Source: Horticoccus luteus
GTDB taxonomy: Bacteria > Verrucomicrobiota > Verrucomicrobiia > Opitutales > Opitutaceae
Direction: 5' to 3'
DNA: 32,000 nt
Assembly (NCBI RefSeq): GCF_019464535.1
Contig: NZ_CP080507.1
Coordinates: 3,390,001-3,422,000 of the forward strand
The notes under the pieces are model-generated. The model worked only from the letters and a program-made list of their open reading frames with translations. It was not told the origin of the DNA and ran no database searches. Of the stretch, positions 1-32,000 are shown one piece after another. The translations under genes and the position numbers were made by a program. How positions within the stretch are numbered: position 1 is the first letter of the stretch; each line of letters opens with the position of its first letter.

Positions 1-3000
1 TCCCGTCGTTGCGGCCATCGGCAGTGGTGTCGCCCGTCAGGTATTGCGCTGGCGCCGAAGTGACCACGTTGGCGATGTCTTTCTGGGCACCGGACGGCAT
101 GAGGATGTATTTGTCCTTCAGCCCCTTGAGCGGCAGATAATAAACGACGAGCGAGTTACTCGCCCAACTCGGCGTGTACGGTGCTGTCGAGGCAACGCCG
201 CTGAGGGTTTTATGGTTAACCGGATTGCTGTAGCTGAAGCTGTACAGCCGCATGTAACCAGTGGAGTTGAGCACGGCCTGGCGCTGCGCGTCGTTAAGAC
301 CGGTGAAATCGAGGTAGCTGTCGGACTTGTAGTCGGAGGTGACCGACGTGGCGGTGCGGCCGAGGTGATCCTCATCGCCGGCATTGGACCAATTGATCTG
401 ACTATTGAAGTAGTCGACGCCTTCGATGAGGATCGCTTTGTATTTCGAGCCATCCGGCGCGTTCGGGTTATAGTAACCGATCTGCTCCAGACTGATGTCC
501 ATCGTCTGATACTCCGAGCCCACCTTGACTTGGGTGGTGCCGATTTCCTCGGTGATCGTGGTGTATTCCAAGTGTGACTTGGGCACGACAATTTCACCGA
601 TGGCTACCTTGGTTGAACCGGTGACTTTGGTGACGGACTGCGTGGTCGTATCGTAAACTGGCACCAACACGGTGCGCTCGCCCGTGACGCTGGCGTCGGC
701 GGTCAGGATGACATCCCCACCCGCCCGCATCTTGAGTGCGCCGCCGGCCGTCACCGTGCCTTGCCCATTCACTTGAATGGTGCCGCCATGCAAATCGCTG
801 GTCGCAATCGTGCCTTCAAGCTGGGCGCGCGTCTGCAGCGTGTTGACGCCCGCGTTCATATCCAAGGTGCCGGCGGAATTCACCAACCCGTCGACGTAGA
901 GAAGGGAGTTCGCATTGATCAACATCCGCCCGGTCGTCGCCGTGACCTTTACGATGCCTTTGACGTAGATGACGTCGGCCGCAAGGTGCACCAGCGTATC
1001 GCCGATAATGATCGACTCGGGATGCGTGAGATCGACCTTGCCGTTGAGGAGGATGCTTTGCCGACCGTGGAAATAGTTGTCGGCCCCGCTGGCGGTTGCG
1101 TAAACGTGGCTGCCGGCGACGAGATTGATGCTGCCACCTTCGATCGCCACGTGGTCGCGGATATCGATCGTGCTGGTGATAATGACGTCGCCGCCGGTCG
1201 AATTGATCGTCAGCGAGGAAACCTTCGCGGCGGACGCAGGATTGCTCGGGTCGACCAACTGGCCGAGTACACCTTTAACCAGAATCGTATCGACGCCCGT
1301 GAGCGTGATGCTGCCCCCCGCCGCCGTGTCGACCGTGCCGCCGGTCAGTCGGTCGCCGTTGGCATCGAAGGTGAACTCATTAATATAGATCGAGAGGTGG
1401 GTGCCGTCAGTGCCCCCGGTGATGGAAACTTGATCGTAGGCGGAAACGAGATTGTCGATCAGGACGAGAGAATTGGAGAAGAGCGTTAGATCCGAACCGA
1501 TGTTCGCGGCCTGCACGACGCCTGAGATCTGAATATCGCCCGTGGTGCGGACATCGATCGACCCACCGGTGATAGTGTTGGCATCGGTCCATTGGCCCTG
1601 ACCTGACCGATCAAGCAGAATTGAGCTCAGATCCAGCACCGCGAAGCCGATCCCGTTCGCATCCATGCCGGATTGAATCTGGATGGCCCCTGAGGCCGCG
1701 AGGTAGCCGCCGGCAGGCACAACAGCGAAATTGGCGTCCAAGCCGTTGCCGCCAAGAATCACGGATTGTGTGCTGGTGATATAGAGATTCGAACCGGCAC
1801 CGGTCCACGAAACATCGGTGGTGTCGCTGTCAAAATCCGAGCCCGCGATCACGCGCCCAACGATGACAATACTCTGGGCTTCAAGGCGGATCTGGCTGGC
1901 GGCCCCCGAGGAGAGGATGGAGGCGTCCGCGCCGATTTGCAGCGCGCCGGCGGCGGTGATCGCGACCGCGGAATTGCCCTCCAACGTCGCGCCCATTGGA
2001 GTCGAAGTGCCCGCCACCGGATCAACATTGCCGAGCGCAACATTGCCGCCCGAAATAATTGTAAGGCGTTCGCCGGCACCGCGGACCAGCAGCCGCGTGT
2101 CATAGGCGGCAACATCGCCGCCGGAGGTCACCGAGACGGAACCCGCGAAGCTGAAGTCGCCATGGAGCGCGATCGAACCGGTGGCGGTGAAAGTGATTTC
2201 GTAGTCGTCAGTCGCAGGCGTGGTCCGGGTGCTGATGATATGGCCGTCAATATCAAGTTGGCGGCCCTTGAAGTTGAGCTGGGCACCCGTCTCGATCCGT
2301 CCGGCTTGTGCGGCGACGGAGAGTTTGCCTGTGGTGGAGGTTATCTCGATCAGGCTGACGTTGGGATTATCGCGACCGACTGTATTGTTGATGACCACAT
2401 CGTTCTGACCGGTGATCAGAATCCGGCCCGCGGTGCCGGTCGAAGTGAAGACAGCGGAGGGATCCGTTTGCACGCTGACTTCCCCGCTCTTCTCCGTGGT
2501 GCCGGCGGTGATGATGATGTCGCGGTCGGCGGTAAGGACGCCCTTGATTTCGATCGTGTTCTTGGCCGCGATGATGATGTCGGCATTGTGACCGCGGGCG
2601 ATGAACGTGCCGGTGATGACGCCCTGGCCGCCGGGGTTCAGCACAATATTGCCGCTAAGGGTCTCGATCACACCCGAAGAACTCACTTCAAGATTCTGGC
2701 CGCCGTCGGGAGCGAAACCGCTGTAGAGATTTACGGCATTGTAGCCGCGAATCCAGCCGGCGATGTAGATCTTGCCGTTCGGCGCATTCGGCCGGCCCAG
2801 ATTGGCCACGGATCCGAGTTGGCCGGCGTCGATGACATACGGACGGTTCGAGCTGGCTTGGCCTTCGCTCAACTGGGTGAACCCGAGTAGATTCGCCGCG
2901 CCGTCGGTCACCGCGTCAACGGACATTGCGGAGCCACCGGTCAGCATCAGGCGACCGTCATCGAGGCGGACCTTGATTTGAGAGGAATCAACGTGCGCCG

Positions 3001-6000
3001 TGCTGCCGATCACGGGCGTGCCTGAGGGCGAGATGAGGACCTTGAAATCGGTCGCCTCAATGGCGGTTTGAAGATCTGCCACCAAGTCGCCCAGGCCTGT
3101 ATTATCCGCAGTTGCAGATTTCAGGAGTGTCACCACGCCCGAAATCGTGTTCGTGCCCAAGTCCATCGTCAGGCGGAACGAAACGTCTGAGGTCAGATGC
3201 CCATCCACGTATTGGGCGAAGTCGGCCGCGATCAGTTCCTGCACCCAAGCCGGCGCGAGCACCGACATGTCGCCAGCGGCGCTCAAGTTGATGATGGCAT
3301 TTTGCTGCCAGGTCGCGAGGTGGACGTTGCCGCCGAGCACAATGCCCTGACCTTGCCAAAGATTGTCGGGCGTGGGGACGCCGGGATCATTGCCGCCGCG
3401 CACATCAATCAAGTGGCCGGCGGTAAGGTCGCGTCCCAAGCGGACTTGGTGACCCGCCTCGATGGTGATCGAGGAGGCGCCGCTGAAGTTCCGCGTCGTG
3501 CTGCCAAGGTAATCTCCCGCTGCATCGTAATGGTCGACAATTTCGCCGCCGGCGATGAGCAGGCCGTTGATTTCAGCATCCTGGCCGGAGCGGATGGTGA
3601 TGGTGCTGTCGGGGTTGTTGGTCGCGAGACGGGCGCCGCCCGGCATCTTCACGCCGATGTCGTCGGAATTGCCGCCGCCGATAATTGTGATGCTCTGGGT
3701 CGCGCGGATCGTGCCGCCAATCTCGACATCCTCACCGTTCAACGACCGGGTCATGGCGCCGAGATAGACTTGGCCGCTCGTTGAGATCGCGACACTGGAG
3801 TTTTCGTCCGACCACGTCGTCGTCTCACTCAACAGGTGGCCATCGGTGTCGAACGACTGCGTCTTGTTCCCGCCGGACAAGATCGTGGAGGCGACCTGAA
3901 CGTTGCCGACCGCATTGATGGTGACCGAACCGCCGCTGTTGTCTGAGGTGTAGCCGGCCGCGCTGAGGCCGGACGCTGTCGTGAGAACGACGGACAAGCC
4001 GGCATCGTCGAGGCTGGGCTGATCGGTGGTGGTGAGCGTGACGCTCTTCGCGGCCGCCAAAACTGTATCAACGTAAATGCGTTGGCCGGCGTTGACGAAG
4101 ATGGTCGAATCCGGGCCCTCGAAGGTGACTCCGGTCGGTCCGAGCTTGCCTCCGGCGACCACGGCGCCTTCGAGGATCACGTCCTGTCCGCCGGCGATTT
4201 GGACACTTGTGCCCGGCGTCGTAGTGTTGAGCGTAGTCGTGGCGCTCACGTAGACGCTGACACCGTCGGCATTGGCTTGCTTCAGGTTCGTGCCATCGAG
4301 CGAGACGCCGCCGAGCACGGTGATGTCGCCCGTGACGTTGGCCTGGCCTTCCCAATACACCCAGCGGTCGGACTGGACCACGAGATCGGAATTTGCGCCG
4401 AGGAGATTGATGTTACCGCGGATAATCGCGTCTTCGGTGCCGCTGATGACGATATCCGTGTTGTCCTGCATCGTGGTCAGTGTGCCGGCGAGGAGGAAAC
4501 CATAGCCGCGCTGGCCGAGGAGCGGATGGGGCGCTTCGATCAGGATCTCGTCGAAGACGCCGTCGTTCTGGTAGTCGCGGGCATCGATGACGTATTTGTG
4601 GCCGTCGGAATCCTGGACGATCCAACGATTAACGCCGGCCGCCGGGGTGCCGGCTGTGGCCAGGGAATCGTTGGTATAGTCGATCCCCTGGACAAACGTG
4701 GTGACCACCTGCTTACCGGCCGACGCCGCGGCGTTATAATAAACGTCGCCTTCGTAGTGGGTGTAGCCGCTCTGCGCGAGAACGCGGTATTGTTGGTCCG
4801 CCGTCAGATCGTCAAACGCGGTCCCGGTCGCCGGCACATCCACGTCGCTCCAGCTAATCTCGCTGTTCTGGTAGTCCGTGCCGGCGGCAAAGGTGAGGCG
4901 GAATTGATCGGCGGGCGCGGCCACCACGTTGTGGTAAACGACTCCCTTGAAGAGGCGATAGCCCGTCTGAGCCAGCACCACGGCCTGCTGGTCGGTCGTC
5001 AGGGATTCGAACTTCGCACCATCGTCGGGCTTGTCGACCGTGCCCCAAGTGATGTCCGCGTTATGGTAGTCGTCCCCTTCGACCAGAATTTCGCGAATTT
5101 GGTCTCCCGCCGCCTTGCTGGGGTTATAATACACAGGGCGACCGAAAACATCGTAGCCGAGGCTTTGCACGACCACCAAACGTTGGGCCGGAGTCAGATT
5201 CTCGAAGGTGGTGCCATCAGCCGGTGCCGCGACGCCCCCCCAGTCGATCTGGTTATAGGAGAAGTTCGGCGCCTGACCCTGAGTGAAGCCAGCCACCAAA
5301 GCCAATCCAAGGCTGGCGGCGGCGTTGAAATAGACGGTGCTGTTGTAAGTGGTATAGCCGAGCGCCGCCGCCACGATCGTCTTTTGCGCAAGGCTTAAGC
5401 TGGCAAAACCCGCATCAGCCGCGGGCGCACCGGCCGCGCCCCAGTAAATATCGGCGTTGCGGTAGTCGTTCACCGGGCCTTGGGAGAAGTCGTAGACTAG
5501 CTTCAGGCCCGGCACCGCGTTATAGTTGAAGAACGCATAACCGTCGTCTGTCCCGTAGCCGAGCGTCCGCGCCACCACAAGTTTTTGAACAAGCGAGAGG
5601 TCCGCGAAAGCGGTGTTGCTCGCCGGCGCCACGACGTGGCTCCAGTTCACGCTGGCGTTGTGATAATCCACGCCTTCAACGAAACCGAGGCGGTAGCGAG
5701 CCGATCCGGCGGCGTTGGGATTGGTGTAAACGACGCCGGCAAAAGGCGCGTAGCCGTCCGCCGCGGTGGCGGAGATCTCCGCCCCGGGCGCCGCGTTCGC
5801 ATTATAGTAGAGCGGTGCACCCTTGTAGAGATCGTAGCCCAAGCTCTCAATGACGACCAGCCGCTGGGCCGCGGTGAGATCATCAAATGTTGCGCTCGCA
5901 TCGGGAGCCACGACGCCTGAGGTGGACCAATCGATCTGTGCGTTGCTGTAGTCGGAGCTTTCGCCCTGGCTGAAGGTCGTGAGCACTTGCCGGCCTACCG

Positions 6001-9000
6001 GCGCCGATGCGTTGTAGAACACCGGCCCGTTCAAGGTGGTGTAGCCCAAGCTGGTGGCTACCGCCTGCTTTTGGGCAGAAGTGAGAGAGGCGAACGTCGC
6101 GTTTGCCGCGGGCGCACCCGCTGCGCCCCAGTTAATCGCGCTGTTTTGGTAGGCCGGCAAATCTCCCTCAACCAGAACGGTGGCGAAGACACCCGTCGTA
6201 GCGTTGTAGTAGGCTCCATCGGTATACACCGTGTAGCCCAACATGGTCGCCACGGCCGCCTTTTGGTCGGAAGAGAGGCTGCTAAACGGCAGAAAGTTGT
6301 CGACCGAGACGGCCGTCGCGTCGTTACCGAGTGTCAGATGCTTCGTGGCGAGGGCGGCGCGCAGATCGGCGGAGATCGTGCCGCTGTTCAGCGCGTCGAT
6401 AATAGCTTGGGTGTAAGCCACCGTGACCAAGGTGGGACCAGAGAGGTAGTCAAAATAGTCGGCAAAAGAATGCACAGTCGCCCCTGCCGAAATGGTCATG
6501 GCGCCGCCCGCGCTGACGGAGCCGGCCAATTCGAGTTCTCCGCCGGCGGCGATGGTGAGGGTCGTGTCGCGCCCGACCAAGTGCGGCACGGGTGTATCGC
6601 CATTGAAGGTATATTGCACGCCCGCCGAAATCGCACCACCCGGGTTGAGATGAAGATAGGTGCTCGACCGCAACGTGATCGTTGAGCGATTGCCATAGAC
6701 GGAGACGAACGCGCCTTCATCGATCGTCAGGCTCGTCCCGGCGGTCATTTCCACGGACGCATCGTCTCCCGTCGCAAAGATCGCGGTCGCACTGACAATC
6801 GATGCGCTCGTGGTGACGATCACACGGCTGCCATCATTCAAGCTGCCGAAGATGCTGCCGCGATCGGCGGTGATGCTGTTGGGTTCATCCCCGTAGCCCA
6901 CGATTTGATTGACGCCGGTGGTGCCGTTGACGGTCACCTCGAGCAGGTCACCGCCGCGCAGCCAACCGCTGACGACGAGCTGTTCGGTGATGTTGATATG
7001 GGTGCGCGGAGCAGTGACGCCGGAATCGGGTGCTCCCAACGGGTCGCGGACGTTGTTGCGCAGGACCTCCATGTAGCCCCCGACAAACGTGAGGTCTGTG
7101 GTGGACTGAACGTCGCCCTGCACCACGATGTGATCGGCGACGAGCACGGCGGCATCCGTGAAGCGCGCCTTAAAGTTGAAGTAGCCGATCGTCTCGTCTT
7201 CGACGTCGCCGACATACATCATGACATTGCTCGCTTGGTGACCGATGGCGATCCCGCTGAAGCCGTCTTGCAGCGCCGACAGATCGGTCATTCCCAGATC
7301 GAGATAACCCGTTGCACCCGCCGTAGAGTAGTCGCGGCCGTAGGTCGACTGGGCCGAGCCGCCGATATGATAATTTTGGAGCGGGCTGGTGGAGCGAATG
7401 GTCAGCGAGCCGAGGCCGCTCACTTTATCGTCGCCGGAGACAAAGTCCATGTCGTCGGCAGTGAGGCGAATATTGCCGCCGCCGTTGGCGGTGGAGAGAA
7501 CACCGCTGGCCAGCGTGAGCAACGCTTCACGGCCAGCCAGCTGGACATCGATCGCACCTGCGGCGGTATAGAGTCCGCCATTGGTTGAGTTGTCGTCGAC
7601 AATATTGAGATCGTCAGCTTCGCGGACCGTGAGGTTGGCCAGCAAGCCCGCGGGGGCGTTGTTGACGACCGAGAGTTCGGCGAGCTGGGTATTCAAGGTG
7701 CCGTCGATGCCGCCCGCGGTGTGAATACTGAGCAGGGCGGTCGGCGCCTTGAAGATGATATTTTGGACGTTGAGGACACCCGCTGCATCAATGAACAGAT
7801 CGGTCGCGCCCCAGCTCGCATTCGGCGCACTCTTGAAGGTGGTCGTGGCCGCCGAGTCCGTGATTTCCACCCGGTCGACGTTGTCGTCGAAATCGAGCGT
7901 GCGGTTTTGGTAGAGAAACTCGTGGTTGTTGAAGTTCAGCGCCTCGGTCGATGTCAGAGGATCGATGATGACGCGGTCGAAGCCGGCGCCGCCACCAATG
8001 TAGGCGTAGCCGCTCAGATTAACATGGATGGTGTTATTACCGCCGCCGAGGGAGACGGTGTCGCTGCTGCCGTCAAGGTAGAGGGTATCGTTGCCACTAC
8101 CGGTGCTGATGACATTGGTCCCGGAGCCCATGTCGATAACGACATCACCGCTGCCGCCGATAAAGGAGTCGTCACCATCATCCCCGTAATAGTGAATGCC
8201 GCTGACGCCGCCACCGACGAGCTGGTCTTTCCCCGCGCCGCCGTGAATGGTGCTGGAACTCGCGCCGCCCGCGATAAGGAAGACGTCATTGCCGTCGCCG
8301 CCATCGAAGACGAGTTTCGCGGTCACGCCGGCGGCGACTTGGATGGAGTCGTTGCCGTCACCTCCGTCCGCGATGATGGTATTGATGCCGTAGTATACAG
8401 AGGTGACGCCCAGCGAGGAGACACTCAGGCCGCCGTCGCCGTTGGGCTTGATCAGGTAGCTTTCATTCTTGATGTCGGCGTATAGGTCTTTGCCTGGCTG
8501 GTCGCGGTAGATGCCGCGCGGACCCATGTTGAGGTAGAGAGTATCGCCCACTTGCGTGGCGATGATGGGGGGTGCGCCCCAACTCCACGACATGCCTACG
8601 GAGAAACTGATGCCGACAATCGTGACCCGCAGGTTCATCGAGGCGTTGGCTTCGGTGAGTTTGATGGTAGCGTCCACGCCGGCCAAGGTCGCATGAATCT
8701 TGAACAGACCCATGTTGATGGAGAGGTCCAACGATCCCCAGAAGTGACCTTCGAATCCGCTATCGCTAAACGTCAACGACATCCCGGCATTGAATTCCAG
8801 CGGCCCCAGATCGAGCGAGACGCTGACCGTGCCGTTGATTTTGAAGTGCCCGTCGGACCGAATATAGCCGCTGATGCCAACGGTAATGAAGTTGAAGAAG
8901 TTCAGGTTGGCGTGGTCGATCCGCAGTTCGAAGACGTTGTCAACGACGCTAATAGAGCCCTGCACCGCGACGGTGAAAGCGATCAGCTTCATCGTGCCAT

Positions 9001-12000
9001 CGATGCCGATTCGATACGTGTTGCCCGTGACACCGGCGTGCGTCGAGGTGCCGGTGTTCATCTCAATCAGGGCTGTCGCGTCGATGCCAATGGGGCCAAG
9101 CGCCAGCGAAGCTGTGGTAGAAATGCTCAGCGCGAACACGACGCCTTCCGATTCAGTATTGAGGAAAGCCGCCGCTCCCTGCACCGCCAGGATGCCAATC
9201 CCGATGTCGAGTTGCATGTCGAGATTCGCCTCCAGCCCCTCATCGCTAAAGATGAGTTCCAACCGCCCCTTGAATTCGATCAAATCGATCAAGGTGAGTT
9301 TGGCCCCTACCATGATTCGATAGGTGTGCGCGGCGATCGTCCCCGCTTTGAGACCATTGCCGATCAGGCTGCCGTCATCGGCTATGTTGAGTGTTTGGAT
9401 GCTTTGGGCCGTATCGGTGCTGTTGATCTCCATTTGGAACGTGCCCGTGACTTTGATCACACCGCCCAGATCCACCTGCCCGGCCAACTGGAGGGAGCCC
9501 ACTACGCCTTGGTCGTTGATCTTAAGATAGCCTGACGCGGTCAGTGTGCCAATGAAGAGCTCCGCAGTGGCATTGACCTGCAGCTCCAGTTGAAACGCTT
9601 CGAACTGAATACCAATATAGAAATCCCCGTGCAGCTTGATGAAGCCCGCGACCGTTAAATCGCCCGAACCGCGCAGGACCAGATAGGCTCCCGCGGGGCC
9701 TTCGCTCCCATCGATCTGCGGTGCTCCGGCCGTGATCGTAACGGTCGTATAGCTGACGTGTGCCTTCAGGGAATCGGGGACCGTGTAGACGAACGCCTCA
9801 CCCGTGGTGTTGAGGTAGAAGCCAAACGAAGCGTCAAAGTCCAGGACGCTCGCGAGCGTGAAGTTGGCATCCAGTTCCAGCTTCATGCCGACGCCCGCGC
9901 TTGTGATCGCCATCAAGCCGAGGGCGTGCGCGGAGAACAACTGCGTCCCGGCAATATTGATCGAAGCCGTCGCATCGATGAACATGACCATCTTCTCGTT
10001 GGTGAGCTCGAAGTCGAAAATGCCTTCGACGGAGAGCACGCCGAAAATGTCGACCTTGAGATGACCGCTCGCCGCAATGCGGAGGTTGTCGAAGTCGAGC
10101 ACGACGGGCTCGGCATCGTTGCCTGTAGGCACGGCGAAGCTGCCACCCGCAAAGCTGTGCTGAAAGTCGACGACCGCCAGGCCGCTGCTGATCGACCCGC
10201 CCAAATTCACTTCGACTTTGAAATCGGTGGCTTCGGCCGTGAGGCCGCTGATGCCGACCAAGCCTATAAAGCCCACCGATAGTTTACCTGCGAAATAGAA
10301 ACTCGGATCGGTGACATCCACCGATTGCATGAACATGAAGCCCGCATCCAGGTTGCTGAGCGCGATGCCCACCGCGGAACCGTTGGTGGTGTCATTCTCG
10401 TCGATCTTACCGCTGCCGTCGGTGTCGGAGAAATAAGGTCCGTTGAAGCCGACGAAGCCGTAAACGTCGTTCATCCCCAGGGTCATCGTGCGGACGGTCT
10501 TATGCGACCCGTCGGACAGAGTGACGTCCTGGGTCGGCCCCAGCGAGAATTCCATGCTGCCAGAAATTTGGATTATGCCAGCGATTTGGATTTCCGCGTA
10601 ACCGATCTTCAGACGGATGAGTTCGGTGCCAAAATCCAGGTCGACCGGATGCAGAGGATCGCCGGTGTCGAGGTGGTAAACGCCGTCCCGCGCTCCCGGG
10701 GCGGTTTCGTAGGTCGCCTTGAAGTCGATGCTCGGCGTCGGCAGCAGCATGGCCGCCACTGTCAGGCCGGGCACGTTGATATCGTTGAACTCGAGCACCA
10801 AATCGCGGCCGTCGAGTGTGATCACATCCCCCACTCCGACCAGTTGCACGCGATCAGTCGTGGCCTTGATCGCCATATATTTCACCGGCGAGGCGCCGTT
10901 GGGAATGACCGTCGGCGTCATGATCGCGATGCCGAGATTCAAGTTTTCCAAACTTAGCCCGATCGCGTCTGAGTTGACGGTGTCGTTGCTGTCGATGACC
11001 CCGTCATTGTTCGTATCGGACTTGTAGGGTCCGTTCAGGCCGACGAAGCCGTAAACCTGGGAGGCTCCAATCGTCATGAACTCAACCTCCTGCGTGAACG
11101 AGTGCCCAAAGCCATCGTTCACCGTGACGGTTTGCGTCGGGCCTTTCACGAAGGCGAATGAACCGCGCAAGTAGATGAAGCCCGCGACCTGCAACGTCGC
11201 CATGCTCGTGGCGAGCTTTAGAATCCGGGAATCGAAATCGAGATAGATGGGGTCGCCGCCGGTGCCGACCTGCAGCCCGGCCGGTTCTCCGATCAAGCCA
11301 TCGCCGTCGGAATCGACGCCGGCCGCTTCCGCCGGGAAGCTCGCCTTGAAGTCGATGAACGGCGAGATCGGCGAGGTAATCGAGCTGCCGTTGACCTCGA
11401 CGTCGACGTCCTTCAACTCGAATTTGAAAATGTCGCCGCCACCCACGAACGCCACGCTGCTTGCGGTCGCCCGCAACGCGTAGAACTTGGGTGTATATTT
11501 GGCCAGTTGCGCCGGGACGATCGTCGGTTCGAGGATCGCGAGCGCAAAGTTGAAGTCGTCGATCGCAAAGCCGATGGCCGAATCGCTTTTGCTATCGAAT
11601 TCGGTGATGCGGTGGTCGCCATCGGAATCGGTCCAATACGGGCCACCGATGCCGACGAACGCCCGCACGTGGGACGCCCCGAGCGTGATCGTCGACATTT
11701 CAATATTGTCGAACTCCGTTGGCAGGCCGAGCGAATCCGCGATATCGCTGCTTACACCGGTATTTATCGTGGTGCGGTAAGCCGGCCCTTTGAGGAACGA
11801 AAACCCACCGTAAACTTCGACGAAACTCGCGAGACGTATCTCGGCGTAGCCAACCGTGAGGCCAATGCGTTGCTGCCCGTCGAACGCCAGGTAGACCGGA
11901 TCCCCTCCCGTTTCGACCTTTAGCCCGAGAGGATCAGTGTCGTTGGCGGGGAAGCTCGATTGAAAATTGATGACGGGCGCCCAGCCGGTTCCTTTGGCGA

Positions 12001-15000
12001 AGCTCCATTCGTCGCCGTAATTCACTTCGACGGTGATGTCTTCGGCGCGGACTGTGAACCAATCGCCGAAGCCATAGGTGCCGACTTCCGCCGCCGTAAT
12101 CTTCAGCGCATACATTCGCGGGACGTCGATGCCCAAGACCGATTCGGCGTTAAAGATGCCCAAGCCCACGTCGACATCGCGCATGCCGAAGCCGATGAGA
12201 TCTTGATCCGCAAAGTCCTTGGAAAAGTCGGGGGTGCCGTAGCCGATGAAGACGCTGACGTTCGATGCGCCAATAGTGATAGCGCTGACGGCGACGTTGT
12301 GCAGCGTCGCGAGATCGCTGGAGAAGTCGGGTTTCAGGAAAGCGGGCAGCTTTATAATCTGATCCAGCAAAGCGCTGAGCGAGTCGCCCGCGAGATCCGT
12401 GAGATTGCCCGGGAAACCGGTGGCAACGTCGACTTCGTGCCGATCGCCAAAATTGAAGGCGAAGTCGCCTTGCAGATGCACAAACCCTCCGAGGTTCAAC
12501 GTCAAATCCGGTATCTCCAACAGCCCGGTGAGCGAGAACCCAAAGTCGGGATCAAATCCGATGGAAAGATTGAGGTTCTTGAGGAAGTCGAATGCGCCCT
12601 TCAAGAAATCGAGCGAGTCCGGCAAATCGCCCAAAAGATCGCCCAAGCCTGCCAGGCTCAGTCGCGGCAACCCGCCCAGATCCAAAGAGAACGAAAAACT
12701 GAAGCTGCCGCTGATGGTGAAGAGCCCGAGCAAACCGAGGTTACCGAGTCCAATATCCAACGAAAGCAGGTTCGTATTGAAATCGATGTCCAGGTTCAGG
12801 CCCGGCAGCGAGAAACTGAGTCCGCCAAACGAGGAGAAATCGACATAGAATCCCGGCAGTTTGCCGACATTCAGAGAGAAGGAGATATCGAAGGCGCTCA
12901 GGCTCAGCCAGTCCGAGATGTCAAAGGATCCCAGACCCGGAATATTGGCCACGCCCACCAATGCCGCCGAGCCCACGTGCGCGGTAAACGCGTAGAATTG
13001 CATGTTGGTGATGTTCACCACGCCGCCGAGCGACGGCGTCACAATGGCCAACGCGAAACTCAGGTCGCCGATCGCCAGACCCAGCGCTCCGCTGGCGACG
13101 TGCCCGCCAATGTTATCCGTCCAATATGGCCCGCCGATGCCCGCGAACGCGTAAACATGGGAGGCAGAGATCGTGAGGACTTCCGCGGCCGCTTGCACCA
13201 CGATCGGACCGGCATGGAAATCGACCAGCGAAATGGTCTGCTTCTCAAACGCGAACGCGCCTTGCACGCTGACGAATTGCGAGAGCGTCAGGCGCGCGTA
13301 GGTGGTTTGCGCCAGAATCCGGCTGTTTGTATAGTCGATTACGACGGTGTTTGCCCCGATGGTAAGTTGCAGCCCGGCCGGATCGGTGCCGTTGGCCGGG
13401 AAGCTGGTGGCAAAATTCACCGCGGTGCCGAGCGGACCCGTGTTCACCTCGACGGTGATGTCTTGGATCGTGAGATCGAACAAATCGGCACCGAAGCCGA
13501 CGAACCCGATCTGCGTAGCCGTGGCTTTCATCGCCACATAGGTCTGATTCCCCACCACCGTCTTCATCACGACCAACGCCAGATTAAGATCGTCGATAAC
13601 AAAACCAACCGCGGCATCATTTACTGTGCCGTCCGCGTTGCGGTAAGGGCCATCTACGCCCACGAACGCCTCCGCATTTTCAATGACGAGCGTGAGAGTG
13701 TTTACCGGCACGTCATGCAGCGTGCCCAGCGTGCCGCCCACGATGTCGACGTTGGCTTTCTCCCCCTGCGAGAAGGCCACGTCGGCCTTCAAATAGACAA
13801 ACCCTGCCACGTTGAGGGTCGCATCCTCCACCGAGCCGCCGATGACGGCTGTCGTGAAATCCAGCACCACCGACGCACCGCCCGTCCGAATTTCGAGGCC
13901 GGGAGGGCCCACGCTATTCGGGAAACTGGTGGCGAAGTTGATTACCGCGCCCAACGGGTTGTTGGATTGATTAAGCTGAGCGGTGATGTTTCCGGCCGAA
14001 AGCTGGAAGACGTCGGGATCGAAACCATAGAGCGCGACCGACGCCGCGGACAACTTCATCGCCGTATAGGTAAAACCGCCGGCCTTGATCTGCGTGAGAC
14101 CGAAACTCACACCCTCAACTCCGAACCCGTAAAGAGTGTCAGCCTGCTGGGCGAATGTTTTGGCGGGGTCGATCTGCCCATCGATATACCCGACAAACGC
14201 ACTGATATCGCTCCCTCCGACGCTGAAACCATCCGCCGCACCCAACGGGAGCGAGAGGCTGGACTTAAGCGCAGTCGCACCATACGAAGCCTTTTCGAAG
14301 CCGATGCCGCCCCGGAAGTAAAAGAACCGATAGACCGTCAGCACGGCTTCGCCGGCGAAGATTCCCAAACGTTCACCGGAAGTGTAATCGAGCGTCACAT
14401 CGTCGCCCCCGGTGCGGACGGTCAGCCCGCCGTCTGCGAAACTCTTGGTGAAATCGAGTGCCTTGCCCTGCAAGGTGCTTTGGTTGACCTCCACATCCAC
14501 ATCAGTCGCGGAGATCTGCATGATCTCGTCGTCGATGCCGTAGATTTTCATCGTATCGGCGTGCGCTTTGACCGCGGTGTAAGTCTGCCCGCCGGCCTTG
14601 ATTTGCACGACCGCAAAGGAAACCCCTTCGACTCCAAATCCGTAGAGATTATCCTTCTGTTCCTCAAAGCTCTTCGTGGAATCAATTGCGGTCGTGGCAT
14701 AACCCACGAACGCACTGATATTGCTGCCTCCAATGGTAAACCCGCTTCCACTTCCGATGATCGGCAGCCCGTTGTTGAGCGAATTCGCCGACACCGCGAA
14801 CTTCTCGAAACCCAAGCTGCCGCGGAAGTAGACGAAACGATAAATGGTCAGCAAAGCCTCGCCGGTAAATATCCCCAGCCGTTCGCCCGCATCGTAATTG
14901 ATTACCACATCGTCGCCGCCGGTGCGGACCGTGAGACCGGCGGTCCCAAAGCTGGCGCCGAAATCGAGACCTTTGCCGGCCACGGTGCTTTGGTTGACCT

Positions 15001-18000
15001 CGAGATTCACATCGCTCGCCGAAATCTGGAAAATTTCCGGATCGATGCCGTAAATCTTCATCGTATCGGCGTGCGCCTTCACCGCAGTGTAGGTCTGTCC
15101 GCCGGCTTGGATCTGCACCATGCCGAATGAGACACCTTCAACGCCAAAGCCGTAGAGATTGTCCTTCTGCTCGTCGAACGTTTTGGCGGAATCGATGGTT
15201 GTCGTGGCGTAGCCGACGAACACGTCAATATTACTGCCACCGATCGTGAAGCCCTGGCCGCTTCCGGCAATCGGCAGACCGTTGTCGAGCGTGCCTGCCG
15301 CCGTCGTGAATTTCTCAAAACCGAGACTGCCGCGGAAATAGACAAACCGGTAAACCGTCAGCAGCGCCTCCCCTACGAAGACACCGAGCCGTTCGCCCGC
15401 ACCATAATCGAGCACAATGTCGTCCCCTCCCGTGCGCACGGTAAGTCCGTCCGTGCCGAAACTCGCTCCGAAGTCCAATGCCTTGCCGACGACGGTGCTT
15501 TGGTTGACCTCGAGATTCACATCGCTCGCCGAAATCTGGAAGATTTCCGGATCGATGCCGTAAATCTTCATCGTATCGGCGTGCGCCTTCACCGCCGTGT
15601 AGGTCTGCCCGCCCGCTTCGATCTGCACCATGCCAAACGAAACGCCTTCGACACCAAAACCGTAGAGATTGTCCTTCTGCTCGTCGAACGTCTTGGCGGA
15701 GTCGATGGCTGTGGTGGCGTAGCCGACGAACACGTCAATGTTGCTGCCCCCGATCGTAAAGCCTTGGCCGCTTCCGGCAATCGGCAGACCGTTGTCGAGC
15801 GTCCCCGCCGCCGTCGTGAATTTCTCAAAACCGAGACTGCCGCGGAAATAGACAAACCGGTAGACCGTCAGCAGCGCCTCCCCTACGAAGACGCCGAGCC
15901 GTTCGCCCGCATCATAGTCGATGATCACATCGTCCCCGCCGGTGCGGACCGTCAGTCCATCCGTGCCGAAGCTCGTTTTGAAATCGAGGGCCTTGGTCGG
16001 CACGGTGCTGCGATTGACCTCGATATTAACGTCGGTGGCTGAGAGCTGAAAATATTCGGCATCGATCCCATACAACGCGACCGTGTCGGCATGCGCCCGG
16101 ACCGCCGTATAGGTGGCTCCGGCAGCTTGAATTTGCACCACCGCAAAGTCGACACCCTCGACACCGAAGCCGTAAAGGTGATCGGCTTGATCCGCGAACG
16201 ACAGCGCAGGATTGATCGGTTGGCTGGCATAGCCGACAAAGGCACTGATATTGCTTCCGCCGATCGTGAAGCCCTGACCAGCCGAGGTAATCGGCAGGCC
16301 GTTGTCGAGCGTGTTCGCGGCGACGGTGAACTTCTCAAAACCAAGGCTTCCGCTGAAATAGACGAATCGATAGATCGACAGGAGCGCAGATCCTGCGAAC
16401 ACGCCCAACCGCTCAGTATTATCATAAGTCAACGAAACAGGTGTGCCGCCCGTGCGCACCGTCAGCCCATCGGCCCCGAAGCTCTTTATAAAGTCGAGGG
16501 CCTTGCCCGGCACTGAGCTGTTGTTGACCTCAATATTGACGTCACTGGCCGACAATTGAAATATTTCCGGGTCGATACCGTAAAGTTTGACCGTATCCGC
16601 GTGCGCCGAGACTGCCGTATAGGTCTGGCCGCCCGCCGTCACCTTCACCATGCCGAAGTCCACATTTTCGACGCCAAATCCGTAGAGATTGGCCGCTTGA
16701 TCGGCGAAAGACTGATCGCGATCCACGCCACCGCTCGCATAACCGACAAAGAGATCAACGCCACTTCCCCCGATGGCGAATCCTTGCCCCGCGCCGGCGA
16801 TCGGATTCCCATTATCAAGTGTGCCGGCTTCATATGTCGCCTTTTCGATGCCAATGCTGCCTCGGACGTAGACGAAGCTCGAAATGCTCAACGTGGCGGT
16901 CTCCGCAAAGAGTCCAAGCCGCTCTCCCCCGGTGTAATCAAATATTGCATCGTTGCCGCCTGTGCGGACTGACAAGCCGCCATCAGCCGCGAAGGTTGTC
17001 GCAAAATCGATGGTCGGCGCACCTTTCACGCCGCCTTGATTCACTTCCACGGTGACATTCTCGAAAGACAGATCGAAGTCGGATGGGTCAAAACCGTAAA
17101 CCGCCACGCTGGCGGCGCTCGCTTTGAGTGCTGTATAGTTTTTCCCGCCGGCCTTTACTTCCAAAAGCGCGAAGTCCACCCCTTCGACTCCAAAACCATA
17201 TAGATTCGAACGTTGGTCGCTAAATGATTGGTCGGCATCAACGCCACCCGTTGCATAACCGACAAACGCCGAGACGTTGCTGCCCGTGATCGCGAGAACG
17301 CTTTCGGTGGTGGCAGTCGTGCCATCCGAAAGCGTCAGCTCATCGGCGGGCGTCGTTTGCTCAAAGCCGATCCTGCCGCGGAAATAGAGAAAGTCGAACA
17401 GCTCGAGTTGCACGTCGGCGGACGCGCGGGTGAGTTGCCCCCGCGATCCATCAGTCGAGATCGCGAAGGTCGAGCCAACACCTGTCAGCACGTCTAGCGG
17501 CGTGGCCGAAAAATCCAGCACCGTGGTGTTCGCGACGGCCGAAGCATCCGTTCCGGACGCTCGGTTGATTTCCAATTCCAGCTCGGTAACTGCCACTGTG
17601 ACGCCGAAATTCTCAAAGCCTGTGGCAGTGATGCTGGCCGCGGTGGCCCCCAAAGTTGTCCACGTCCGATGATCTCCTGATGTCGCCGCCCCCGTCGGAG
17701 TGAAGAGTCCGAGCCCGAAATTGAGATCCGTGACCTCAAAACCAATCGCATCCGGTGTGCCGCCGTTGATGCCGACAAACGCGTTCAAACCATGGCCACC
17801 GATCGTTAGCATATCAACCGCGACGGAGGTCTTGTCCGCGTCCGCGAGCGTCACCGTTGTGGCTTTCTTCTCGATCGCCATCTCGCCGTTCAGCGACGCG
17901 AATCCGAAGAGGTCGATTTTAAGATTTCCTGTCGCTCGGAGGAGGTCGCCATCGGCGCCGGCGAACTCAAGCGCCATCGTCGTGGTCGACCCGGTTTTTA

Positions 18001-21000
18001 CCTCGATAGGATCGGTGCTAAAATCGATTACGTTGGCGGAGGCGTCGTCGAGAAGGCCGAGCTGGGTGTTGATTTCGACTTCGATGGAATCAGCTGAAAG
18101 CGTGAGACCAGCGACACCGACGAAGCCGACCGAATCCGCGGTCGCATGAAGCGCGAGCCAACGCGAGGCAGTGTCCGTGGCGTTGGCGACCTTCTCGGTG
18201 AAGATGCCCAACGCAAAGTCGACGCCGGTTAAACTGAGTCCGAGCTTACCCGGCGTTCCGCCATTGATACCGGCGAACGCCGAGAGTCCGCTGCCGCCAA
18301 TCGTCATGGCTCGCACATCGACTTCGGTGTCGTCCGCCAGTTTGACTGTGGTCGCGGCCTCGCGGATCGCGAGCGACCCGCTGACCTCGAAGAAGTCGCT
18401 CACGCGCAGGAGAATGTCGCCGCTGAGTTCCAATAGTTGGCCAACATTGCCCGCCATCGTCAGGTCGATCGTTGTGCCGTCGCCCGTCAGCACGCTTAAC
18501 GCGTCGGTGTGGTAATCAATCACCTTCGAATCGGCGTCGTCGCTGGGGGATACGCCTGACACGCGATTGACGGAGAGTGCGATGTTCGACGCGGTGATCG
18601 CGAAATCCGGAATGCCGACCAGACCAATGCTCGCGGCCGTCGCCGTCAGACTGGTCCACGCCAGGCCCGCGCCTCCGGTTTCAGAAGCATCTGGCGTGAA
18701 CAGAGCCAAGCCGAAGGTGAGGTCGTTGAGACTGAAGCCGACCGCTCCTGCGTTGCTGGCCGGACCGTTCACTCCCACAAACGTGGTGATGCCGTGCCCG
18801 CCGATCGTCAGCACCGTGGTGCTGACTGTCGTGCCGTCCGCGAGGGTGACCGCCTGCGGCTTGCTTTCGATCGCAATGCTACCGCTTAAGAACACGAAGT
18901 TCGCCACCGCAATTTCCGCTTGTCCCACCACGACGCGGACCAGGCGATCACTAAAATCGATGAGCACCGGCGATCCACCCGTCGGCACCGACAAACCACC
19001 GCCGGTCATCTGGCTGAAATCACCCGCGGTTACGAGGCCGGCCGGATCTTTAGCCACGTTTACTTCCACCGTGATGTTCGACGCTGTCAGCGTGAGCACG
19101 TCTTCGAAACCGATAAACGCCGCCGCGGCCGCCGAGATTTTGAGTGCCACATAGGTGACCGGTTGGGCGACGCCCGTTTGCTTCAGCAGTGCCAGGCCGA
19201 ACGTAACATCGCCGATCGCCAGACCCGCCGCGCCGCTCGTCGTATGGCCGCCGGCGCTGTCGGTCCAATATGGACCACCGGTGCCGGCAAAGAGATGCAA
19301 ATGCGAGCCGCCAATTGTCACCACATCAAGATCGCGCGAGCCGCCGTCGGACAACGACTCGACCACAGGGACGCCGCTTTCGAAGGCGAAGCCGCCGCGG
19401 AGATACACGAAGCCCGCAACTTGGATCAAGGCATCACCAATCGTCACGCTCGCAAACCCGTGATCGAAATCGATGGCGATAGGTGCGGCGCCCGTCTCCA
19501 CCGTCAATGCGCCGTCCGCGAGCCCCATCGCCGTGAAGTCGCCCGCGGTGACCGCGCCGGACGCGTTGCTGGCCTTGTTTACGCCCACCGAAATATCGGT
19601 CGCGGAAATTTTGAGTATATCGTCCAACCCCACGAGGCTGGCGCTCCCGGCGGTGAGCTTCATGGCAAAGTATTTGACCGGATCGGCCACCGCGCCGGAT
19701 TCGCGCAAGAGCGCCAATCCGACGCTGAGGTTGCCGATGGCGATGCCGATGGCCCCGTCCGCTGCCGGCGTGTCGTGCGTATCAACCACGCCATCGTTGT
19801 TGCTATCGACCCAATACGGCCCGCCCAAGCCGGCGAACACGTAGACGTTCGCTGCGCCGATCGTCAGAACATCGAGGTCGCGCGTGCCGCCCCCGGCCAG
19901 TGTTTCCGTAACGGATTGACCTTTCGTGAACGCGATCGCGCCGCGCACGTAGATGAAGCTGGAGACTTGGATGAGCGCATCGGCGACGCTCACCTGCAAA
20001 AGAGCCTCTGCATAATCAAGTGCGATGGTGCCCGCCCCCGTCGCAACGGCGAAGCCCGCGTTACTATTATATAGAGAGAGATTCACCGCGGCCACGGAAT
20101 CTGTGGTCGACGGGTCGGCGGCGCGATTGGCCTGCACGGTCACGCCTCGCAGCGTCACAGTCACCATCGACTCGACGCCCACTAACGCCGCTGATGCAGC
20201 GGAGACCTTGAGGGCGAGGTAGCGTGCGGTGTCGGCGGTGTCGACGGGCCGCATCGCCAGAACCGCGAAAGAAACATCGCCCAACGCCAAGCCGACCGCC
20301 GGACCCGCGAGCGGCGTATCATTGCCGTCGATGACGCCATTGGCATCTGAGTCGGACCAGTAGGGGCCGCCGACGCCGGCAAACACATGAACATTCGCGC
20401 CGCCGACTTGCAGCGTTTCGACGTTTTTGGTCGATCCATCGGTCAGGGTTACAGTCGTCGTCACGCCTTGGGTGAAAGCGAAGGAACCACTCAGGTAGAC
20501 GAAGTCGGCAATGCGGAGTGTTCCCCCGGTAATGCTCGCGCTCGTCGTGCGTTCGGAAAAGTCGAGCGTCACCGTTTCGCCGCCCACCGCGACTGCCAAG
20601 CCGCCCCCAGCCATTTGGGTGAAGTCGATTACGGGGGCCGGAGTCGCTTCGGTTGCAGCGGCGGAATGAGCGGTATTAATAGCGAGATCGACGCCGGTCG
20701 TGCTCAGTTCGACATCAGAGAAACCGACCAACGCCGCCGTGCCCGCGTGGGCCTTGAGGGCAACGTAGGTCGAAGTGTCAGCCTGGTCCGTGGGCGTAAA
20801 CCACGCAAAGGCGACGTTCACGCCGGACAACGCCAAGCCCACCGCGCCTTTGTCCGGAGTGTCGGCGCCATCGATCACACCATCGTGGTTAGAGTCCTGC
20901 CAATATGGCCCGCCGGTGCCGACGAACAGATTTACATTCGCCGCCGAAACCGTGATGGCCTCCACCTGTTTGGGCGAGCCATCAACGTTAACGGAGAGGA

Positions 21001-22012
21001 ACTGAGTGTAGGTCAGAGTAAACGTGCCCGACAGGTAGGCGAACTGCGAAACCTGCATTTCGCCGCTCACGGTAATGCTGGTCGGCACAAAGTAATCGGC
21101 GTTGAGCAGCTTGCTGAACGTATTCCGGTTCGCCGGTCCCGACAGAAACGCGGCCACCGCGCCGTCAGAAATATCGCGCACCACGAGCTTCACCCCGGTG
21201 CCGCTCTGGACGACTTGGAAATAGTGCGAGCCATCCGAGAATCCCGCGAGGCCGTCGGCATCCGCAAATTTGCCGGTGACGCCAGTTGCGGACAGAATGT
21301 CGAACGTATCGCCGGCCTGCGGCACATAGGCCGCGTCAACAGTGACCTCCAGTTTCCCGTTCAAGGTCGCCACGTTGCTGACGGAAATCTTCCCATAGTG
21401 CGTCGCATCTGTGATGCCGATGCTTACGGTATCGTCTGCGCCGAGCGCTAAGCTGCTCAAGGCGACTTCTCCGGTCGAACCATTCGCTTCAATCACCGAA
21501 CCTGCAGCGGGAGCGGCCGGATTCCGCTGCACCTGCGCTGACTCTAAGATATCGCTATTTGCGGGCGGCCCTTGGCTGCTATGGAGACTAGAGACTAAAA
21601 GAGACGCTGGAGAAACGACGTTTTCCGGCGCAGGCGATGCTTTCTCCGACACGGCGACCGTGGGCGCACTCACAGGAATCGGCCGTTGCGTTGGTTTTAC
21701 CGTCACCGTCGTGTGAGCTCGTCCGCGACCGACTTCCACCGCAGCCGGTGCGTCCGCTGCGTGACCTTCAGTGACAGGCGCCGATGGCAAAGCCGCTAGT
21801 GCAACGCCGTCAAAAAGGTCAGAGCCTTGGCTCGATTGCGCCGCATGACTGGTCAGCGCTGGCGCCAATTCAATCGCCCTATTGAGCGGGGTGAGCACGC
21901 GTTGCACGTTAGCCATCGGGGTCGCAGATAGCAAAACCCTGGCCTCAAGCGCCTCGATGAGGAACGCGGAAGCGGCGGGCTGACGTTCGAAGTTTGAACG
22001 GCGAGTGGGCAA
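1..22012 (-). CDS. Giant repeat-rich secreted or surface protein (adhesin-like). The 5' end is in the window and the 3' end lies beyond the left edge; at least 7,337 codons are visible.
   Basis: The reverse frame with codon first bases = 1 mod 3 has no stop from 22060 to base 2 (hand translation, end to end). It is bounded upstream by an in-frame TAA at 22061-22063. Every minus-strand ORF in the track between 1 and 22000 lies in one of the other two reverse frames. This ORF is absent from the track because it has no stop inside the window. Codons are GC3-rich and the protein sequence is coherent and modular. In-frame start candidates are TTG 22010-22012 (preferred), TTG 21932-21934 and ATG 21914-21916. 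Confidence 0.9.
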   Translation of the reverse strand, partial: MPTRRSNFERQPAASAFLIEALEARVLLSATPMANVQRVLTPLNRAIELAPALTSHAAQSSQGSDLFDGVALAALPSAPVTEGHAADAPAAVEVGRGRAHTTVTVKPTQRPIPVSAPTVAVSEKASPAPENVVSPASLLVSSLHSSQGPPANSDILESAQVQRNPAAPAAGSVIEANGSTGEVALSSLALGADDTVSIGITDATHYGKISVSNVATLNGKLEVTVDAAYVPQAGDTFDILSATGVTGKFADADGLAGFSDGSHYFQVVQSGTGVKLVVRDISDGAVAAFLSGPANRNTFSKLLNADYFVPTSITVSGEMQVSQFAYLSGTFTLTYTQFLSVNVDGSPKQVEAITVSAANVNLFVGTGGPYWQDSNHDGVIDGADTPDKGAVGLALSGVNVAFAWFTPTDQADTSTYVALKAHAGTAALVGFSDVELSTTGVDLAINTAHSAAATEATPAPVIDFTQMAGGGLAVAVGGETVTLDFSERTTSASITGGTLRIADFVYLSGSFAFTQGVTTTVTLTDGSTKNVETLQVGGANVHVFAGVGGPYWSDSDANGVIDGNDTPLAGPAVGLALGDVSFAVLAMRPVDTADTARYLALKVSAASAALVGVESMVTVTLRGVTVQANRAADPSTTDSVAAVNLSLYNSNAGFAVATGAGTIALDYAEALLQVSVADALIQVSSFIYVRGAIAFTKGQSVTETLAGGGTRDLDVLTIGAANVYVFAGLGGPYWVDSNNDGVVDTHDTPAADGAIGIAIGNLSVGLALLRESGAVADPVKYFAMKLTAGSASLVGLDDILKISATDISVGVNKASNASGAVTAGDFTAMGLADGALTVETGAAPIAIDFDHGFASVTIGDALIQVAGFVYLRGGFAFESGVPVVESLSDGGSRDLDVVTIGGSHLHLFAGTGGPYWTDSAGGHTTSGAAGLAIGDVTFGLALLKQTGVAQPVTYVALKISAAAAAFIGFEDVLTLTASNITVEVNVAKDPAGLVTAGDFSQMTGGGLSVPTGGSPVLIDFSDRLVRVVVGQAEIAVANFVFLSGSIAIESKPQAVTLADGTTVSTTVLTIGGHGITTFVGVNGPASNAGAVGFSLNDLTFGLALFTPDASETGGAGLAWTSLTATAASIGLVGIPDFAITASNIALSVNRVSGVSPSDDADSKVIDYHTDALSVLTGDGTTIDLTMAGNVGQLLELSGDILLRVSDFFEVSGSLAIREAATTVKLADDTEVDVRAMTIGGSGLSAFAGINGGTPGKLGLSLTGVDFALGIFTEKVANATDTASRWLALHATADSVGFVGVAGLTLSADSIEVEINTQLGLLDDASANVIDFSTDPIEVKTGSTTTMALEFAGADGDLLRATGNLKIDLFGFASLNGEMAIEKKATTVTLADADKTSVAVDMLTIGGHGLNAFVGINGGTPDAIGFEVTDLNFGLGLFTPTGAATSGDHRTWTTLGATAASITATGFENFGVTVAVTELELEINRASGTDASAVANTTVLDFSATPLDVLTGVGSTFAISTDGSRGQLTRASADVQLELFDFLYFRGRIGFEQTTPADELTLSDGTTATTESVLAITGSNVSAFVGYATGGVDADQSFSDQRSNLYGFGVEGVDFALLEVKAGGKNYTALKASAASVAVYGFDPSDFDLSFENVTVEVNQGGVKGAPTIDFATTFAADGGLSVRTGGNDAIFDYTGGERLGLFAETATLSISSFVYVRGSIGIEKATYEAGTLDNGNPIAGAGQGFAIGGSGVDLFVGYASGGVDRDQSFADQAANLYGFGVENVDFGMVKVTAGGQTYTAVSAHADTVKLYGIDPEIFQLSASDVNIEVNNSSVPGKALDFIKSFGADGLTVRTGGTPVSLTYDNTERLGVFAGSALLSIYRFVYFSGSLGFEKFTVAANTLDNGLPITSAGQGFTIGGSNISAFVGYASQPINPALSFADQADHLYGFGVEGVDFAVVQIQAAGATYTAVRAHADTVALYGIDAEYFQLSATDVNIEVNRSTVPTKALDFKTSFGTDGLTVRTGGDDVIIDYDAGERLGVFVGEALLTVYRFVYFRGSLGFEKFTTAAGTLDNGLPIAGSGQGFTIGGSNIDVFVGYATTAIDSAKTFDEQKDNLYGFGVEGVSFGMVQIEAGGQTYTAVKAHADTMKIYGIDPEIFQISASDVNLEVNQSTVVGKALDFGASFGTDGLTVRTGGDDIVLDYGAGERLGVFVGEALLTVYRFVYFRGSLGFEKFTTAAGTLDNGLPIAGSGQGFTIGGSNIDVFVGYATTTIDSAKTFDEQKDNLYGFGVEGVSFGMVQIQAGGQTYTAVKAHADTMKIYGIDPEIFQISASDVNLEVNQSTVAGKGLDFGASFGTAGLTVRTGGDDVVINYDAGERLGIFTGEALLTIYRFVYFRGSLGFEKFAVSANSLNNGLPIIGSGSGFTIGGSNISAFVGYATTAIDSTKSFEEQKDNLYGFGVEGVSFAVVQIKAGGQTYTAVKAHADTMKIYGIDDEIMQISATDVDVEVNQSTLQGKALDFTKSFADGGLTVRTGGDDVTLDYTSGERLGIFAGEAVLTVYRFFYFRGGIGFEKASYGATALKSSLSLPLGAADGFSVGGSDISAFVGYIDGQIDPAKTFAQQADTLYGFGVEGVSFGLTQIKAGGFTYTAMKLSAASVALYGFDPDVFQLSAGNITAQLNQSNNPLGAVINFATSFPNSVGPPGLEIRTGGASVVLDFTTAVIGGSVEDATLNVAGFVYLKADVAFSQGEKANVDIVGGTLGTLHDVPVNTLTLVIENAEAFVGVDGPYRNADGTVNDAAVGFVIDDLNLALVVMKTVVGNQTYVAMKATATQIGFVGFGADLFDLTIQDITVEVNTGPLGTAVNFATSFPANGTDPAGLQLTIGANTVVIDYTNSRILAQTTYARLTLSQFVSVQGAFAFEKQTISLVDFHAGPIVVQAAAEVLTISASHVYAFAGIGGPYWTDNIGGHVASGALGLAIGDLSFALAIVTPSLGGVVNITNMQFYAFTAHVGSAALVGVANIPGLGSFDISDWLSLSAFDISFSLNVGKLPGFYVDFSSFGGLSFSLPGLNLDIDFNTNLLSLDIGLGNLGLLGLFTISGSFSFSFSLDLGGLPRLSLAGLGDLLGDLPDSLDFLKGAFDFLKNLNLSIGFDPDFGFSLTGLLEIPDLTLNLGGFVHLQGDFAFNFGDRHEVDVATGFPGNLTDLAGDSLSALLDQIIKLPAFLKPDFSSDLATLHNVAVSAITIGASNVSVFIGYGTPDFSKDFADQDLIGFGMRDVDVGLGIFNAESVLGIDVPRMYALKITAAEVGTYGFGDWFTVRAEDITVEVNYGDEWSFAKGTGWAPVINFQSSFPANDTDPLGLKVETGGDPVYLAFDGQQRIGLTVGYAEIRLASFVEVYGGFSFLKGPAYRTTINTGVSSDIADSLGLPTEFDNIEMSTITLGASHVRAFVGIGGPYWTDSDGDHRITEFDSKSDSAIGFAIDDFNFALAILEPTIVPAQLAKYTPKFYALRATASSVAFVGGGDIFKFELKDVDVEVNGSSITSPISPFIDFKASFPAEAAGVDSDGDGLIGEPAGLQVGTGGDPIYLDFDSRILKLATSMATLQVAGFIYLRGSFAFVKGPTQTVTVNDGFGHSFTQEVEFMTIGASQVYGFVGLNGPYKSDTNNDGVIDSNDTVNSDAIGLSLENLNLGIAIMTPTVIPNGASPVKYMAIKATTDRVQLVGVGDVITLDGRDLVLEFNDINVPGLTVAAMLLPTPSIDFKATYETAPGARDGVYHLDTGDPLHPVDLDFGTELIRLKIGYAEIQIAGIIQISGSMEFSLGPTQDVTLSDGSHKTVRTMTLGMNDVYGFVGFNGPYFSDTDGSGKIDENDTTNGSAVGIALSNLDAGFMFMQSVDVTDPSFYFAGKLSVGFIGLVGISGLTAEATDFKVEVNLGGSISSGLAVVDFQHSFAGGSFAVPTGNDAEPVVLDFDNLRIAASGHLKVDIFGVLSVEGIFDFELTNEKMVMFIDATASINIAGTQLFSAHALGLMAITSAGVGMKLELDANFTLASVLDFDASFGFYLNTTGEAFVYTVPDSLKAHVSYTTVTITAGAPQIDGSEGPAGAYLVLRGSGDLTVAGFIKLHGDFYIGIQFEAFQLELQVNATAELFIGTLTASGYLKINDQGVVGSLQLAGQVDLGGVIKVTGTFQMEINSTDTAQSIQTLNIADDGSLIGNGLKAGTIAAHTYRIMVGAKLTLIDLIEFKGRLELIFSDEGLEANLDMQLDIGIGILAVQGAAAFLNTESEGVVFALSISTTASLALGPIGIDATALIEMNTGTSTHAGVTGNTYRIGIDGTMKLIAFTVAVQGSISVVDNVFELRIDHANLNFFNFITVGISGYIRSDGHFKINGTVSVSLDLGPLEFNAGMSLTFSDSGFEGHFWGSLDLSINMGLFKIHATLAGVDATIKLTEANASMNLRVTIVGISFSVGMSWSWGAPPIIATQVGDTLYLNMGPRGIYRDQPGKDLYADIKNESYLIKPNGDGGLSVSSLGVTSVYYGINTIIADGGDGNDSIQVAAGVTAKLVFDGGDGNDVFLIAGGASSSTIHGGAGKDQLVGGGVSGIHYYGDDGDDSFIGGSGDVVIDMGSGTNVISTGSGNDTLYLDGSSDTVSLGGGNNTIHVNLSGYAYIGGGAGFDRVIIDPLTSTEALNFNNHEFLYQNRTLDFDDNVDRVEITDSAATTTFKSAPNASWGATDLFIDAAGVLNVQNIIFKAPTALLSIHTAGGIDGTLNTQLAELSVVNNAPAGLLANLTVREADDLNIVDDNSTNGGLYTAAGAIDVQLAGREALLTLASGVLSTANGGGNIRLTADDMDFVSGDDKVSGLGSLTIRSTSPLQNYHIGGSAQSTYGRDYSTAGATGYLDLGMTDLSALQDGFSGIAIGHQASNVMMYVGDVEDETIGYFNFKARFTDAAVLVADHIVVQGDVQSTTDLTFVGGYMEVLRNNVRDPLGAPDSGVTAPRTHINITEQLVVSGWLRGGDLLEVTVNGTTGVNQIVGYGDEPNSITADRGSIFGSLNDGSRVIVTTSASIVSATAIFATGDDASVEMTAGTSLTIDEGAFVSVYGNRSTITLRSSTYLHLNPGGAISAGVQYTFNGDTPVPHLVGRDTTLTIAAGGELELAGSVSAGGAMTISAGATVHSFADYFDYLSGPTLVTVAYTQAIIDALNSGTISADLRAALATKHLTLGNDATAVSVDNFLPFSSLSSDQKAAVATMLGYTVYTDGAYYNATTGVFATVLVEGDLPAYQNSAINWGAAGAPAANATFASLTSAQKQAVATSLGYTTLNGPVFYNASAPVGRQVLTTFSQGESSDYSNAQIDWSTSGVVAPDASATFDDLTAAQRLVVIESLGYDLYKGAPLYYNANAAPGAEISATAADGYAPFAGVVYTNPNAAGSARYRLGFVEGVDYHNASVNWSHVVAPASNTAFADLSLVQKLVVARTLGYGTDDGYAFFNYNAVPGLKLVYDFSQGPVNDYRNADIYWGAAGAPAADAGFASLSLAQKTIVAAALGYTTYNSTVYFNAAASLGLALVAGFTQGQAPNFSYNQIDWGGVAAPADGTTFENLTPAQRLVVVQSLGYDVFGRPVYYNPSKAAGDQIREILVEGDDYHNADITWGTVDKPDDGAKFESLTTDQQAVVLAQTGYRLFKGVVYHNVVAAPADQFRLTFAAGTDYQNSEISWSDVDVPATGTAFDDLTADQQYRVLAQSGYTHYEGDVYYNAAASAGKQVVTTFVQGIDYTNDSLATAGTPAAGVNRWIVQDSDGHKYVIDARDYQNDGVFDEILIEAPHPLLGQRGYGFLLAGTLTTMQDNTDIVISGTEDAIIRGNINLLGANSDLVVQSDRWVYWEGQANVTGDITVLGGVSLDGTNLKQANADGVSVYVSATTTLNTTTPGTSVQIAGGQDVILEGAVVAGGKLGPTGVTFEGPDSTIFVNAGQRIYVDTVLAAAKSVTLTTTDQPSLDDAGLSVVLTTASGLSAAGYTSDNSGGSVTINAVGNVQVASTILSGGNKTQSFDTDGHLLSETTTWSDENSSVAISTSGQVYLGAMTRSLNGEDVEIGGTIRATQSITIIGGGNSDDIGVKMPGGARLATNNPDSTITIRSGQDAEINGLLIAGGEIVDHYDAAGDYLGSTTRNFSGASSITIEAGHQVRLGRDLTAGHLIDVRGGNDPGVPTPDNLWQGQGIVLGGNVHLATWQQNAIINLSAAGDMSVLAPAWVQELIAADFAQYVDGHLTSDVSFRLTMDLGTNTISGVVTLLKSATADNTGLGDLVADLQTAIEATDFKVLISPSGTPVIGSTAHVDSSQIKVRLDDGRLMLTGGSAMSVDAVTDGAANLLGFTQLSEGQASSNRPYVIDAGQLGSVANLGRPNAPNGKIYIAGWIRGYNAVNLYSGFAPDGGQNLEVSSSGVIETLSGNIVLNPGGQGVITGTFIARGHNADIIIAAKNTIEIKGVLTADRDIIITAGTTEKSGEVSVQTDPSAVFTSTGTAGRILITGQNDVVINNTVGRDNPNVSLIEITSTTGKLSVAAQAGRIETGAQLNFKGRQLDIDGHIISTRTTPATDDYEITFTATGSIALHGDFSFAGSVSVTSGGDVAAYDTRLLVRGAGERLTIISGGNVALGNVDPVAGTSTPMGATLEGNSAVAITAAGALQIGADASILSSGAASQIRLEAQSIVIVGRVIAGSDFDSDTTDVSWTGAGSNLYITSTQSVILGGNGLDANFAVVPAGGYLAASGAIQIQSGMDANGIGFAVLDLSSILLDRSGQGQWTDANTITGGSIDVRTTGDIQISGVVQAANIGSDLTLFSNSLVLIDNLVSAYDQVSITGGTDGTHLSIYINEFTFDANGDRLTGGTVDTAAGGSITLTGVDTILVKGVLGQLVDPSNPASAAKVSSLTINSTGGDVIITSTIDIRDHVAIEGGSINLVAGSHVYATASGADNYFHGRQSILLNGKVDLTHPESIIIGDTLVHLAADVIYVKGIVKVTATTGRMLINANSLLYVDGLVNSAGTLDMNAGVNTLQTRAQLEGTIATSDLHGGTIQVNGQGTVTAGGALKMRAGGDVILTADASVTGERTVLVPVYDTTTQSVTKVTGSTKVAIGEIVVPKSHLEYTTITEEIGTTQVKVGSEYQTMDISLEQIGYYNPNAPDGSKYKAILIEGVDYFNSQINWSNAGDEDHLGRTATSVTSDYKSDSYLDFTGLNDAQRQAVLNSTGYMRLYSFSYSNPVNHKTLSGVASTAPYTPSWASNSLVVYYLPLKGLKDKYILMPSGAQKDIANVVTSAPAQYLTGDTTADGRNDG
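210..490 (-). repeat. Further partial copies of the same ~65-aa repeat near the C-terminal end of the visible protein
   Basis: Translation reads ...LEQIGYYNPNAPDGSKYKAILIEGVDYFNSQINWSNAG... and ...YLDFTGLNDAQRQAVLNSTGYMRLYSFSYSNP.... It shows the same Q-[KR]-x-x-V-x-x-x-x-G-Y, Y-x-N and G-x-D-Y-x-N-x-x-I-x-W elements. Confidence 0.5.
4661..6287 (-). repeat. Eight tandem copies of an unrecognised ~65-aa repeat (one copy expanded to ~93 aa)
   Basis: Consensus read by eye: F-x-[DS]-L-[ST]-x-x-Q-[KRQ]-x-x-V-x-x-x-L-G-Y-x(4-6)-[YF]-[YF]-N-x(8-12)-F-x-x-G-x-D-Y-x-N-[AS]-x-I-x-W-x(4-6)-P-A. The (L/S/T)GY codons fall near 6233, 6041, 5834, 5556, 5353, 5153, 4958 and 4763, giving spacings of 192-207 bp and one of 278 bp. 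Confidence 0.75.
7973..8371 (-). repeat. RTX-type (hemolysin-type) Ca-binding nonapeptide region, a probable beta-roll
   Basis: Translation reads ADGGDGNDSIQV..FDGGDGNDVFLIAGG..HGGAGKDQLVGGG..YGDDGDDSFI. Five back-to-back 9-mers follow: GGSGDVVID / MGSGTNVIS / TGSGNDTLY / LDGSSDTVS / LGGGNNTIH. Then comes ..IGGGAGFDRVII. Confidence 0.7.
13802..17392 (-). repeat. Seven-unit tandem DNA array with a period of 510 bp (outer units 516-525 bp), encoding seven consecutive modules
   Basis: The N-terminal Phe codon of each unit sits at 17392, 16876, 16366, 15856, 15346, 14836 and 14326; the next, different module starts at 13801. The string ggtgctttggttgacctcgagattcacatcgctcgccgaaatctgga occurs at 14984 and again at 15494, with diverged versions at 13964, 14474, 16004 and 16514. 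The track's shadow ORFs 15079..15345 and 15589..15855 are near-identical and lie 510 bp apart. Confidence 0.9.
20318..20353 (-). other. Canonical 12-residue EF-hand-like (dockerin-like) Ca-binding loop DSDANGVIDGND, one of six such loops in the modules
   Basis: The loops follow a conserved G-G-P-Y-W. DSNHDGVIDGAD at 20861-20896. DSDANGVIDGND at 20318-20353. DSNNDGVVDTHD at 19772-19807. DSDGDHRITEFD at 11594-11629. DTNNDGVIDSND at 10982-11017. DTDGSGKIDEND at 10391-10426. Acidic or amide residues occupy positions 1, 3, 5, 9 and 12, Gly position 6, and an aliphatic residue position 8. Confidence 0.6.
21923..21961 (-). other. N-terminal LEPR-XLL-like signature, L-I-E-A-L-E-A-R-V-L-L-S-A
   Basis: Translating upstream of the first ATG gives (TTG)M-PTRRSNFERQPAASAFLIEALEARVLLSATP-M(ATG 21916). 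The arrangement is an Arg-rich stretch, then F-E, then L-E-x-R-x-L-L-S-A. This matches the N-terminal signature seen on very large Planctomycetota/Verrucomicrobiota proteins annotated as LEPR-XLL domain proteins. Confidence 0.6.
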
Positions 22013-22321
22013 GGACGAGGGCCGACCCTGAAGATTCGGCTGCGCGTCGCAATCCCCTTTTTACACCATTAGAGACATAAATCCGACAGCCATGACAGGA
22101 TTTAGTCTTCTATCCGCCTACGCCTAAACCCCGACAGGCCGTTTCGGCAAACCCTGACTTTGGGGCGTGGAATTGGCATTCCGCTGCAGCGCCCACTCCC
22201 TCGCCGGGAAAGATCGCGTGGGGCGGGCAACTCGAAACGCGATTCCGTCTCTGCGCCTCGTCCTACCGAACCACGGCGTCAGCGCCGCACTTCGCGGTCT
22301 GGAGCATTTTTCGGATCTGTC
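22013..22321 (-). promoter_or_regulatory. Intergenic leader upstream of the giant gene; presumed promoter region
   Basis: This is 309 bp of non-coding DNA between the stop of the hybrid kinase (22322) and the proposed TTG start. It contains the most AT-rich stretch of the neighbourhood (about 22055-22130). I could not identify a convincing -35/-10 pair or Shine-Dalgarno sequence. Confidence 0.3.
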
Positions 22322-23875
22322 TTATTTCCCAACCAAGTTTGCCGACGCGCCGCCGGCCAATGTCTCACTGATCGCCGTTAACAGCGCTTCAGCGGTAAAA
22401 GGCTTCGGAAGAAACGGCCCGTCGAAATGGAAATTCCCCAAACGCGAGCCGGCGTCCGGCAGGCCGCTGATTGCCAAAATTTTCGTGGCCGGACTCAACC
22501 GTTGCACGATTTGAGCCAAGGCGCACCCGTCGAGCTGGGGCATACCCAAATCGGTCACCACCAGTTTAACCTCCAAGCTGCGCGGAGCGAACAACGCCAC
22601 GGCCTCCGTGCCGTTGGCCGCGGCCAAGACCCGGTAGCCATGCCGCGTGAGCATCGCCGCCGTCACATCGCGCACGTTATCGTCGTCGTCCACCACGATG
22701 ATAAGCTCGTTCTGCCCGCGCGGCGCGGCGACCGACGTATCGCTTTGCTCTGTCAGTTCGCTGCCAGGCAAAGCCGGGAAATATACGCGAAACGTCGTGC
22801 CGCGACCCGGCTGGCTCTCCACCGTGACGATGCCGCCGTAGCTCTCCACAATCCCTCGCACGGTTGGCAGGCCCAAGCCGGTGCCGCGCCCTTCGGGCTT
22901 CGTGGTAAAAAACGGTTCCCATATCCGGCCGACCAGTTCCGGTGGGATGCCGGTGCCACTGTCAACCACCTCAAACACCAGATACGCGCCCATGCGGGTT
23001 CCGCGAATCGCGGCCGCGCTCATCTCATCCAGACGCTTATTCTGGGCGCGCACAACGAGCGTCCCGCCAGCGGGCATCGCATCGCGCGCGTTCACGCACA
23101 AATTAAGCAGCACTTGATGAAGCTGAGTGGGATTAATCTTCAGCGGCCAAAGATCGTTATCCGTCTGGTCTTCGATCCGGATGGCACTCGGGAAAGTCTG
23201 GCGCATCACGGCCAGCAGATCGCGTAAGAGGTGTCGCGGCTGCACCAAGTGCGGCTCTCCGGTCACCCCTTGAGCAAAACCGATGATTTGGCGCACCAAT
23301 CCAGCGCCACGCTCCACGCTGCGTTCGACATTCGCCAAGATCATTTCCTGCGTGGCATCGTGCACTTTTCCGCGCAGCAGCGGCACCGCGATCAGGATGG
23401 GTGCCAGGACGTTGTTAAAGTCGTGCGCAATACCCGCCGCCAGCATCCCGATATTTTCCAACCGCTGCACCCGTAACAATTGCTCTTCCGCCGCTCGCCG
23501 TTCCCGCACCTGCTTGGCGTTCTCGAGCGCCCGCCGGAGCGCGACGATCAACCGCTTAGGCCGATCTTTCAGCACGTAGTCCGTGGCCCCGTTGCGCATC
23601 GCCTCCACTGCCCGATCTTCGCCGATGGTGCCCGAAAAGAAGAGAAACGGCATGTCGGGGCACAAATTATGCGCCATCTCCAACGCCTCCAACCCGTTGA
23701 ACTGCACCAGATTGAAGTCCGACAAAACGGCGTCATAGCCGCCTGCCTCAAGCTCTGTTTCAAAGGCGTCGCGCGTATCCACCACCTGCACCGCACATTC
23801 GGGCCATTCGGTTCGTAATTGTTCCTGCGTCAATTCCGCGTCGCAGGCATCGTCCTCTAAATAAAGCAATCTCAT
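22322..23875 (-). CDS. Soluble hybrid histidine kinase, REC-HisKA-HATPase-REC
   Basis: Track ORF 22322..23932. The N-terminal receiver begins MRLLYLEDD, with acceptor context VLSDFNL and later YVLKD. H-box: GMLAAGIAHDFNNVL. N-box: LLNLCVNARDAM. G-boxes: DSGTGIP and GRGTGLGL. The C-terminal receiver reads IIVVDDDDNVR...VVTDLGMP...LAISG...LPKPF. No TM segment or other sensor domain is present. The track start at 23932 is a TTG. The ATG at 23873-23875 sits directly in front of the receiver fold, so I prefer it. Confidence 0.85.
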   Translation of the reverse strand: MRLLYLEDDACDAELTQEQLRTEWPECAVQVVDTRDAFETELEAGGYDAVLSDFNLVQFNGLEALEMAHNLCPDMPFLFFSGTIGEDRAVEAMRNGATDYVLKDRPKRLIVALRRALENAKQVRERRAAEEQLLRVQRLENIGMLAAGIAHDFNNVLAPILIAVPLLRGKVHDATQEMILANVERSVERGAGLVRQIIGFAQGVTGEPHLVQPRHLLRDLLAVMRQTFPSAIRIEDQTDNDLWPLKINPTQLHQVLLNLCVNARDAMPAGGTLVVRAQNKRLDEMSAAAIRGTRMGAYLVFEVVDSGTGIPPELVGRIWEPFFTTKPEGRGTGLGLPTVRGIVESYGGIVTVESQPGRGTTFRVYFPALPGSELTEQSDTSVAAPRGQNELIIVVDDDDNVRDVTAAMLTRHGYRVLAAANGTEAVALFAPRSLEVKLVVTDLGMPQLDGCALAQIVQRLSPATKILAISGLPDAGSRLGNFHFDGPFLPKPFTAEALLTAISETLAGGASANLVGK

Positions 23876-24120
23876 GGGGAAAATCTCGTCTAAGAGCATC
23901 TTGCCAAAAGGAAGCGTCCGACGTGCGGCCAAGGTAGCAGCGTTTCCCGTGTCTGCACCTCAAAAGATTTCCAGCCGCTCAAAATATTACTCGGTATTTG
24001 GATAGGGTTTTACCCGATGCCAAAGTCGGGGATTGTGCCCCGGGCCGCACTTGGCACGGGACCGCTTCCACGGCAATTACCTCGGCTGCGGTGTCGGTCC
24101 ACGCCCGCGTTTCCAGCTAC
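23876..24120. promoter_or_regulatory. Divergent intergenic region between the hybrid kinase and the sensor-kinase operon
   Basis: Non-coding if the preferred starts (23875 and 24121) are correct. It contains an AT-rich patch, caaaagatttccagccgctcaaaatattactcggtatttggatagggtttta, at about 23961-24012. No promoter elements could be assigned confidently. Confidence 0.35.
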
Positions 24121-25566
24121 ATGCGTTTTCAGGATATCCCCATCCGGCGGAAACTCATGACCATGCTCCTGCTCACCAGCGGGGCGGTCGTGCTCCTGAC
24201 CTGCGCCTCCTACTTGGGCTATGAATTAGTGACGTTTCGGCGAACCTCTGTCCAACAGCTCGACACGCTCGGCGAAATCATCGCCAGCAACAGCACCGCC
24301 GCGCTCGCCTTCGATGCGCCCGACGACGCGCAACAAATCCTTTCCGCCTTGGCCGCCGACCGCCAAATCGTTGCGGCGGTGCTTTATCGGGCCGACGGCA
24401 CGGTTTTCGCCCTTTTTCCGGCCGACTTATCCGCTTCCGACTATCCCCTTCATCCCGGGCCCTCCGGCCACAATTTCGAGCACAACGGACTTGCCGCCTT
24501 CCACACTGTCACCCGTGACGGAAAGCCGCTCGGCACGCTCTACCTTCGCACGAGCGGCAACGCCCTTTTTGAACGCCTCCGGCTTTTCGGCGGCTTCCTT
24601 ATCGTCGTGATCGCGGCCGCCGGCGCGCTCGTCTTTGTGTTATCACGCTCCCTGCAACGCCAAATCTCCGGTCCCATTCTGGCCTTGGCCGGCACGGCCC
24701 GTGCCATGGCCGAAAGTCAGGATTATGCCGGCCGGGCCACGAAGCTGGGCAACGACGAGATCGGCGTCCTCACCGATGCCTTCAACGCCATGGTCGGCCG
24801 TCTCGCCAACGCCAACCACGACTTGGAACTTCGCGTGCGCGACCGCACCGCTGCCCTCGAGGAGGCCAACCACGAGCTCGAAGCGTTTTCCTACTCCGTT
24901 TCCCACGATTTGCGGGCGCCACTGCGCCACATCGGCGGCTTTGCCACGATGCTGCGGCAACACACCGAGCCCGTCCTCGACGAGAAAGGCCGCCGGTTTA
25001 TCACGGTCATTCAACAGTCCACCGCGCGCATGGCCCAGTTGATTGATGACCTCCTCGCGTTTTCCAAGCACGGCCGCGCCGAACTTCAGCACGAACCCGT
25101 TGATCTCGCCGACCTGATCGAACAGATAAAAGTCGGCTTCCAAGGCGAACTCGAGGATCGGCACGTGGAGTGGAATGTCGCGCCGCTCCCCACCGTCCGC
25201 GGCGACACCTCGCTGCTCCGCCAGGTATTTACGAATCTCCTCGGCAACGCCGTCAAATACACCCGCCGCCAGCCCATCGCCCGCATCGAAATCGGGACGG
25301 TCACCCCTCCGAACGGCGAAGCGGTCGTCTTCGTGCGCGATAACGGCGCCGGCTTCGACATGCAGTATGTCGACAAGCTCTTTGGCGTCTTCCAACGCCT
25401 GCATCACGACACCGAATTTGAAGGCACCGGCGTCGGCCTCGCCACCGTCCGCCGCATCGTCCAACGCCACGGCGGCCGCGTTTGGGCCGAAGGCCAGCCG
25501 GGCGTGGGGGCCGTTTTCTACGTCGCTCTTCCCACAAACATTCCCTCCACCGCCCCACTTTCATGA
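24121..25566 (+). CDS. Membrane sensor histidine kinase: TM, ~150-aa periplasmic domain, TM, HAMP, HisKA, HATPase
   Basis: Track ORF 23998..25566; the preferred start is the ATG at 24121 (MRFQDIPIRRKLMTMLLLTSGAVVLL...). TM1 is LMTMLLLTSGAVVLLTCASYLGY and TM2 is FGGFLIVVIAAAGALVFVL. A HAMP-like segment follows TM2 (ISGPILALAGTARAMAE...DEIGVLTDAFNAMVGRL). H-box: FSYSVSHDLRAPLRHI. N-box: NLLGNAVKY. G1: RDNGAGF. G2: GTGVGLATV. The periplasmic segment, ..ASNSTAALAFDAPDDAQQILSALAADRQIVAAVLYRADGTVFALFP.., recalls YfiN/DgcN-type (CHASE8-like) sensors. Confidence 0.85.
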   Translation: MRFQDIPIRRKLMTMLLLTSGAVVLLTCASYLGYELVTFRRTSVQQLDTLGEIIASNSTAALAFDAPDDAQQILSALAADRQIVAAVLYRADGTVFALFPADLSASDYPLHPGPSGHNFEHNGLAAFHTVTRDGKPLGTLYLRTSGNALFERLRLFGGFLIVVIAAAGALVFVLSRSLQRQISGPILALAGTARAMAESQDYAGRATKLGNDEIGVLTDAFNAMVGRLANANHDLELRVRDRTAALEEANHELEAFSYSVSHDLRAPLRHIGGFATMLRQHTEPVLDEKGRRFITVIQQSTARMAQLIDDLLAFSKHGRAELQHEPVDLADLIEQIKVGFQGELEDRHVEWNVAPLPTVRGDTSLLRQVFTNLLGNAVKYTRRQPIARIEIGTVTPPNGEAVVFVRDNGAGFDMQYVDKLFGVFQRLHHDTEFEGTGVGLATVRRIVQRHGGRVWAEGQPGVGAVFYVALPTNIPSTAPLS

Positions 25567-26027
25567 GCAAACCCAAAAACATTCTCCTCGCCGAAGACAG
25601 CCCGCTCGACGTCGAGATGACGGTGACTGCGCTGAGTGACCACAATCTCGCCAATACCATCGTCGTCGTGCGCGATGGCGCGGAAGCCCTCGACTACCTT
25701 TACCGCCGCGGCGCCTTCGCTGCGCGCACCGACGGCGATCCCGCCTTGGTCCTCCTCGACATCAAGATGCCTCGCGTCGACGGCTTGGAAGTCCTCCGTC
25801 AGATCAAGGGCGACGATTCCCTGCGCACGATTCCGGTCGTCATGCTCACTTCGTCCCGTGAAGAGAGCGATCTCGCCCGCAGTTACCGCTTGGGCATCAA
25901 CGCCTACGTCGTAAAGCCCGTCGACTTTCCGGCGTTCATGGACGCGTTGAAGCAAGTCGGCGTTTTTTGGACCGTGCACAACGAACTCCCGCCTTCCTCC
26001 ACGGCGCCCGCGCCCGTCTTGTCGTGA
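25563..26027 (+). CDS. Single-domain (CheY/Rcp1-like) response regulator with no output domain
   Basis: Within track ORF 25482..26027; the preferred start is ATG 25563 (MSKPKNILLAEDSPLDVEM...). That ATG overlaps the kinase stop as ATGA (25563-25566). Acceptor context is LVLLDIKMP, followed by VVMLTSS and AYVVKP. The C-terminal ...FWTVHNELPP tail is typical of Rcp1-type regulators. Confidence 0.85.
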   Translation: MSKPKNILLAEDSPLDVEMTVTALSDHNLANTIVVVRDGAEALDYLYRRGAFAARTDGDPALVLLDIKMPRVDGLEVLRQIKGDDSLRTIPVVMLTSSREESDLARSYRLGINAYVVKPVDFPAFMDALKQVGVFWTVHNELPPSSTAPAPVLS

Positions 26028-27940
26028 AACGCCTCCCTTTCTTGCGCCTCGCTGTCTGCTTGGCCGCCCTTCCCGCGGGCGTGCTCGCCGAAGATGCCAC
26101 CGCGCCTTCAACCGATCTCTCGAGCCTGAAGCAACTTTCCCTCGAAGGACTGATGAACCTCGAGGTCTCGACCGTCTCCCGCAAAGACGAACGCTGGTGG
26201 ACCGCACCGAGCGGCATCGACGTCATCACGAGCGAAGATATTCGCCGCTCAGGTGCCATGAATCTACCCGACGCGCTGCGACTCGGCACCGGCGTTCACG
26301 TCGGCCAATCCAGTGCGCGCAGTTGGGCGATCAGCATTCGCGGCATGAACGTCCTCGCCGCCAACAAAATCTCCGTCGCGATGGATGGCCGCAGTCTTTT
26401 CACGCCGTTTTATTCGGGCGTCGACTGGGCGTCCAAAGACACGTTGCTCGAAGACATTGATCGCATCGAAGTCGTGCGCGGGCCGGTCGGCGCGCTCTGG
26501 GGCGCTTACGCCGTCAACGGCTTCATTCAAATCCTCACCAAGCCCGCTTGGGACACCCAAGGCTGGCTCGCCAGCGCGGGCACCGGCACCGAAGACCCGC
26601 TCTTCGTGTCGTTCCGCTACGGTGGCAAGGTCAACGACACCACCTTCTACCGCGTTTACGCCAAATACTTCCAGACTGACTGGACCTACAACGCCGCCGG
26701 CCAGCGCACCAATCCCGCGACCGATTTCTTTCAAACCGGATTCCGTCTGGATGCTCTCCGCGCCAGCGACACGACCTTTACGATCCAAGGCGACTACTAC
26801 ACCAACCAAGATCTTCCCCTCGACCACCTCCAAGCCGGGCTCGACGGCTTTAACCTCCTCGGTCGCTGGCGCCGCAACTTTTCGAGCGATGCGAGCCTCG
26901 AGATTCAATCTTACGTCGACCACACCTACTGGTTGATTCCCTCTCAGTTTGAGGAGCGCCGCACCACCGGGTCTGCTTCCGTGCAATATCGTAACGCCAT
27001 CGGCCGCCAGGATATCGTCGTCGGCTTCGATGGCTCCCTCTCACGCGACCACATCGGCAACATCGGCATCGCTCAACTGATTCCGCCCGAACGCACGATT
27101 CACAACGCGGGCCTCTACTTGGAAGACGGCATTCACCTCACGCCGACCGCCACCGTCACCCTCGGCGTAAAGGGCGAACACAACTCGTTTTCCAGCTTCG
27201 AATACGAACCGACCCTCCGCTACGCGTGGACGCCGACCGCCCAAACCACCGTATGGGCCGCCCTCTCGCGCTCCGTCCGCACCCCCGTCCGTATCGACGA
27301 CGATCTTGTCATCCAAGTCCCTGGCACGACGGTCTTCGCCGCCAACGACGACTTCCGCACCGAAGACGCCCTCGCTTACGAAATCGGCCTCCGGCATCAA
27401 CCCGTCTCGACGTTCACCTTCGACGTCTCCGCCTTTGTCTACCGCTACGACAACATCCGCAGCACCGAACCCGCCGGCTCCACGCCTCTGCCCCTCACGT
27501 TTAAGAACAAACTCAACGCCACGTCCGCGGGCGGCGAGGTGACGCTGATGTATCAACCTCTCGCCCAACTCTTCTTCAAGGCCAGCTACCGTTACCTCGA
27601 TCTGGATTTCACGCGGGATCCCGGCAGCCAGGACAACTCCCACGGCAGCTCCGAGGGCAACGACCCGAAGCACGTCGCCAACCTCAACGCCCACCTCACC
27701 CTGTCCTCCGGCTGGGAAATCGACGGCTTTCTCCGCTACGTCAGCGCCCTGCCCAATCCCGCCCTGCCCGGCTACACCGATTTCGATCTCCGCTTGGGCT
27801 GGCATCCTACCAGCAATTGGGAAATCTCCCTTCTTGGCCGCAATCTCCTCCACCGCCAGCATGCCGAGTTCATCACGACGAACAGCCTCAACGAGCAGGT
27901 TCATCGCAGCATCACGCTGAAAAGCACATGGCGTTACTGA
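26024..27940 (+). CDS. TonB-dependent outer-membrane receptor (plug plus beta-barrel), small type
   Basis: Track ORF 25967..27940. Plug motifs: IDVITSEDIRRSGAMNLPDALRLGTGVHV, IRGMN and IDRIEVVRGPVGALWGAYAVNGFIQILTK. The remainder is long with alternating beta-strand character and ends ...ITLKSTWRY (terminal aromatic residue). The in-frame GTG at 26024 gives the signal peptide (M)KRLPFLRLAVCLAALPAGVLA/EDA and overlaps the regulator stop as GTGA. The ATG at 25967 is the alternative start. Confidence 0.85.
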   Translation: MKRLPFLRLAVCLAALPAGVLAEDATAPSTDLSSLKQLSLEGLMNLEVSTVSRKDERWWTAPSGIDVITSEDIRRSGAMNLPDALRLGTGVHVGQSSARSWAISIRGMNVLAANKISVAMDGRSLFTPFYSGVDWASKDTLLEDIDRIEVVRGPVGALWGAYAVNGFIQILTKPAWDTQGWLASAGTGTEDPLFVSFRYGGKVNDTTFYRVYAKYFQTDWTYNAAGQRTNPATDFFQTGFRLDALRASDTTFTIQGDYYTNQDLPLDHLQAGLDGFNLLGRWRRNFSSDASLEIQSYVDHTYWLIPSQFEERRTTGSASVQYRNAIGRQDIVVGFDGSLSRDHIGNIGIAQLIPPERTIHNAGLYLEDGIHLTPTATVTLGVKGEHNSFSSFEYEPTLRYAWTPTAQTTVWAALSRSVRTPVRIDDDLVIQVPGTTVFAANDDFRTEDALAYEIGLRHQPVSTFTFDVSAFVYRYDNIRSTEPAGSTPLPLTFKNKLNATSAGGEVTLMYQPLAQLFFKASYRYLDLDFTRDPGSQDNSHGSSEGNDPKHVANLNAHLTLSSGWEIDGFLRYVSALPNPALPGYTDFDLRLGWHPTSNWEISLLGRNLLHRQHAEFITTNSLNEQVHRSITLKSTWRY

Positions 27941-28503
27941 ACTCCACTTCCACCCGCGTGCAGCGCCATCTGCACCGCCTGCTCTGCGTCTTCGTCGTCG
28001 CCTGCACGTTTGCCGCGCCCGTCGGTGTCGCCGAACCCGTCGCGCGCCAACTCGATATCGAAGCCGTCTTCCTTCTCAACCTCACCCGTTTCATCCGCTG
28101 GCCGGATAAATCGTTTCCCGCTGACGACGCCCCTCTCTACATCGGCCTCCTTCCCACCGACCCGATCGCCACCGTGCTCAACGAAGCCGCCGGCGGGGAA
28201 TCCTCCGGCTCGCATCCGATCAAGCTCCGCTGGATTCGCAACGCCGCCGATGCCAACGACTGCCATCTCGTCTTCTTCTCGAAGTCCACGCTGACCGAAT
28301 CCGCCCAACTGGTCGCCGGCTTGCGCGACAAACCCGTGCTGCTCGTGAGCGATTCCGACGGCTTTCTCCGCCTCGGCGGCCAGATCCTCCTCTACAAGCG
28401 CGGCACCCAGGTGCGCCTCCGCATCGACCTCGCCAACCTCCGCCGCTCCAATCTCACCGCGAGCACCTCCCTCCTGCGCGTCGCCGATCTGGTCAACAAG
28501 TGA
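27928..28503 (+). CDS. YfiR/DUF4154-family periplasmic protein
   Basis: Within track ORF 27817..28503; the ATG at 27928 overlaps the receptor gene by 13 nt. The signal peptide reads ...LHRLLCVFVVACTFAAPVGVA. Family hallmarks recognised by eye are EAVFLLNLTRFIRWP, CHLVFFSKS and PVLLVSDSDGFLRLGGQILLYKRGTQVRLRIDLANLRRSNLTASTSLLRVA. Confidence 0.75.
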   Translation: MALLNSTSTRVQRHLHRLLCVFVVACTFAAPVGVAEPVARQLDIEAVFLLNLTRFIRWPDKSFPADDAPLYIGLLPTDPIATVLNEAAGGESSGSHPIKLRWIRNAADANDCHLVFFSKSTLTESAQLVAGLRDKPVLLVSDSDGFLRLGGQILLYKRGTQVRLRIDLANLRRSNLTASTSLLRVADLVNK

Positions 28504-28511
28504 CGTCGCAT

Positions 28512-29291
28512 TCAAGCCGGCTCGCGATTGAGGCGCACCGCCTCGCGCAAACCCGTCAACACCAGTTCCGGCACCAGTTCGTCGAAGAGTCCCTCGCCTT
28601 CGAACATCCGCGCAAAACCGCCTGTGCCCAGCACATGCGGCCGCTCGCCGCCAAAATTCTCCCCGCTGATCTCCTGCACCAGCCGCGCCACCGCCCCCGC
28701 GTGCCCGTGAAACAGCCCTGATTGGATCGACTCCGCCGTCGTGCGCCCCAACGCCATCGGCGGCCGCATGATCTCCACCCGCGGCAGTTTCGCCGTGTGA
28801 TTCGCCAGCGTTTCCGCCGAAATCCCCACGCCCGGCAAAATCGCGCCGCCCAGGTAATCCGCCTCCGCCGTGATCGCCTCGATCGTCGTCGCCGTGCCAA
28901 AATCCACCACGATCAAGTTGCGCCGTGGATGCAGATGCACCGCCGCAATTGCGCTCGCAATCCGGTCTGCGCCGACTTCGTGCGGATTGCGATAACGCAC
29001 CCGCAGCCCCGTCTTCACACCCGCCTGCAACACAAACGGTTCGCACCGAAAATACTTCACCGCCGCCGCGCGCAACGCATGCAACGCCGCCGGCACCACC
29101 GAGCAAATCGCCACCGTATCGATTTCCGCCGGCTCCACCCCGTTGGCCCGCAACACCGCGTTGAAAAACACCCCGAGTTCATCCGCCGATCCCGCCGGAT
29201 GCGTCGACTTCCGAAACTGCGCGCGCAACTCATCCCCGGCAAATACGCCGCCGTGGATGTTCGAATTTCCCGTGTCGAGACAGAGCAGCAT
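28512..29291 (-). CDS. coaX: Type III pantothenate kinase
   Basis: The track ORF starts MLLCLDTGNSNIHGGVF. It contains GADRIASAIAA, LIVVDFGTATT and GGAILPG/ESIQSGL, the ASKHA-fold motifs of CoaX. Confidence 0.9.
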   Translation of the reverse strand: MLLCLDTGNSNIHGGVFAGDELRAQFRKSTHPAGSADELGVFFNAVLRANGVEPAEIDTVAICSVVPAALHALRAAAVKYFRCEPFVLQAGVKTGLRVRYRNPHEVGADRIASAIAAVHLHPRRNLIVVDFGTATTIEAITAEADYLGGAILPGVGISAETLANHTAKLPRVEIMRPPMALGRTTAESIQSGLFHGHAGAVARLVQEISGENFGGERPHVLGTGGFARMFEGEGLFDELVPELVLTGLREAVRLNREPA

Positions 29292-29296
29292 GGCTT

Positions 29297-30520
29297 TTAG
29301 GAAACCTGAGTTTGCGCCACCAGTTGCTCCAGTCGATCCGCGAGTTCCCCGCGCGTGGCGCAGGCGATCGCCGGTTCCCCTCCCCGCCGATGGATCGCCG
29401 CCGGGAACGCGTCCTGGCCGCTGGTGCGCGTCGCGAGATCATTGTGCACGACGAAGTCCGCGTCCGCCTCCGCCACCAACGCTGCCACCGCCCGCCCCGC
29501 CGCCGCTTCGCTCGCATGATCTGTGAGCTTGAACGCCACCACCTTCACCGCCGCATTGCGCGAACGACTCCGCAGCGTCGCCACAATCTTCGCCTGCGGC
29601 TTCAACCGCAAAACGGGCGACGCTCGCGAATCCAGCTTTTGCCCCACCGCGACTTCCTTCCCGTCCACCTCCACGCCCGCGACCGCAAAATCGCTCACCG
29701 CCGCCGCGTGGATCACCACATCGACCCGCTCGCCGCCCAACACCTCCGTGAGTGCCCGATCCAAGTCCGCGTGCGTCTGGAAAATCTCCTCCTGCACCGA
29801 GGGCACCGCCACCGCCGTCGCCGCGCGCAACAACAACACTTCGTGCCCGCAACGCGCGAAATGCCGTGCGATCAACGCCCCCGTAAAACCCGTGCTCGTG
29901 TTCGACAGCACGCGCACGCCGTCGATCGGCTCGGCCGTCCCGCCGCTCGTGATCACCACGCGCAAACTCCGCCCCGCCGGCCGCGTCAGCATCTGCTCCA
30001 CCGCCAGCACGATGTCGCCCGCCTCCGCGAGCCGTCCCTCGCCCGTCTCACCGCACGCCGTCCGCCCGTGCCCAACCGGCAGGCAACGCACGCCCCACTC
30101 GCGTAAACGCTCCACCGCCGCCCGCGTGGCCGGGTGTCGCCACATCTCCGGATTCATCGCCGGCGCCAGCAGCCACGGCGTCGTCCGTTCGCTCGCCAAA
30201 AACAACGCCCCCGGCAAATCGTCCGCCAGCCCCGCCGCCAAGCGGTTCAACTGATTCGCCGTCGCCGGACACACCAGCACGAGATCCGCCCAGCGCGTGA
30301 GATGCACGTGCTCCATCGCGCGCCCCGCGGTCCACAACTCCGTCGCCACCGGCTGCCCCGTCAGCCCCTCCAGCGTCGCCGCGCCCACGAACCGCAACGC
30401 CGACGGCGTGGCCACCGCGCGTACCGTGTGCCCGGCTTGCACGAGCCGCGACAACGCCTCGCATGCTTTGTAGGCCGAAATCGACCCCGAGAGAATGAAC
30501 AGGATTTTAGAGGGGGACAT
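29297..30520 (-). CDS. coaBC: Bifunctional phosphopantothenoylcysteine decarboxylase / phosphopantothenate-cysteine ligase
   Basis: Track ORF 29297..30598; the preferred ATG at 30518-30520 gives MSPSKILFILSGSISAYKA... (flavoprotein domain). Other motifs: CPATANQLNRLAAGLADD, APAMNPEMW, and the ligase domain VVITSGGTAEPIDGVRVLSNTSTGFTG. The stop lies 5 nt before the coaX start. Confidence 0.9.
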   Translation of the reverse strand: MSPSKILFILSGSISAYKACEALSRLVQAGHTVRAVATPSALRFVGAATLEGLTGQPVATELWTAGRAMEHVHLTRWADLVLVCPATANQLNRLAAGLADDLPGALFLASERTTPWLLAPAMNPEMWRHPATRAAVERLREWGVRCLPVGHGRTACGETGEGRLAEAGDIVLAVEQMLTRPAGRSLRVVITSGGTAEPIDGVRVLSNTSTGFTGALIARHFARCGHEVLLLRAATAVAVPSVQEEIFQTHADLDRALTEVLGGERVDVVIHAAAVSDFAVAGVEVDGKEVAVGQKLDSRASPVLRLKPQAKIVATLRSRSRNAAVKVVAFKLTDHASEAAAGRAVAALVAEADADFVVHNDLATRTSGQDAFPAAIHRRGGEPAIACATRGELADRLEQLVAQTQVS

Positions 30521-31265
30521 TGTCGATGAGTCGTGTGCCTTCGATGCGGATTGCGCCGAGCCGGACACCCGCCCGGTCGTCCACGTAATCCACGCCAAAT
30601 CCCGCCGCCGTCAGGCGCTGCGCCGCCGTCGCGGCATCCGGCGACGTCCGCAAAATCTCCGAAAACGCCCCCGCCGCCGCACGCGCCCCGGCCGACAGGC
30701 GCGCATTGCGCGAACTCAGCGCCAGCCCGTTGGCCTCGCGCACCGTCGCACACGCCACGATCTCGACCGGCAGAAAAAACGCCGCCGTCATGTCCTTCAC
30801 CAACTGCAACTGCTGCCAGTCCTTCTCGCCGAAATACGCCCGCCGCGGTTGCACGAGGTGCAGCAACCGCAGCACCACCGTCAGCACGCCATCGAAATGC
30901 CCCGGCCGGTGCGCTCCTTCCAGCTCTTGCGCCAGCTTCGTCTCCGTGACGCGAAAACGATACTCATCCGGATAAATCTCCGCCGGCGTCGGCGCGAACA
31001 CGTAGTCCGCCAGCCCCGCCGCCAGCGCCAAATCCTCCGGCAGCGTGCGCGGATACACCGCGAGATCCCGCGGATCGTTAAACTGCGTGGGGTTCACGAA
31101 AATGCTCAACACGGTTACGTCGCTTTCCACTCGCGCCCGTTCGAGCAACGCGCGGTGTCCCGCGTGCAGATTGCCCATCGTCGGCACGAAACCGATGCCC
31201 CGCGGCGACGCCGGTAACTCCGCCCGCACGCGACGCCATTCAGCGATGGAAGTGATCGTGCGCAT
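30507..31265 (-). CDS. panC: Pantoate-beta-alanine ligase (pantothenate synthetase)
   Basis: Track ORF 30507..31517; the preferred ATG at 31263-31265 gives MRTITSIAEWRRV...IGFVPTMGNLHAGHRALL. It also contains VLSIFVNPTQF, HRPGHFDGV and YFGEKDWQQ. Its 3' end overlaps the coaBC start by 14 nt. Its ATG shares one base with the panB stop (TGATG). Confidence 0.9.
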   Translation of the reverse strand: MRTITSIAEWRRVRAELPASPRGIGFVPTMGNLHAGHRALLERARVESDVTVLSIFVNPTQFNDPRDLAVYPRTLPEDLALAAGLADYVFAPTPAEIYPDEYRFRVTETKLAQELEGAHRPGHFDGVLTVVLRLLHLVQPRRAYFGEKDWQQLQLVKDMTAAFFLPVEIVACATVREANGLALSSRNARLSAGARAAAGAFSEILRTSPDAATAAQRLTAAGFGVDYVDDRAGVRLGAIRIEGTRLIDNVPL

Positions 31266-32000
31266 CAGGCCGGAGTTTCTTCCGCCCCCGGAAACGCACC
31301 CGTGCGCACCGCCCGCACGTAGGCGTTGAGTGCATCCTTCGTCAGCGCGTGACCATCGGCAAACGCCCGCGCAAACGACGGCCGAAACGCCGCGTCGAGC
31401 CCGAGCAAATCCGTCCACACGAGCACCTGTCCGTCCGTGCCCTTTCCCGCGCCAATCCCGATCGTCGGAATCGTCCGCTCCTTCGAAATCCGCCGGGCGA
31501 GCGCCGACGGCACGCATTCCAACACCACGCCAAAAGCGCCCGCTGCTTCCAGCGCGCCCGCCTCCGCGCGAATCCGCGCCGCCGCCTTTACCTCGCGTCC
31601 CTGCACCCGGTGTCCGAGTTGGTGATACGATTGGGGCGTCAACCCCACGTGCCCCATTACCGGCACGCCGCTCTCGACCAGATGTTCAATGATCTCTCCG
31701 TGCCCCGCCACGCCCTCGATTTTTACCGCGTTCGCGCCCGCCCGAAGCAGGACGCCCGCCGCCTCCACCGCCGCCCCCCGCTCGCCGCGCACGCTGAGAA
31801 ACGGCATGTCGGCGATCACCAGCATCTCCGGCGCGCCGCGCCGCACCGCGGCCGTGTGCAAGGCCATCATTTCCACCGTCGCGTGAATCGTCGAGGCATG
31901 CCCATGCACCACCATCGCGACCGAGTCGCCCACCAAGATGGCATCGACGTCCGCCTCCGCCGCCGTCCGCGCCGCGAGCACATCATAGGCCGTCACGAGC
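31265..32000 (-). CDS. panB: 3-methyl-2-oxobutanoate hydroxymethyltransferase; N-terminus beyond the right edge
   Basis: The track ORF 31265..31996 starts at an internal GTG, and the frame stays open to base 32000 (..LVTAYDVLAA..). Motifs: ILVGDSVAMVVHGH, VIADMPF, VKIEG, GHVGLTPQ, LECVP and IGIGAG. Confidence 0.9.
   Translation of the reverse strand, partial: LVTAYDVLAARTAAEADVDAILVGDSVAMVVHGHASTIHATVEMMALHTAAVRRGAPEMLVIADMPFLSVRGERGAAVEAAGVLLRAGANAVKIEGVAGHGEIIEHLVESGVPVMGHVGLTPQSYHQLGHRVQGREVKAAARIRAEAGALEAAGAFGVVLECVPSALARRISKERTIPTIGIGAGKGTDGQVLVWTDLLGLDAAFRPSFARAFADGHALTKDALNAYVRAVRTGAFPGAEETPA

Follow-up and report, generated by a model that had tools for sequence, protein, structure and literature searches.

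A 7,337-codon stop-free reading frame of the LEPR-XLL family in Horticoccus luteus, a candidate calcium-stabilised surface fibre

LapA of Pseudomonas, MpIBP of Marinomonas primoryensis and SiiE are huge, acidic and cysteine-poor RTX rods which are built of repeats, depend on Ca2+ and are held at the cell surface. MpIBP is an adhesin of 1.5 MDa (PMC3492233), and both LapA and MpIBP are surface-tethered (bioRxiv 10.64898/2026.03.19.712371). In these proteins, the N-terminus is a folded retention module, the extenders are Ig-like (BIg) domains of ~100 aa, and the RTX block lies at the C-terminus beside the secretion signal. The type V exoproteins (FHA/EtpA, SPATE, Ag43) are likewise poor in cysteine and exported unfolded. 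Giant beta-helix/RTX proteins are also frequent in the PVC superphylum, Verrucomicrobiota included (10.1101/2023.11.21.568195; 10.64898/2026.03.19.712371). The Omnitrophota giants and Cag_663 and Cag_665 of Chlorochromatium, which belong to the class above 10,000 aa, are dominated by beta-helix and have been modelled as rigid Ca2+-binding filaments. Finally, the LEPR-XLL giants are catalogued by NCBI under a single N-terminal motif (NF012209), and a Vibrio member of ~8,000 aa is described as having C-terminal RTX and serralysin domains (PMC10868602). No LEPR-XLL member studied experimentally was found in the searchable literature.

Here, we focus on a reading frame of Horticoccus luteus (Verrucomicrobiota). 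The stretch of DNA analysed, referred to as the window, is 32,000 nucleotides long, and its positions 2-22012 hold, on the minus strand, the 5' part of an intact gene of the LEPR-XLL ('LEPR-8K') family, predicted to be of the expressed type. The features are as follows, from upstream to downstream, with the evidence for each in brackets.

22322..23932, minus strand: hybrid histidine kinase/response regulator, directly upstream of the giant frame (Pfam HisKA, HATPase_c, Response_reg)
22061..22063, minus strand: in-frame TAA bounding the giant frame upstream
2..22012, minus strand: giant ORF, N-terminal 7,337 codons (stop-free frame, codon LLR, dN/dS, colinear homologues)
22010..22012, minus strand: most likely start codon, TTG (the sole ATG/GTG/TTG upstream of the LEPR-XLL motif)
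21911..21964, minus strand: LEPR-XLL motif, aa 17-34, ...FLIEALEARVLLSA, preceded by a basic stretch (NCBIfam NF012209 'LEPR-8K')
21080..21910, minus strand: Pro/Ala/Ser-rich linker and small unclassified beta-rich segment (aa ~180-311), together aa 35-311 (translation)
10073..21079, minus strand: 20 tandem all-beta modules of 170-185 aa, aa 312-3980 (unit-built HMM, AF2)
8396..10072, minus strand: non-repetitive beta-rich region conserved in the family, aa 3981-4539 (colinear alignment to relatives L002-L004)
7913..8395, minus strand: RTX-type Ca-binding beta-roll block with GGxGxD motifs, aa ~4540-4700 (Pfam PF00353)
6302..7912, minus strand: Gly/Thr/Ser-rich region, aa 4701-5237 (composition, colinear conservation)
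4652..6301, minus strand: ~8.5 tandem repeats of 66-68 aa, aa 5238-5787 (HMM search)
524..4651, minus strand: parallel beta-solenoid rod, aa 5788-7163 (AF2 of aa 6138-6900)
2852-3124, minus strand: alpha/beta domain inserted in the solenoid, aa ~6297-6387
2..523, minus strand: isolated repeat of the 67-aa type and last visible residues, aa 7164-7337 (HMM search)

The frame, whose codon tops fall at 1 mod 3, contains no stop from position 22060 to position 1, a run of 7,353 codons with a chance probability of ~3e-95 given the base composition. Counted from the TTG at 22012, the ORF leaves the window at its left edge after 7,337 codons, and its C-terminus lies beyond. The initial annotation had proposed just such a single reverse frame of more than 7,300 codons, incomplete at the edge, and had named an in-frame stop between bases 2 and 22060 as the observation that would speak against it; none was found, and the TAA at 22061-22063, the TTG at 22010-22012 and an ATG at 21914-21916 lie where it had put them. 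The frame appears empty in an ORF list because the lister drops ORFs that are open at an end. As had been remarked, the tops of the complete minus-strand ORFs (at least 60 aa, positions 1-22000) are all 0 or 2 mod 3 (21 and 7 of 28, respectively), and none of the 28 lies in the giant's frame.

Coding statistics agree with this picture. A codon log-likelihood trained solely on Pfam-supported neighbouring genes was scored per 2.75-kb block in six frames, and the giant frame, the best of the six, reached +0.20 to +0.30 per codon throughout, whereas none of the other five rose above +0.06. Its GC content at the three codon positions is 0.59, 0.46 and 0.74. The plus-strand ORFs, of which 11960-15130 is one, score ~0.03-0.06 with a GC3 of 0.58-0.63, and on account of these low values they are antisense shadows, as the initial annotation had it; the plus strand is not favoured. 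Between paralogous internal units, dN/dS is 0.05-0.15 at DNA identities of 61-89%. The giant frame is thus a real, single coding frame under purifying selection. Its size had been placed in the extreme tail of bacterial proteins, which holds when counted per genome but not for want of precedents, since the 10,000 longest proteins in BV-BRC all have at least 10,624 aa (bioRxiv 10.1101/2023.11.21.568195).

The N-terminus is what ties the protein to a named family. Residues 17-34 align to positions 1-18 of the 24 in NF012209 with 21.6 bits (cutoff 17), which bears out the LEPR-XLL-like N-terminus seen earlier, given the TTG start. Starting at the ATG at 21916, on which the initial annotation had anchored the frame, would remove the motif, and the motif thus requires TTG 22012, which puts its first residue at 22, inside the span of 14-44 found for six N-complete relatives. 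On the sequence evidence, TTG 22012 is most likely the start, with no clear Shine-Dalgarno sequence before it, no sigma-70-type promoter detected upstream of the ORF and no Rfam match in the window. The N-terminus consists of a short basic stretch followed by LE-x-R-x-LLS and is not a Sec or Tat signal: the first 70 residues lack a Sec-type hydrophobic core, with a maximum of 1.57 in a Kyte-Doolittle window of 12 aa. This is in contrast to the type V exoproteins with their Sec signal peptide, and the visible part also gave no TPS/haemagglutinin-activity domain and no autotransporter barrel in Pfam or NCBIfam. It is equally unlike LapA, MpIBP and SiiE, where a folded module takes the place of this 24-aa motif, and unlike the Omnitrophota and Chlorochromatium giants, which have other N-terminal features (C39/S8 peptidase, signal peptides) and other domain sets. 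The linker and beta-rich segment that follow (aa 35-311) have no Pfam match.

Beyond the motif, the visible body is almost wholly beta, made up of 20 modules, the RTX calcium block, the 67-aa array and a long parallel beta-solenoid. An HMM made from the module units recovered 20 full copies and one fragment, one module being interrupted at aa 3088-3227; TRF had overlooked these 510-nt repeats, its period limit being 500. The AF2 model of two units (pLDDT 90, pTM 0.84) has long antiparallel strands of 15-20 residues. It found no significant structural match in PDB or BFVD, and its insignificant neighbours are outer-membrane beta-barrels and BAM/autotransporter barrels (E >=0.014, TM <=0.24). 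By sequence, the module matches nothing in Pfam, NCBIfam or PDB. The second repeat, with the consensus F..L...Q..VV..LGY...VYYN....EG.DY.N..I.W, is present in 5-9 copies in relatives and has no Pfam match. The two repeat families that could not be named at first sight thus proved to be 20 copies of 170-185 aa and ~8.5 (plus one isolated copy) of 67 aa, neither of them in Pfam or NCBIfam. Where LapA, MpIBP and SiiE have Ig-like extenders, the H. luteus protein has the long-strand module and the 67-aa unit, and no Ig-like or Big domain was found in its 7,337 aa with Pfam and NCBIfam.

The RTX beta-roll had been recognised as internal, and this stands: PF00353 (HemolysinCabind) matches within a 740-aa chunk at 29.8 bits, above its cutoff of 23, the period is ~19-20 aa, and the position of the block is kept across relatives at 41-48% identity. 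Lying ~60% along the visible part and making up less than 3% of it, the block differs in place from the C-terminal RTX blocks of LapA, MpIBP and SiiE. The visible protein further contains four DxNxDGxID motifs, with such a loop in some of the 170-185-aa modules. They had been described as EF-hand-like loops; the calcium-loop motifs are indeed there, but the AF2 model sets them between long beta strands with no flanking helices, and no EF-hand family matches in Pfam over the 7,337 aa. The region before the RTX block (aa 3981-4539) has no Pfam match either, and the one after it (aa 4701-5237) is probably beta-solenoid, to judge from its sequence pattern. Weak Pfam matches to SdrD_B, bPH_5, Eno-Rase_FAD_bd and GAAD were below cutoff, included no significant stretch and were set aside as noise.

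For the solenoid, AF2 of aa 6138-6900 (window 1313-3601) gave short strands in triplets with a pLDDT of 94.9 and a pTM of 0.89. The top Foldseek matches are the RTX block of CyaA, the passengers of EspC, EspP, SepA and Pet, and EtpA, Ag43 and RsaA, all statistically weak (best E 8e-4, TM <=0.2); six of these (EspC, EspP, SepA, Pet, EtpA and Ag43) are type V exoproteins and, with the RTX block of CyaA, the best structural neighbours. Such matches support the modelled solenoid as a fold class and do not point to homology, and the beta-helix tracts suspected earlier are thereby borne out, with secreted beta-solenoid proteins as their neighbours, if weak ones. The last visible residues, aa 7164-7337, have 41-48% identity to relatives that extend at least 3,300 aa further.

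Relatives were gathered from genome and metagenome scans, where they have ~41% identity and ORFs that exceed both ends of 20-22 kb loci; 350 cluster representatives reach E <=1e-3. The C-terminal half of the visible protein is colinear with giants of Gamma- and Betaproteobacteria and Campylobacterota: stop-free giant ORFs of Oceanospirillum, Rhodoferax and Halarcobacter align over 3,800-3,950 aa at 38-42% identity, and in the relatives the frame stays open from one end of the 21-22 kb loci to the other, also where GC is as low as 32%. Six relatives (P0020, P0028, P0032, P0033, P0037 and P0054) have both the ~3,800 colinear aa and the LEPR-XLL N-terminus in common. Protein homologue searches gave 2, 36 and 3 matches, all short fragments and none above 800 aa, and the set of 36 consists of generic Big_13 Ig-like proteins. 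A tblastn search of a plasmid collection returned no match, and the PF25934 label on relative P0187 was not reproduced in a Pfam profile search.

The H. luteus protein thus shares with the LEPR-XLL giants the motif, its distance from the start, a length of many thousand residues and the body, of which the NF012209 model, spanning ~24 residues, says nothing for the other 99.7%. The gene stands in a public complete genome (CP080507; PMC11427312) and the family has been named by NCBI, and so no new kind of protein has been discovered; it is an additional member of a catalogued family, unusual in size. In relatives, of which some lack the N-terminus, 2-6 modules were detected, as against the 20 of the H. 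luteus protein. C-complete relatives run on for 3,170-4,760 aa beyond the equivalent of residue 7337, from which the full H. luteus protein is probably of 10,500-12,000 aa, ~11,000, against the ~8,000 of the Vibrio member. The Omnitrophota and Chlorochromatium giants are 2-8x longer, and their likeness to the H. luteus protein is one of architecture. The relatives' tails hold Big_13 Ig-like domains, or cadherin-like repeats with a HEMGH motif, and at the end of P0008 stands a zincin-like segment, HEMGHVLGL, which at 21.5 bits stays under the matrixin cutoff of 24. AT-rich relatives end in an acidic residue and then hydrophobic ones (...FEYWxNSLVI), which we take to resemble the motif at the very C-terminus of some T1SS substrates.

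The visible protein has no cysteine in 7,337 aa and a pI of 4.27, and relatives of 4,000-7,500 aa are mostly free of cysteine and all net acidic. This is a composition of the export type and argues for export; the lack of cysteine also fits other routes of unfolded export, such as type V. In the 10 kb upstream lie two histidine kinases, a TonB-dependent receptor, DUF4154 and pan/coa genes, and no T1SS (ABC/MFP/TolC), LapG/LapD-like or other secretion genes. The hybrid kinase next to the giant ORF is identical to H. luteus QYM78370.1, no minus-strand terminator-like site was found between the two genes, and the kinase is a possible regulator of the giant gene.

Taken as a whole, the protein is best explained as a cell-surface fibre or adhesin which is exported unfolded and stabilised by Ca2+, a reading to which we give a probability of about 0.6. 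The polypeptide would pass unfolded through a narrow channel of the envelope, most likely that of a type I (ABC/MFP/TolC) system reading the C-terminus beyond the window. Outside the cell, Ca2+ bound by the RTX block and the DxNxDG loops would bring about folding into a rigid rod of some hundreds of nanometres, kept on or projecting from the cell surface as a spacer or adhesin. The 20-fold expansion of the module would set its reach, and the LEPR-XLL N-terminus may be the retained or anchoring end. Specificity in binding or enzymatic action would be borne by a variable C-terminal tail, for which the Ig-like, cadherin-like or zincin-like modules at the end of relatives may serve as a model; the 7,337 aa within the window yielded no domain for adhesion or ligand binding. 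A bolder proposal, tentative and in our view doubtful, is that the LEPR-XLL giants form a distinct class of surface fibre across phyla, in which the 170-185-aa module has a new fold and by stacking builds an uninterrupted ribbon of beta-sheet, and LE-x-R-x-LLS signals an uncharacterised export or retention pathway that is neither Sec/Tat nor of the LapA type.

Other explanations have to be set against this one. That the frame is non-functional, either a misassembly in which repeats were collapsed or expanded, or a pseudogene in decay that is open by accident, is scarcely credible. One pair of units, at aa 2041-2380, has a DNA identity of 89% and some exact 40-mers in common, and the closest relative found, L005, is broken across several frames. 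However, the remaining units are just 61-73% identical, which makes assembly easy, and the source is a complete genome of 4.32 Mb. The absence of stops over 22 kb, the uniform coding statistics, the low dN/dS and the intact giant homologues in four other phyla or classes speak against it as well. An unlikely alternative for the function is that the protein has a structural role in envelope or matrix, for example as an S-layer-like or biofilm scaffold or a beta-sheet ribbon spanning the periplasm and outer membrane, and organises the surface with no specific ligand. This would account for the long strands of the modules, their barrel neighbours, the appearance of the S-layer protein RsaA among the weak matches of the solenoid and the lack of a detected ligand-binding domain. 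Yet the fold matches are far from significance, the protein is acidic, resembles a soluble one and lacks any signal for a membrane span or a lipid anchor, relatives carry tails of the adhesin type, and a single chain of 11,000 aa would be a costly lattice unit.

A rod that presents or injects a C-terminal enzymatic or toxic module into neighbours or a host, as a delivery device or weapon, seems to us improbable. We know of no predatory or symbiotic habit in H. luteus, and no enzymatic or toxin domain was found in the 7,337 visible aa or in the 3,300-4,100 aa downstream in four relatives. What lends the idea some weight is the zincin-like end of P0008, the serralysin domain of the Vibrio protein (PMC10868602) and the ties of giant beta-helix/RTX proteins to cell-cell transfer or predation (bioRxiv 10.64898/2026.03.19.712371; 10.1101/2023.11.21.568195), a similar delivery role having been proposed for the predatory Omnitrophota giants and the giant beta-helix proteins of Chlorochromatium (10.1101/2023.11.21.568195; 10.64898/2026.03.19.712371). 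A secreted pore-forming RTX cytotoxin of the HlyA/CyaA type is very improbable. Such a role was suggested in the Vibrio paper (PMC10868602) and would agree with the RTX block, the CyaA fragment as top match of the solenoid and a partial match to NF033943 (RTX_toxin). The latter, however, reaches 21 bits where the cutoff is 1000 and is confined to the repeats (model positions 673-788), and the RTX block is a small fraction of the protein. The visible protein has neither a hydrophobic pore-forming domain nor an acylation region, and none of the neighbouring genes is HlyC-like. In size and repeat architecture, the protein is of the fibre and not of the toxin type.

Giant genes are routinely missed or truncated by ORF callers, assembly and databases, and H. 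luteus is a case in point: the ORF lister left a blank, the protein databases gave fragments, and lengths cluster near 7,500 aa. A conserved family of 8,000-12,000 aa in Verrucomicrobiota, Proteobacteria and Campylobacterota has remained nearly without domain annotation beyond the N-terminal motif of 24 residues and one small RTX block. Very confident structure predictions now exist for two building blocks of the family, one of them without a recognisable structural relative, and both are candidates for new domain families. If the estimate of ~11,000 aa is true, the gene takes up ~0.75% of the genome (~33 kb of 4.32 Mb). The giant protein probably dominates the contact of H. luteus with surfaces or partners, and as the organism can be cultivated and its genome is complete, the proposed role is open to experiment.

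The reverse frame whose codons have top coordinates of 1 mod 3 runs without a stop for 7,353 codons, spanning bases 22060 to 1, and is bounded upstream by an in-frame TAA at 22061-22063 on the minus strand. At the base composition of the window, the chance of such a run is about 3e-95; the second-longest stop-free stretch in any frame is 1,068 codons. The initial annotation had already described one open frame reaching the window edge, with TTG at 22010-22012, ATG at 21914-21916 and the bounding TAA, and all of this was confirmed. It had also remarked that the third reverse frame yields no listed ORF, and indeed each of the 28 complete minus-strand ORFs of at least 60 aa within 1-22000 belongs to one of the two remaining reverse frames. 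The blank is explained by ORF listing that drops any ORF open at an end.

That this frame is coding follows from three independent lines: composition and codon usage, selection, and homologues. Its GC1/GC2/GC3 values are 0.59/0.46/0.74, in agreement with the GC3-rich codons noticed earlier. When codon log-likelihood ratios were trained solely on the six Pfam-supported neighbouring genes, the giant frame scored +0.20 to +0.30 per codon in all eight 2.75-kb blocks, while the remaining five frames reached at most +0.06. The plus-strand ORFs 11960-15130, 3947-5395 and 1694-2887 have codon scores of 0.03-0.06 and a GC3 of only 0.58-0.63, and are therefore the antisense shadows that had been suspected. 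Selection is visible in the paralogous 510-nt repeat units, which differ mainly at synonymous sites. The units at aa 2041-2210 and 2211-2380 share 95% protein and 89% DNA identity with a dN/dS of 0.05; the remaining pairs have dN/dS of 0.06-0.15 (two were not estimable, their synonymous sites being saturated) and DNA identities of 61-73%, which makes an assembly collapse unlikely except at the first pair. Plus-strand GC skew changes sign within the giant ORF, with positive values over 1-9 kb giving way to negative ones from about 13 kb on; the shift follows the make-up of the protein in domains and repeats rather than a replication landmark.

TTG 22012, the sole ATG, GTG or TTG lying after the upstream stop and before the LEPR-XLL motif, is the most likely start, and the protein then begins MPTRRSNFERQPAASAFLIEALEARVLLSA... 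A start at ATG 21916 is unlikely because the motif would be lost. From TTG 22012, the NCBIfam LEPR-XLL model NF012209 (short name LEPR-8K) matches residues 17-34 at 21.6 bits (cutoff 17), which bears out the LEPR-XLL-like N-terminus proposed from the sequence, and all three tests of membership place the protein in the NCBI family. Six N-terminally complete relatives carry the motif LE(P/Q/D/A)R(L/I/Q)(L/M)LS 14-44 residues from the Met, after a basic stretch. A hydrophobic core of Sec or Tat length is absent from the N-termini, where Kyte-Doolittle means over 12 residues peak at 0.65-1.75 and charged residues break up the segment. Neither an evident Shine-Dalgarno sequence nor a sigma-70-type promoter was found upstream of TTG 22012.

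The visible 7,337 residues, all encoded on the minus strand, are organized as follows:

aa 35-311, minus strand: linker rich in Pro, Ala and Ser plus a small beta-rich segment, without a family match
aa 312-3980, minus strand: 20 tandem modules of 170-185 aa (HMM from the units and their alignment, A1)
aa 3981-4539, minus strand: beta-rich non-repetitive region
aa ~4540-4700, minus strand: RTX-type block (PF00353)
aa 4701-5237, minus strand: Gly/Thr/Ser-rich region, by its sequence probably a solenoid
aa 5238-5787, minus strand: about 8.5 copies of a 66-68-aa repeat
aa 5788-7163, minus strand: beta-solenoid

Pfam-A and NCBIfam searches over all 7,337 residues gave nothing beyond NF012209 and PF00353, and phmmer found no match among all PDB sequences. 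The two repeat families that the initial annotation could not name are the 170-185-aa and 66-68-aa repeats. One of the larger modules is split by a low-complexity insert (aa 3088-3227), and an extra single copy of the shorter repeat lies at aa 7164-7271. Two module sub-types emerge from A1, one with GGPYW and a DxNxDGxID loop, the other, comprising the central and most similar units, with ...LYGFGVEGV instead. Of the EF-hand-like loops reported earlier, the loop itself stands; the defining features of an EF-hand protein were sought and not found, and the protein was likewise rejected as a TPS exoprotein and as an RTX toxin on their defining features. The internal RTX beta-roll held up: PF00353 scored 23.0 bits on a chunk of 1,180 aa and 29.8 bits on one of 740 aa (cutoff 23), and the GGxGxD motifs follow one another with a period of ~19-20 residues, at positions kept in relatives of 41-48% identity. 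The beta-helix tracts also found support in a model of aa 6138-6900, built with 35 family fragments (pLDDT 94.9, pTM 0.89), which predicts short strands in repeating triplets resembling a parallel beta-helix, with an alpha/beta domain inserted around aa 6297-6387. Its top PDB neighbours are all beta-solenoid secreted proteins (the CyaA RTX block, EspC/EspP/SepA/Pet passengers, EtpA, Ag43, tailspikes and RsaA); these matches score poorly (best E 8e-4, TM no higher than 0.2) and support the predicted fold class, not homology.

The 7,337 residues include no Cys and have a pI of 4.27, and all segments save the first 40 residues are acidic. Relatives of 4,000-7,500 aa are all net acidic and mostly Cys-free. 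The lack of Cys together with a low pI typifies proteins that pass unfolded through narrow channels in the envelope and acquire their fold on the outside with Ca2+, a pattern seen in RTX/T1SS substrates and to a degree in type V passengers.

HMMER with aa 6138-7337 against 1.84 billion cluster representatives returned 350 proteins at E <= 1e-3, of which 152 at E <= 1e-30. The last 500 visible residues match Oceanospirillum sanctuarii, Halarcobacter, Rhodoferax, Polaromonas and an AT-rich metagenome contig at 41-42% identity, and the alignment to these is colinear from about aa 3500 to 7335 (3,800-3,950 columns, 38-42% identity), their matching frame staying free of stops across the entire fetched 20.9-22.1 kb, even at 32% GC. 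In six family proteins chosen for natural-looking C-terminal ends (P0008, P0011, P0029, P0036, P0072 and P0060), 3,170-4,760 residues lie beyond the equivalent of aa 7337, from which the complete H. luteus protein probably measures 10,500-12,000 aa. Past the equivalent of aa 7337, a conserved core continues for about 2,000-2,300 residues before a variable tail starts; a Pfam search of the downstream parts of four relatives gave no match. Tails in AT-rich lineages carry Big_13 Ig-like domains and terminate in ...FEYWxNSLVI, while that of P0008 has cadherin-like repeats and a HEMGHVLGL segment (matrixin 21.5 bits, under the cutoff of 24). Downstream of the Big_13 domains, the AT-rich P0011, P0029, P0036 and P0072 share the extreme C-terminus ...LSLKPxNLxDFNxxExxFEYWxNSLVI, a possible signal for secretion or sorting. 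The 170-aa module is present 20 times in H. luteus as opposed to 2-6 times as detected in relatives, several of them N-truncated. The nearest relative found, L005:1-14012 (a fetched locus of GCA_037975565.1, JBBCBH010011374.1; 49-57% identity, 66% GC), is broken across frames 1/3/2/3 into many called genes, and similarity to it ends near position 14,000 of the locus; this reflects either a pseudogene in decay or indel errors in the assembly. Representative-library members P0008, P0011, P0016, P0029, P0035 and P0037 cluster at 7,370-7,504 aa with ends cut mid-domain, and a word-indexed protein database returned no family match above 800 aa; these collections seem systematically to cut giant proteins short or to under-represent them.

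The gene is therefore real and intact as far as visible, and its product is an all-beta, Ca-binding, Cys-free member of the LEPR-XLL family. We put the probability of a real giant family protein at about 0.95; that the frame is an artefact or pseudogene is very hard to entertain. As for function, an extracellular fibre or adhesin is the reading we favour, with some reserve. The protein would leave the cell unfolded, most likely through a type I system that recognises the C-terminus beyond the window edge, a route we propose only tentatively, and would then fold extracellularly with Ca2+ to give a long rigid rod serving as surface fibre or adhesin. Repeat expansion would set the length of the rod and the lineage-specific tail its specificity, and the protein may be retained or anchored by its LEPR-XLL end. 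The likeness to the LapA/MpIBP RTX adhesins lies in this way of working; with no Ig-like extenders, an internal RTX block and a different N-terminus, the protein is not one of them. A structural element of the envelope or matrix appears unlikely, a delivery device carrying an enzymatic tail slightly more so, and a pore-forming toxin highly improbable.

The neighbouring CoaX and the hybrid histidine kinase are 100% identical to H. luteus QYM78375.1 and QYM78370.1. H. luteus belongs to the Opitutaceae (Verrucomicrobiota), and the contig carrying the gene measures 4,320,198 nt; the genome is cited as CP080507 (PMC11427312). Upstream of the giant gene lie:

22322-23932, minus strand: hybrid HK-RR, directly upstream of the giant gene and on the same strand
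23998-25566, plus strand: divergent CHASE8 histidine kinase
25967-27940, plus strand: TonB-dependent receptor
27817-28503, plus strand: DUF4154/YfiR-HmsC-like gene (120 bits)
28512-31996, minus strand: compact pantothenate/CoA cluster coaX, coaBC, panC, panB

The 309-nt gap after the HK-RR holds neither a minus-strand terminator-like site nor a sigma-70-type promoter, and read-through or regulatory coupling is possible. The CHASE8 kinase, the receptor and the DUF4154 gene look like a small envelope-signalling module. A minus-strand ORF at 27934-29106 (390 aa) overlaps the DUF4154 gene, has no Pfam match and is probably its shadow. No secretion genes occur from the HK-RR through panB. As listed, the panC ORF shares about 250 nt with panB and matches Pfam only from residue 87 on, so the true start is probably further downstream. 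An identical CoaX on the 2-kb contig L007 (Logan SRR34023387_81636), from an independent sequencing run, places the same or a very close H. luteus strain in the SRR34023387 sample.

There is ample documentation of genes encoding 10,000 aa or more, notably in the PVC superphylum (bioRxiv 10.1101/2023.11.21.568195), and this one lies in a public genome; the protein thus joins an already known, experimentally uncharacterised family. About 99% of this conserved cross-phylum family of 8,000-12,000 aa is without a domain model, and its 170-185-aa repeat stands out as a confidently predicted module with no detectable structural relative in the libraries searched (PDB and BFVD).

What the first reader, a model, noticed from the sequence alone, without database searches (positions are those of the whole stretch)
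4661..6287. Eight tandem copies of an unrecognised ~65-aa LGY...YYN...DYxNxxIxW repeat
The units, in order:
- FSSLSSDQKAAVATMLGYTVYTDGAYYNATTGVFATVLVEGDLPAYQNSAINWGAAGAPAANAT
- FASLTSAQKQAVATSLGYTTLNGPVFYNASAPVGRQVLTTFSQGESSDYSNAQIDWSTSGVVAPDASAT
- a ~93-aa expanded copy, FDDLTAAQRLVVIESLGYDLYKGAPLYYNANAAPGAE...RYRLGFVEGVDYHNASVNWSHVVAPASNTA
- FADLSLVQKLVVARTLGY...NDYRNADIYWGAAGAPAADAG
- FASLSLAQKTIVAAALGY...NFSYNQIDWGGVAAPADGTT
- FENLTPAQRLVVVQSLGY...DDYHNADITWGTVDKPDDGAK
- FESLTTDQQAVVLAQTGY...TDYQNSEISWSDVDVPATGTA
- FDDLTADQQYRVLAQSGY...IDYTNDSL

The unit appears to be a short amphipathic helix (L-[ST]-x-x-Q-[KR]-x-x-V) followed by aromatic-rich strands. It is embedded between beta-helix tracts and recurs at 210-490. 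The conserved Tyr/Trp/Asn positions resemble those of carbohydrate-binding modules. That idea is speculative. I do not recognise the family.
Basis: seen in the sequence. Interest (0 to 1): 0.65.

Follow-up and report, generated by a model that had tools for sequence, protein, structure and literature searches.

The report
Undescribed 65-residue repeat in giant protein
Eight tandem copies of a small, previously uncatalogued protein domain really do sit inside a giant (over 7,300 residues) acidic, cysteine-free, probably secreted bacterial surface protein, most likely as a fixed-length stalk segment, and nothing tested supports the idea that they bind sugars.

Summary
The eight units are residues 5259-5812 of one open reading frame (window 22012 down to 2) that runs off the window. 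Leave-one-out profiles score each unit at 60-87 bits, against at most 12 for shuffles. No Pfam, NCBIfam, PHROG or PDB sequence profile matches the unit. AlphaFold2 folds a single unit confidently (pLDDT 89.8) as a helix, a Tyr-rich hairpin and a Trp-anchored loop. Foldseek finds no PDB or viral analogue.

A profile search of 1.84 billion protein representatives finds about 60-80 true carriers. The ones I examined are fragments of, or whole, giant proteins labelled "hypothetical". They come from Verrucomicrobiota, Alpha- and Gammaproteobacteria, Chlorobium and Desulfosarcina. Each window unit matches the same-position unit in other species better than its own neighbours, so the array is old and of nearly fixed length.

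The host protein has an N-terminal LEPR-XLL motif, no cysteine, net charge -428 and an internal RTX-like calcium roll. It therefore resembles type-I-secreted giant adhesins.

Best reading: a new small-domain family forming a semi-rigid connector between beta-helix-like segments. Multivalent ligand binding is not excluded. The sugar-binding idea has no support.

The parts
2..22012 (-). Giant open reading frame of at least 7,337 aa. Its C-terminus lies beyond the window start. The likely start codon is TTG at 22012, upstream of the LEPR-XLL motif.
   Evidence: The frame 2..22060 is stop-free. It is colinear at 40 % identity over aa 3796-7353 with an ORF of more than 7,215 aa in Vreelandella andesensis, and that ORF continues at least 1,800 aa further. 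It has 0 Cys and net charge -428.
21911..21964 (-). N-terminal LEPR-XLL motif (…LIEALEARVLLSA…).
   Evidence: NCBIfam NF012209 LEPR-8K scores 19.7 bits against a curated cut-off of 17, at frame residues 33-50.
10529..21058 (-). About 20 tandem copies of a different repeat of 170-215 aa (aa 335-3844). It is also Pfam-dark. The central copies have a 170-aa period and are nearly identical.
   Evidence: phmmer of one copy against the protein gives 19 colinear matches. There is no Pfam hit.
8021..8503 (-). Internal RTX-like calcium-binding beta-roll (aa ~4520-4680).
   Evidence: PDB sequence hits: M. primoryensis adhesin RIV antifreeze domain 3p4g (E = 2e-4), serralysins and CyaA RTX blocks. Pfam HemolysinCabind scores 21.3 bits, below the cut-off of 23. 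A 27-bp tandem repeat lies at 8042-8094.
6095..6286 (-). Repeat unit 1 (aa 5259-5322).
5888..6094 (-). Repeat unit 2 (aa 5323-5391).
5609..5887 (-). Repeat unit 3 (aa 5392-5484). It is expanded by an internal duplication of the Tyr hairpin (profile positions 1-44 then 15-65).
   Evidence: The same doubled-hairpin unit is seen in P0001, P0003, P0007, P0008, P0010, P0027, P0031, P0035 and L003.
5408..5608 (-). Repeat unit 4 (aa 5485-5551), the 'FFNYN…IYWG' type.
   Evidence: Its best matches are the 4th unit of P0008 and of L003.
5207..5407 (-). Repeat unit 5 (aa 5552-5618).
   Evidence: It is part of the 3.4-unit AlphaFold2 model.
5012..5206 (-). Repeat unit 6 (aa 5619-5683).
   Evidence: The single-unit AlphaFold2 model has pLDDT 89.8.
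4817..5011 (-). Repeat unit 7 (aa 5684-5748).
   Evidence: Its best matches are the penultimate units of other arrays.
4625..4816 (-). Repeat unit 8 (aa 5749-5812). It is the last unit and lacks the Trp.
   Evidence: Its best matches are the last units of P0021, P0026 and P0007.
218..499 (-). Isolated, degenerate extra copy or pair about 1,400 aa downstream of the array (aa 7188-7281).
   Evidence: The same isolated copy lies at the same distance in the Vreelandella ORF (aa 5250-5332) and in P0011, P0013, P0018 and P0020.

Best explanation
The eight units are tandem copies of a previously uncatalogued small protein domain of about 65 residues that folds on its own.

Predicted layout of one unit, in order:
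- a capping turn (F-x-x-L-T/S);
- a 10-residue amphipathic helix whose L4, Q8, V12 and L16 stripe faces inward;
- a Tyr-rich beta hairpin (G-Y…G-x-V-Y-Y-N);
- a third short strand (…F-x-Q-G);
- a D-Y-x-N-x-x-I-x-W loop;
- a short conserved Ala/Pro linker (…V-x-x-P-A-A-G-T).

The units are strung head to tail between two beta-helix-like segments in the C-terminal half of a giant protein. That protein is acidic, cysteine-free and carries an N-terminal LEPR-XLL motif. It looks like a calcium-dependent, type-I-secretion-style surface fibre or adhesin.

Most likely role (inferred): the array is a fixed-length, fairly stiff connector or stalk segment that spaces and orients the flanking beta-helical parts. 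On this reading the conserved Tyr, Phe and Trp residues form the tiny hydrophobic core rather than a sugar-binding platform.

What is shown and what is inferred:
- Shown: the repeat, its phase, its family, its lack of any catalogued relative, its positional orthology, and the host protein's composition and motifs.
- Predicted: its autonomous fold.
- Inferred: the secretion route, the surface location, the rigidity and the spacer role.
For: Reality and fold of the repeat:
- The repeat is real and periodic.
- A single unit folds confidently alone (pLDDT 89.8).
- In the 3.4-unit model the blocks that contain the linkers have pLDDT 91-96, with mean pLDDT 85.7 and pTM 0.60. This suggests ordered rather than floppy junctions.

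Conservation:
- The conserved columns are mainly hydrophobic, aromatic, Gly or Pro: F1 92 %, L4 92 %, V12 84 %, L16 78 %, G17 86 %, Y18 86 %, F41 70 %, G44 92 %, Y47 83 %, W54 99 %, P60 94 %.
- The aromatic columns are replaced almost only by other hydrophobic residues.

Age and fixed length of the array:
- Every window unit has a better match at the equivalent ordinal position in other species' proteins than within its own array. Units 4-8 correspond to the last five units of P0008 and P0010.
- Larger fragments and full-length relatives carry about 7-8 full units (up to 9 in P0011). This indicates an old array of nearly fixed length, not a freely expanding one.

Host protein:
- LEPR-XLL hit above the curated cut-off.
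- 0 Cys in 7,337 residues and net charge -428. Most homologues are also Cys-free and strongly acidic.
- The internal RTX-like roll matches the MpIBP RIV domain and serralysin.
- A published Vibrio giant protein combines LEPR-XLL with C-terminal RTX and serralysin domains (PMC10868602).
- In RTX adhesins, tandem small domains with ordered linkers act as extenders (PMC7493085, abstract seen).
Against: - No experiment and no solved structure supports the role.
- I could not inspect model coordinates, so the burial of the conserved aromatic residues and of Q8, N28, D46 and N49 is inferred from substitution patterns only.
- Eight units is few compared with classic extender regions. This protein already has a separate extender-like tract of about 20 copies, so a pure spacer role for the 65-residue array is not obviously needed.
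- The array sits in the distal half, where RTX adhesins usually place ligand-binding domains.
- Several polar positions (T5, Q8, K/Q/R9, N28, D46, N49) are conserved and could form a binding or calcium site.
- The C-terminus and any secretion genes lie outside the window, so the type I secretion route is untested.
- The flanking 'beta-helix' character was not verified.
Confidence: 0.45

Rival explanations
1. The array is a multivalent ligand-binding, lectin-like module. Each unit would present exposed Tyr/Trp and Asn/Asp side chains to a polysaccharide or other repetitive surface. Eight weak sites in a row would give avidity near the distal part of the fibre.
For: - The unit is rich in Tyr and Trp and has conserved polar N28, D46 and N49.
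- The G-Y…Y-Y-N hairpin can be duplicated within a unit. By my recollection, not tested, this resembles the tandem aromatic hairpins of cell-wall- or glucan-binding repeats.
- The array lies in the C-terminal half, where RTX adhesins carry ligand-binding domains (PMC12077191 and PMC6650083, abstracts).
- Orthologous units are kept distinct from one another across phyla. This could reflect unit-specific ligands.
Against: - No CBM, lectin, CW_binding or LGFP profile recurs among 120 single units. No family matches more than 2 of the 120.
- There is no PDB sequence hit and no structural hit.
- The aromatic columns are substituted by hydrophobic residues only, as expected for a core.
- A 65-residue domain needs nearly all of its roughly 12 conserved hydrophobic residues to form a core (inference).
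Confidence: 0.27
2. The array is a calcium-dependent hinge or folding ratchet. Acidic residues at the unit junctions would bind Ca2+ outside the cell. That would drive folding after secretion and stiffen the segment, as in RTX adhesin extender linkers.
For: - The host protein is very acidic and cysteine-free and contains an RTX-like roll.
- D46 is 78 % conserved, and Asp or Glu are frequent at unit positions 2-3, 50-53 and 62-63.
- Calcium in the linkers between repeats is the rule in RTX adhesin extenders (PMC7493085).
Against: - Only one acidic column (D46) is strongly conserved.
- The array's net charge is only -26 over 554 residues, less acidic than the protein as a whole.
- There is no recognisable calcium-binding motif or profile hit within the units.
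- The AlphaFold2 run does not model ions, so it cannot speak to this.
Confidence: 0.15
3. The repeat is an artefact. It would be a chance periodicity in a GC-rich antisense frame, or low-complexity sequence without a folded domain.
For: - The + strand shows many long shadow ORFs in one frame over the same region. This shows how readily GC-rich sequence yields open frames.
- Tandem Repeats Finder finds no DNA repeat there.
Against: - The minus-strand frame is open for 22 kb.
- Leave-one-out scores are 60-87 bits, against at most 12 for shuffles.
- 62 representative proteins match the unit profile at E <= 1e-10.
- The protein is colinear at 40 % identity over more than 3,500 residues with a cultured Vreelandella genome.
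- The AlphaFold2 models are confident.
Confidence: 0.01

Closest known systems
Tandem extender domains (bacterial Ig-like repeats) of RTX adhesins such as Marinomonas primoryensis MpIBP, Vibrio cholerae FrhA and the LapA-type proteins
   Same: - Small domains repeated head to tail with short ordered linkers.
- They sit inside a giant, acidic, cysteine-free protein that contains RTX-type calcium rolls and is probably exported to the surface of a Gram-negative cell.
- The likely role is to give length and stiffness.
   Different: - The unit here is an alpha/beta mini-domain of about 65 residues, not a beta-sandwich of about 100 residues.
- There are only 8 copies, old and mutually divergent (31-49 % identity).
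- The array lies between beta-helix-like segments, not between an N-terminal anchor and the ligand-binding region.
- No Big/Ig profile matches.
- The N-terminus carries LEPR-XLL. No retention module was detected by the Pfam and NCBIfam scans, though it was not specifically searched for.
- The C-terminal secretion signal was not seen because it lies outside the window.
LEPR-XLL ('LEPR-8K', NCBIfam NF012209) giant proteins
   Same: - The host protein passes the curated cut-off for this N-terminal motif.
- It is in the size class the model's name refers to.
- A Vibrio example of about 8,000 aa with C-terminal RTX and serralysin domains is described in PMC10868602.
   Different: NF012209 covers only about 24 N-terminal residues. 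It says nothing about the 65-residue repeat, which no library model covers.
Aromatic-hairpin binding repeats (choline/cell-wall-binding CW_binding_1, glucan-binding 'YG' repeats, LGFP repeats) and small carbohydrate-binding modules
   Same: - Tandem arrangement.
- A Gly-Tyr…Tyr-Tyr-Asn hairpin.
- A conserved Trp.
- The hairpin alone can be duplicated.
   Different: - The unit is three times longer than a 20-residue CW repeat and includes a helix.
- No profile of these families matches. LGFP matched 2 of 24 three-unit stretches at E about 0.05, and CW_binding matched none.
- There is no structural match in the PDB.
- The resemblance is recalled from memory and is only a lead.
Tyr/Pro-rich (YP) region between the FHA-1 and FHA-2 beta-helical repeat regions of CdiA proteins
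   Same: A Tyr-rich segment inserted between two long beta-helix-type repeat regions of a very large exported filament. This comparison rests on my knowledge of CdiA architecture.
   Different: - No TPS domain, FHA profile (only one weak Fil_haemagg hit in a homologue) or toxin tip was found in the region the window covers.
- The segment here is a regular array of folded mini-domains.

Membership tests
Any catalogued repeat or domain family (Pfam-A, NCBIfam, PHROGs) | The unit or array scores at or above the family's curated cut-off. | tested here: not met
   - Array against Pfam: only GAAD at 15 bits, below its cut-off of 23.6.
- NCBIfam: none.
- 24 three-unit stretches: only sub-threshold short-motif hits, for example Gluconate_2-dh3 positions 63-82 in 9 of 24.
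- 120 single units: no family matched by more than 2.
- PHROGs: only weak families of unknown function.
- A 'faint' precomputed DUF7979 flag on P0001 was not reproduced by hmmscan at E <= 10.
Any solved structure (PDB) | Significant sequence-profile or fold similarity. | tested here: not met
   - Profile of 120 units against PDB sequences: best E = 0.22, a chance match to T4 lysozyme.
- phmmer of the array: no hits.
- Foldseek with the 3.4-unit model: best E = 7.
- Foldseek with the single unit: no hits at E <= 10.
- BFVD viral models: best E = 2.7.
- Caveat: Foldseek is weak for 65-residue domains, and no AlphaFold DB search was available.
LEPR-XLL domain proteins (NF012209), host protein | N-terminal LEPR-x-LL motif scoring above the curated cut-off. 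| tested here: met
   19.7 bits against a cut-off of 17, frame residues 33-50, sequence LIEALEARVLLSA.
RTX proteins / RTX adhesins, host protein | Calcium-binding nonapeptide (GGxGxD) beta-roll repeats. | tested here: inconclusive
   - Pfam HemolysinCabind scores 21.3 bits, just below the cut-off of 23.
- PDB hits to RTX rolls: 3p4g (E = 2e-4), serralysin (E = 1e-3) and CyaA.
- The roll is internal, not C-terminal.
RTX proteins / RTX adhesins, host protein | C-terminal type I secretion signal and adjacent ABC transporter / membrane-fusion protein / TolC genes; N-terminal retention module. | not testable with these tools
   - The C-terminus and the downstream genes lie beyond the window start.
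- The upstream neighbours are two-component system genes, not secretion genes.
- The related loci fetched lie entirely inside the gene.
RTX proteins / RTX adhesins, host protein | Acidic, cysteine-poor composition typical of type I secretion substrates. | tested here: met
   0 Cys in 7,337 residues, net charge -428, 12.3 % Gly and 7.4 % Asp. Homologues are likewise acidic and cysteine-poor.
Carbohydrate-binding modules / lectin repeats | Sequence or fold membership in a CBM or lectin family. | tested here: not met
   No CBM or lectin profile recurs. There is a single CBM_4_9_1 hit at E = 0.098 in 1 of 120 units. There is no fold match.
Carbohydrate-binding modules / lectin repeats | Demonstrated binding to a carbohydrate through exposed aromatic residues. 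| not testable with these tools
   This needs a glycan array or ITC, and model coordinates or a structure. Only DSSP and pLDDT values were returned here.

The most novel reading that the evidence does not exclude
The unit is a new protein fold that defines a new family of adhesive mini-domains. The eight-unit array would be the substrate-recognition device of a widespread but wholly unannotated class of giant fibres of 9,000-11,000 residues. These fibres are shared by Verrucomicrobiota, Proteobacteria, Chlorobiota and Desulfobacterota. Each positionally conserved unit would recognise a different feature of a polymeric surface such as an algal or bacterial polysaccharide.
Probability: 0.15. Interest if true: 0.65.

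Novelty: new variant of a known kind. Interest (0 to 1): 0.45.

Why it matters
Giant bacterial surface proteins mediate attachment, aggregation and biofilm formation. Most of their sequence is uncatalogued, and this one has almost no library hits across 7,337 residues.

The finding defines a new domain of about 65 residues with a confident predicted fold and no detectable structural analogue. It gives clear boundaries, a family alignment of about 290 units and a conserved position within a giant protein shared across several phyla. That is enough to seed a Pfam or InterPro entry.

It also gives experimentalists a small, expressible fragment for testing what this class of fibre does. A cultured carrier is available: Vreelandella andesensis DSM 19434.

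It does not overturn any concept. Tandem small domains in megadalton adhesins are a known theme.

Tried and rejected
1. Alternative genetic code. The + strand lists many ORFs in one frame. Translation shows an antisense 'shadow' of a minus-strand gene, so this was rejected.

2. Word-indexed homologue searches. They returned only 3, 2 and 1 proteins. The third search, made with a 120-unit profile, was wasted. The exhaustive representative search was what revealed the family.

3. The weak tail of that search (E > 1e-6). It consists of fn3, PKD and other repeat proteins that add up chance matches, so it was excluded from the family.

4. Alignment-based genome scan. The single-protein scan found 2 loci.

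5. First multi-unit alignment (A2). MAFFT aligned overlapping windows by identity instead of in register. I rebuilt it as A4 from non-overlapping stretches.

6. Viral contigs: no relative. Rfam: nothing in the window.

7. Source organism. One window protein is found only on a 2-kb Logan contig from SRR34023387, so taxonomy is undetermined. The closest array found in the genome scan is in a Puniceicoccaceae MAG, at 39 % identity.

8. PepSY-like, subtilisin-propeptide-like and T4-lysozyme-like similarity. These rest only on chance-level sequence hits and have no fold support, so they were rejected.

9. BapP of Pseudoalteromonas (PMC12153261) is a different protein of 1,600 aa and is not related.

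10. The giant protein in PMC12057145 has CASH, RHS and polysaccharide lyase 6 domains. It has a different architecture.

Full report
**Where the feature is**

The + strand shows a chain of ORFs that all share one frame. Their translation is Arg/Gly/Ala/Asp-rich and does not contain the quoted peptides. A six-frame scan finds the quoted peptides on the minus strand, inside a single stop-free frame spanning window 2..22060 (7,353 codons) that runs off the window start. The + strand ORFs are antisense shadows of this gene.

Codon i of the frame starts at nt 22060-3(i-1). The eight units start at residues 5259, 5323, 5392, 5485, 5552, 5619, 5684 and 5749.

**Is it more than chance?**

- A profile built from seven units scores the eighth at 60.6-86.5 bits. 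Two hundred shuffles of each unit never exceed 11.7 bits.
- Residue autocorrelation over the region peaks at lag 65 (0.186, against a maximum of 0.148 in 500 shuffles). DNA autocorrelation peaks at lag 195 (0.370, against a codon-shuffle maximum of 0.358).
- The copies are old: 31-49 % amino-acid identity and 42-57 % nucleotide identity. This is why Tandem Repeats Finder reports nothing there.
- The 93-residue third unit is an internal duplication of the hairpin: profile positions 1-44 followed by 15-65.
- The claimed recurrence at 210-490 is real. Residues 7195-7228 match profile positions 25-58 (E = 2.3e-10) and residues 7252-7281 match positions 1-30.

**Is the family catalogued?**

- Pfam and NCBIfam give nothing above threshold for the array.
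- They give nothing for 24 three-unit stretches from different proteins. The only hits are short sub-threshold matches to the F-x-x-L-T-x-x-Q helix motif.
- They give nothing for 120 single units. No family is matched by more than two units.
- PHROGs gives only weak families of unknown function.
- A 'faint' precomputed DUF7979 flag on homologue P0001 was not reproduced by hmmscan at E <= 10.
- PDB sequences give no hit, either with a 120-unit profile (best E = 0.22) or with the array itself.

**How big is the family?**

The word-indexed searches found only five fragments. An exhaustive hmmsearch of a unit profile against 1.84 billion cluster representatives found 104 proteins at E <= 1e-3, 62 at E <= 1e-10 and 39 at E <= 1e-30. 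The weak tail consists of fn3, PKD and other repeat proteins that sum chance matches. True carriers therefore number roughly 60-80 clusters.

Many are contig-limited fragments, and some are giant proteins of up to 7,504 residues (7,973 for a cluster member). Larger fragments and full-length relatives typically carry about 7-8 full units.

Ten of them were looked up, and the sources name nearly all of these "hypothetical protein". The organisms include Oceanicaulis sp., a Pseudomonadota MAG and Desulfosarcina ovata (BBO82884.1, a weak member). A Chlorobium sp. entry is labelled "calcium-binding protein". A genome scan added a Puniceicoccaceae MAG (Verrucomicrobiota) and the cultured Vreelandella (Halomonas) andesensis DSM 19434. 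No relative was found in viral contigs.

**Anatomy of the unit**

AlphaFold2 on 3.4 consecutive units (24-row alignment) gives mean pLDDT 85.7 and pTM 0.60. A single unit with a 120-row alignment gives pLDDT 89.8.

DSSP on the models shows, in order:
- a short turn at F-x-x;
- a helix at residues 6-15;
- a hairpin (about 18-21 and 25-28);
- a short strand around residues 37-41;
- bridges at G44 and Y47;
- a 3-10 turn at residues 49-51;
- then I52, W54 and an extended Ala/Pro linker.

The ten-residue blocks that contain the linkers have pLDDT 91-96. This suggests ordered junctions.

Across 120 units the best-conserved columns are F1 (92 %), L4 (92 %), Q8 (94 %), V12 (84 %), L16 (78 %), G17 and Y18 (86 % each), G44 (92 %), D46 (78 %), Y47 (83 %), W54 (99 %) and P60 (94 %). 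The aromatic columns are replaced almost only by other hydrophobic residues. L4, Q8, V12 and L16 lie on one helical stripe.

I infer that the conserved aromatic residues build the small core. I could not check burial because coordinates are not returned.

Foldseek finds no analogue:
- PDB with the 3.4-unit model: best E = 7.
- PDB with the single unit: no hit at E <= 10.
- BFVD: best E = 2.7.

This is compatible with a new fold. It is weak evidence, because Foldseek has little power on 65-residue domains and the AlphaFold DB was not available.

**Evolution of the array**

Each window unit has a better BLAST match in another species' protein, usually at the same ordinal position, than within its own array:
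- Unit 4 matches the 4th unit of P0008 and L003.
- Unit 5 matches the 5th of 8 in P0008 and P0010.
- Unit 7 matches the penultimate units of other arrays.
- Unit 8 matches the last units of P0021, P0026 and P0007.

The doubled-hairpin unit (window unit 3) opens the array in many relatives. The window has two extra units before it. The array therefore predates the divergence, or the transfer, among these lineages. Its C-terminal five units are individually maintained. There is no sign of concerted evolution or recent expansion.

**The host protein**

- The frame carries the motif LIEALEARVLLSA at residues 33-46. NCBIfam NF012209 (LEPR-XLL, 'LEPR-8K') scores 19.7 bits against a cut-off of 17. 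This puts the start at the TTG at 22012 and the visible length at 7,337 residues.
- The protein has no cysteine, net charge -428 and 12 % Gly. Most homologues are the same.
- Residues 335-3844 are about 20 copies of a separate repeat of 170-215 residues that is also unknown to Pfam.
- Residues ~4520-4680 resemble RTX calcium rolls: PDB 3p4g (M. primoryensis adhesin RIV) at E = 2e-4, serralysins and CyaA. Pfam HemolysinCabind scores 21.3 bits, just under its cut-off.
- The protein is colinear at 40 % identity over residues 3796-7353 with the Vreelandella ORF. That ORF continues at least 1,800 residues further. P0027 continues about 3,500 residues past the equivalent point. The full protein is therefore probably 9,000-11,000 residues.
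- The same layout is conserved in Vreelandella and others: the array, then an isolated degenerate copy about 1,400 residues downstream.
- A Vibrio giant protein with LEPR-XLL plus C-terminal RTX and serralysin domains has been noted in the literature (PMC10868602).

Acidic, cysteine-free, Gly/Asp-rich composition with RTX rolls is the established signature of type-I-secreted RTX proteins. The secretion signal and the transporter genes lie outside the window, so this route remains an inference.

**Explanation and rivals**

I commit to the following, with confidence about 0.45. The array is a fixed-length, fairly stiff connector made of eight autonomous mini-domains, placed between two beta-helix-like segments of a giant secreted fibre. 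This is analogous in role to the extender repeats of RTX adhesins, where ordered linkers stiffen tandem domains (PMC7493085).

The main rival is a multivalent ligand-binding array (about 0.27). It is favoured by the distal position and the conserved polar residues. It has no support from any profile or fold comparison. A calcium-dependent hinge (about 0.15) is possible, but only one acidic column is strongly conserved. An artefact is excluded.

**Novelty**

The domain family is undescribed in every library I could search, and its carriers are nearly all annotated only as hypothetical proteins. The kind of thing is well known: tandem small domains in a megadalton bacterial surface protein. I therefore rate it a new variant of a known kind, of moderate interest.

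**Neighbourhood**

Upstream of the giant gene, on the same strand, lies a hybrid histidine kinase with two receiver domains (22322-23932). After that come:
- a CHASE8/HAMP histidine kinase;
- a response regulator;
- a TonB-dependent receptor and a DUF4154 protein on the + strand;
- coaX, coaBC, panC and panB on the minus strand.

No secretion genes are visible. No Rfam family is present.

Noticed in passing
window 10529-21058 (-), aa 335-3844 of the giant ORF: There are about 20 tandem copies of a second, unrelated repeat of 170-215 residues (…FVYFRGSLGFEK…GGPYW…). It also has no Pfam or NCBIfam match. The six central copies (aa ~1552-2596, period 170 aa or 510 bp) are far more alike than the outer ones (125-415 bits against 9-40 bits to the query copy, itself included), which suggests recent duplication. 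The period exceeds Tandem Repeats Finder's 500-bp limit, so it was not reported.
   Followed up: partly
window 8021-8503 (-), aa ~4520-4680: An internal RTX-like calcium-binding beta-roll sits in the middle of the protein, not at the C-terminus. It matches the ice-binding RIV domain of the Marinomonas primoryensis adhesin (3p4g, E = 2e-4), serralysins and CyaA. The 27-bp tandem repeat at 8042-8094 is its nonapeptide periodicity.
   Followed up: partly
window 2-22012 (-): The giant protein has no cysteine in 7,337 residues and net charge -428. Apart from the 24-residue LEPR-XLL motif, no Pfam or NCBIfam model passes threshold anywhere in it. Colinear relatives imply a further 1,800-3,500 residues beyond the window.
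   Followed up: yes
window 44-21451 (+): A chain of about 25 + strand ORFs of 100-1,056 aa all lie in the same frame. They are antisense shadow ORFs of the minus-strand giant gene, not genes and not a sign of stop-codon reassignment.
   Followed up: yes
window 22322-28503: A regulatory and transport cluster lies next to the giant gene's start. It holds a hybrid histidine kinase with two receiver domains (minus strand, 310 bp upstream of the giant gene), a CHASE8-HAMP histidine kinase, a single-domain response regulator, a TonB-dependent receptor and a DUF4154 (YfiR-like) protein. It could regulate the giant gene. This was not tested.
   Followed up: partly
window 28512-31996 (-): A pantothenate/CoA biosynthesis cluster (coaX, coaBC, panC, panB) has G+C of 65-69 %, against about 58-62 % for the giant gene. 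GC skew also turns strongly negative from about 22 kb onward.
   Followed up: no
L001 (GCA_037975565.1, JBBCBH010011374.1, 64153-85661): The orthologous giant gene in this NCBI assembly is broken into many called genes. P0002 contains out-of-frame stretches inside the repeat array. This points either to assembly frameshifts or to a pseudogene.
   Followed up: no
P0027, P0031 and P0086 (C-termini): Three complete-looking low-GC relatives end with a shared C-terminal motif, …(M/V/I)(F/P)FEYW(T/I/V)(N/E)(S/N)(L/I)(V/A)I. It may be a sorting or secretion signal of this protein class. The window protein's own C-terminus is not available for comparison.
   Followed up: no

What the first reader, a model, noticed from the sequence alone, without database searches (positions are those of the whole stretch)
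10040..21043. About 20 copies of an unrecognised 170-200-aa module in Ca-loop and loop-less variants
The N-terminal ~3,700 residues form one module family, much larger than the usual ~90-110-aa Ig/cadherin/Calx-type adhesin repeats. Each copy has a conserved opening strand (F-V-Y-L-R-G-S-F-A-F-E), a TIGG..V.VF.G strand, a Y.ALKA.A.S..LVG strand, a D..VEVN strand and a DF..F...GL.V.TGG..V.LDF segment. In several copies (modules 1-3 and 19-21) the loop after F[AV]G is G-G-P-Y-W followed by a canonical 12-residue EF-hand/dockerin-like site. In others (modules 8-14 and 18) the aligned position holds VGYA..ID....F..Q.DNLYGFGVEGV with no such site. The same scaffold therefore seems to exist in Ca-dependent and Ca-independent versions along one polypeptide. 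I cannot assign the module to a named family by eye.
Basis: seen in the sequence. Interest (0 to 1): 0.7.

Follow-up and report, generated by a model that had tools for sequence, protein, structure and literature searches.

The report
Unclassified long-strand beta-sheet repeat module
A giant bacterial surface-type gene on the minus strand starts with 20 tandem copies of a ~170-residue all-beta module that no curated family or solved structure matches; some copies carry a calcium-site-like loop, and the module recurs in about 1,500 mostly giant, unnamed proteins from many phyla.

Summary
The gene is on the minus strand: one stop-free frame runs from 22060 to the window edge, at least 7,353 aa, with a LEPR-XLL N-terminal motif. 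An iterated HMM finds exactly 20 contiguous modules at residues 340-4003 (window 21043-10052), with none elsewhere in the protein.

Pfam, NCBIfam and PDB sequence searches do not hit the module. An exhaustive HMM search of 1.84 billion representatives finds 1,470 relatives. Most are giant unnamed proteins, from Verrucomicrobiota, Planctomycetota, Pseudomonadota, Chlorobium and other groups.

AlphaFold2 is confident: pLDDT 93.5 for two modules and 86.1 for six. Each module has six long antiparallel strands and a small hairpin, joined to the next module by a tight turn. One sheet face is hydrophobic and the other polar. Foldseek finds only local likeness to large beta-barrels (TM 0.22 or less).

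The strand 2-3 loop comes in at least four forms. Six modules (1-3, 18-20) carry a DxDxDGxIDxxD site, against 0.007 expected by chance.

My reading is an extended amphipathic beta-ribbon stalk of a giant exported protein, with optional calcium-stabilised loops. Calcium binding and function are untested. Two preprints describe similar predicted sheets, so I rate it a new variant of a known kind.

The parts
2..22012 (-). Giant ORF of at least 7,337 aa counted from the proposed TTG start at 22012. The frame is open from 22060. The 3' end lies beyond the window start.
   Evidence: No stop in minus frame 1 between 22063 and base 2. The start is inferred from the position of the LEPR-XLL motif relative to N-complete homologues.
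21911..21964 (-). LEPR-XLL N-terminal motif (FLIEALEARVLLSATPM), residues 33-50 of the open frame.
   Evidence: NCBIfam NF012209 scores 19.3 bits against a cut-off of 17. 27 of 49 N-complete homologues have a similar motif.
21044..21910 (-). Pre-module N-terminal region, residues 51-339.
   Evidence: No module HMM hit. Its 'GDTFDIL...G.F...YF.VVQS...LVV' element recurs ahead of the arrays in P0018 and P0024 (by eye).
10052..21043 (-). Array of 20 contiguous modules, residues 340-4003.
   Evidence: Iterated HMM, domain E-values 1e-35 to 1e-65; alignment A1.
19412..21043 (-). Modules 1-3, Ca-loop type (GGPYW + DxDxDGxIDxxD).
   Evidence: AF2 model of modules 2-3 has pLDDT 93.5.
20861..20896 (-). 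EF-like site DSNHDGVIDGAD (module 1).
20318..20353 (-). EF-like site DSDANGVIDGND (module 2).
   Evidence: It lies in the strand 2-3 loop of the model, where pLDDT is 84-86.
19772..19807 (-). EF-like site DSNNDGVVDTHD (module 3).
18899..19411 (-). Module 4, degenerate GGPYW loop without the 12-residue site.
17393..18898 (-). Modules 5-7, short-loop type (G-x-N-G-G/P). This is the commonest type in the family.
13802..17392 (-). Modules 8-14, LYGFG-type loop. Modules 9-13 are recently amplified: 510-bp period, 61-93% aa identity.
   Evidence: In the model of module 8 the loop holds a short helix.
13277..13801 (-). Module 15, intermediate loop (GVDGPYRNADGTVNDA).
12485..13276 (-). Module 16, degenerate GGPYW loop, with the 82-aa insert at its end.
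12485..12730 (-). 82-aa Leu/Gly/Phe/Pro-rich insert, residues 3111-3192, between module 16 and module 17.
   Evidence: Alignment columns 268-347 are occupied by this module only. It has no other copy in the protein.
11825..12484 (-). Module 17, LIGFG-type loop, with a ~45-aa insert between strands 1 and 2.
10052..11824 (-). Modules 18-20, Ca-loop type. Sites are at 11594-11629 (deviant, DSDGDHRITEFD), 10982-11017 and 10391-10426.

Best explanation
The region encodes the N-terminal 3,664 residues of a giant protein that is probably exported and belongs to the LEPR-XLL class.

It consists of 20 head-to-tail copies of one ~170-aa all-beta module. Each module supplies six long antiparallel strands of 13-20 residues, plus a small conserved hairpin in the long loop between strands 5 and 6. 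A three-residue turn joins strand 6 to strand 1 of the next module. The array is therefore predicted to be one continuous up-and-down beta-sheet of about 120 strands, not beads on a string.

Side chains alternate, so one face of the sheet is V/L/I/F and the other is S/T/D/N/E/K/G. This makes an amphipathic ribbon. Standard 4.8 A strand spacing would make it roughly 55-60 nm long if it is single-layered (inference).

The tip of the strand 2-3 hairpin tolerates insertions. In six modules at the two ends of the array it carries GGPYW plus a 12-residue DxDxDGxIDxxD site, which probably binds calcium once the protein is outside the cell and stiffens that edge. Other modules have shorter loops, or a helix-containing loop, on the same scaffold.

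I infer that the array is a long, semi-rigid stalk or ribbon that presents the C-terminal half of the protein. Its hydrophobic face would be buried by curling, by pairing with a second copy, or by a hydrophobic partner.

Shown here: the gene, the modules, the family, the predicted secondary structure and strand order, the amphipathic pattern, and the motif. Inferred: export, calcium binding, overall 3-D shape, and function.
For: - Single stop-free frame of 7,353 codons.
- 20 modules by HMM, with 0-3 residues between them.
- In 150 homologues, 1,040 modules with a median spacing of 2 aa.
- AF2 gives pLDDT 93.5 and pTM 0.88 for modules 2-3, and pLDDT 86.1 and pTM 0.67 for modules 3-8. The strand plan is identical in every module, and identical for module 3 in both runs.
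- Column-wise hydropathy over 661 modules alternates between about +3 to +4 and about -1 to -3 along each strand.
- Foldseek's best PDB hits are large antiparallel barrels (SlpA, LptD, SprA, autotransporters) and the ApoB100 beta-belt. TM is at most 0.22 and rmsd for the six-module model is 35-43 A, which points to a local meander that is not closed or compact.
- Six EF-like sites sit at one module offset, against 0.007 expected. The same loop carries such a site in 161 of 815 homologous modules, and 62 proteins mix site-bearing and site-free modules.
- LEPR-XLL motif. A sub-threshold RTX nonapeptide stretch lies downstream. Some homologues are named 'calcium-binding protein' by NCBI.
- A comparable layout is described for Chlorochromatium Cag_663/665: an N-terminal extended hydrophobic-faced sheet followed by a C-terminal beta-helix with cation sites (bioRxiv 10.64898/2026.03.19.712371).
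Against: - I could not read the model coordinates. 'Single continuous sheet' rests on DSSP strings, turn lengths and Foldseek scores. A two-layer (laminated) packing or a curled cleft is not excluded.
- The AF2 alignments were shallow (28 and 36 rows), and depth was uneven in the six-module run.
- A large exposed hydrophobic face is physically awkward for a monomer.
- No EF-hand, dockerin or RTX HMM hits the modules, and the model shows no helices flanking the site.
- Export is inferred. The C-terminus and any secretion signal lie outside the window. No secretion genes are among the neighbours upstream of the gene's start at 22.3-32 kb, and the side beyond its 3' end is outside the window.
- Mean-field DCA on the modules gave mixed signals dominated by indels and subfamily structure.
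Confidence: 0.55

Rival explanations
1. The hydrophobic face is the working surface. The ribbon would be a lipid- or membrane-binding belt or groove that shields acyl chains or lies on another cell's membrane. It would work like the ApoB100 beta-belt or the repeating beta-groove lipid-bridge proteins (TamB/AsmA, VPS13), but outside the cell.
For: One face of every strand is strongly hydrophobic across 661 modules. ApoB100 is among the Foldseek hits, at E 7e-3. The Chlorochromatium preprint proposes membrane or protein interaction for a similar hydrophobic cleft.
Against: No AsmA, TamB or DUF490 HMM hit. The module has six strands and no cross-over element, unlike the five-strand-plus-loop beta-groove unit. 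The ApoB match has probability 0.06 and TM 0.06. No lipid-related neighbours.
Confidence: 0.15
2. The array closes on itself, or inserts into a target membrane, to form a very large beta-barrel or pore. That would be a single-chain counterpart of gasdermin/MACPF-type giant barrels, with about 120 strands.
For: All top Foldseek hits are membrane beta-barrels with long strands, best E 1e-6 and probability 0.98. The strands are amphipathic.
Against: TM is at most 0.22, and rmsd is 35-43 A against 26- to 36-strand barrels, so 36 strands show no closure. The hydrophobic stripe runs the full 13-20 residues, longer than a membrane span. Array length varies from 3 to 32 modules among homologues, which does not fit a fixed ring size.
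Confidence: 0.05
3. It is an ordinary adhesin extender made of Ig-like, cadherin-like or Calx-beta-like beta-sandwich domains that have diverged too far for HMMs, with two ~85-aa domains per 'module'.
For: Giant Ca-binding surface proteins usually use such domains (general knowledge). The Ca-site motif resembles those between or within such domains. There is a noise-level SdrD_B hit at E 0.57 over the Ca loop.
Against: hhalign finds no relation between the two module halves, probability 0.6%. The strands are 13-20 residues, about twice Ig-strand length, and strand 6 pairs with the next module's strand 1. No beta-sandwich entries appear among the top 50 Foldseek hits. No Pfam or NCBIfam hit even at E 10.
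Confidence: 0.04

Closest known systems
[quoted passage not shown]
   Same: Giant protein. The N-terminal thousands of residues are predicted as an extended repetitive beta-sheet with a hydrophobic surface and no match to solved structures. The C-terminal part is repetitive with cation sites. A Chlorobium MAG protein (P0178) carries 20 of the present modules and the same C-terminal ~85-aa repeats as the window protein.
   Different: Sequence homology between this module and Cag_663/665 could not be tested; the genome scan did not return that genome. Those proteins are 20,000-27,000 aa and have HK97-like protrusions. No EF-like loop variants are described in the passages I read.
'Antiparallel beta-helix' tubules of Omnitrophota giant proteins (bioRxiv 10.1101/2023.11.21.568195)
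   Same: A long single-chain antiparallel beta-sheet built from unannotated repeats in PVC-superphylum giant proteins. The Dockerin-type examples have small external beta-hairpins and EF-hand/dockerin motifs.
   Different: Those are described as hollow closed tubules of about 1,500 aa. Foldseek scores for my six-module model give no sign of closure. Homology was not tested.
Calcium-rigidified extender regions of giant RTX adhesins (LapA, MpIBP, SiiE; from general knowledge)
   Same: Tens of tandem beta modules form a long stalk in an exported giant protein. Acidic calcium sites are thought to act only outside the cell. RTX-like nonapeptides lie downstream.
   Different: Those extenders are separate ~100-aa Ig-like sandwiches with calcium between domains. 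Here the sheet is predicted to run through module boundaries, the site is at a hairpin tip, and most modules lack it.
Outer-membrane beta-barrels and the ApoB100 beta-belt (Foldseek hits)
   Same: Local geometry: an up-and-down meander of long amphipathic antiparallel strands.
   Different: No global superposition, with TM at most 0.22. No closure. No OMP family HMM hit.
EF-hand / dockerin / integrin FG-GAP-type calcium loops
   Same: The 12-residue pattern D-x-[DN]-x-[DN]-G-x-I-D-x-x-D, with an acidic residue at position 12.
   Different: No flanking helices in the model. The site lies inside a beta-hairpin loop after a conserved GGPYW. No HMM match.

Membership tests
LEPR-XLL giant proteins (NCBIfam NF012209) | N-terminal ~24-aa motif LE(P)R.LLS above the curated cut-off | tested here: met
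   19.3 bits against a cut-off of 17, residues 33-50.
LEPR-XLL giant proteins (NCBIfam NF012209) | Very large protein (thousands of residues) | tested here: met
   At least 7,337 aa within the window.
EF-hand / dockerin calcium site | 12-residue loop with ligand positions 1, 3, 5, 9, 12, Gly at 6 and a hydrophobic residue at 8 | tested here: met
   Five canonical sites and one deviant site at the same module offset; 0.007 expected by shuffling.
EF-hand / dockerin calcium site | Helix-loop-helix context and a match to family HMMs | tested here: not met
   DSSP shows coil with two beta-bridges around the site. No EF-hand or dockerin Pfam hit at E up to 10.
EF-hand / dockerin calcium site | Actual calcium binding | not testable with these tools
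   Needs ITC, DSF or a structure with ions.
RTX nonapeptide beta-roll | GGxGxDxUx repeats matching PF00353 | tested here: not met
   No match inside the modules. There is a sub-threshold hit (21.7 bits against 23) at residues ~4645-4678, outside the finding.
Ig-like / cadherin / Calx-beta adhesin repeats | ~90-110-aa beta-sandwich domain matching a family HMM | tested here: not met
   No Pfam or NCBIfam hit. The module halves are unrelated. The strands are 13-20 residues long.
Repeating beta-groove / AsmA-like lipid-bridge proteins | Units of five strands plus a cross-over loop; AsmA, TamB or DUF490 HMM match | tested here: not met
   Six strands per unit with hairpin connections. No HMM hit.
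Repeating beta-groove / AsmA-like lipid-bridge proteins | Hydrophobic concave face | tested here: inconclusive
   One face is hydrophobic. Curvature could not be read without coordinates.
Outer-membrane beta-barrel | Closed barrel that superposes globally on known OMPs | tested here: not met
   TM at most 0.22; rmsd 15-43 A.
RHS / YD-repeat shell | RHS/YD repeat HMM match | tested here: not met
   No such Pfam or NCBIfam hit. No Tc or teneurin entries in the top 50 Foldseek hits.
Cag_663/665-type extended hydrophobic beta-sheet (preprint) | Extended repetitive beta-sheet with one hydrophobic face in the N-terminal half of a giant protein | tested here: met
   The 'extended' shape is inferred from Foldseek rmsd.
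Cag_663/665-type extended hydrophobic beta-sheet (preprint) | Sequence homology to Cag_663/665 | not testable with these tools

The most novel reading that the evidence does not exclude
The module defines a large, uncurated superfamily of single-chain amphipathic beta-ribbons. Their hydrophobic face would be functional: an extracellular belt or groove that binds lipid, membranes or another ribbon. That would make it a bacterial surface counterpart of the ApoB beta-belt or the repeating beta-groove bridges, with calcium-switchable edge loops. It would also unite the unexplained N-terminal sheets of the Chlorochromatium and other giant proteins under one family.
Probability: 0.15. Interest if true: 0.8.

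Novelty: new variant of a known kind. Interest (0 to 1): 0.55.

Why it matters
Giant LEPR-XLL-type proteins are among the largest genes in Verrucomicrobiota, Planctomycetota and other phyla, and they are annotated almost entirely as 'hypothetical'.

This module accounts for half of one such protein. It recurs in about 1,470 cluster representatives, yet it has no Pfam or NCBIfam model and no structural relative in the PDB. A curated model would annotate many kilobases of dark sequence per genome.

The predicted architecture is a covalently continuous amphipathic sheet of more than 100 long strands, with interchangeable edge loops. That is unusual for adhesin stalks. It raises a concrete, testable question: what buries the hydrophobic face? 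It may also connect to the giant symbiosis proteins of Chlorochromatium.

Tried and rejected
- The ORF listing misses the gene because it runs off the window. Plus-strand ORFs such as 11960-15130 are antisense shadows.
- The word-index homologue search with the profile found only one protein, and the search with the whole array timed out. The exhaustive search was needed.
- Three-module sliding windows (A2) and single-module padding (A5) gave staggered or piled-up MAFFT alignments. I did not use them for prediction.
- Mean-field DCA on 500-661 modules was dominated by indel and subfamily couplings. It showed some strand 2-3, 1-2, 3-4 and 4-5 antiparallel ladders, but also inconsistent pairs, so I did not rely on it.
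- The precomputed PF24402 (iHKD) tag on homologue P0161 is a borderline hit unrelated to the module (28.4 bits against 27).
- Exact-match searches for the window's first 50 bases in genome and metagenome contigs found nothing. The only exact neighbour-gene match is a 2-kb Logan contig. The source organism and the gene's 3' end remain unknown.
- The profile A1 is too divergent for the search for related loci.
- A genome scan with the Chlorobium homologue returned three loci with no modules.
- P0002, the best-scoring homologue, is only about 28% identical and not collinear, so it is not an orthologue.
Full report
**1. What is there**

The plus-strand ORF list shows only fragments across 10-21 kb. 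A stop-codon map shows why. Minus frame 1 has no stop codon from 22060 down to base 2. That is 7,353 codons in roughly 60% G+C DNA, and the ORF runs off the window.

Residue k of this frame starts at 22060-3(k-1). NCBIfam recognises a LEPR-XLL motif at residues 33-50 (19.3 bits, cut-off 17). By analogy with N-complete homologues, the start is probably the TTG at 22012 (inference). The plus-strand ORFs inside the region, such as 11960-15130, are antisense shadows.

**2. The repeat**

A phmmer/hmmsearch iteration seeded with one copy converges after two rounds on 20 contiguous modules. They cover residues 340-4003, window 21043-10052, with domain E-values of 1e-35 to 1e-65 and 0-6 residues between hits. 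A maximally relaxed search finds no further copies in the other 3,700 residues.

Module lengths are 164-220 aa. Module 16 is 264 aa because of an 82-aa insert at its end. Pairwise identity is 22-49% outside the recently amplified block. Within that block, modules 9-13 are 61-93% identical and have a 510-bp DNA period.

The two halves of a module are unrelated (hhalign probability 0.6%), so the ~170-aa unit is not a pair of smaller domains. The count is 20 rather than 21.

**3. Loop variants**

I see at least four forms:

- **Ca-type.** GGPYW followed by D-x-[DN]-x-[DNS]-G-x-I-D-x-x-D, in modules 1, 2, 3, 19 and 20. Module 18 has a deviant DSDGDHRITEFD.
- **Degenerate.** GGPYW without the site, in modules 4 and 16.
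- **Short.** A G-x-N-G-G/P turn, in modules 5-7.
- **LYGFG-type.** VGYA..ID....F..Q..NLYGFG in modules 8-14, with a related form in module 17. Module 15 is intermediate.

The six EF-like sites occupy the same module offset. Shuffling the 3,664 residues gives 0.007 such sites on average.

**4. Is it a known family?**

No Pfam or NCBIfam model hits the modules. I tested the whole protein at E up to 1, single modules of four loop types at E up to 10, and ten homologues. A profile of the 20 modules and a phmmer of the whole array find nothing among 177,635 PDB sequences.

The family is nevertheless large. An exhaustive HMM search of 1.84 billion cluster representatives gives 1,470 proteins at E up to 1e-3 and 481 at E up to 1e-30. 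Many of them are 2,000-7,900 aa.

In the best 150 proteins I count 1,040 modules, up to 32 per protein, with a median gap of 2 aa between them. 27 of 49 N-complete proteins have a LEPR-like motif.

Source names, where present, are 'hypothetical protein', 'LEPR-XLL domain-containing protein' or 'calcium-binding protein'. The sources include:

- Opitutales, Akkermansiaceae and other Verrucomicrobiota
- Planctomycetaceae
- Pseudacidovorax intermedius (WP_043112418.1) and other Betaproteobacteria
- Magnetococcales
- a Chlorobium MAG
- Gemmatimonas, Anaerolineaceae and Terriglobia

The loop polymorphism is a family trait. Of 815 full modules, 161 carry an EF-like site in that loop, 93 carry GPYW without it, 19 are LYGFG-like and 542 have short or other loops. 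62 proteins mix site-bearing and site-free modules.

**5. Predicted structure**

I ran two AlphaFold2 jobs:

- **Modules 2-3** (364 aa), with 28 rows of window modules and homologue fragments: mean pLDDT 93.5, pTM 0.88.
- **Modules 3-8** (1,027 aa, 36 rows, uneven depth): pLDDT 86.1, pTM 0.67.

Both runs give the same plan for every module:

- Strand 1 (about residues 2-20), a 4-residue turn, then strand 2 (25-44).
- The variable loop.
- Strand 3 (70-86), strand 4 (94-108) and strand 5 (114-129).
- A conserved ~38-residue loop (VIDF..SF...GL.V.TGG..V.LDF) with a short helix and a mini-hairpin.
- Strand 6 (168-180), then a 3-residue turn into strand 1 of the next module.

Module 3 has the same elements in both runs. 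The variable loop measures about 25, 17, 7-9 and 16 residues in the four types; the 16-residue LYGFG loop contains a short helix. The scaffold itself is unchanged.

The EF-like site lies in coil closed by a beta-bridge and has no flanking helices.

Over 661 aligned modules, mean hydropathy alternates residue by residue along each strand, between about +3 to +4 (V/L/I/F) and -1 to -3 (S/T/D/N/E/K). One face of the sheet is therefore hydrophobic. This pattern supports beta-strands independently of AlphaFold.

**6. Fold comparison**

Foldseek against the PDB gives no hit at E up to 1e-3 for the two-module model. Its top hits are 12- to 16-strand barrels with TM 0.13-0.22.

The six-module model gets E down to 1e-6 against Deinococcus SlpA, LptD and SprA, and also lists the ApoB100 beta-belt at E 7e-3. 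TM is at most 0.15 and rmsd is 35-43 A.

I had no access to coordinates. A single-layer ribbon, a curled cleft or a two-layer 'laminated' packing cannot be told apart here, and this is the main gap in the analysis.

**7. Most likely mechanism**

Shown here:

- a real giant gene
- a 20-module array
- a confidently predicted continuous antiparallel sheet with an amphipathic pattern
- an insertion-tolerant hairpin tip that in six modules carries a canonical acidic 12-residue site

Inferred:

- The protein is exported. The grounds are the LEPR-XLL class, the downstream sub-threshold RTX nonapeptides at residues ~4645-4678 (which coincide with a 27-nt tandem repeat at 8042-8094), and the homologues named 'calcium-binding'.
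- The sites bind calcium outside the cell and stiffen one edge.
- The array is a long stalk or ribbon, about 29 A per module if single-layered and so 55-60 nm in total.
- Its hydrophobic face is buried by curling, pairing or a partner.

Rival readings are a lipid or membrane belt (0.15), a giant barrel or pore (0.05) and diverged Ig-like domains (0.04).

**8. Relation to what is known**

Two preprints describe similar predicted objects.

- **Chlorochromatium** (bioRxiv 10.64898/2026.03.19.712371). [quoted passage not shown] The authors report no match to known structures.
- **Omnitrophota** (bioRxiv 10.1101/2023.11.21.568195). The giant proteins contain 'antiparallel beta-helix' tubules, and the Dockerin-type examples have external hairpins.

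A Chlorobium MAG protein (P0178) has 20 of the present modules. It also has the same C-terminal ~85-aa 'F..L..Q..V...LGY...YYN' repeats as window residues 5266-5803. The whole architecture is therefore conserved across phyla.

I could not test homology to Cag_663/665 or to the Omnitrophota proteins. Literature searches found no description of this module itself.

**9. Verdict**

The calcium-dependence part is plausible but untested.

It is a new variant of a known kind, the repetitive beta stalk of a giant calcium-associated surface protein. Its predicted fold is unusual and uncurated. Interest 0.55.

Noticed in passing
window 11960-15130 (+) and other plus-strand ORFs between 9.7 and 21.5 kb: Long plus-strand ORFs (up to 1,056 aa) lie antisense to the giant gene. 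They are shadow ORFs in G+C-rich repetitive coding DNA, not genes.
   Followed up: partly
window 8027-8128 (-), residues ~4645-4678; tandem repeat at 8042-8094: There is an RTX-like nonapeptide stretch (GGDGND..., PF00353 at 21.7 bits against a cut-off of 23). It coincides with a 27-nt tandem repeat found by TRF. This suggests a small beta-roll between the module array and the C-terminal half.
   Followed up: partly
window 4652-6265 (-), residues 5266-5803, plus a remnant at residues 7195-7229: A second repeat family: about eight copies of a ~85-aa unit (F..L...Q...V....LGY....YYN...G.DY.N..I.W). It has no Pfam hit. It is also present at the C-terminus of the Chlorobium MAG homologue P0178/P0013.
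   Followed up: partly
window 12485-12730 (-), residues 3111-3192: An 82-aa Leu/Gly/Phe/Pro/Asp-rich insert (GLGNLGLLGLF...LPDSLDFLKGAFDFL...) lies between modules 16 and 17, and the protein has only this one copy. Similar 'LP.L'-rich segments precede the first module in homologue fragments P0001 and P0035.
   Followed up: no
window 14327-16876 (-), modules 9-13: This is a recently amplified block. Modules 11 and 12 are 93% identical in protein, with an exact 510-bp spacing. It points to ongoing expansion or gene conversion inside the array.
   Followed up: partly
window 8561-10051 (-), residues 4004-4500: A beta-rich, non-repetitive stretch follows module 20. It begins with a module-like strand (IFGVLSVEGIFDFE) but is not recognised by the module HMM. 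It may continue or cap the sheet.
   Followed up: partly
window 22322-32000: The neighbours upstream of the gene's start are a hybrid histidine kinase, a HAMP histidine kinase, a response regulator, a TonB-dependent receptor, a DUF4154/YfiR-like protein, coaX, coaBC, panC and panB. No secretion-system genes are visible on this side. The only exact public match to coaX is a 2-kb Logan contig (SRR34023387).
   Followed up: partly
L002 (JGI 3300045937, Ga0496538_1386, 41002-63371): This 22-kb stretch is called as 17 same-strand genes without Pfam hits, but about 40 module hits are spread over all three forward frames. It is a frameshift-fragmented giant gene of the same family.
   Followed up: partly
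P0021 (MCI0496893.1): This homologue has seven modules, all of the Ca-loop type. It is labelled 'M10 family metallopeptidase C-terminal domain-containing protein' from a Thermoplasmata archaeon MAG. That may reflect bin contamination or lateral transfer.
   Followed up: no
window 1-32000, composition profile: GC skew is positive over 1-9 kb and turns negative from about 13 kb onward, although the same minus-strand gene covers 2-22012. This probably reflects the different amino-acid composition of the two halves rather than a replication feature.
   Followed up: no

Follow-up and report, generated by a model that had tools for sequence, protein, structure and literature searches.

[quoted passage not shown] CHASE8 is the sensor domain of YfiN (PMC8085984) and AAVVF its YfiR-binding motif (PMC3375315). 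YfiR binds both YfiB and YfiN through one surface, made up of helix 1 with its loop and the C-terminal helices, and contains two cysteine pairs, Cys71-Cys110 and Cys145-Cys152 (PMC4655355). The pairing of YfiR with a kinase predates the present analysis: in PLoS Pathog, Malone et al. (2012; PMC3375315) described in silico distant Yfi pairs that lack YfiB and have sensor-kinase outputs, and aligned YfiR-YfiN[PAS/HAMP] cores from Opitutus terrae, Acidobacteria, Geobacter and Rhodothermus in which the binding residues are conserved. TonB-dependent receptors have no occurrence in that paper, which likewise makes no mention of the 13-nt gene overlap, or of the receiver and hybrid kinase downstream, that are described below.

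A three-gene association of TonB-dependent receptor, YfiR-like protein and sensor kinase is curated in NCBIfam as NF053590, NF053591 and NF053592, and these families were the best matches, with full-length alignments, of three proteins from the locus examined here. In the literature we found neither experimental work nor a paper on this triad, and no paper linking YfiR or DUF4154 to TonB receptors. Two other kinds of system are relevant for comparison. In FecA-FecR-FecI, an outer-membrane TonB-dependent receptor is tied genetically to an inner-membrane signalling protein and not to uptake genes, and the sensor domains of WalK and LapD-type proteins have partner proteins outside the cytoplasm that regulate or bind them. 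The locus, which lies in a 32,000-nt stretch of the Horticoccus luteus genome (the window), is a further copy of a recognised kind, its parts being already known to the NCBIfam curators and to Malone et al. (2012).

Results

Organization of the locus

Four plus-strand genes, overlapping at each junction, follow one another in the order kinase, receiver, TonB-dependent receptor and YfiR-like protein, and are preceded by a divergent hybrid kinase gene. The features, in window coordinates, are:

22322..23932, minus strand: cytoplasmic hybrid kinase, REC-HisKA-HATPase-REC (Pfam); divergent; exact start uncertain
23933..24120, no strand: divergent intergenic region of 188 bp, presumed from gene layout only to be the promoter region of both transcription units
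24121..25566, plus strand: membrane sensor histidine kinase (Pfam, NCBIfam NF053592, AF2 model, motif alignment with E. coli DgcN)
25563..26027, plus strand: stand-alone CheY-like receiver with no output domain (Pfam Response_reg, 1.1e-19, sole domain)
26024..27940, plus strand: TonB-dependent receptor of 638 aa, GTG start (Pfam Plug and TonB_dep_Rec_b-barrel; NCBIfam NF053590)
27928..27940, plus strand: 13-nt overlap ATGGCGTTACTGA, in which the YfiR-like M-A-L-L start lies within the receptor's last codons, W-R-Y-stop
27928..28503, plus strand: YfiR-like (DUF4154) protein, 191 aa, secreted to the periplasm (Pfam, NCBIfam NF053591, AF2, Foldseek)

An earlier sequence-only reading had proposed that the four genes are coupled through ATGA, GTGA and 13-nt overlaps, and its coordinates proved exact when we read the sequence. 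The kinase stop codon (TGA, 25564-25566) shares bases with the receiver ATG at 25563, the receptor GTG at 26024 overlaps the receiver stop at 26025-26027, and the YfiR-like gene, from its ATG at 27928, shares 13 nt with the receptor gene, which has its stop at 27938-27940. Gene overlaps of 4 nt are commonplace. Separate promoters had been named as a finding that would speak against this coupling; a promoter and terminator scan within the operon gave no signal above shuffled controls, and the promoter scan returned no sigma-70-like match in 23933..24120. Scanning the window for Rfam families and tRNAs gave no hits, and an ORF-poor stretch at 15-22 kb, considered as a candidate rRNA operon, was rejected as the antisense of a giant gene.

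The YfiR-like protein

The DUF4154, TonB-receptor and CHASE8/HAMP assignments, which had been made from the sequence alone, were all confirmed by HMM. For the product of 27928..28503, on whose DUF4154 match the earlier proposal had hinged, Pfam DUF4154 ('YfiR/HmsC-like') gave 6.8e-35 and 120.7 bits against a gathering threshold of 24.9, spanning positions 3-142 of the 143 in the profile. The AF2 model (pLDDT 90) has the YfiR fold, the best 15 Foldseek matches in the PDB all being YfiR chains from P. aeruginosa crystal structures (probability 1.0, TM on the target 0.64-0.73). Among NCBIfam families, NF053591 ('TOL_0243 family YfiR-like periplasmic protein') was the best match by far (114.5 bits, positions 3-149 of 150) yet stayed below its cutoff of 125, which makes the protein a divergent relative that narrowly misses the threshold, and NF053586 ('regulatory sequestration protein YfiR') reached 33.8 bits against a cutoff of 85.

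Alignment with YfiR placed the residues of its hydrophobic patch (F151, I160, F162, I169, V180, L181 and L183) opposite I153, V162, L164, L171, L182, L183 and V185, so that the patch stays hydrophobic. The columns most conserved in the family map to the C-terminal helices and to helix 1 with its loop. Of the YfiR cysteines only one is kept (C112, equivalent to C110), while C71, C145 and C152 align with other residues, which leaves neither pair intact and suggests that regulation differs in detail from that of YfiR. The redox-sensor role proposed for YfiR rests on these disulfide cysteines.

The sensor kinase

The kinase is laid out as TM1, a periplasmic CHASE8 domain, TM2, HAMP, HisKA (H-box SHDLRAPL) and HATPase_c, with Pfam matches to CHASE8 (1.1e-14), HAMP, HisKA and HATPase_c. 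Its periplasmic domain had been estimated at ~150 aa, a figure that the AF2 model (pLDDT 80.5) corrects to ~118 aa (residues ~36-153). NF053592 ('sensor histidine kinase, YfiR-like protein-associated') matched residues 7-228 with 216.3 bits, above its cutoff of 194, and because this model starts at residue 7, the start at ATG 24121 is plausible. The exact 481-aa protein was missing from a public protein collection, suggesting that the annotated start may differ, and we regard the start codon as uncertain by a few codons.

E. coli YfiN/DgcN also has CHASE8, and the AAVVF motif of YfiN aligns with AALAF at residues 60-64 of the kinase, within CHASE8. The first Ala and the Phe are invariant, A60 and F64 being shared by the kinase, GGDEF-EAL and E. 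coli DgcN versions. Together with the retained hydrophobic patch, this alignment and the presence of CHASE8 in DgcN uphold the homology argument, advanced in the sequence-only reading, that the YfiR-like protein may act on the CHASE8 domain. In structure comparison of the AF2 model, the sensor fold matched WalK, LapD-ortholog and CitA sensor domains. The likeness to WalK (extracellular PAS domain) and to the LapD ortholog CdgS9 (periplasmic domain) recalls the WalK-YycH/YycI and LapD-LapG systems, a resemblance that is structural only (TM about 0.57 on the target), since their partners are unrelated proteins.

The TonB-dependent receptor

Besides its plug and barrel, the receptor has a signal peptide and a conserved N-terminal segment. 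NF053590 ('TOL_0244 family') aligned at positions 2-604 of 604 with 601.6 bits, slightly under its cutoff of 645, and the second-best NCBIfam family scored 100 bits; the exact 638-aa protein starting from GTG 26024 was found in the public protein collection. Measured against the NCBIfam triad, then, the receptor and YfiR-like protein fall slightly under their cutoffs, the kinase sensor region alone passes, and the gene order is permuted. An N-terminal alignment of 37 relatives revealed a conserved segment, LKxLSLExLMxLEVSTVSR, that contains the TonB-box region, where the PDB sequence matches to PfeA and CirA begin. Pfam detected only plug (from residue 61) and barrel, with no STN signalling domain, and given this and the ordinary-looking plug and TonB box, nothing marks the receptor as a transducer.

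Conservation of the module

The surveyed loci were picked by similarity to the window's YfiR-like protein, and metagenome contigs were scanned with a pattern from a 25-sequence alignment; a scan of genome contigs with an alignment of close homologues yielded 2 loci, this pattern being too narrow. A TonB receptor lay directly upstream of the YfiR-like gene in 77/78 related loci with upstream sequence, a proportion that, because the loci were chosen by similarity, describes the subfamily and not DUF4154 as a whole. The co-occurrence of DUF4154, TonB receptors and kinases, for which a survey had been suggested, is real and conserved in this subfamily, and the receptor association is likewise curated in NCBIfam. 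The 13-nt overlap recurred in 66 of the 77 receptor-coupled loci, at protein identities of 30-55%, and occurred also in the Sphingobium plasmid pSRL1. At 62 of 74 non-redundant junctions the wobble base that makes the ATG was A, against a background of 12.4% (binomial ~3e-44, relatedness ignored), which points to selection on the embedded ATG. The recurrence of the overlap and the wobble bias add to the junctions themselves in favor of the tight coupling claimed earlier. An N-terminal 'MA[LIV]L', considered as a sign of receptor coupling, was present in 57/149 database representatives and was set aside, the count being confounded by gene-caller start choices.

A CHASE8 gene was adjacent in every locus with enough sequence, and its readable outputs were kinases except in one locus (L007), where DUF4154 is accompanied by CHASE8-GGDEF-EAL and no receptor, indicating that the core can exist without the receptor. 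The common order is receptor, YfiR-like, kinase and REC; the window has kinase, REC, receptor and YfiR-like, an upstream position of the kinase that is common to 6 close relatives. The receptor remained directly upstream of the YfiR-like gene even where the kinase had switched side, as in the window, and a tandem receptor duplication (L018) kept the junction. The window itself carries an adjacent CHASE8-HAMP kinase with an A-x-x-x-F (AAVVF-type) motif and, immediately upstream of the YfiR-like gene, a receptor gene with the 13-nt overlap at 27928-27940.

A small REC-only gene followed the kinase in 24/35 related loci with enough sequence, and a receiver-fronted kinase followed the REC gene in 9/17 canonical-order loci with enough sequence. 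The closest relatives (L001, L008 and L024) share the divergent hybrid kinase of the window. The hybrid kinase at 22322..23932 is a conserved member of the module and likely its next phosphorelay step. The stand-alone receiver, earlier taken for the only cognate regulator, is therefore not the only nearby partner; the earlier statement that no downstream target is evident is corrected in that a conserved receiver-fronted hybrid kinase is visible as a downstream element.

Genes for ExbB-ExbD adjoin the module in two loci (L003 and L006). Conserved neighbours of the module in the surveyed loci included no transporter of the inner membrane, no binding protein or enzyme and no sigma/anti-sigma pair, which argues for a signalling over a nutritional receptor.

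NF053591 was the best match for 65/65 YfiR-like proteins from the surveyed loci. The module was seen in Opitutus, in Sphingobium and on contigs with Gemmatimonadales-labelled kinases, and the subfamily, with ~1,000 clusters at 50% identity and E<=1e-30, extends across Verrucomicrobiota and Alphaproteobacteria, with abundant members in soil metagenomes. The module is real and widely conserved.

One contig (L037) encodes an in-frame fusion of YfiR-like protein and CHASE8 that lacks TM1 and is topologically sensible. Another candidate fusion (P0170), half a YfiR domain with a complete kinase, looks like a deletion or assembly artefact. Neither was counted as Rosetta-stone evidence, the one being a single contig and the other a likely artefact, and no other fusion was found.

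Discussion

The locus resembles YfiBNR in its periplasmic DUF4154 protein with the YfiR fold, in a partner whose sensor is TM-CHASE8-TM-HAMP with an AAVVF-type motif and which is matched by a hydrophobic patch, and in having a third component in the outer membrane. The two differ in output, a GGDEF cyclase (YfiN) in YfiBNR and a histidine kinase with a phosphorelay here, and in the outer-membrane part, where the OmpA/Pal-like lipoprotein YfiB is replaced by a 22-strand-type TonB-dependent receptor; set beside the E. coli yfiR-dgcN-yfiB locus, the window operon has neither a GGDEF cyclase nor an OmpA/Pal-like lipoprotein as a partner. By analogy with FecA-type systems, the receptor of this locus is linked genetically to a signalling protein of the inner membrane and not to genes for uptake. 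In contrast to that type, the receptor lacks STN, no anti-sigma/ECF sigma pair is conserved nearby, a soluble periplasmic protein would act as go-between, and a phosphorelay would form the output.

The receptor and the YfiR-like protein probably control the membrane histidine kinase. We consider it fairly probable, if not strongly so, that the locus signals across the envelope, the YfiR-like protein setting the CHASE8 kinase, the receptor serving as outer-membrane input and a multi-kinase relay following. By homology, the YfiR-like protein would bind the periplasmic CHASE8 domain through its hydrophobic patch and the kinase AALAF motif, and binding would set kinase activity in the way that YfiR sets that of the diguanylate cyclase YfiN. 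The 13-nt translational overlap would keep receptor and YfiR-like protein in fixed proportion, and the receptor, as the input of the system, could control how much free YfiR-like protein acts on the kinase. By analogy with YfiB, whose place it would take, the receptor might sequester the YfiR-like protein or relay its own occupancy; a ligand-bound receptor may, for example, capture it on the periplasmic face or the N-terminal segment. Conserved gene content suggests that the kinase would then phosphorylate the stand-alone receiver, the N-terminal receiver of the hybrid kinase, or both, beginning a multi-kinase relay whose final output would lie outside the locus.

A more specific form of this proposal is offered tentatively, as possible and somewhat short of probable. 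The TOL_0244-type receptor would form a new class among TonB-dependent transducers, lacking both STN and an anti-sigma partner, in which ligand binding or TonB energisation exposes the N-terminal segment; this segment would use strand addition, like YfiB, to capture the YfiR-like protein translated along with the receptor, and so free the CHASE8 kinase for the multi-kinase phosphorelay, with the 13-nt overlap setting a 1:1 ratio of receptor to adaptor.

The receptor could instead be an ordinary TonB-powered transporter of a small molecule, which the YfiR-like protein, with its half periplasmic-binding-protein fold, or CHASE8 would sense after import, no contact between receptor and YfiR-like protein being needed. 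SusC-type import that feeds the periplasmic sensors of hybrid two-component systems offers a parallel. We regard this as rather unlikely, with evidence on either side. The receptor, whose TonB-box region is conserved, does resemble a normal transporter, ExbB-ExbD genes stand beside the module in two loci, and the YfiR-like fold is kin to single-domain substrate-binding proteins and to halves of type I binding proteins (Foldseek; PMC4655355). However, the module has no conserved companions among inner-membrane uptake or catabolic genes, a stoichiometric complex accounts more readily for the selected 13-nt coupling, and the surface conserved in the family is the one through which YfiR binds proteins.

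It is improbable, in our estimate, that the receptor is a target and not an input, its gene being regulated cargo of the operon and the YfiR-like protein and kinase forming a self-contained envelope sensor, like YfiNR without YfiB. Two-component systems often adjoin the transporters that they regulate. The locus with DUF4154 and CHASE8-GGDEF-EAL dispenses with a receptor, and YfiR-YfiN cores operate without YfiB in many species (PMC3375315). Such an arrangement fits poorly with a conserved module that has no DNA-binding response regulator, with a receptor gene that stays immediately upstream of the YfiR-like gene when the kinase has switched side, and with a receptor/YfiR-like junction that is itself under selection and was preserved through the tandem duplication. 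That the YfiR-like protein mainly regulates the receptor (e.g., by plug gating or TonB competition) while the kinase senses something else through CHASE8 would suit the receptor-YfiR-like linkage, the tightest and most conserved in the module, and the conserved segment ahead of the TonB box, but it seems very improbable given that both the YfiN-type binding motif and the YfiR patch have been retained and that every locus with enough sequence has an adjacent CHASE8 protein.

For the window alone, the value of these results is mainly correct annotation. For the family, they concern a large subfamily for which we found no experimental study in the literature, and they supply experimental handles: the kinase AALAF motif, the YfiR-like patch, the N-terminal segment of the receptor, the 13-nt overlap and the receiver-fronted hybrid kinase. 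Events at the outer membrane of Gram-negative bacteria are passed to the cytoplasm by two other routes, through FecA-type sigma signalling or through import-then-sense systems. If the receptor is the input, this module would represent a third, running through a soluble adaptor and a phosphorelay.

Genes and domains of the operon

The four plus-strand genes that the sequence-only reading had described as overlapping at every junction were upheld by the ORF listing and by direct reading, and Pfam searches bore out their DUF4154, TonB-dependent receptor and CHASE8/HAMP assignments. The genes, together with a divergent neighbor, are:

24121-25566, plus strand: kinase with CHASE8 (1.1e-14), HAMP, HisKA and HATPase_c domains
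25563-26027, plus strand: receiver (REC), a lone Response_reg domain
26024-27940, plus strand: receptor, Plug and TonB-dependent barrel, with no STN extension detected by Pfam
27928-28503, plus strand: YfiR-like protein, DUF4154 "YfiR/HmsC-like" (6.8e-35)
22322-23932, minus strand: divergent REC-HisKA-HATPase-REC kinase

Direct reading placed the kinase stop on the receiver ATG (ATGA, 25563-25566), the receiver stop on the receptor GTG (GTGA, 26024-26027), and the YfiR-like start 13 nt within the receptor gene, the overlap being ATGGCGTTACTGA. A signal scan of the operon interior found no promoter- or terminator-like signal exceeding shuffled controls. The translated proteins show the catalytic His and Asp motifs. 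The kinase probably starts at ATG 24121, since the NCBIfam sensor model begins at residue 7; the public collection holds the GTG-started receptor exactly and lacks the kinase protein started at ATG 24121. An AF2 model of reasonable confidence (pLDDT 80.5) gives the periplasmic domain of the kinase, put earlier at about 150 residues, a length of ~118 (~36-153). The receiver, proposed as the only regulator, does consist of a lone Response_reg domain, but it is not the sole partner, as the divergent kinase belongs to the system too.

To the left lies a single minus-strand ORF (2-22060; at least 7,353 codons) that continues past the left end of the window. Its product has nearly no Pfam signal, with one weak RTX repeat match (E 2.6e-4), and we rejected the plus-strand "ORFs" at 8.5-21.7 kb, which have no Pfam matches, as its antisense shadows. 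Its 5′ end closely follows the hybrid kinase gene in the same orientation, and the two genes may therefore share a transcript; relatives do not keep this adjacency. To the right, a convergent coenzyme A/pantothenate cluster ends 8 nt from the operon (28503-28512), with no terminator-like hairpin between the two:

28512-29291, minus strand: coaX
29297-30598, minus strand: coaBC
30507-31517, minus strand: panC
31265-31996, minus strand: panB

The Pfam-assigned ORFs overlap as listed by ~250 nt (panC/panB) and ~90 nt (panC/coaBC), which makes it likely that the real start codons lie further downstream. Positions 27001-32000 show a GC skew of -0.2 to -0.28 and a GC content of 65-69%, against ~58-62% and a skew near zero in most of the window.

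Conservation of the module across loci

Close homologues of the YfiR-like protein occur in the same four-gene layout on contigs whose flanking sequences are unrelated. Only one related locus from a genome carries the module: in an Opitutus MAG, the order is kinase-receptor-YfiR-like, without the receiver. Another 80 loci came from a metagenome scan; their YfiR-like proteins share 30-54% identity with that of the window. All ORFs in these loci were classified by iterated HMM searches seeded with the window proteins. With L002 and L004 left out as duplicates of L001 and L003, the count came to 86 loci, a few of them still near-identical. This neighborhood survey, which the sequence-only reading had proposed, placed a TonB-dependent receptor directly upstream of the YfiR-like gene in 77 of the 78 loci with upstream sequence, the sole exception being a locus (L007) that pairs DUF4154 with a CHASE8-HAMP-GGDEF-EAL protein. 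A CHASE8 gene adjoins in every locus with enough sequence. Most loci (75) have the order receptor, YfiR-like, kinase, and kinase-(REC)-receptor-YfiR-like is found in the window and six relatives. A small REC-only gene follows the kinase in 24/35 informative loci, and a receiver-fronted kinase, REC-[PAS/GAF]-HisKA-HATPase-[REC], comes next in 9 of 17 with more sequence; the divergent gene of the window shows the same architecture. Clustering of all other neighboring ORFs yielded no further conserved family, whether of inner-membrane transporters, binding proteins, enzymes or sigma/anti-sigma pairs. The four-gene arrangement is a conserved module rather than a local accident.

On the Sphingobium indicum plasmid pSRL1, genes annotated "TonB-dependent receptor" and "YfiR family protein" accompany a CHASE8 hybrid kinase gene, and the 13-nt overlap recurs. 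Homologues of the kinase bear Gemmatimonadales labels. A profile search of 1.84 billion representatives returned 23,707 DUF4154 clusters at E<=1e-3, 1,011 of them at E<=1e-30, so the YfiR-like subfamily is large.

The 13-nt overlap junction

In 66/77 loci, the stretch from the YfiR-like start (61 ATG, 4 GTG, 1 TTG) to the end of the receptor stop codon measures exactly 13 nt. The receptor ends in [W/C]-[R/Q/H]-[F/Y]-stop, while the overlapping frame reads M-[A/P/S]-[L/V/I]-L, and the W/C alternation follows from the second YfiR-like codon (GCN/GGN gives TGG; CCN/TCN gives TGC or TGT). The receptor codon preceding W/C supplies, as its wobble base, the A of the YfiR-like ATG; this codon encodes a variable residue (T, E, A, S, I, V, Q, L or R). 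Even so, an A occupies its third position in 62 of 74 non-redundant junctions, against 12.4% A at third positions of the same genes (binomial ~3e-44, relatedness ignored). This bias shows that the overlap itself is under selection; it supports the earlier idea of enforced co-translation and carries it across the sampled lineages.

One surveyed locus, L018 (4094-7989), has two tandem TonB-dependent receptors ahead of the YfiR-like gene. The second also begins 13 nt within the first (ATGCCGGTTTTAA, encoding MPVLK), and the duplication therefore copied the overlap junction.

The YfiR-like protein and the kinase sensor domain

The model of the YfiR-like protein (pLDDT 90) has the YfiR fold, and its top 15 Foldseek PDB matches are all YfiR chains. 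The predicted fold of the kinase sensor is similar to the extracellular PAS domain of WalK, to a LapD ortholog's periplasmic domain, and to CitA/DctB. The WalK and LapD-ortholog sensor domains are regulated by, or bind, partner proteins.

The most conserved columns of the YfiR-like family fall in helix 1 with its loop and in the C-terminal helices. In P. aeruginosa YfiR crystals, the helix 1/C-terminal helix surface binds YfiB and is the proposed YfiN-binding surface (PMC4655355). The YfiR pocket and patch residues F151, I160, F162, I169, V180, L181 and L183 correspond, in an ungapped alignment, to I153, V162, L164, L171, L182, L183 and V185. The "PAS" domain of YfiN has since been re-classified as CHASE8 (PMC8085984), and E. 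coli DgcN/YfiN matches CHASE8 at 1.3e-33. Malone et al. mapped YfiR binding on YfiN to a five-residue AAVVF motif (PMC3375315), with which AALAF of the window kinase (residues 60-64) aligns; all nine aligned sequences, DgcN and the L007 GGDEF-EAL protein among them, have the first Ala and the Phe. In the AF2 model, AALAF sits at the end of a long helix running on from TM1.

Several proteins join these domains differently. On one contig only (L037:860-3943, WNFR01064993.1), a complete YfiR-like protein is fused in frame to a CHASE8 kinase without its N-terminus and TM1, in a sensible topology (signal peptide, YfiR-like, CHASE8, TM2, HAMP, kinase, REC); either a true Rosetta-stone fusion or an artefact of deletion or assembly could account for this. 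A second protein, with DUF4154, CHASE8, HAMP and HisKA (P0170, 428 aa), joins only the first ~95 YfiR-like residues to a complete kinase N-terminus including TM1; a deletion or a chimeric assembly seems its likelier origin, and we rejected it as a functional fusion. Eight database representatives (P0022-P0024, P0030, P0031, P0038, P0120, P0144; 340-546 aa) carry two or three tandem DUF4154 domains, which would fit the reported dimeric state of YfiR.

Relation to known systems

The window system is not a member of YfiBNR, since it lacks a GGDEF partner, an OmpA-like lipoprotein and the YfiR disulfide cysteines. Nor is it a FecA-type transducer, because the STN domain and a sigma/anti-sigma pair are absent. 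YfiR-YfiN[PAS/HAMP] cores without YfiB and with kinase outputs, their binding residues conserved, were published in 2012, with Opitutus terrae among the examples (PMC3375315). That paper, Malone et al., makes no mention of TonB, and our literature search found no published link of YfiR, DUF4154 or CHASE8 to TonB-dependent receptors.

The receptor, the YfiR-like protein and the kinase each have a model in NCBIfam release 20, and the three are linked: TOL_0244 family TonB-dependent receptor, TOL_0243 family YfiR-like periplasmic protein, and "sensor histidine kinase, YfiR-like protein-associated". Of the window proteins, the kinase exceeds its cutoff (216.3 vs 194); TOL_0244 and TOL_0243 are the full-length best matches of the receptor (601.6, cutoff 645) and the YfiR-like protein (114.5, cutoff 125), both just below cutoff. 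The true-YfiR model scores only 33.8 on the latter (cutoff 85), and TOL_0243 is the best match for 65/65 surveyed YfiR-like proteins. The locus is a somewhat divergent member of this kind, with a permuted gene order.

Proposed mechanism

In a first step, the YfiR-like protein would control the kinase through CHASE8, which is well supported by homology because of the YfiR fold, the conserved surface and patch, the shared CHASE8 domain and the AAVVF-type motif. The TonB-dependent receptor would be the input, since its genetic coupling is near-obligate and selected, uptake or catabolic partners are absent, and YfiR offers the precedent of sequestration by an outer-membrane protein via the same surface; we offer this signalling role as a testable hypothesis. 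A receptor N-terminal segment, LKxLSLExLMxLEVSTVSR, is strongly conserved, its second half aligning with the CirA and PfeA TonB-box region, and we speculate that it docks the YfiR-like protein. Finally, given the conserved gene content, the kinase may pass phosphate to the receiver and the receiver-fronted hybrid kinase. A REC-GGDEF-EAL protein adjoins the module in two loci (L028:3373-5784, minus strand; L079:14067-16526, plus strand), hinting that, in some lineages, the relay can feed into c-di-GMP turnover.

Outside the giant ORF, the window shows no ExbBD or TonB genes. In L003, ExbD and ExbB genes (9437-10443, minus strand; Pfam) closely follow the module and are encoded on the other strand. 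ORFs of the same size occupy the equivalent position in the Opitutus MAG (L006, 9346-10352, minus strand) and are candidate counterparts.

The four-gene observation of the sequence-only reading was correct and its YfiBNR analogy sound. Systems of this kind had, however, been recognised before: the literature contains the YfiR-kinase pairing, and NCBIfam the triad with the receptor. To this our analysis adds the absence of a transport or metabolic partner from the module, a conserved fifth gene (the receiver-fronted hybrid kinase), the conservation of YfiR-YfiN contacts at residue level, the selected 13-nt overlap, and the scale and near-invariance of the receptor coupling.
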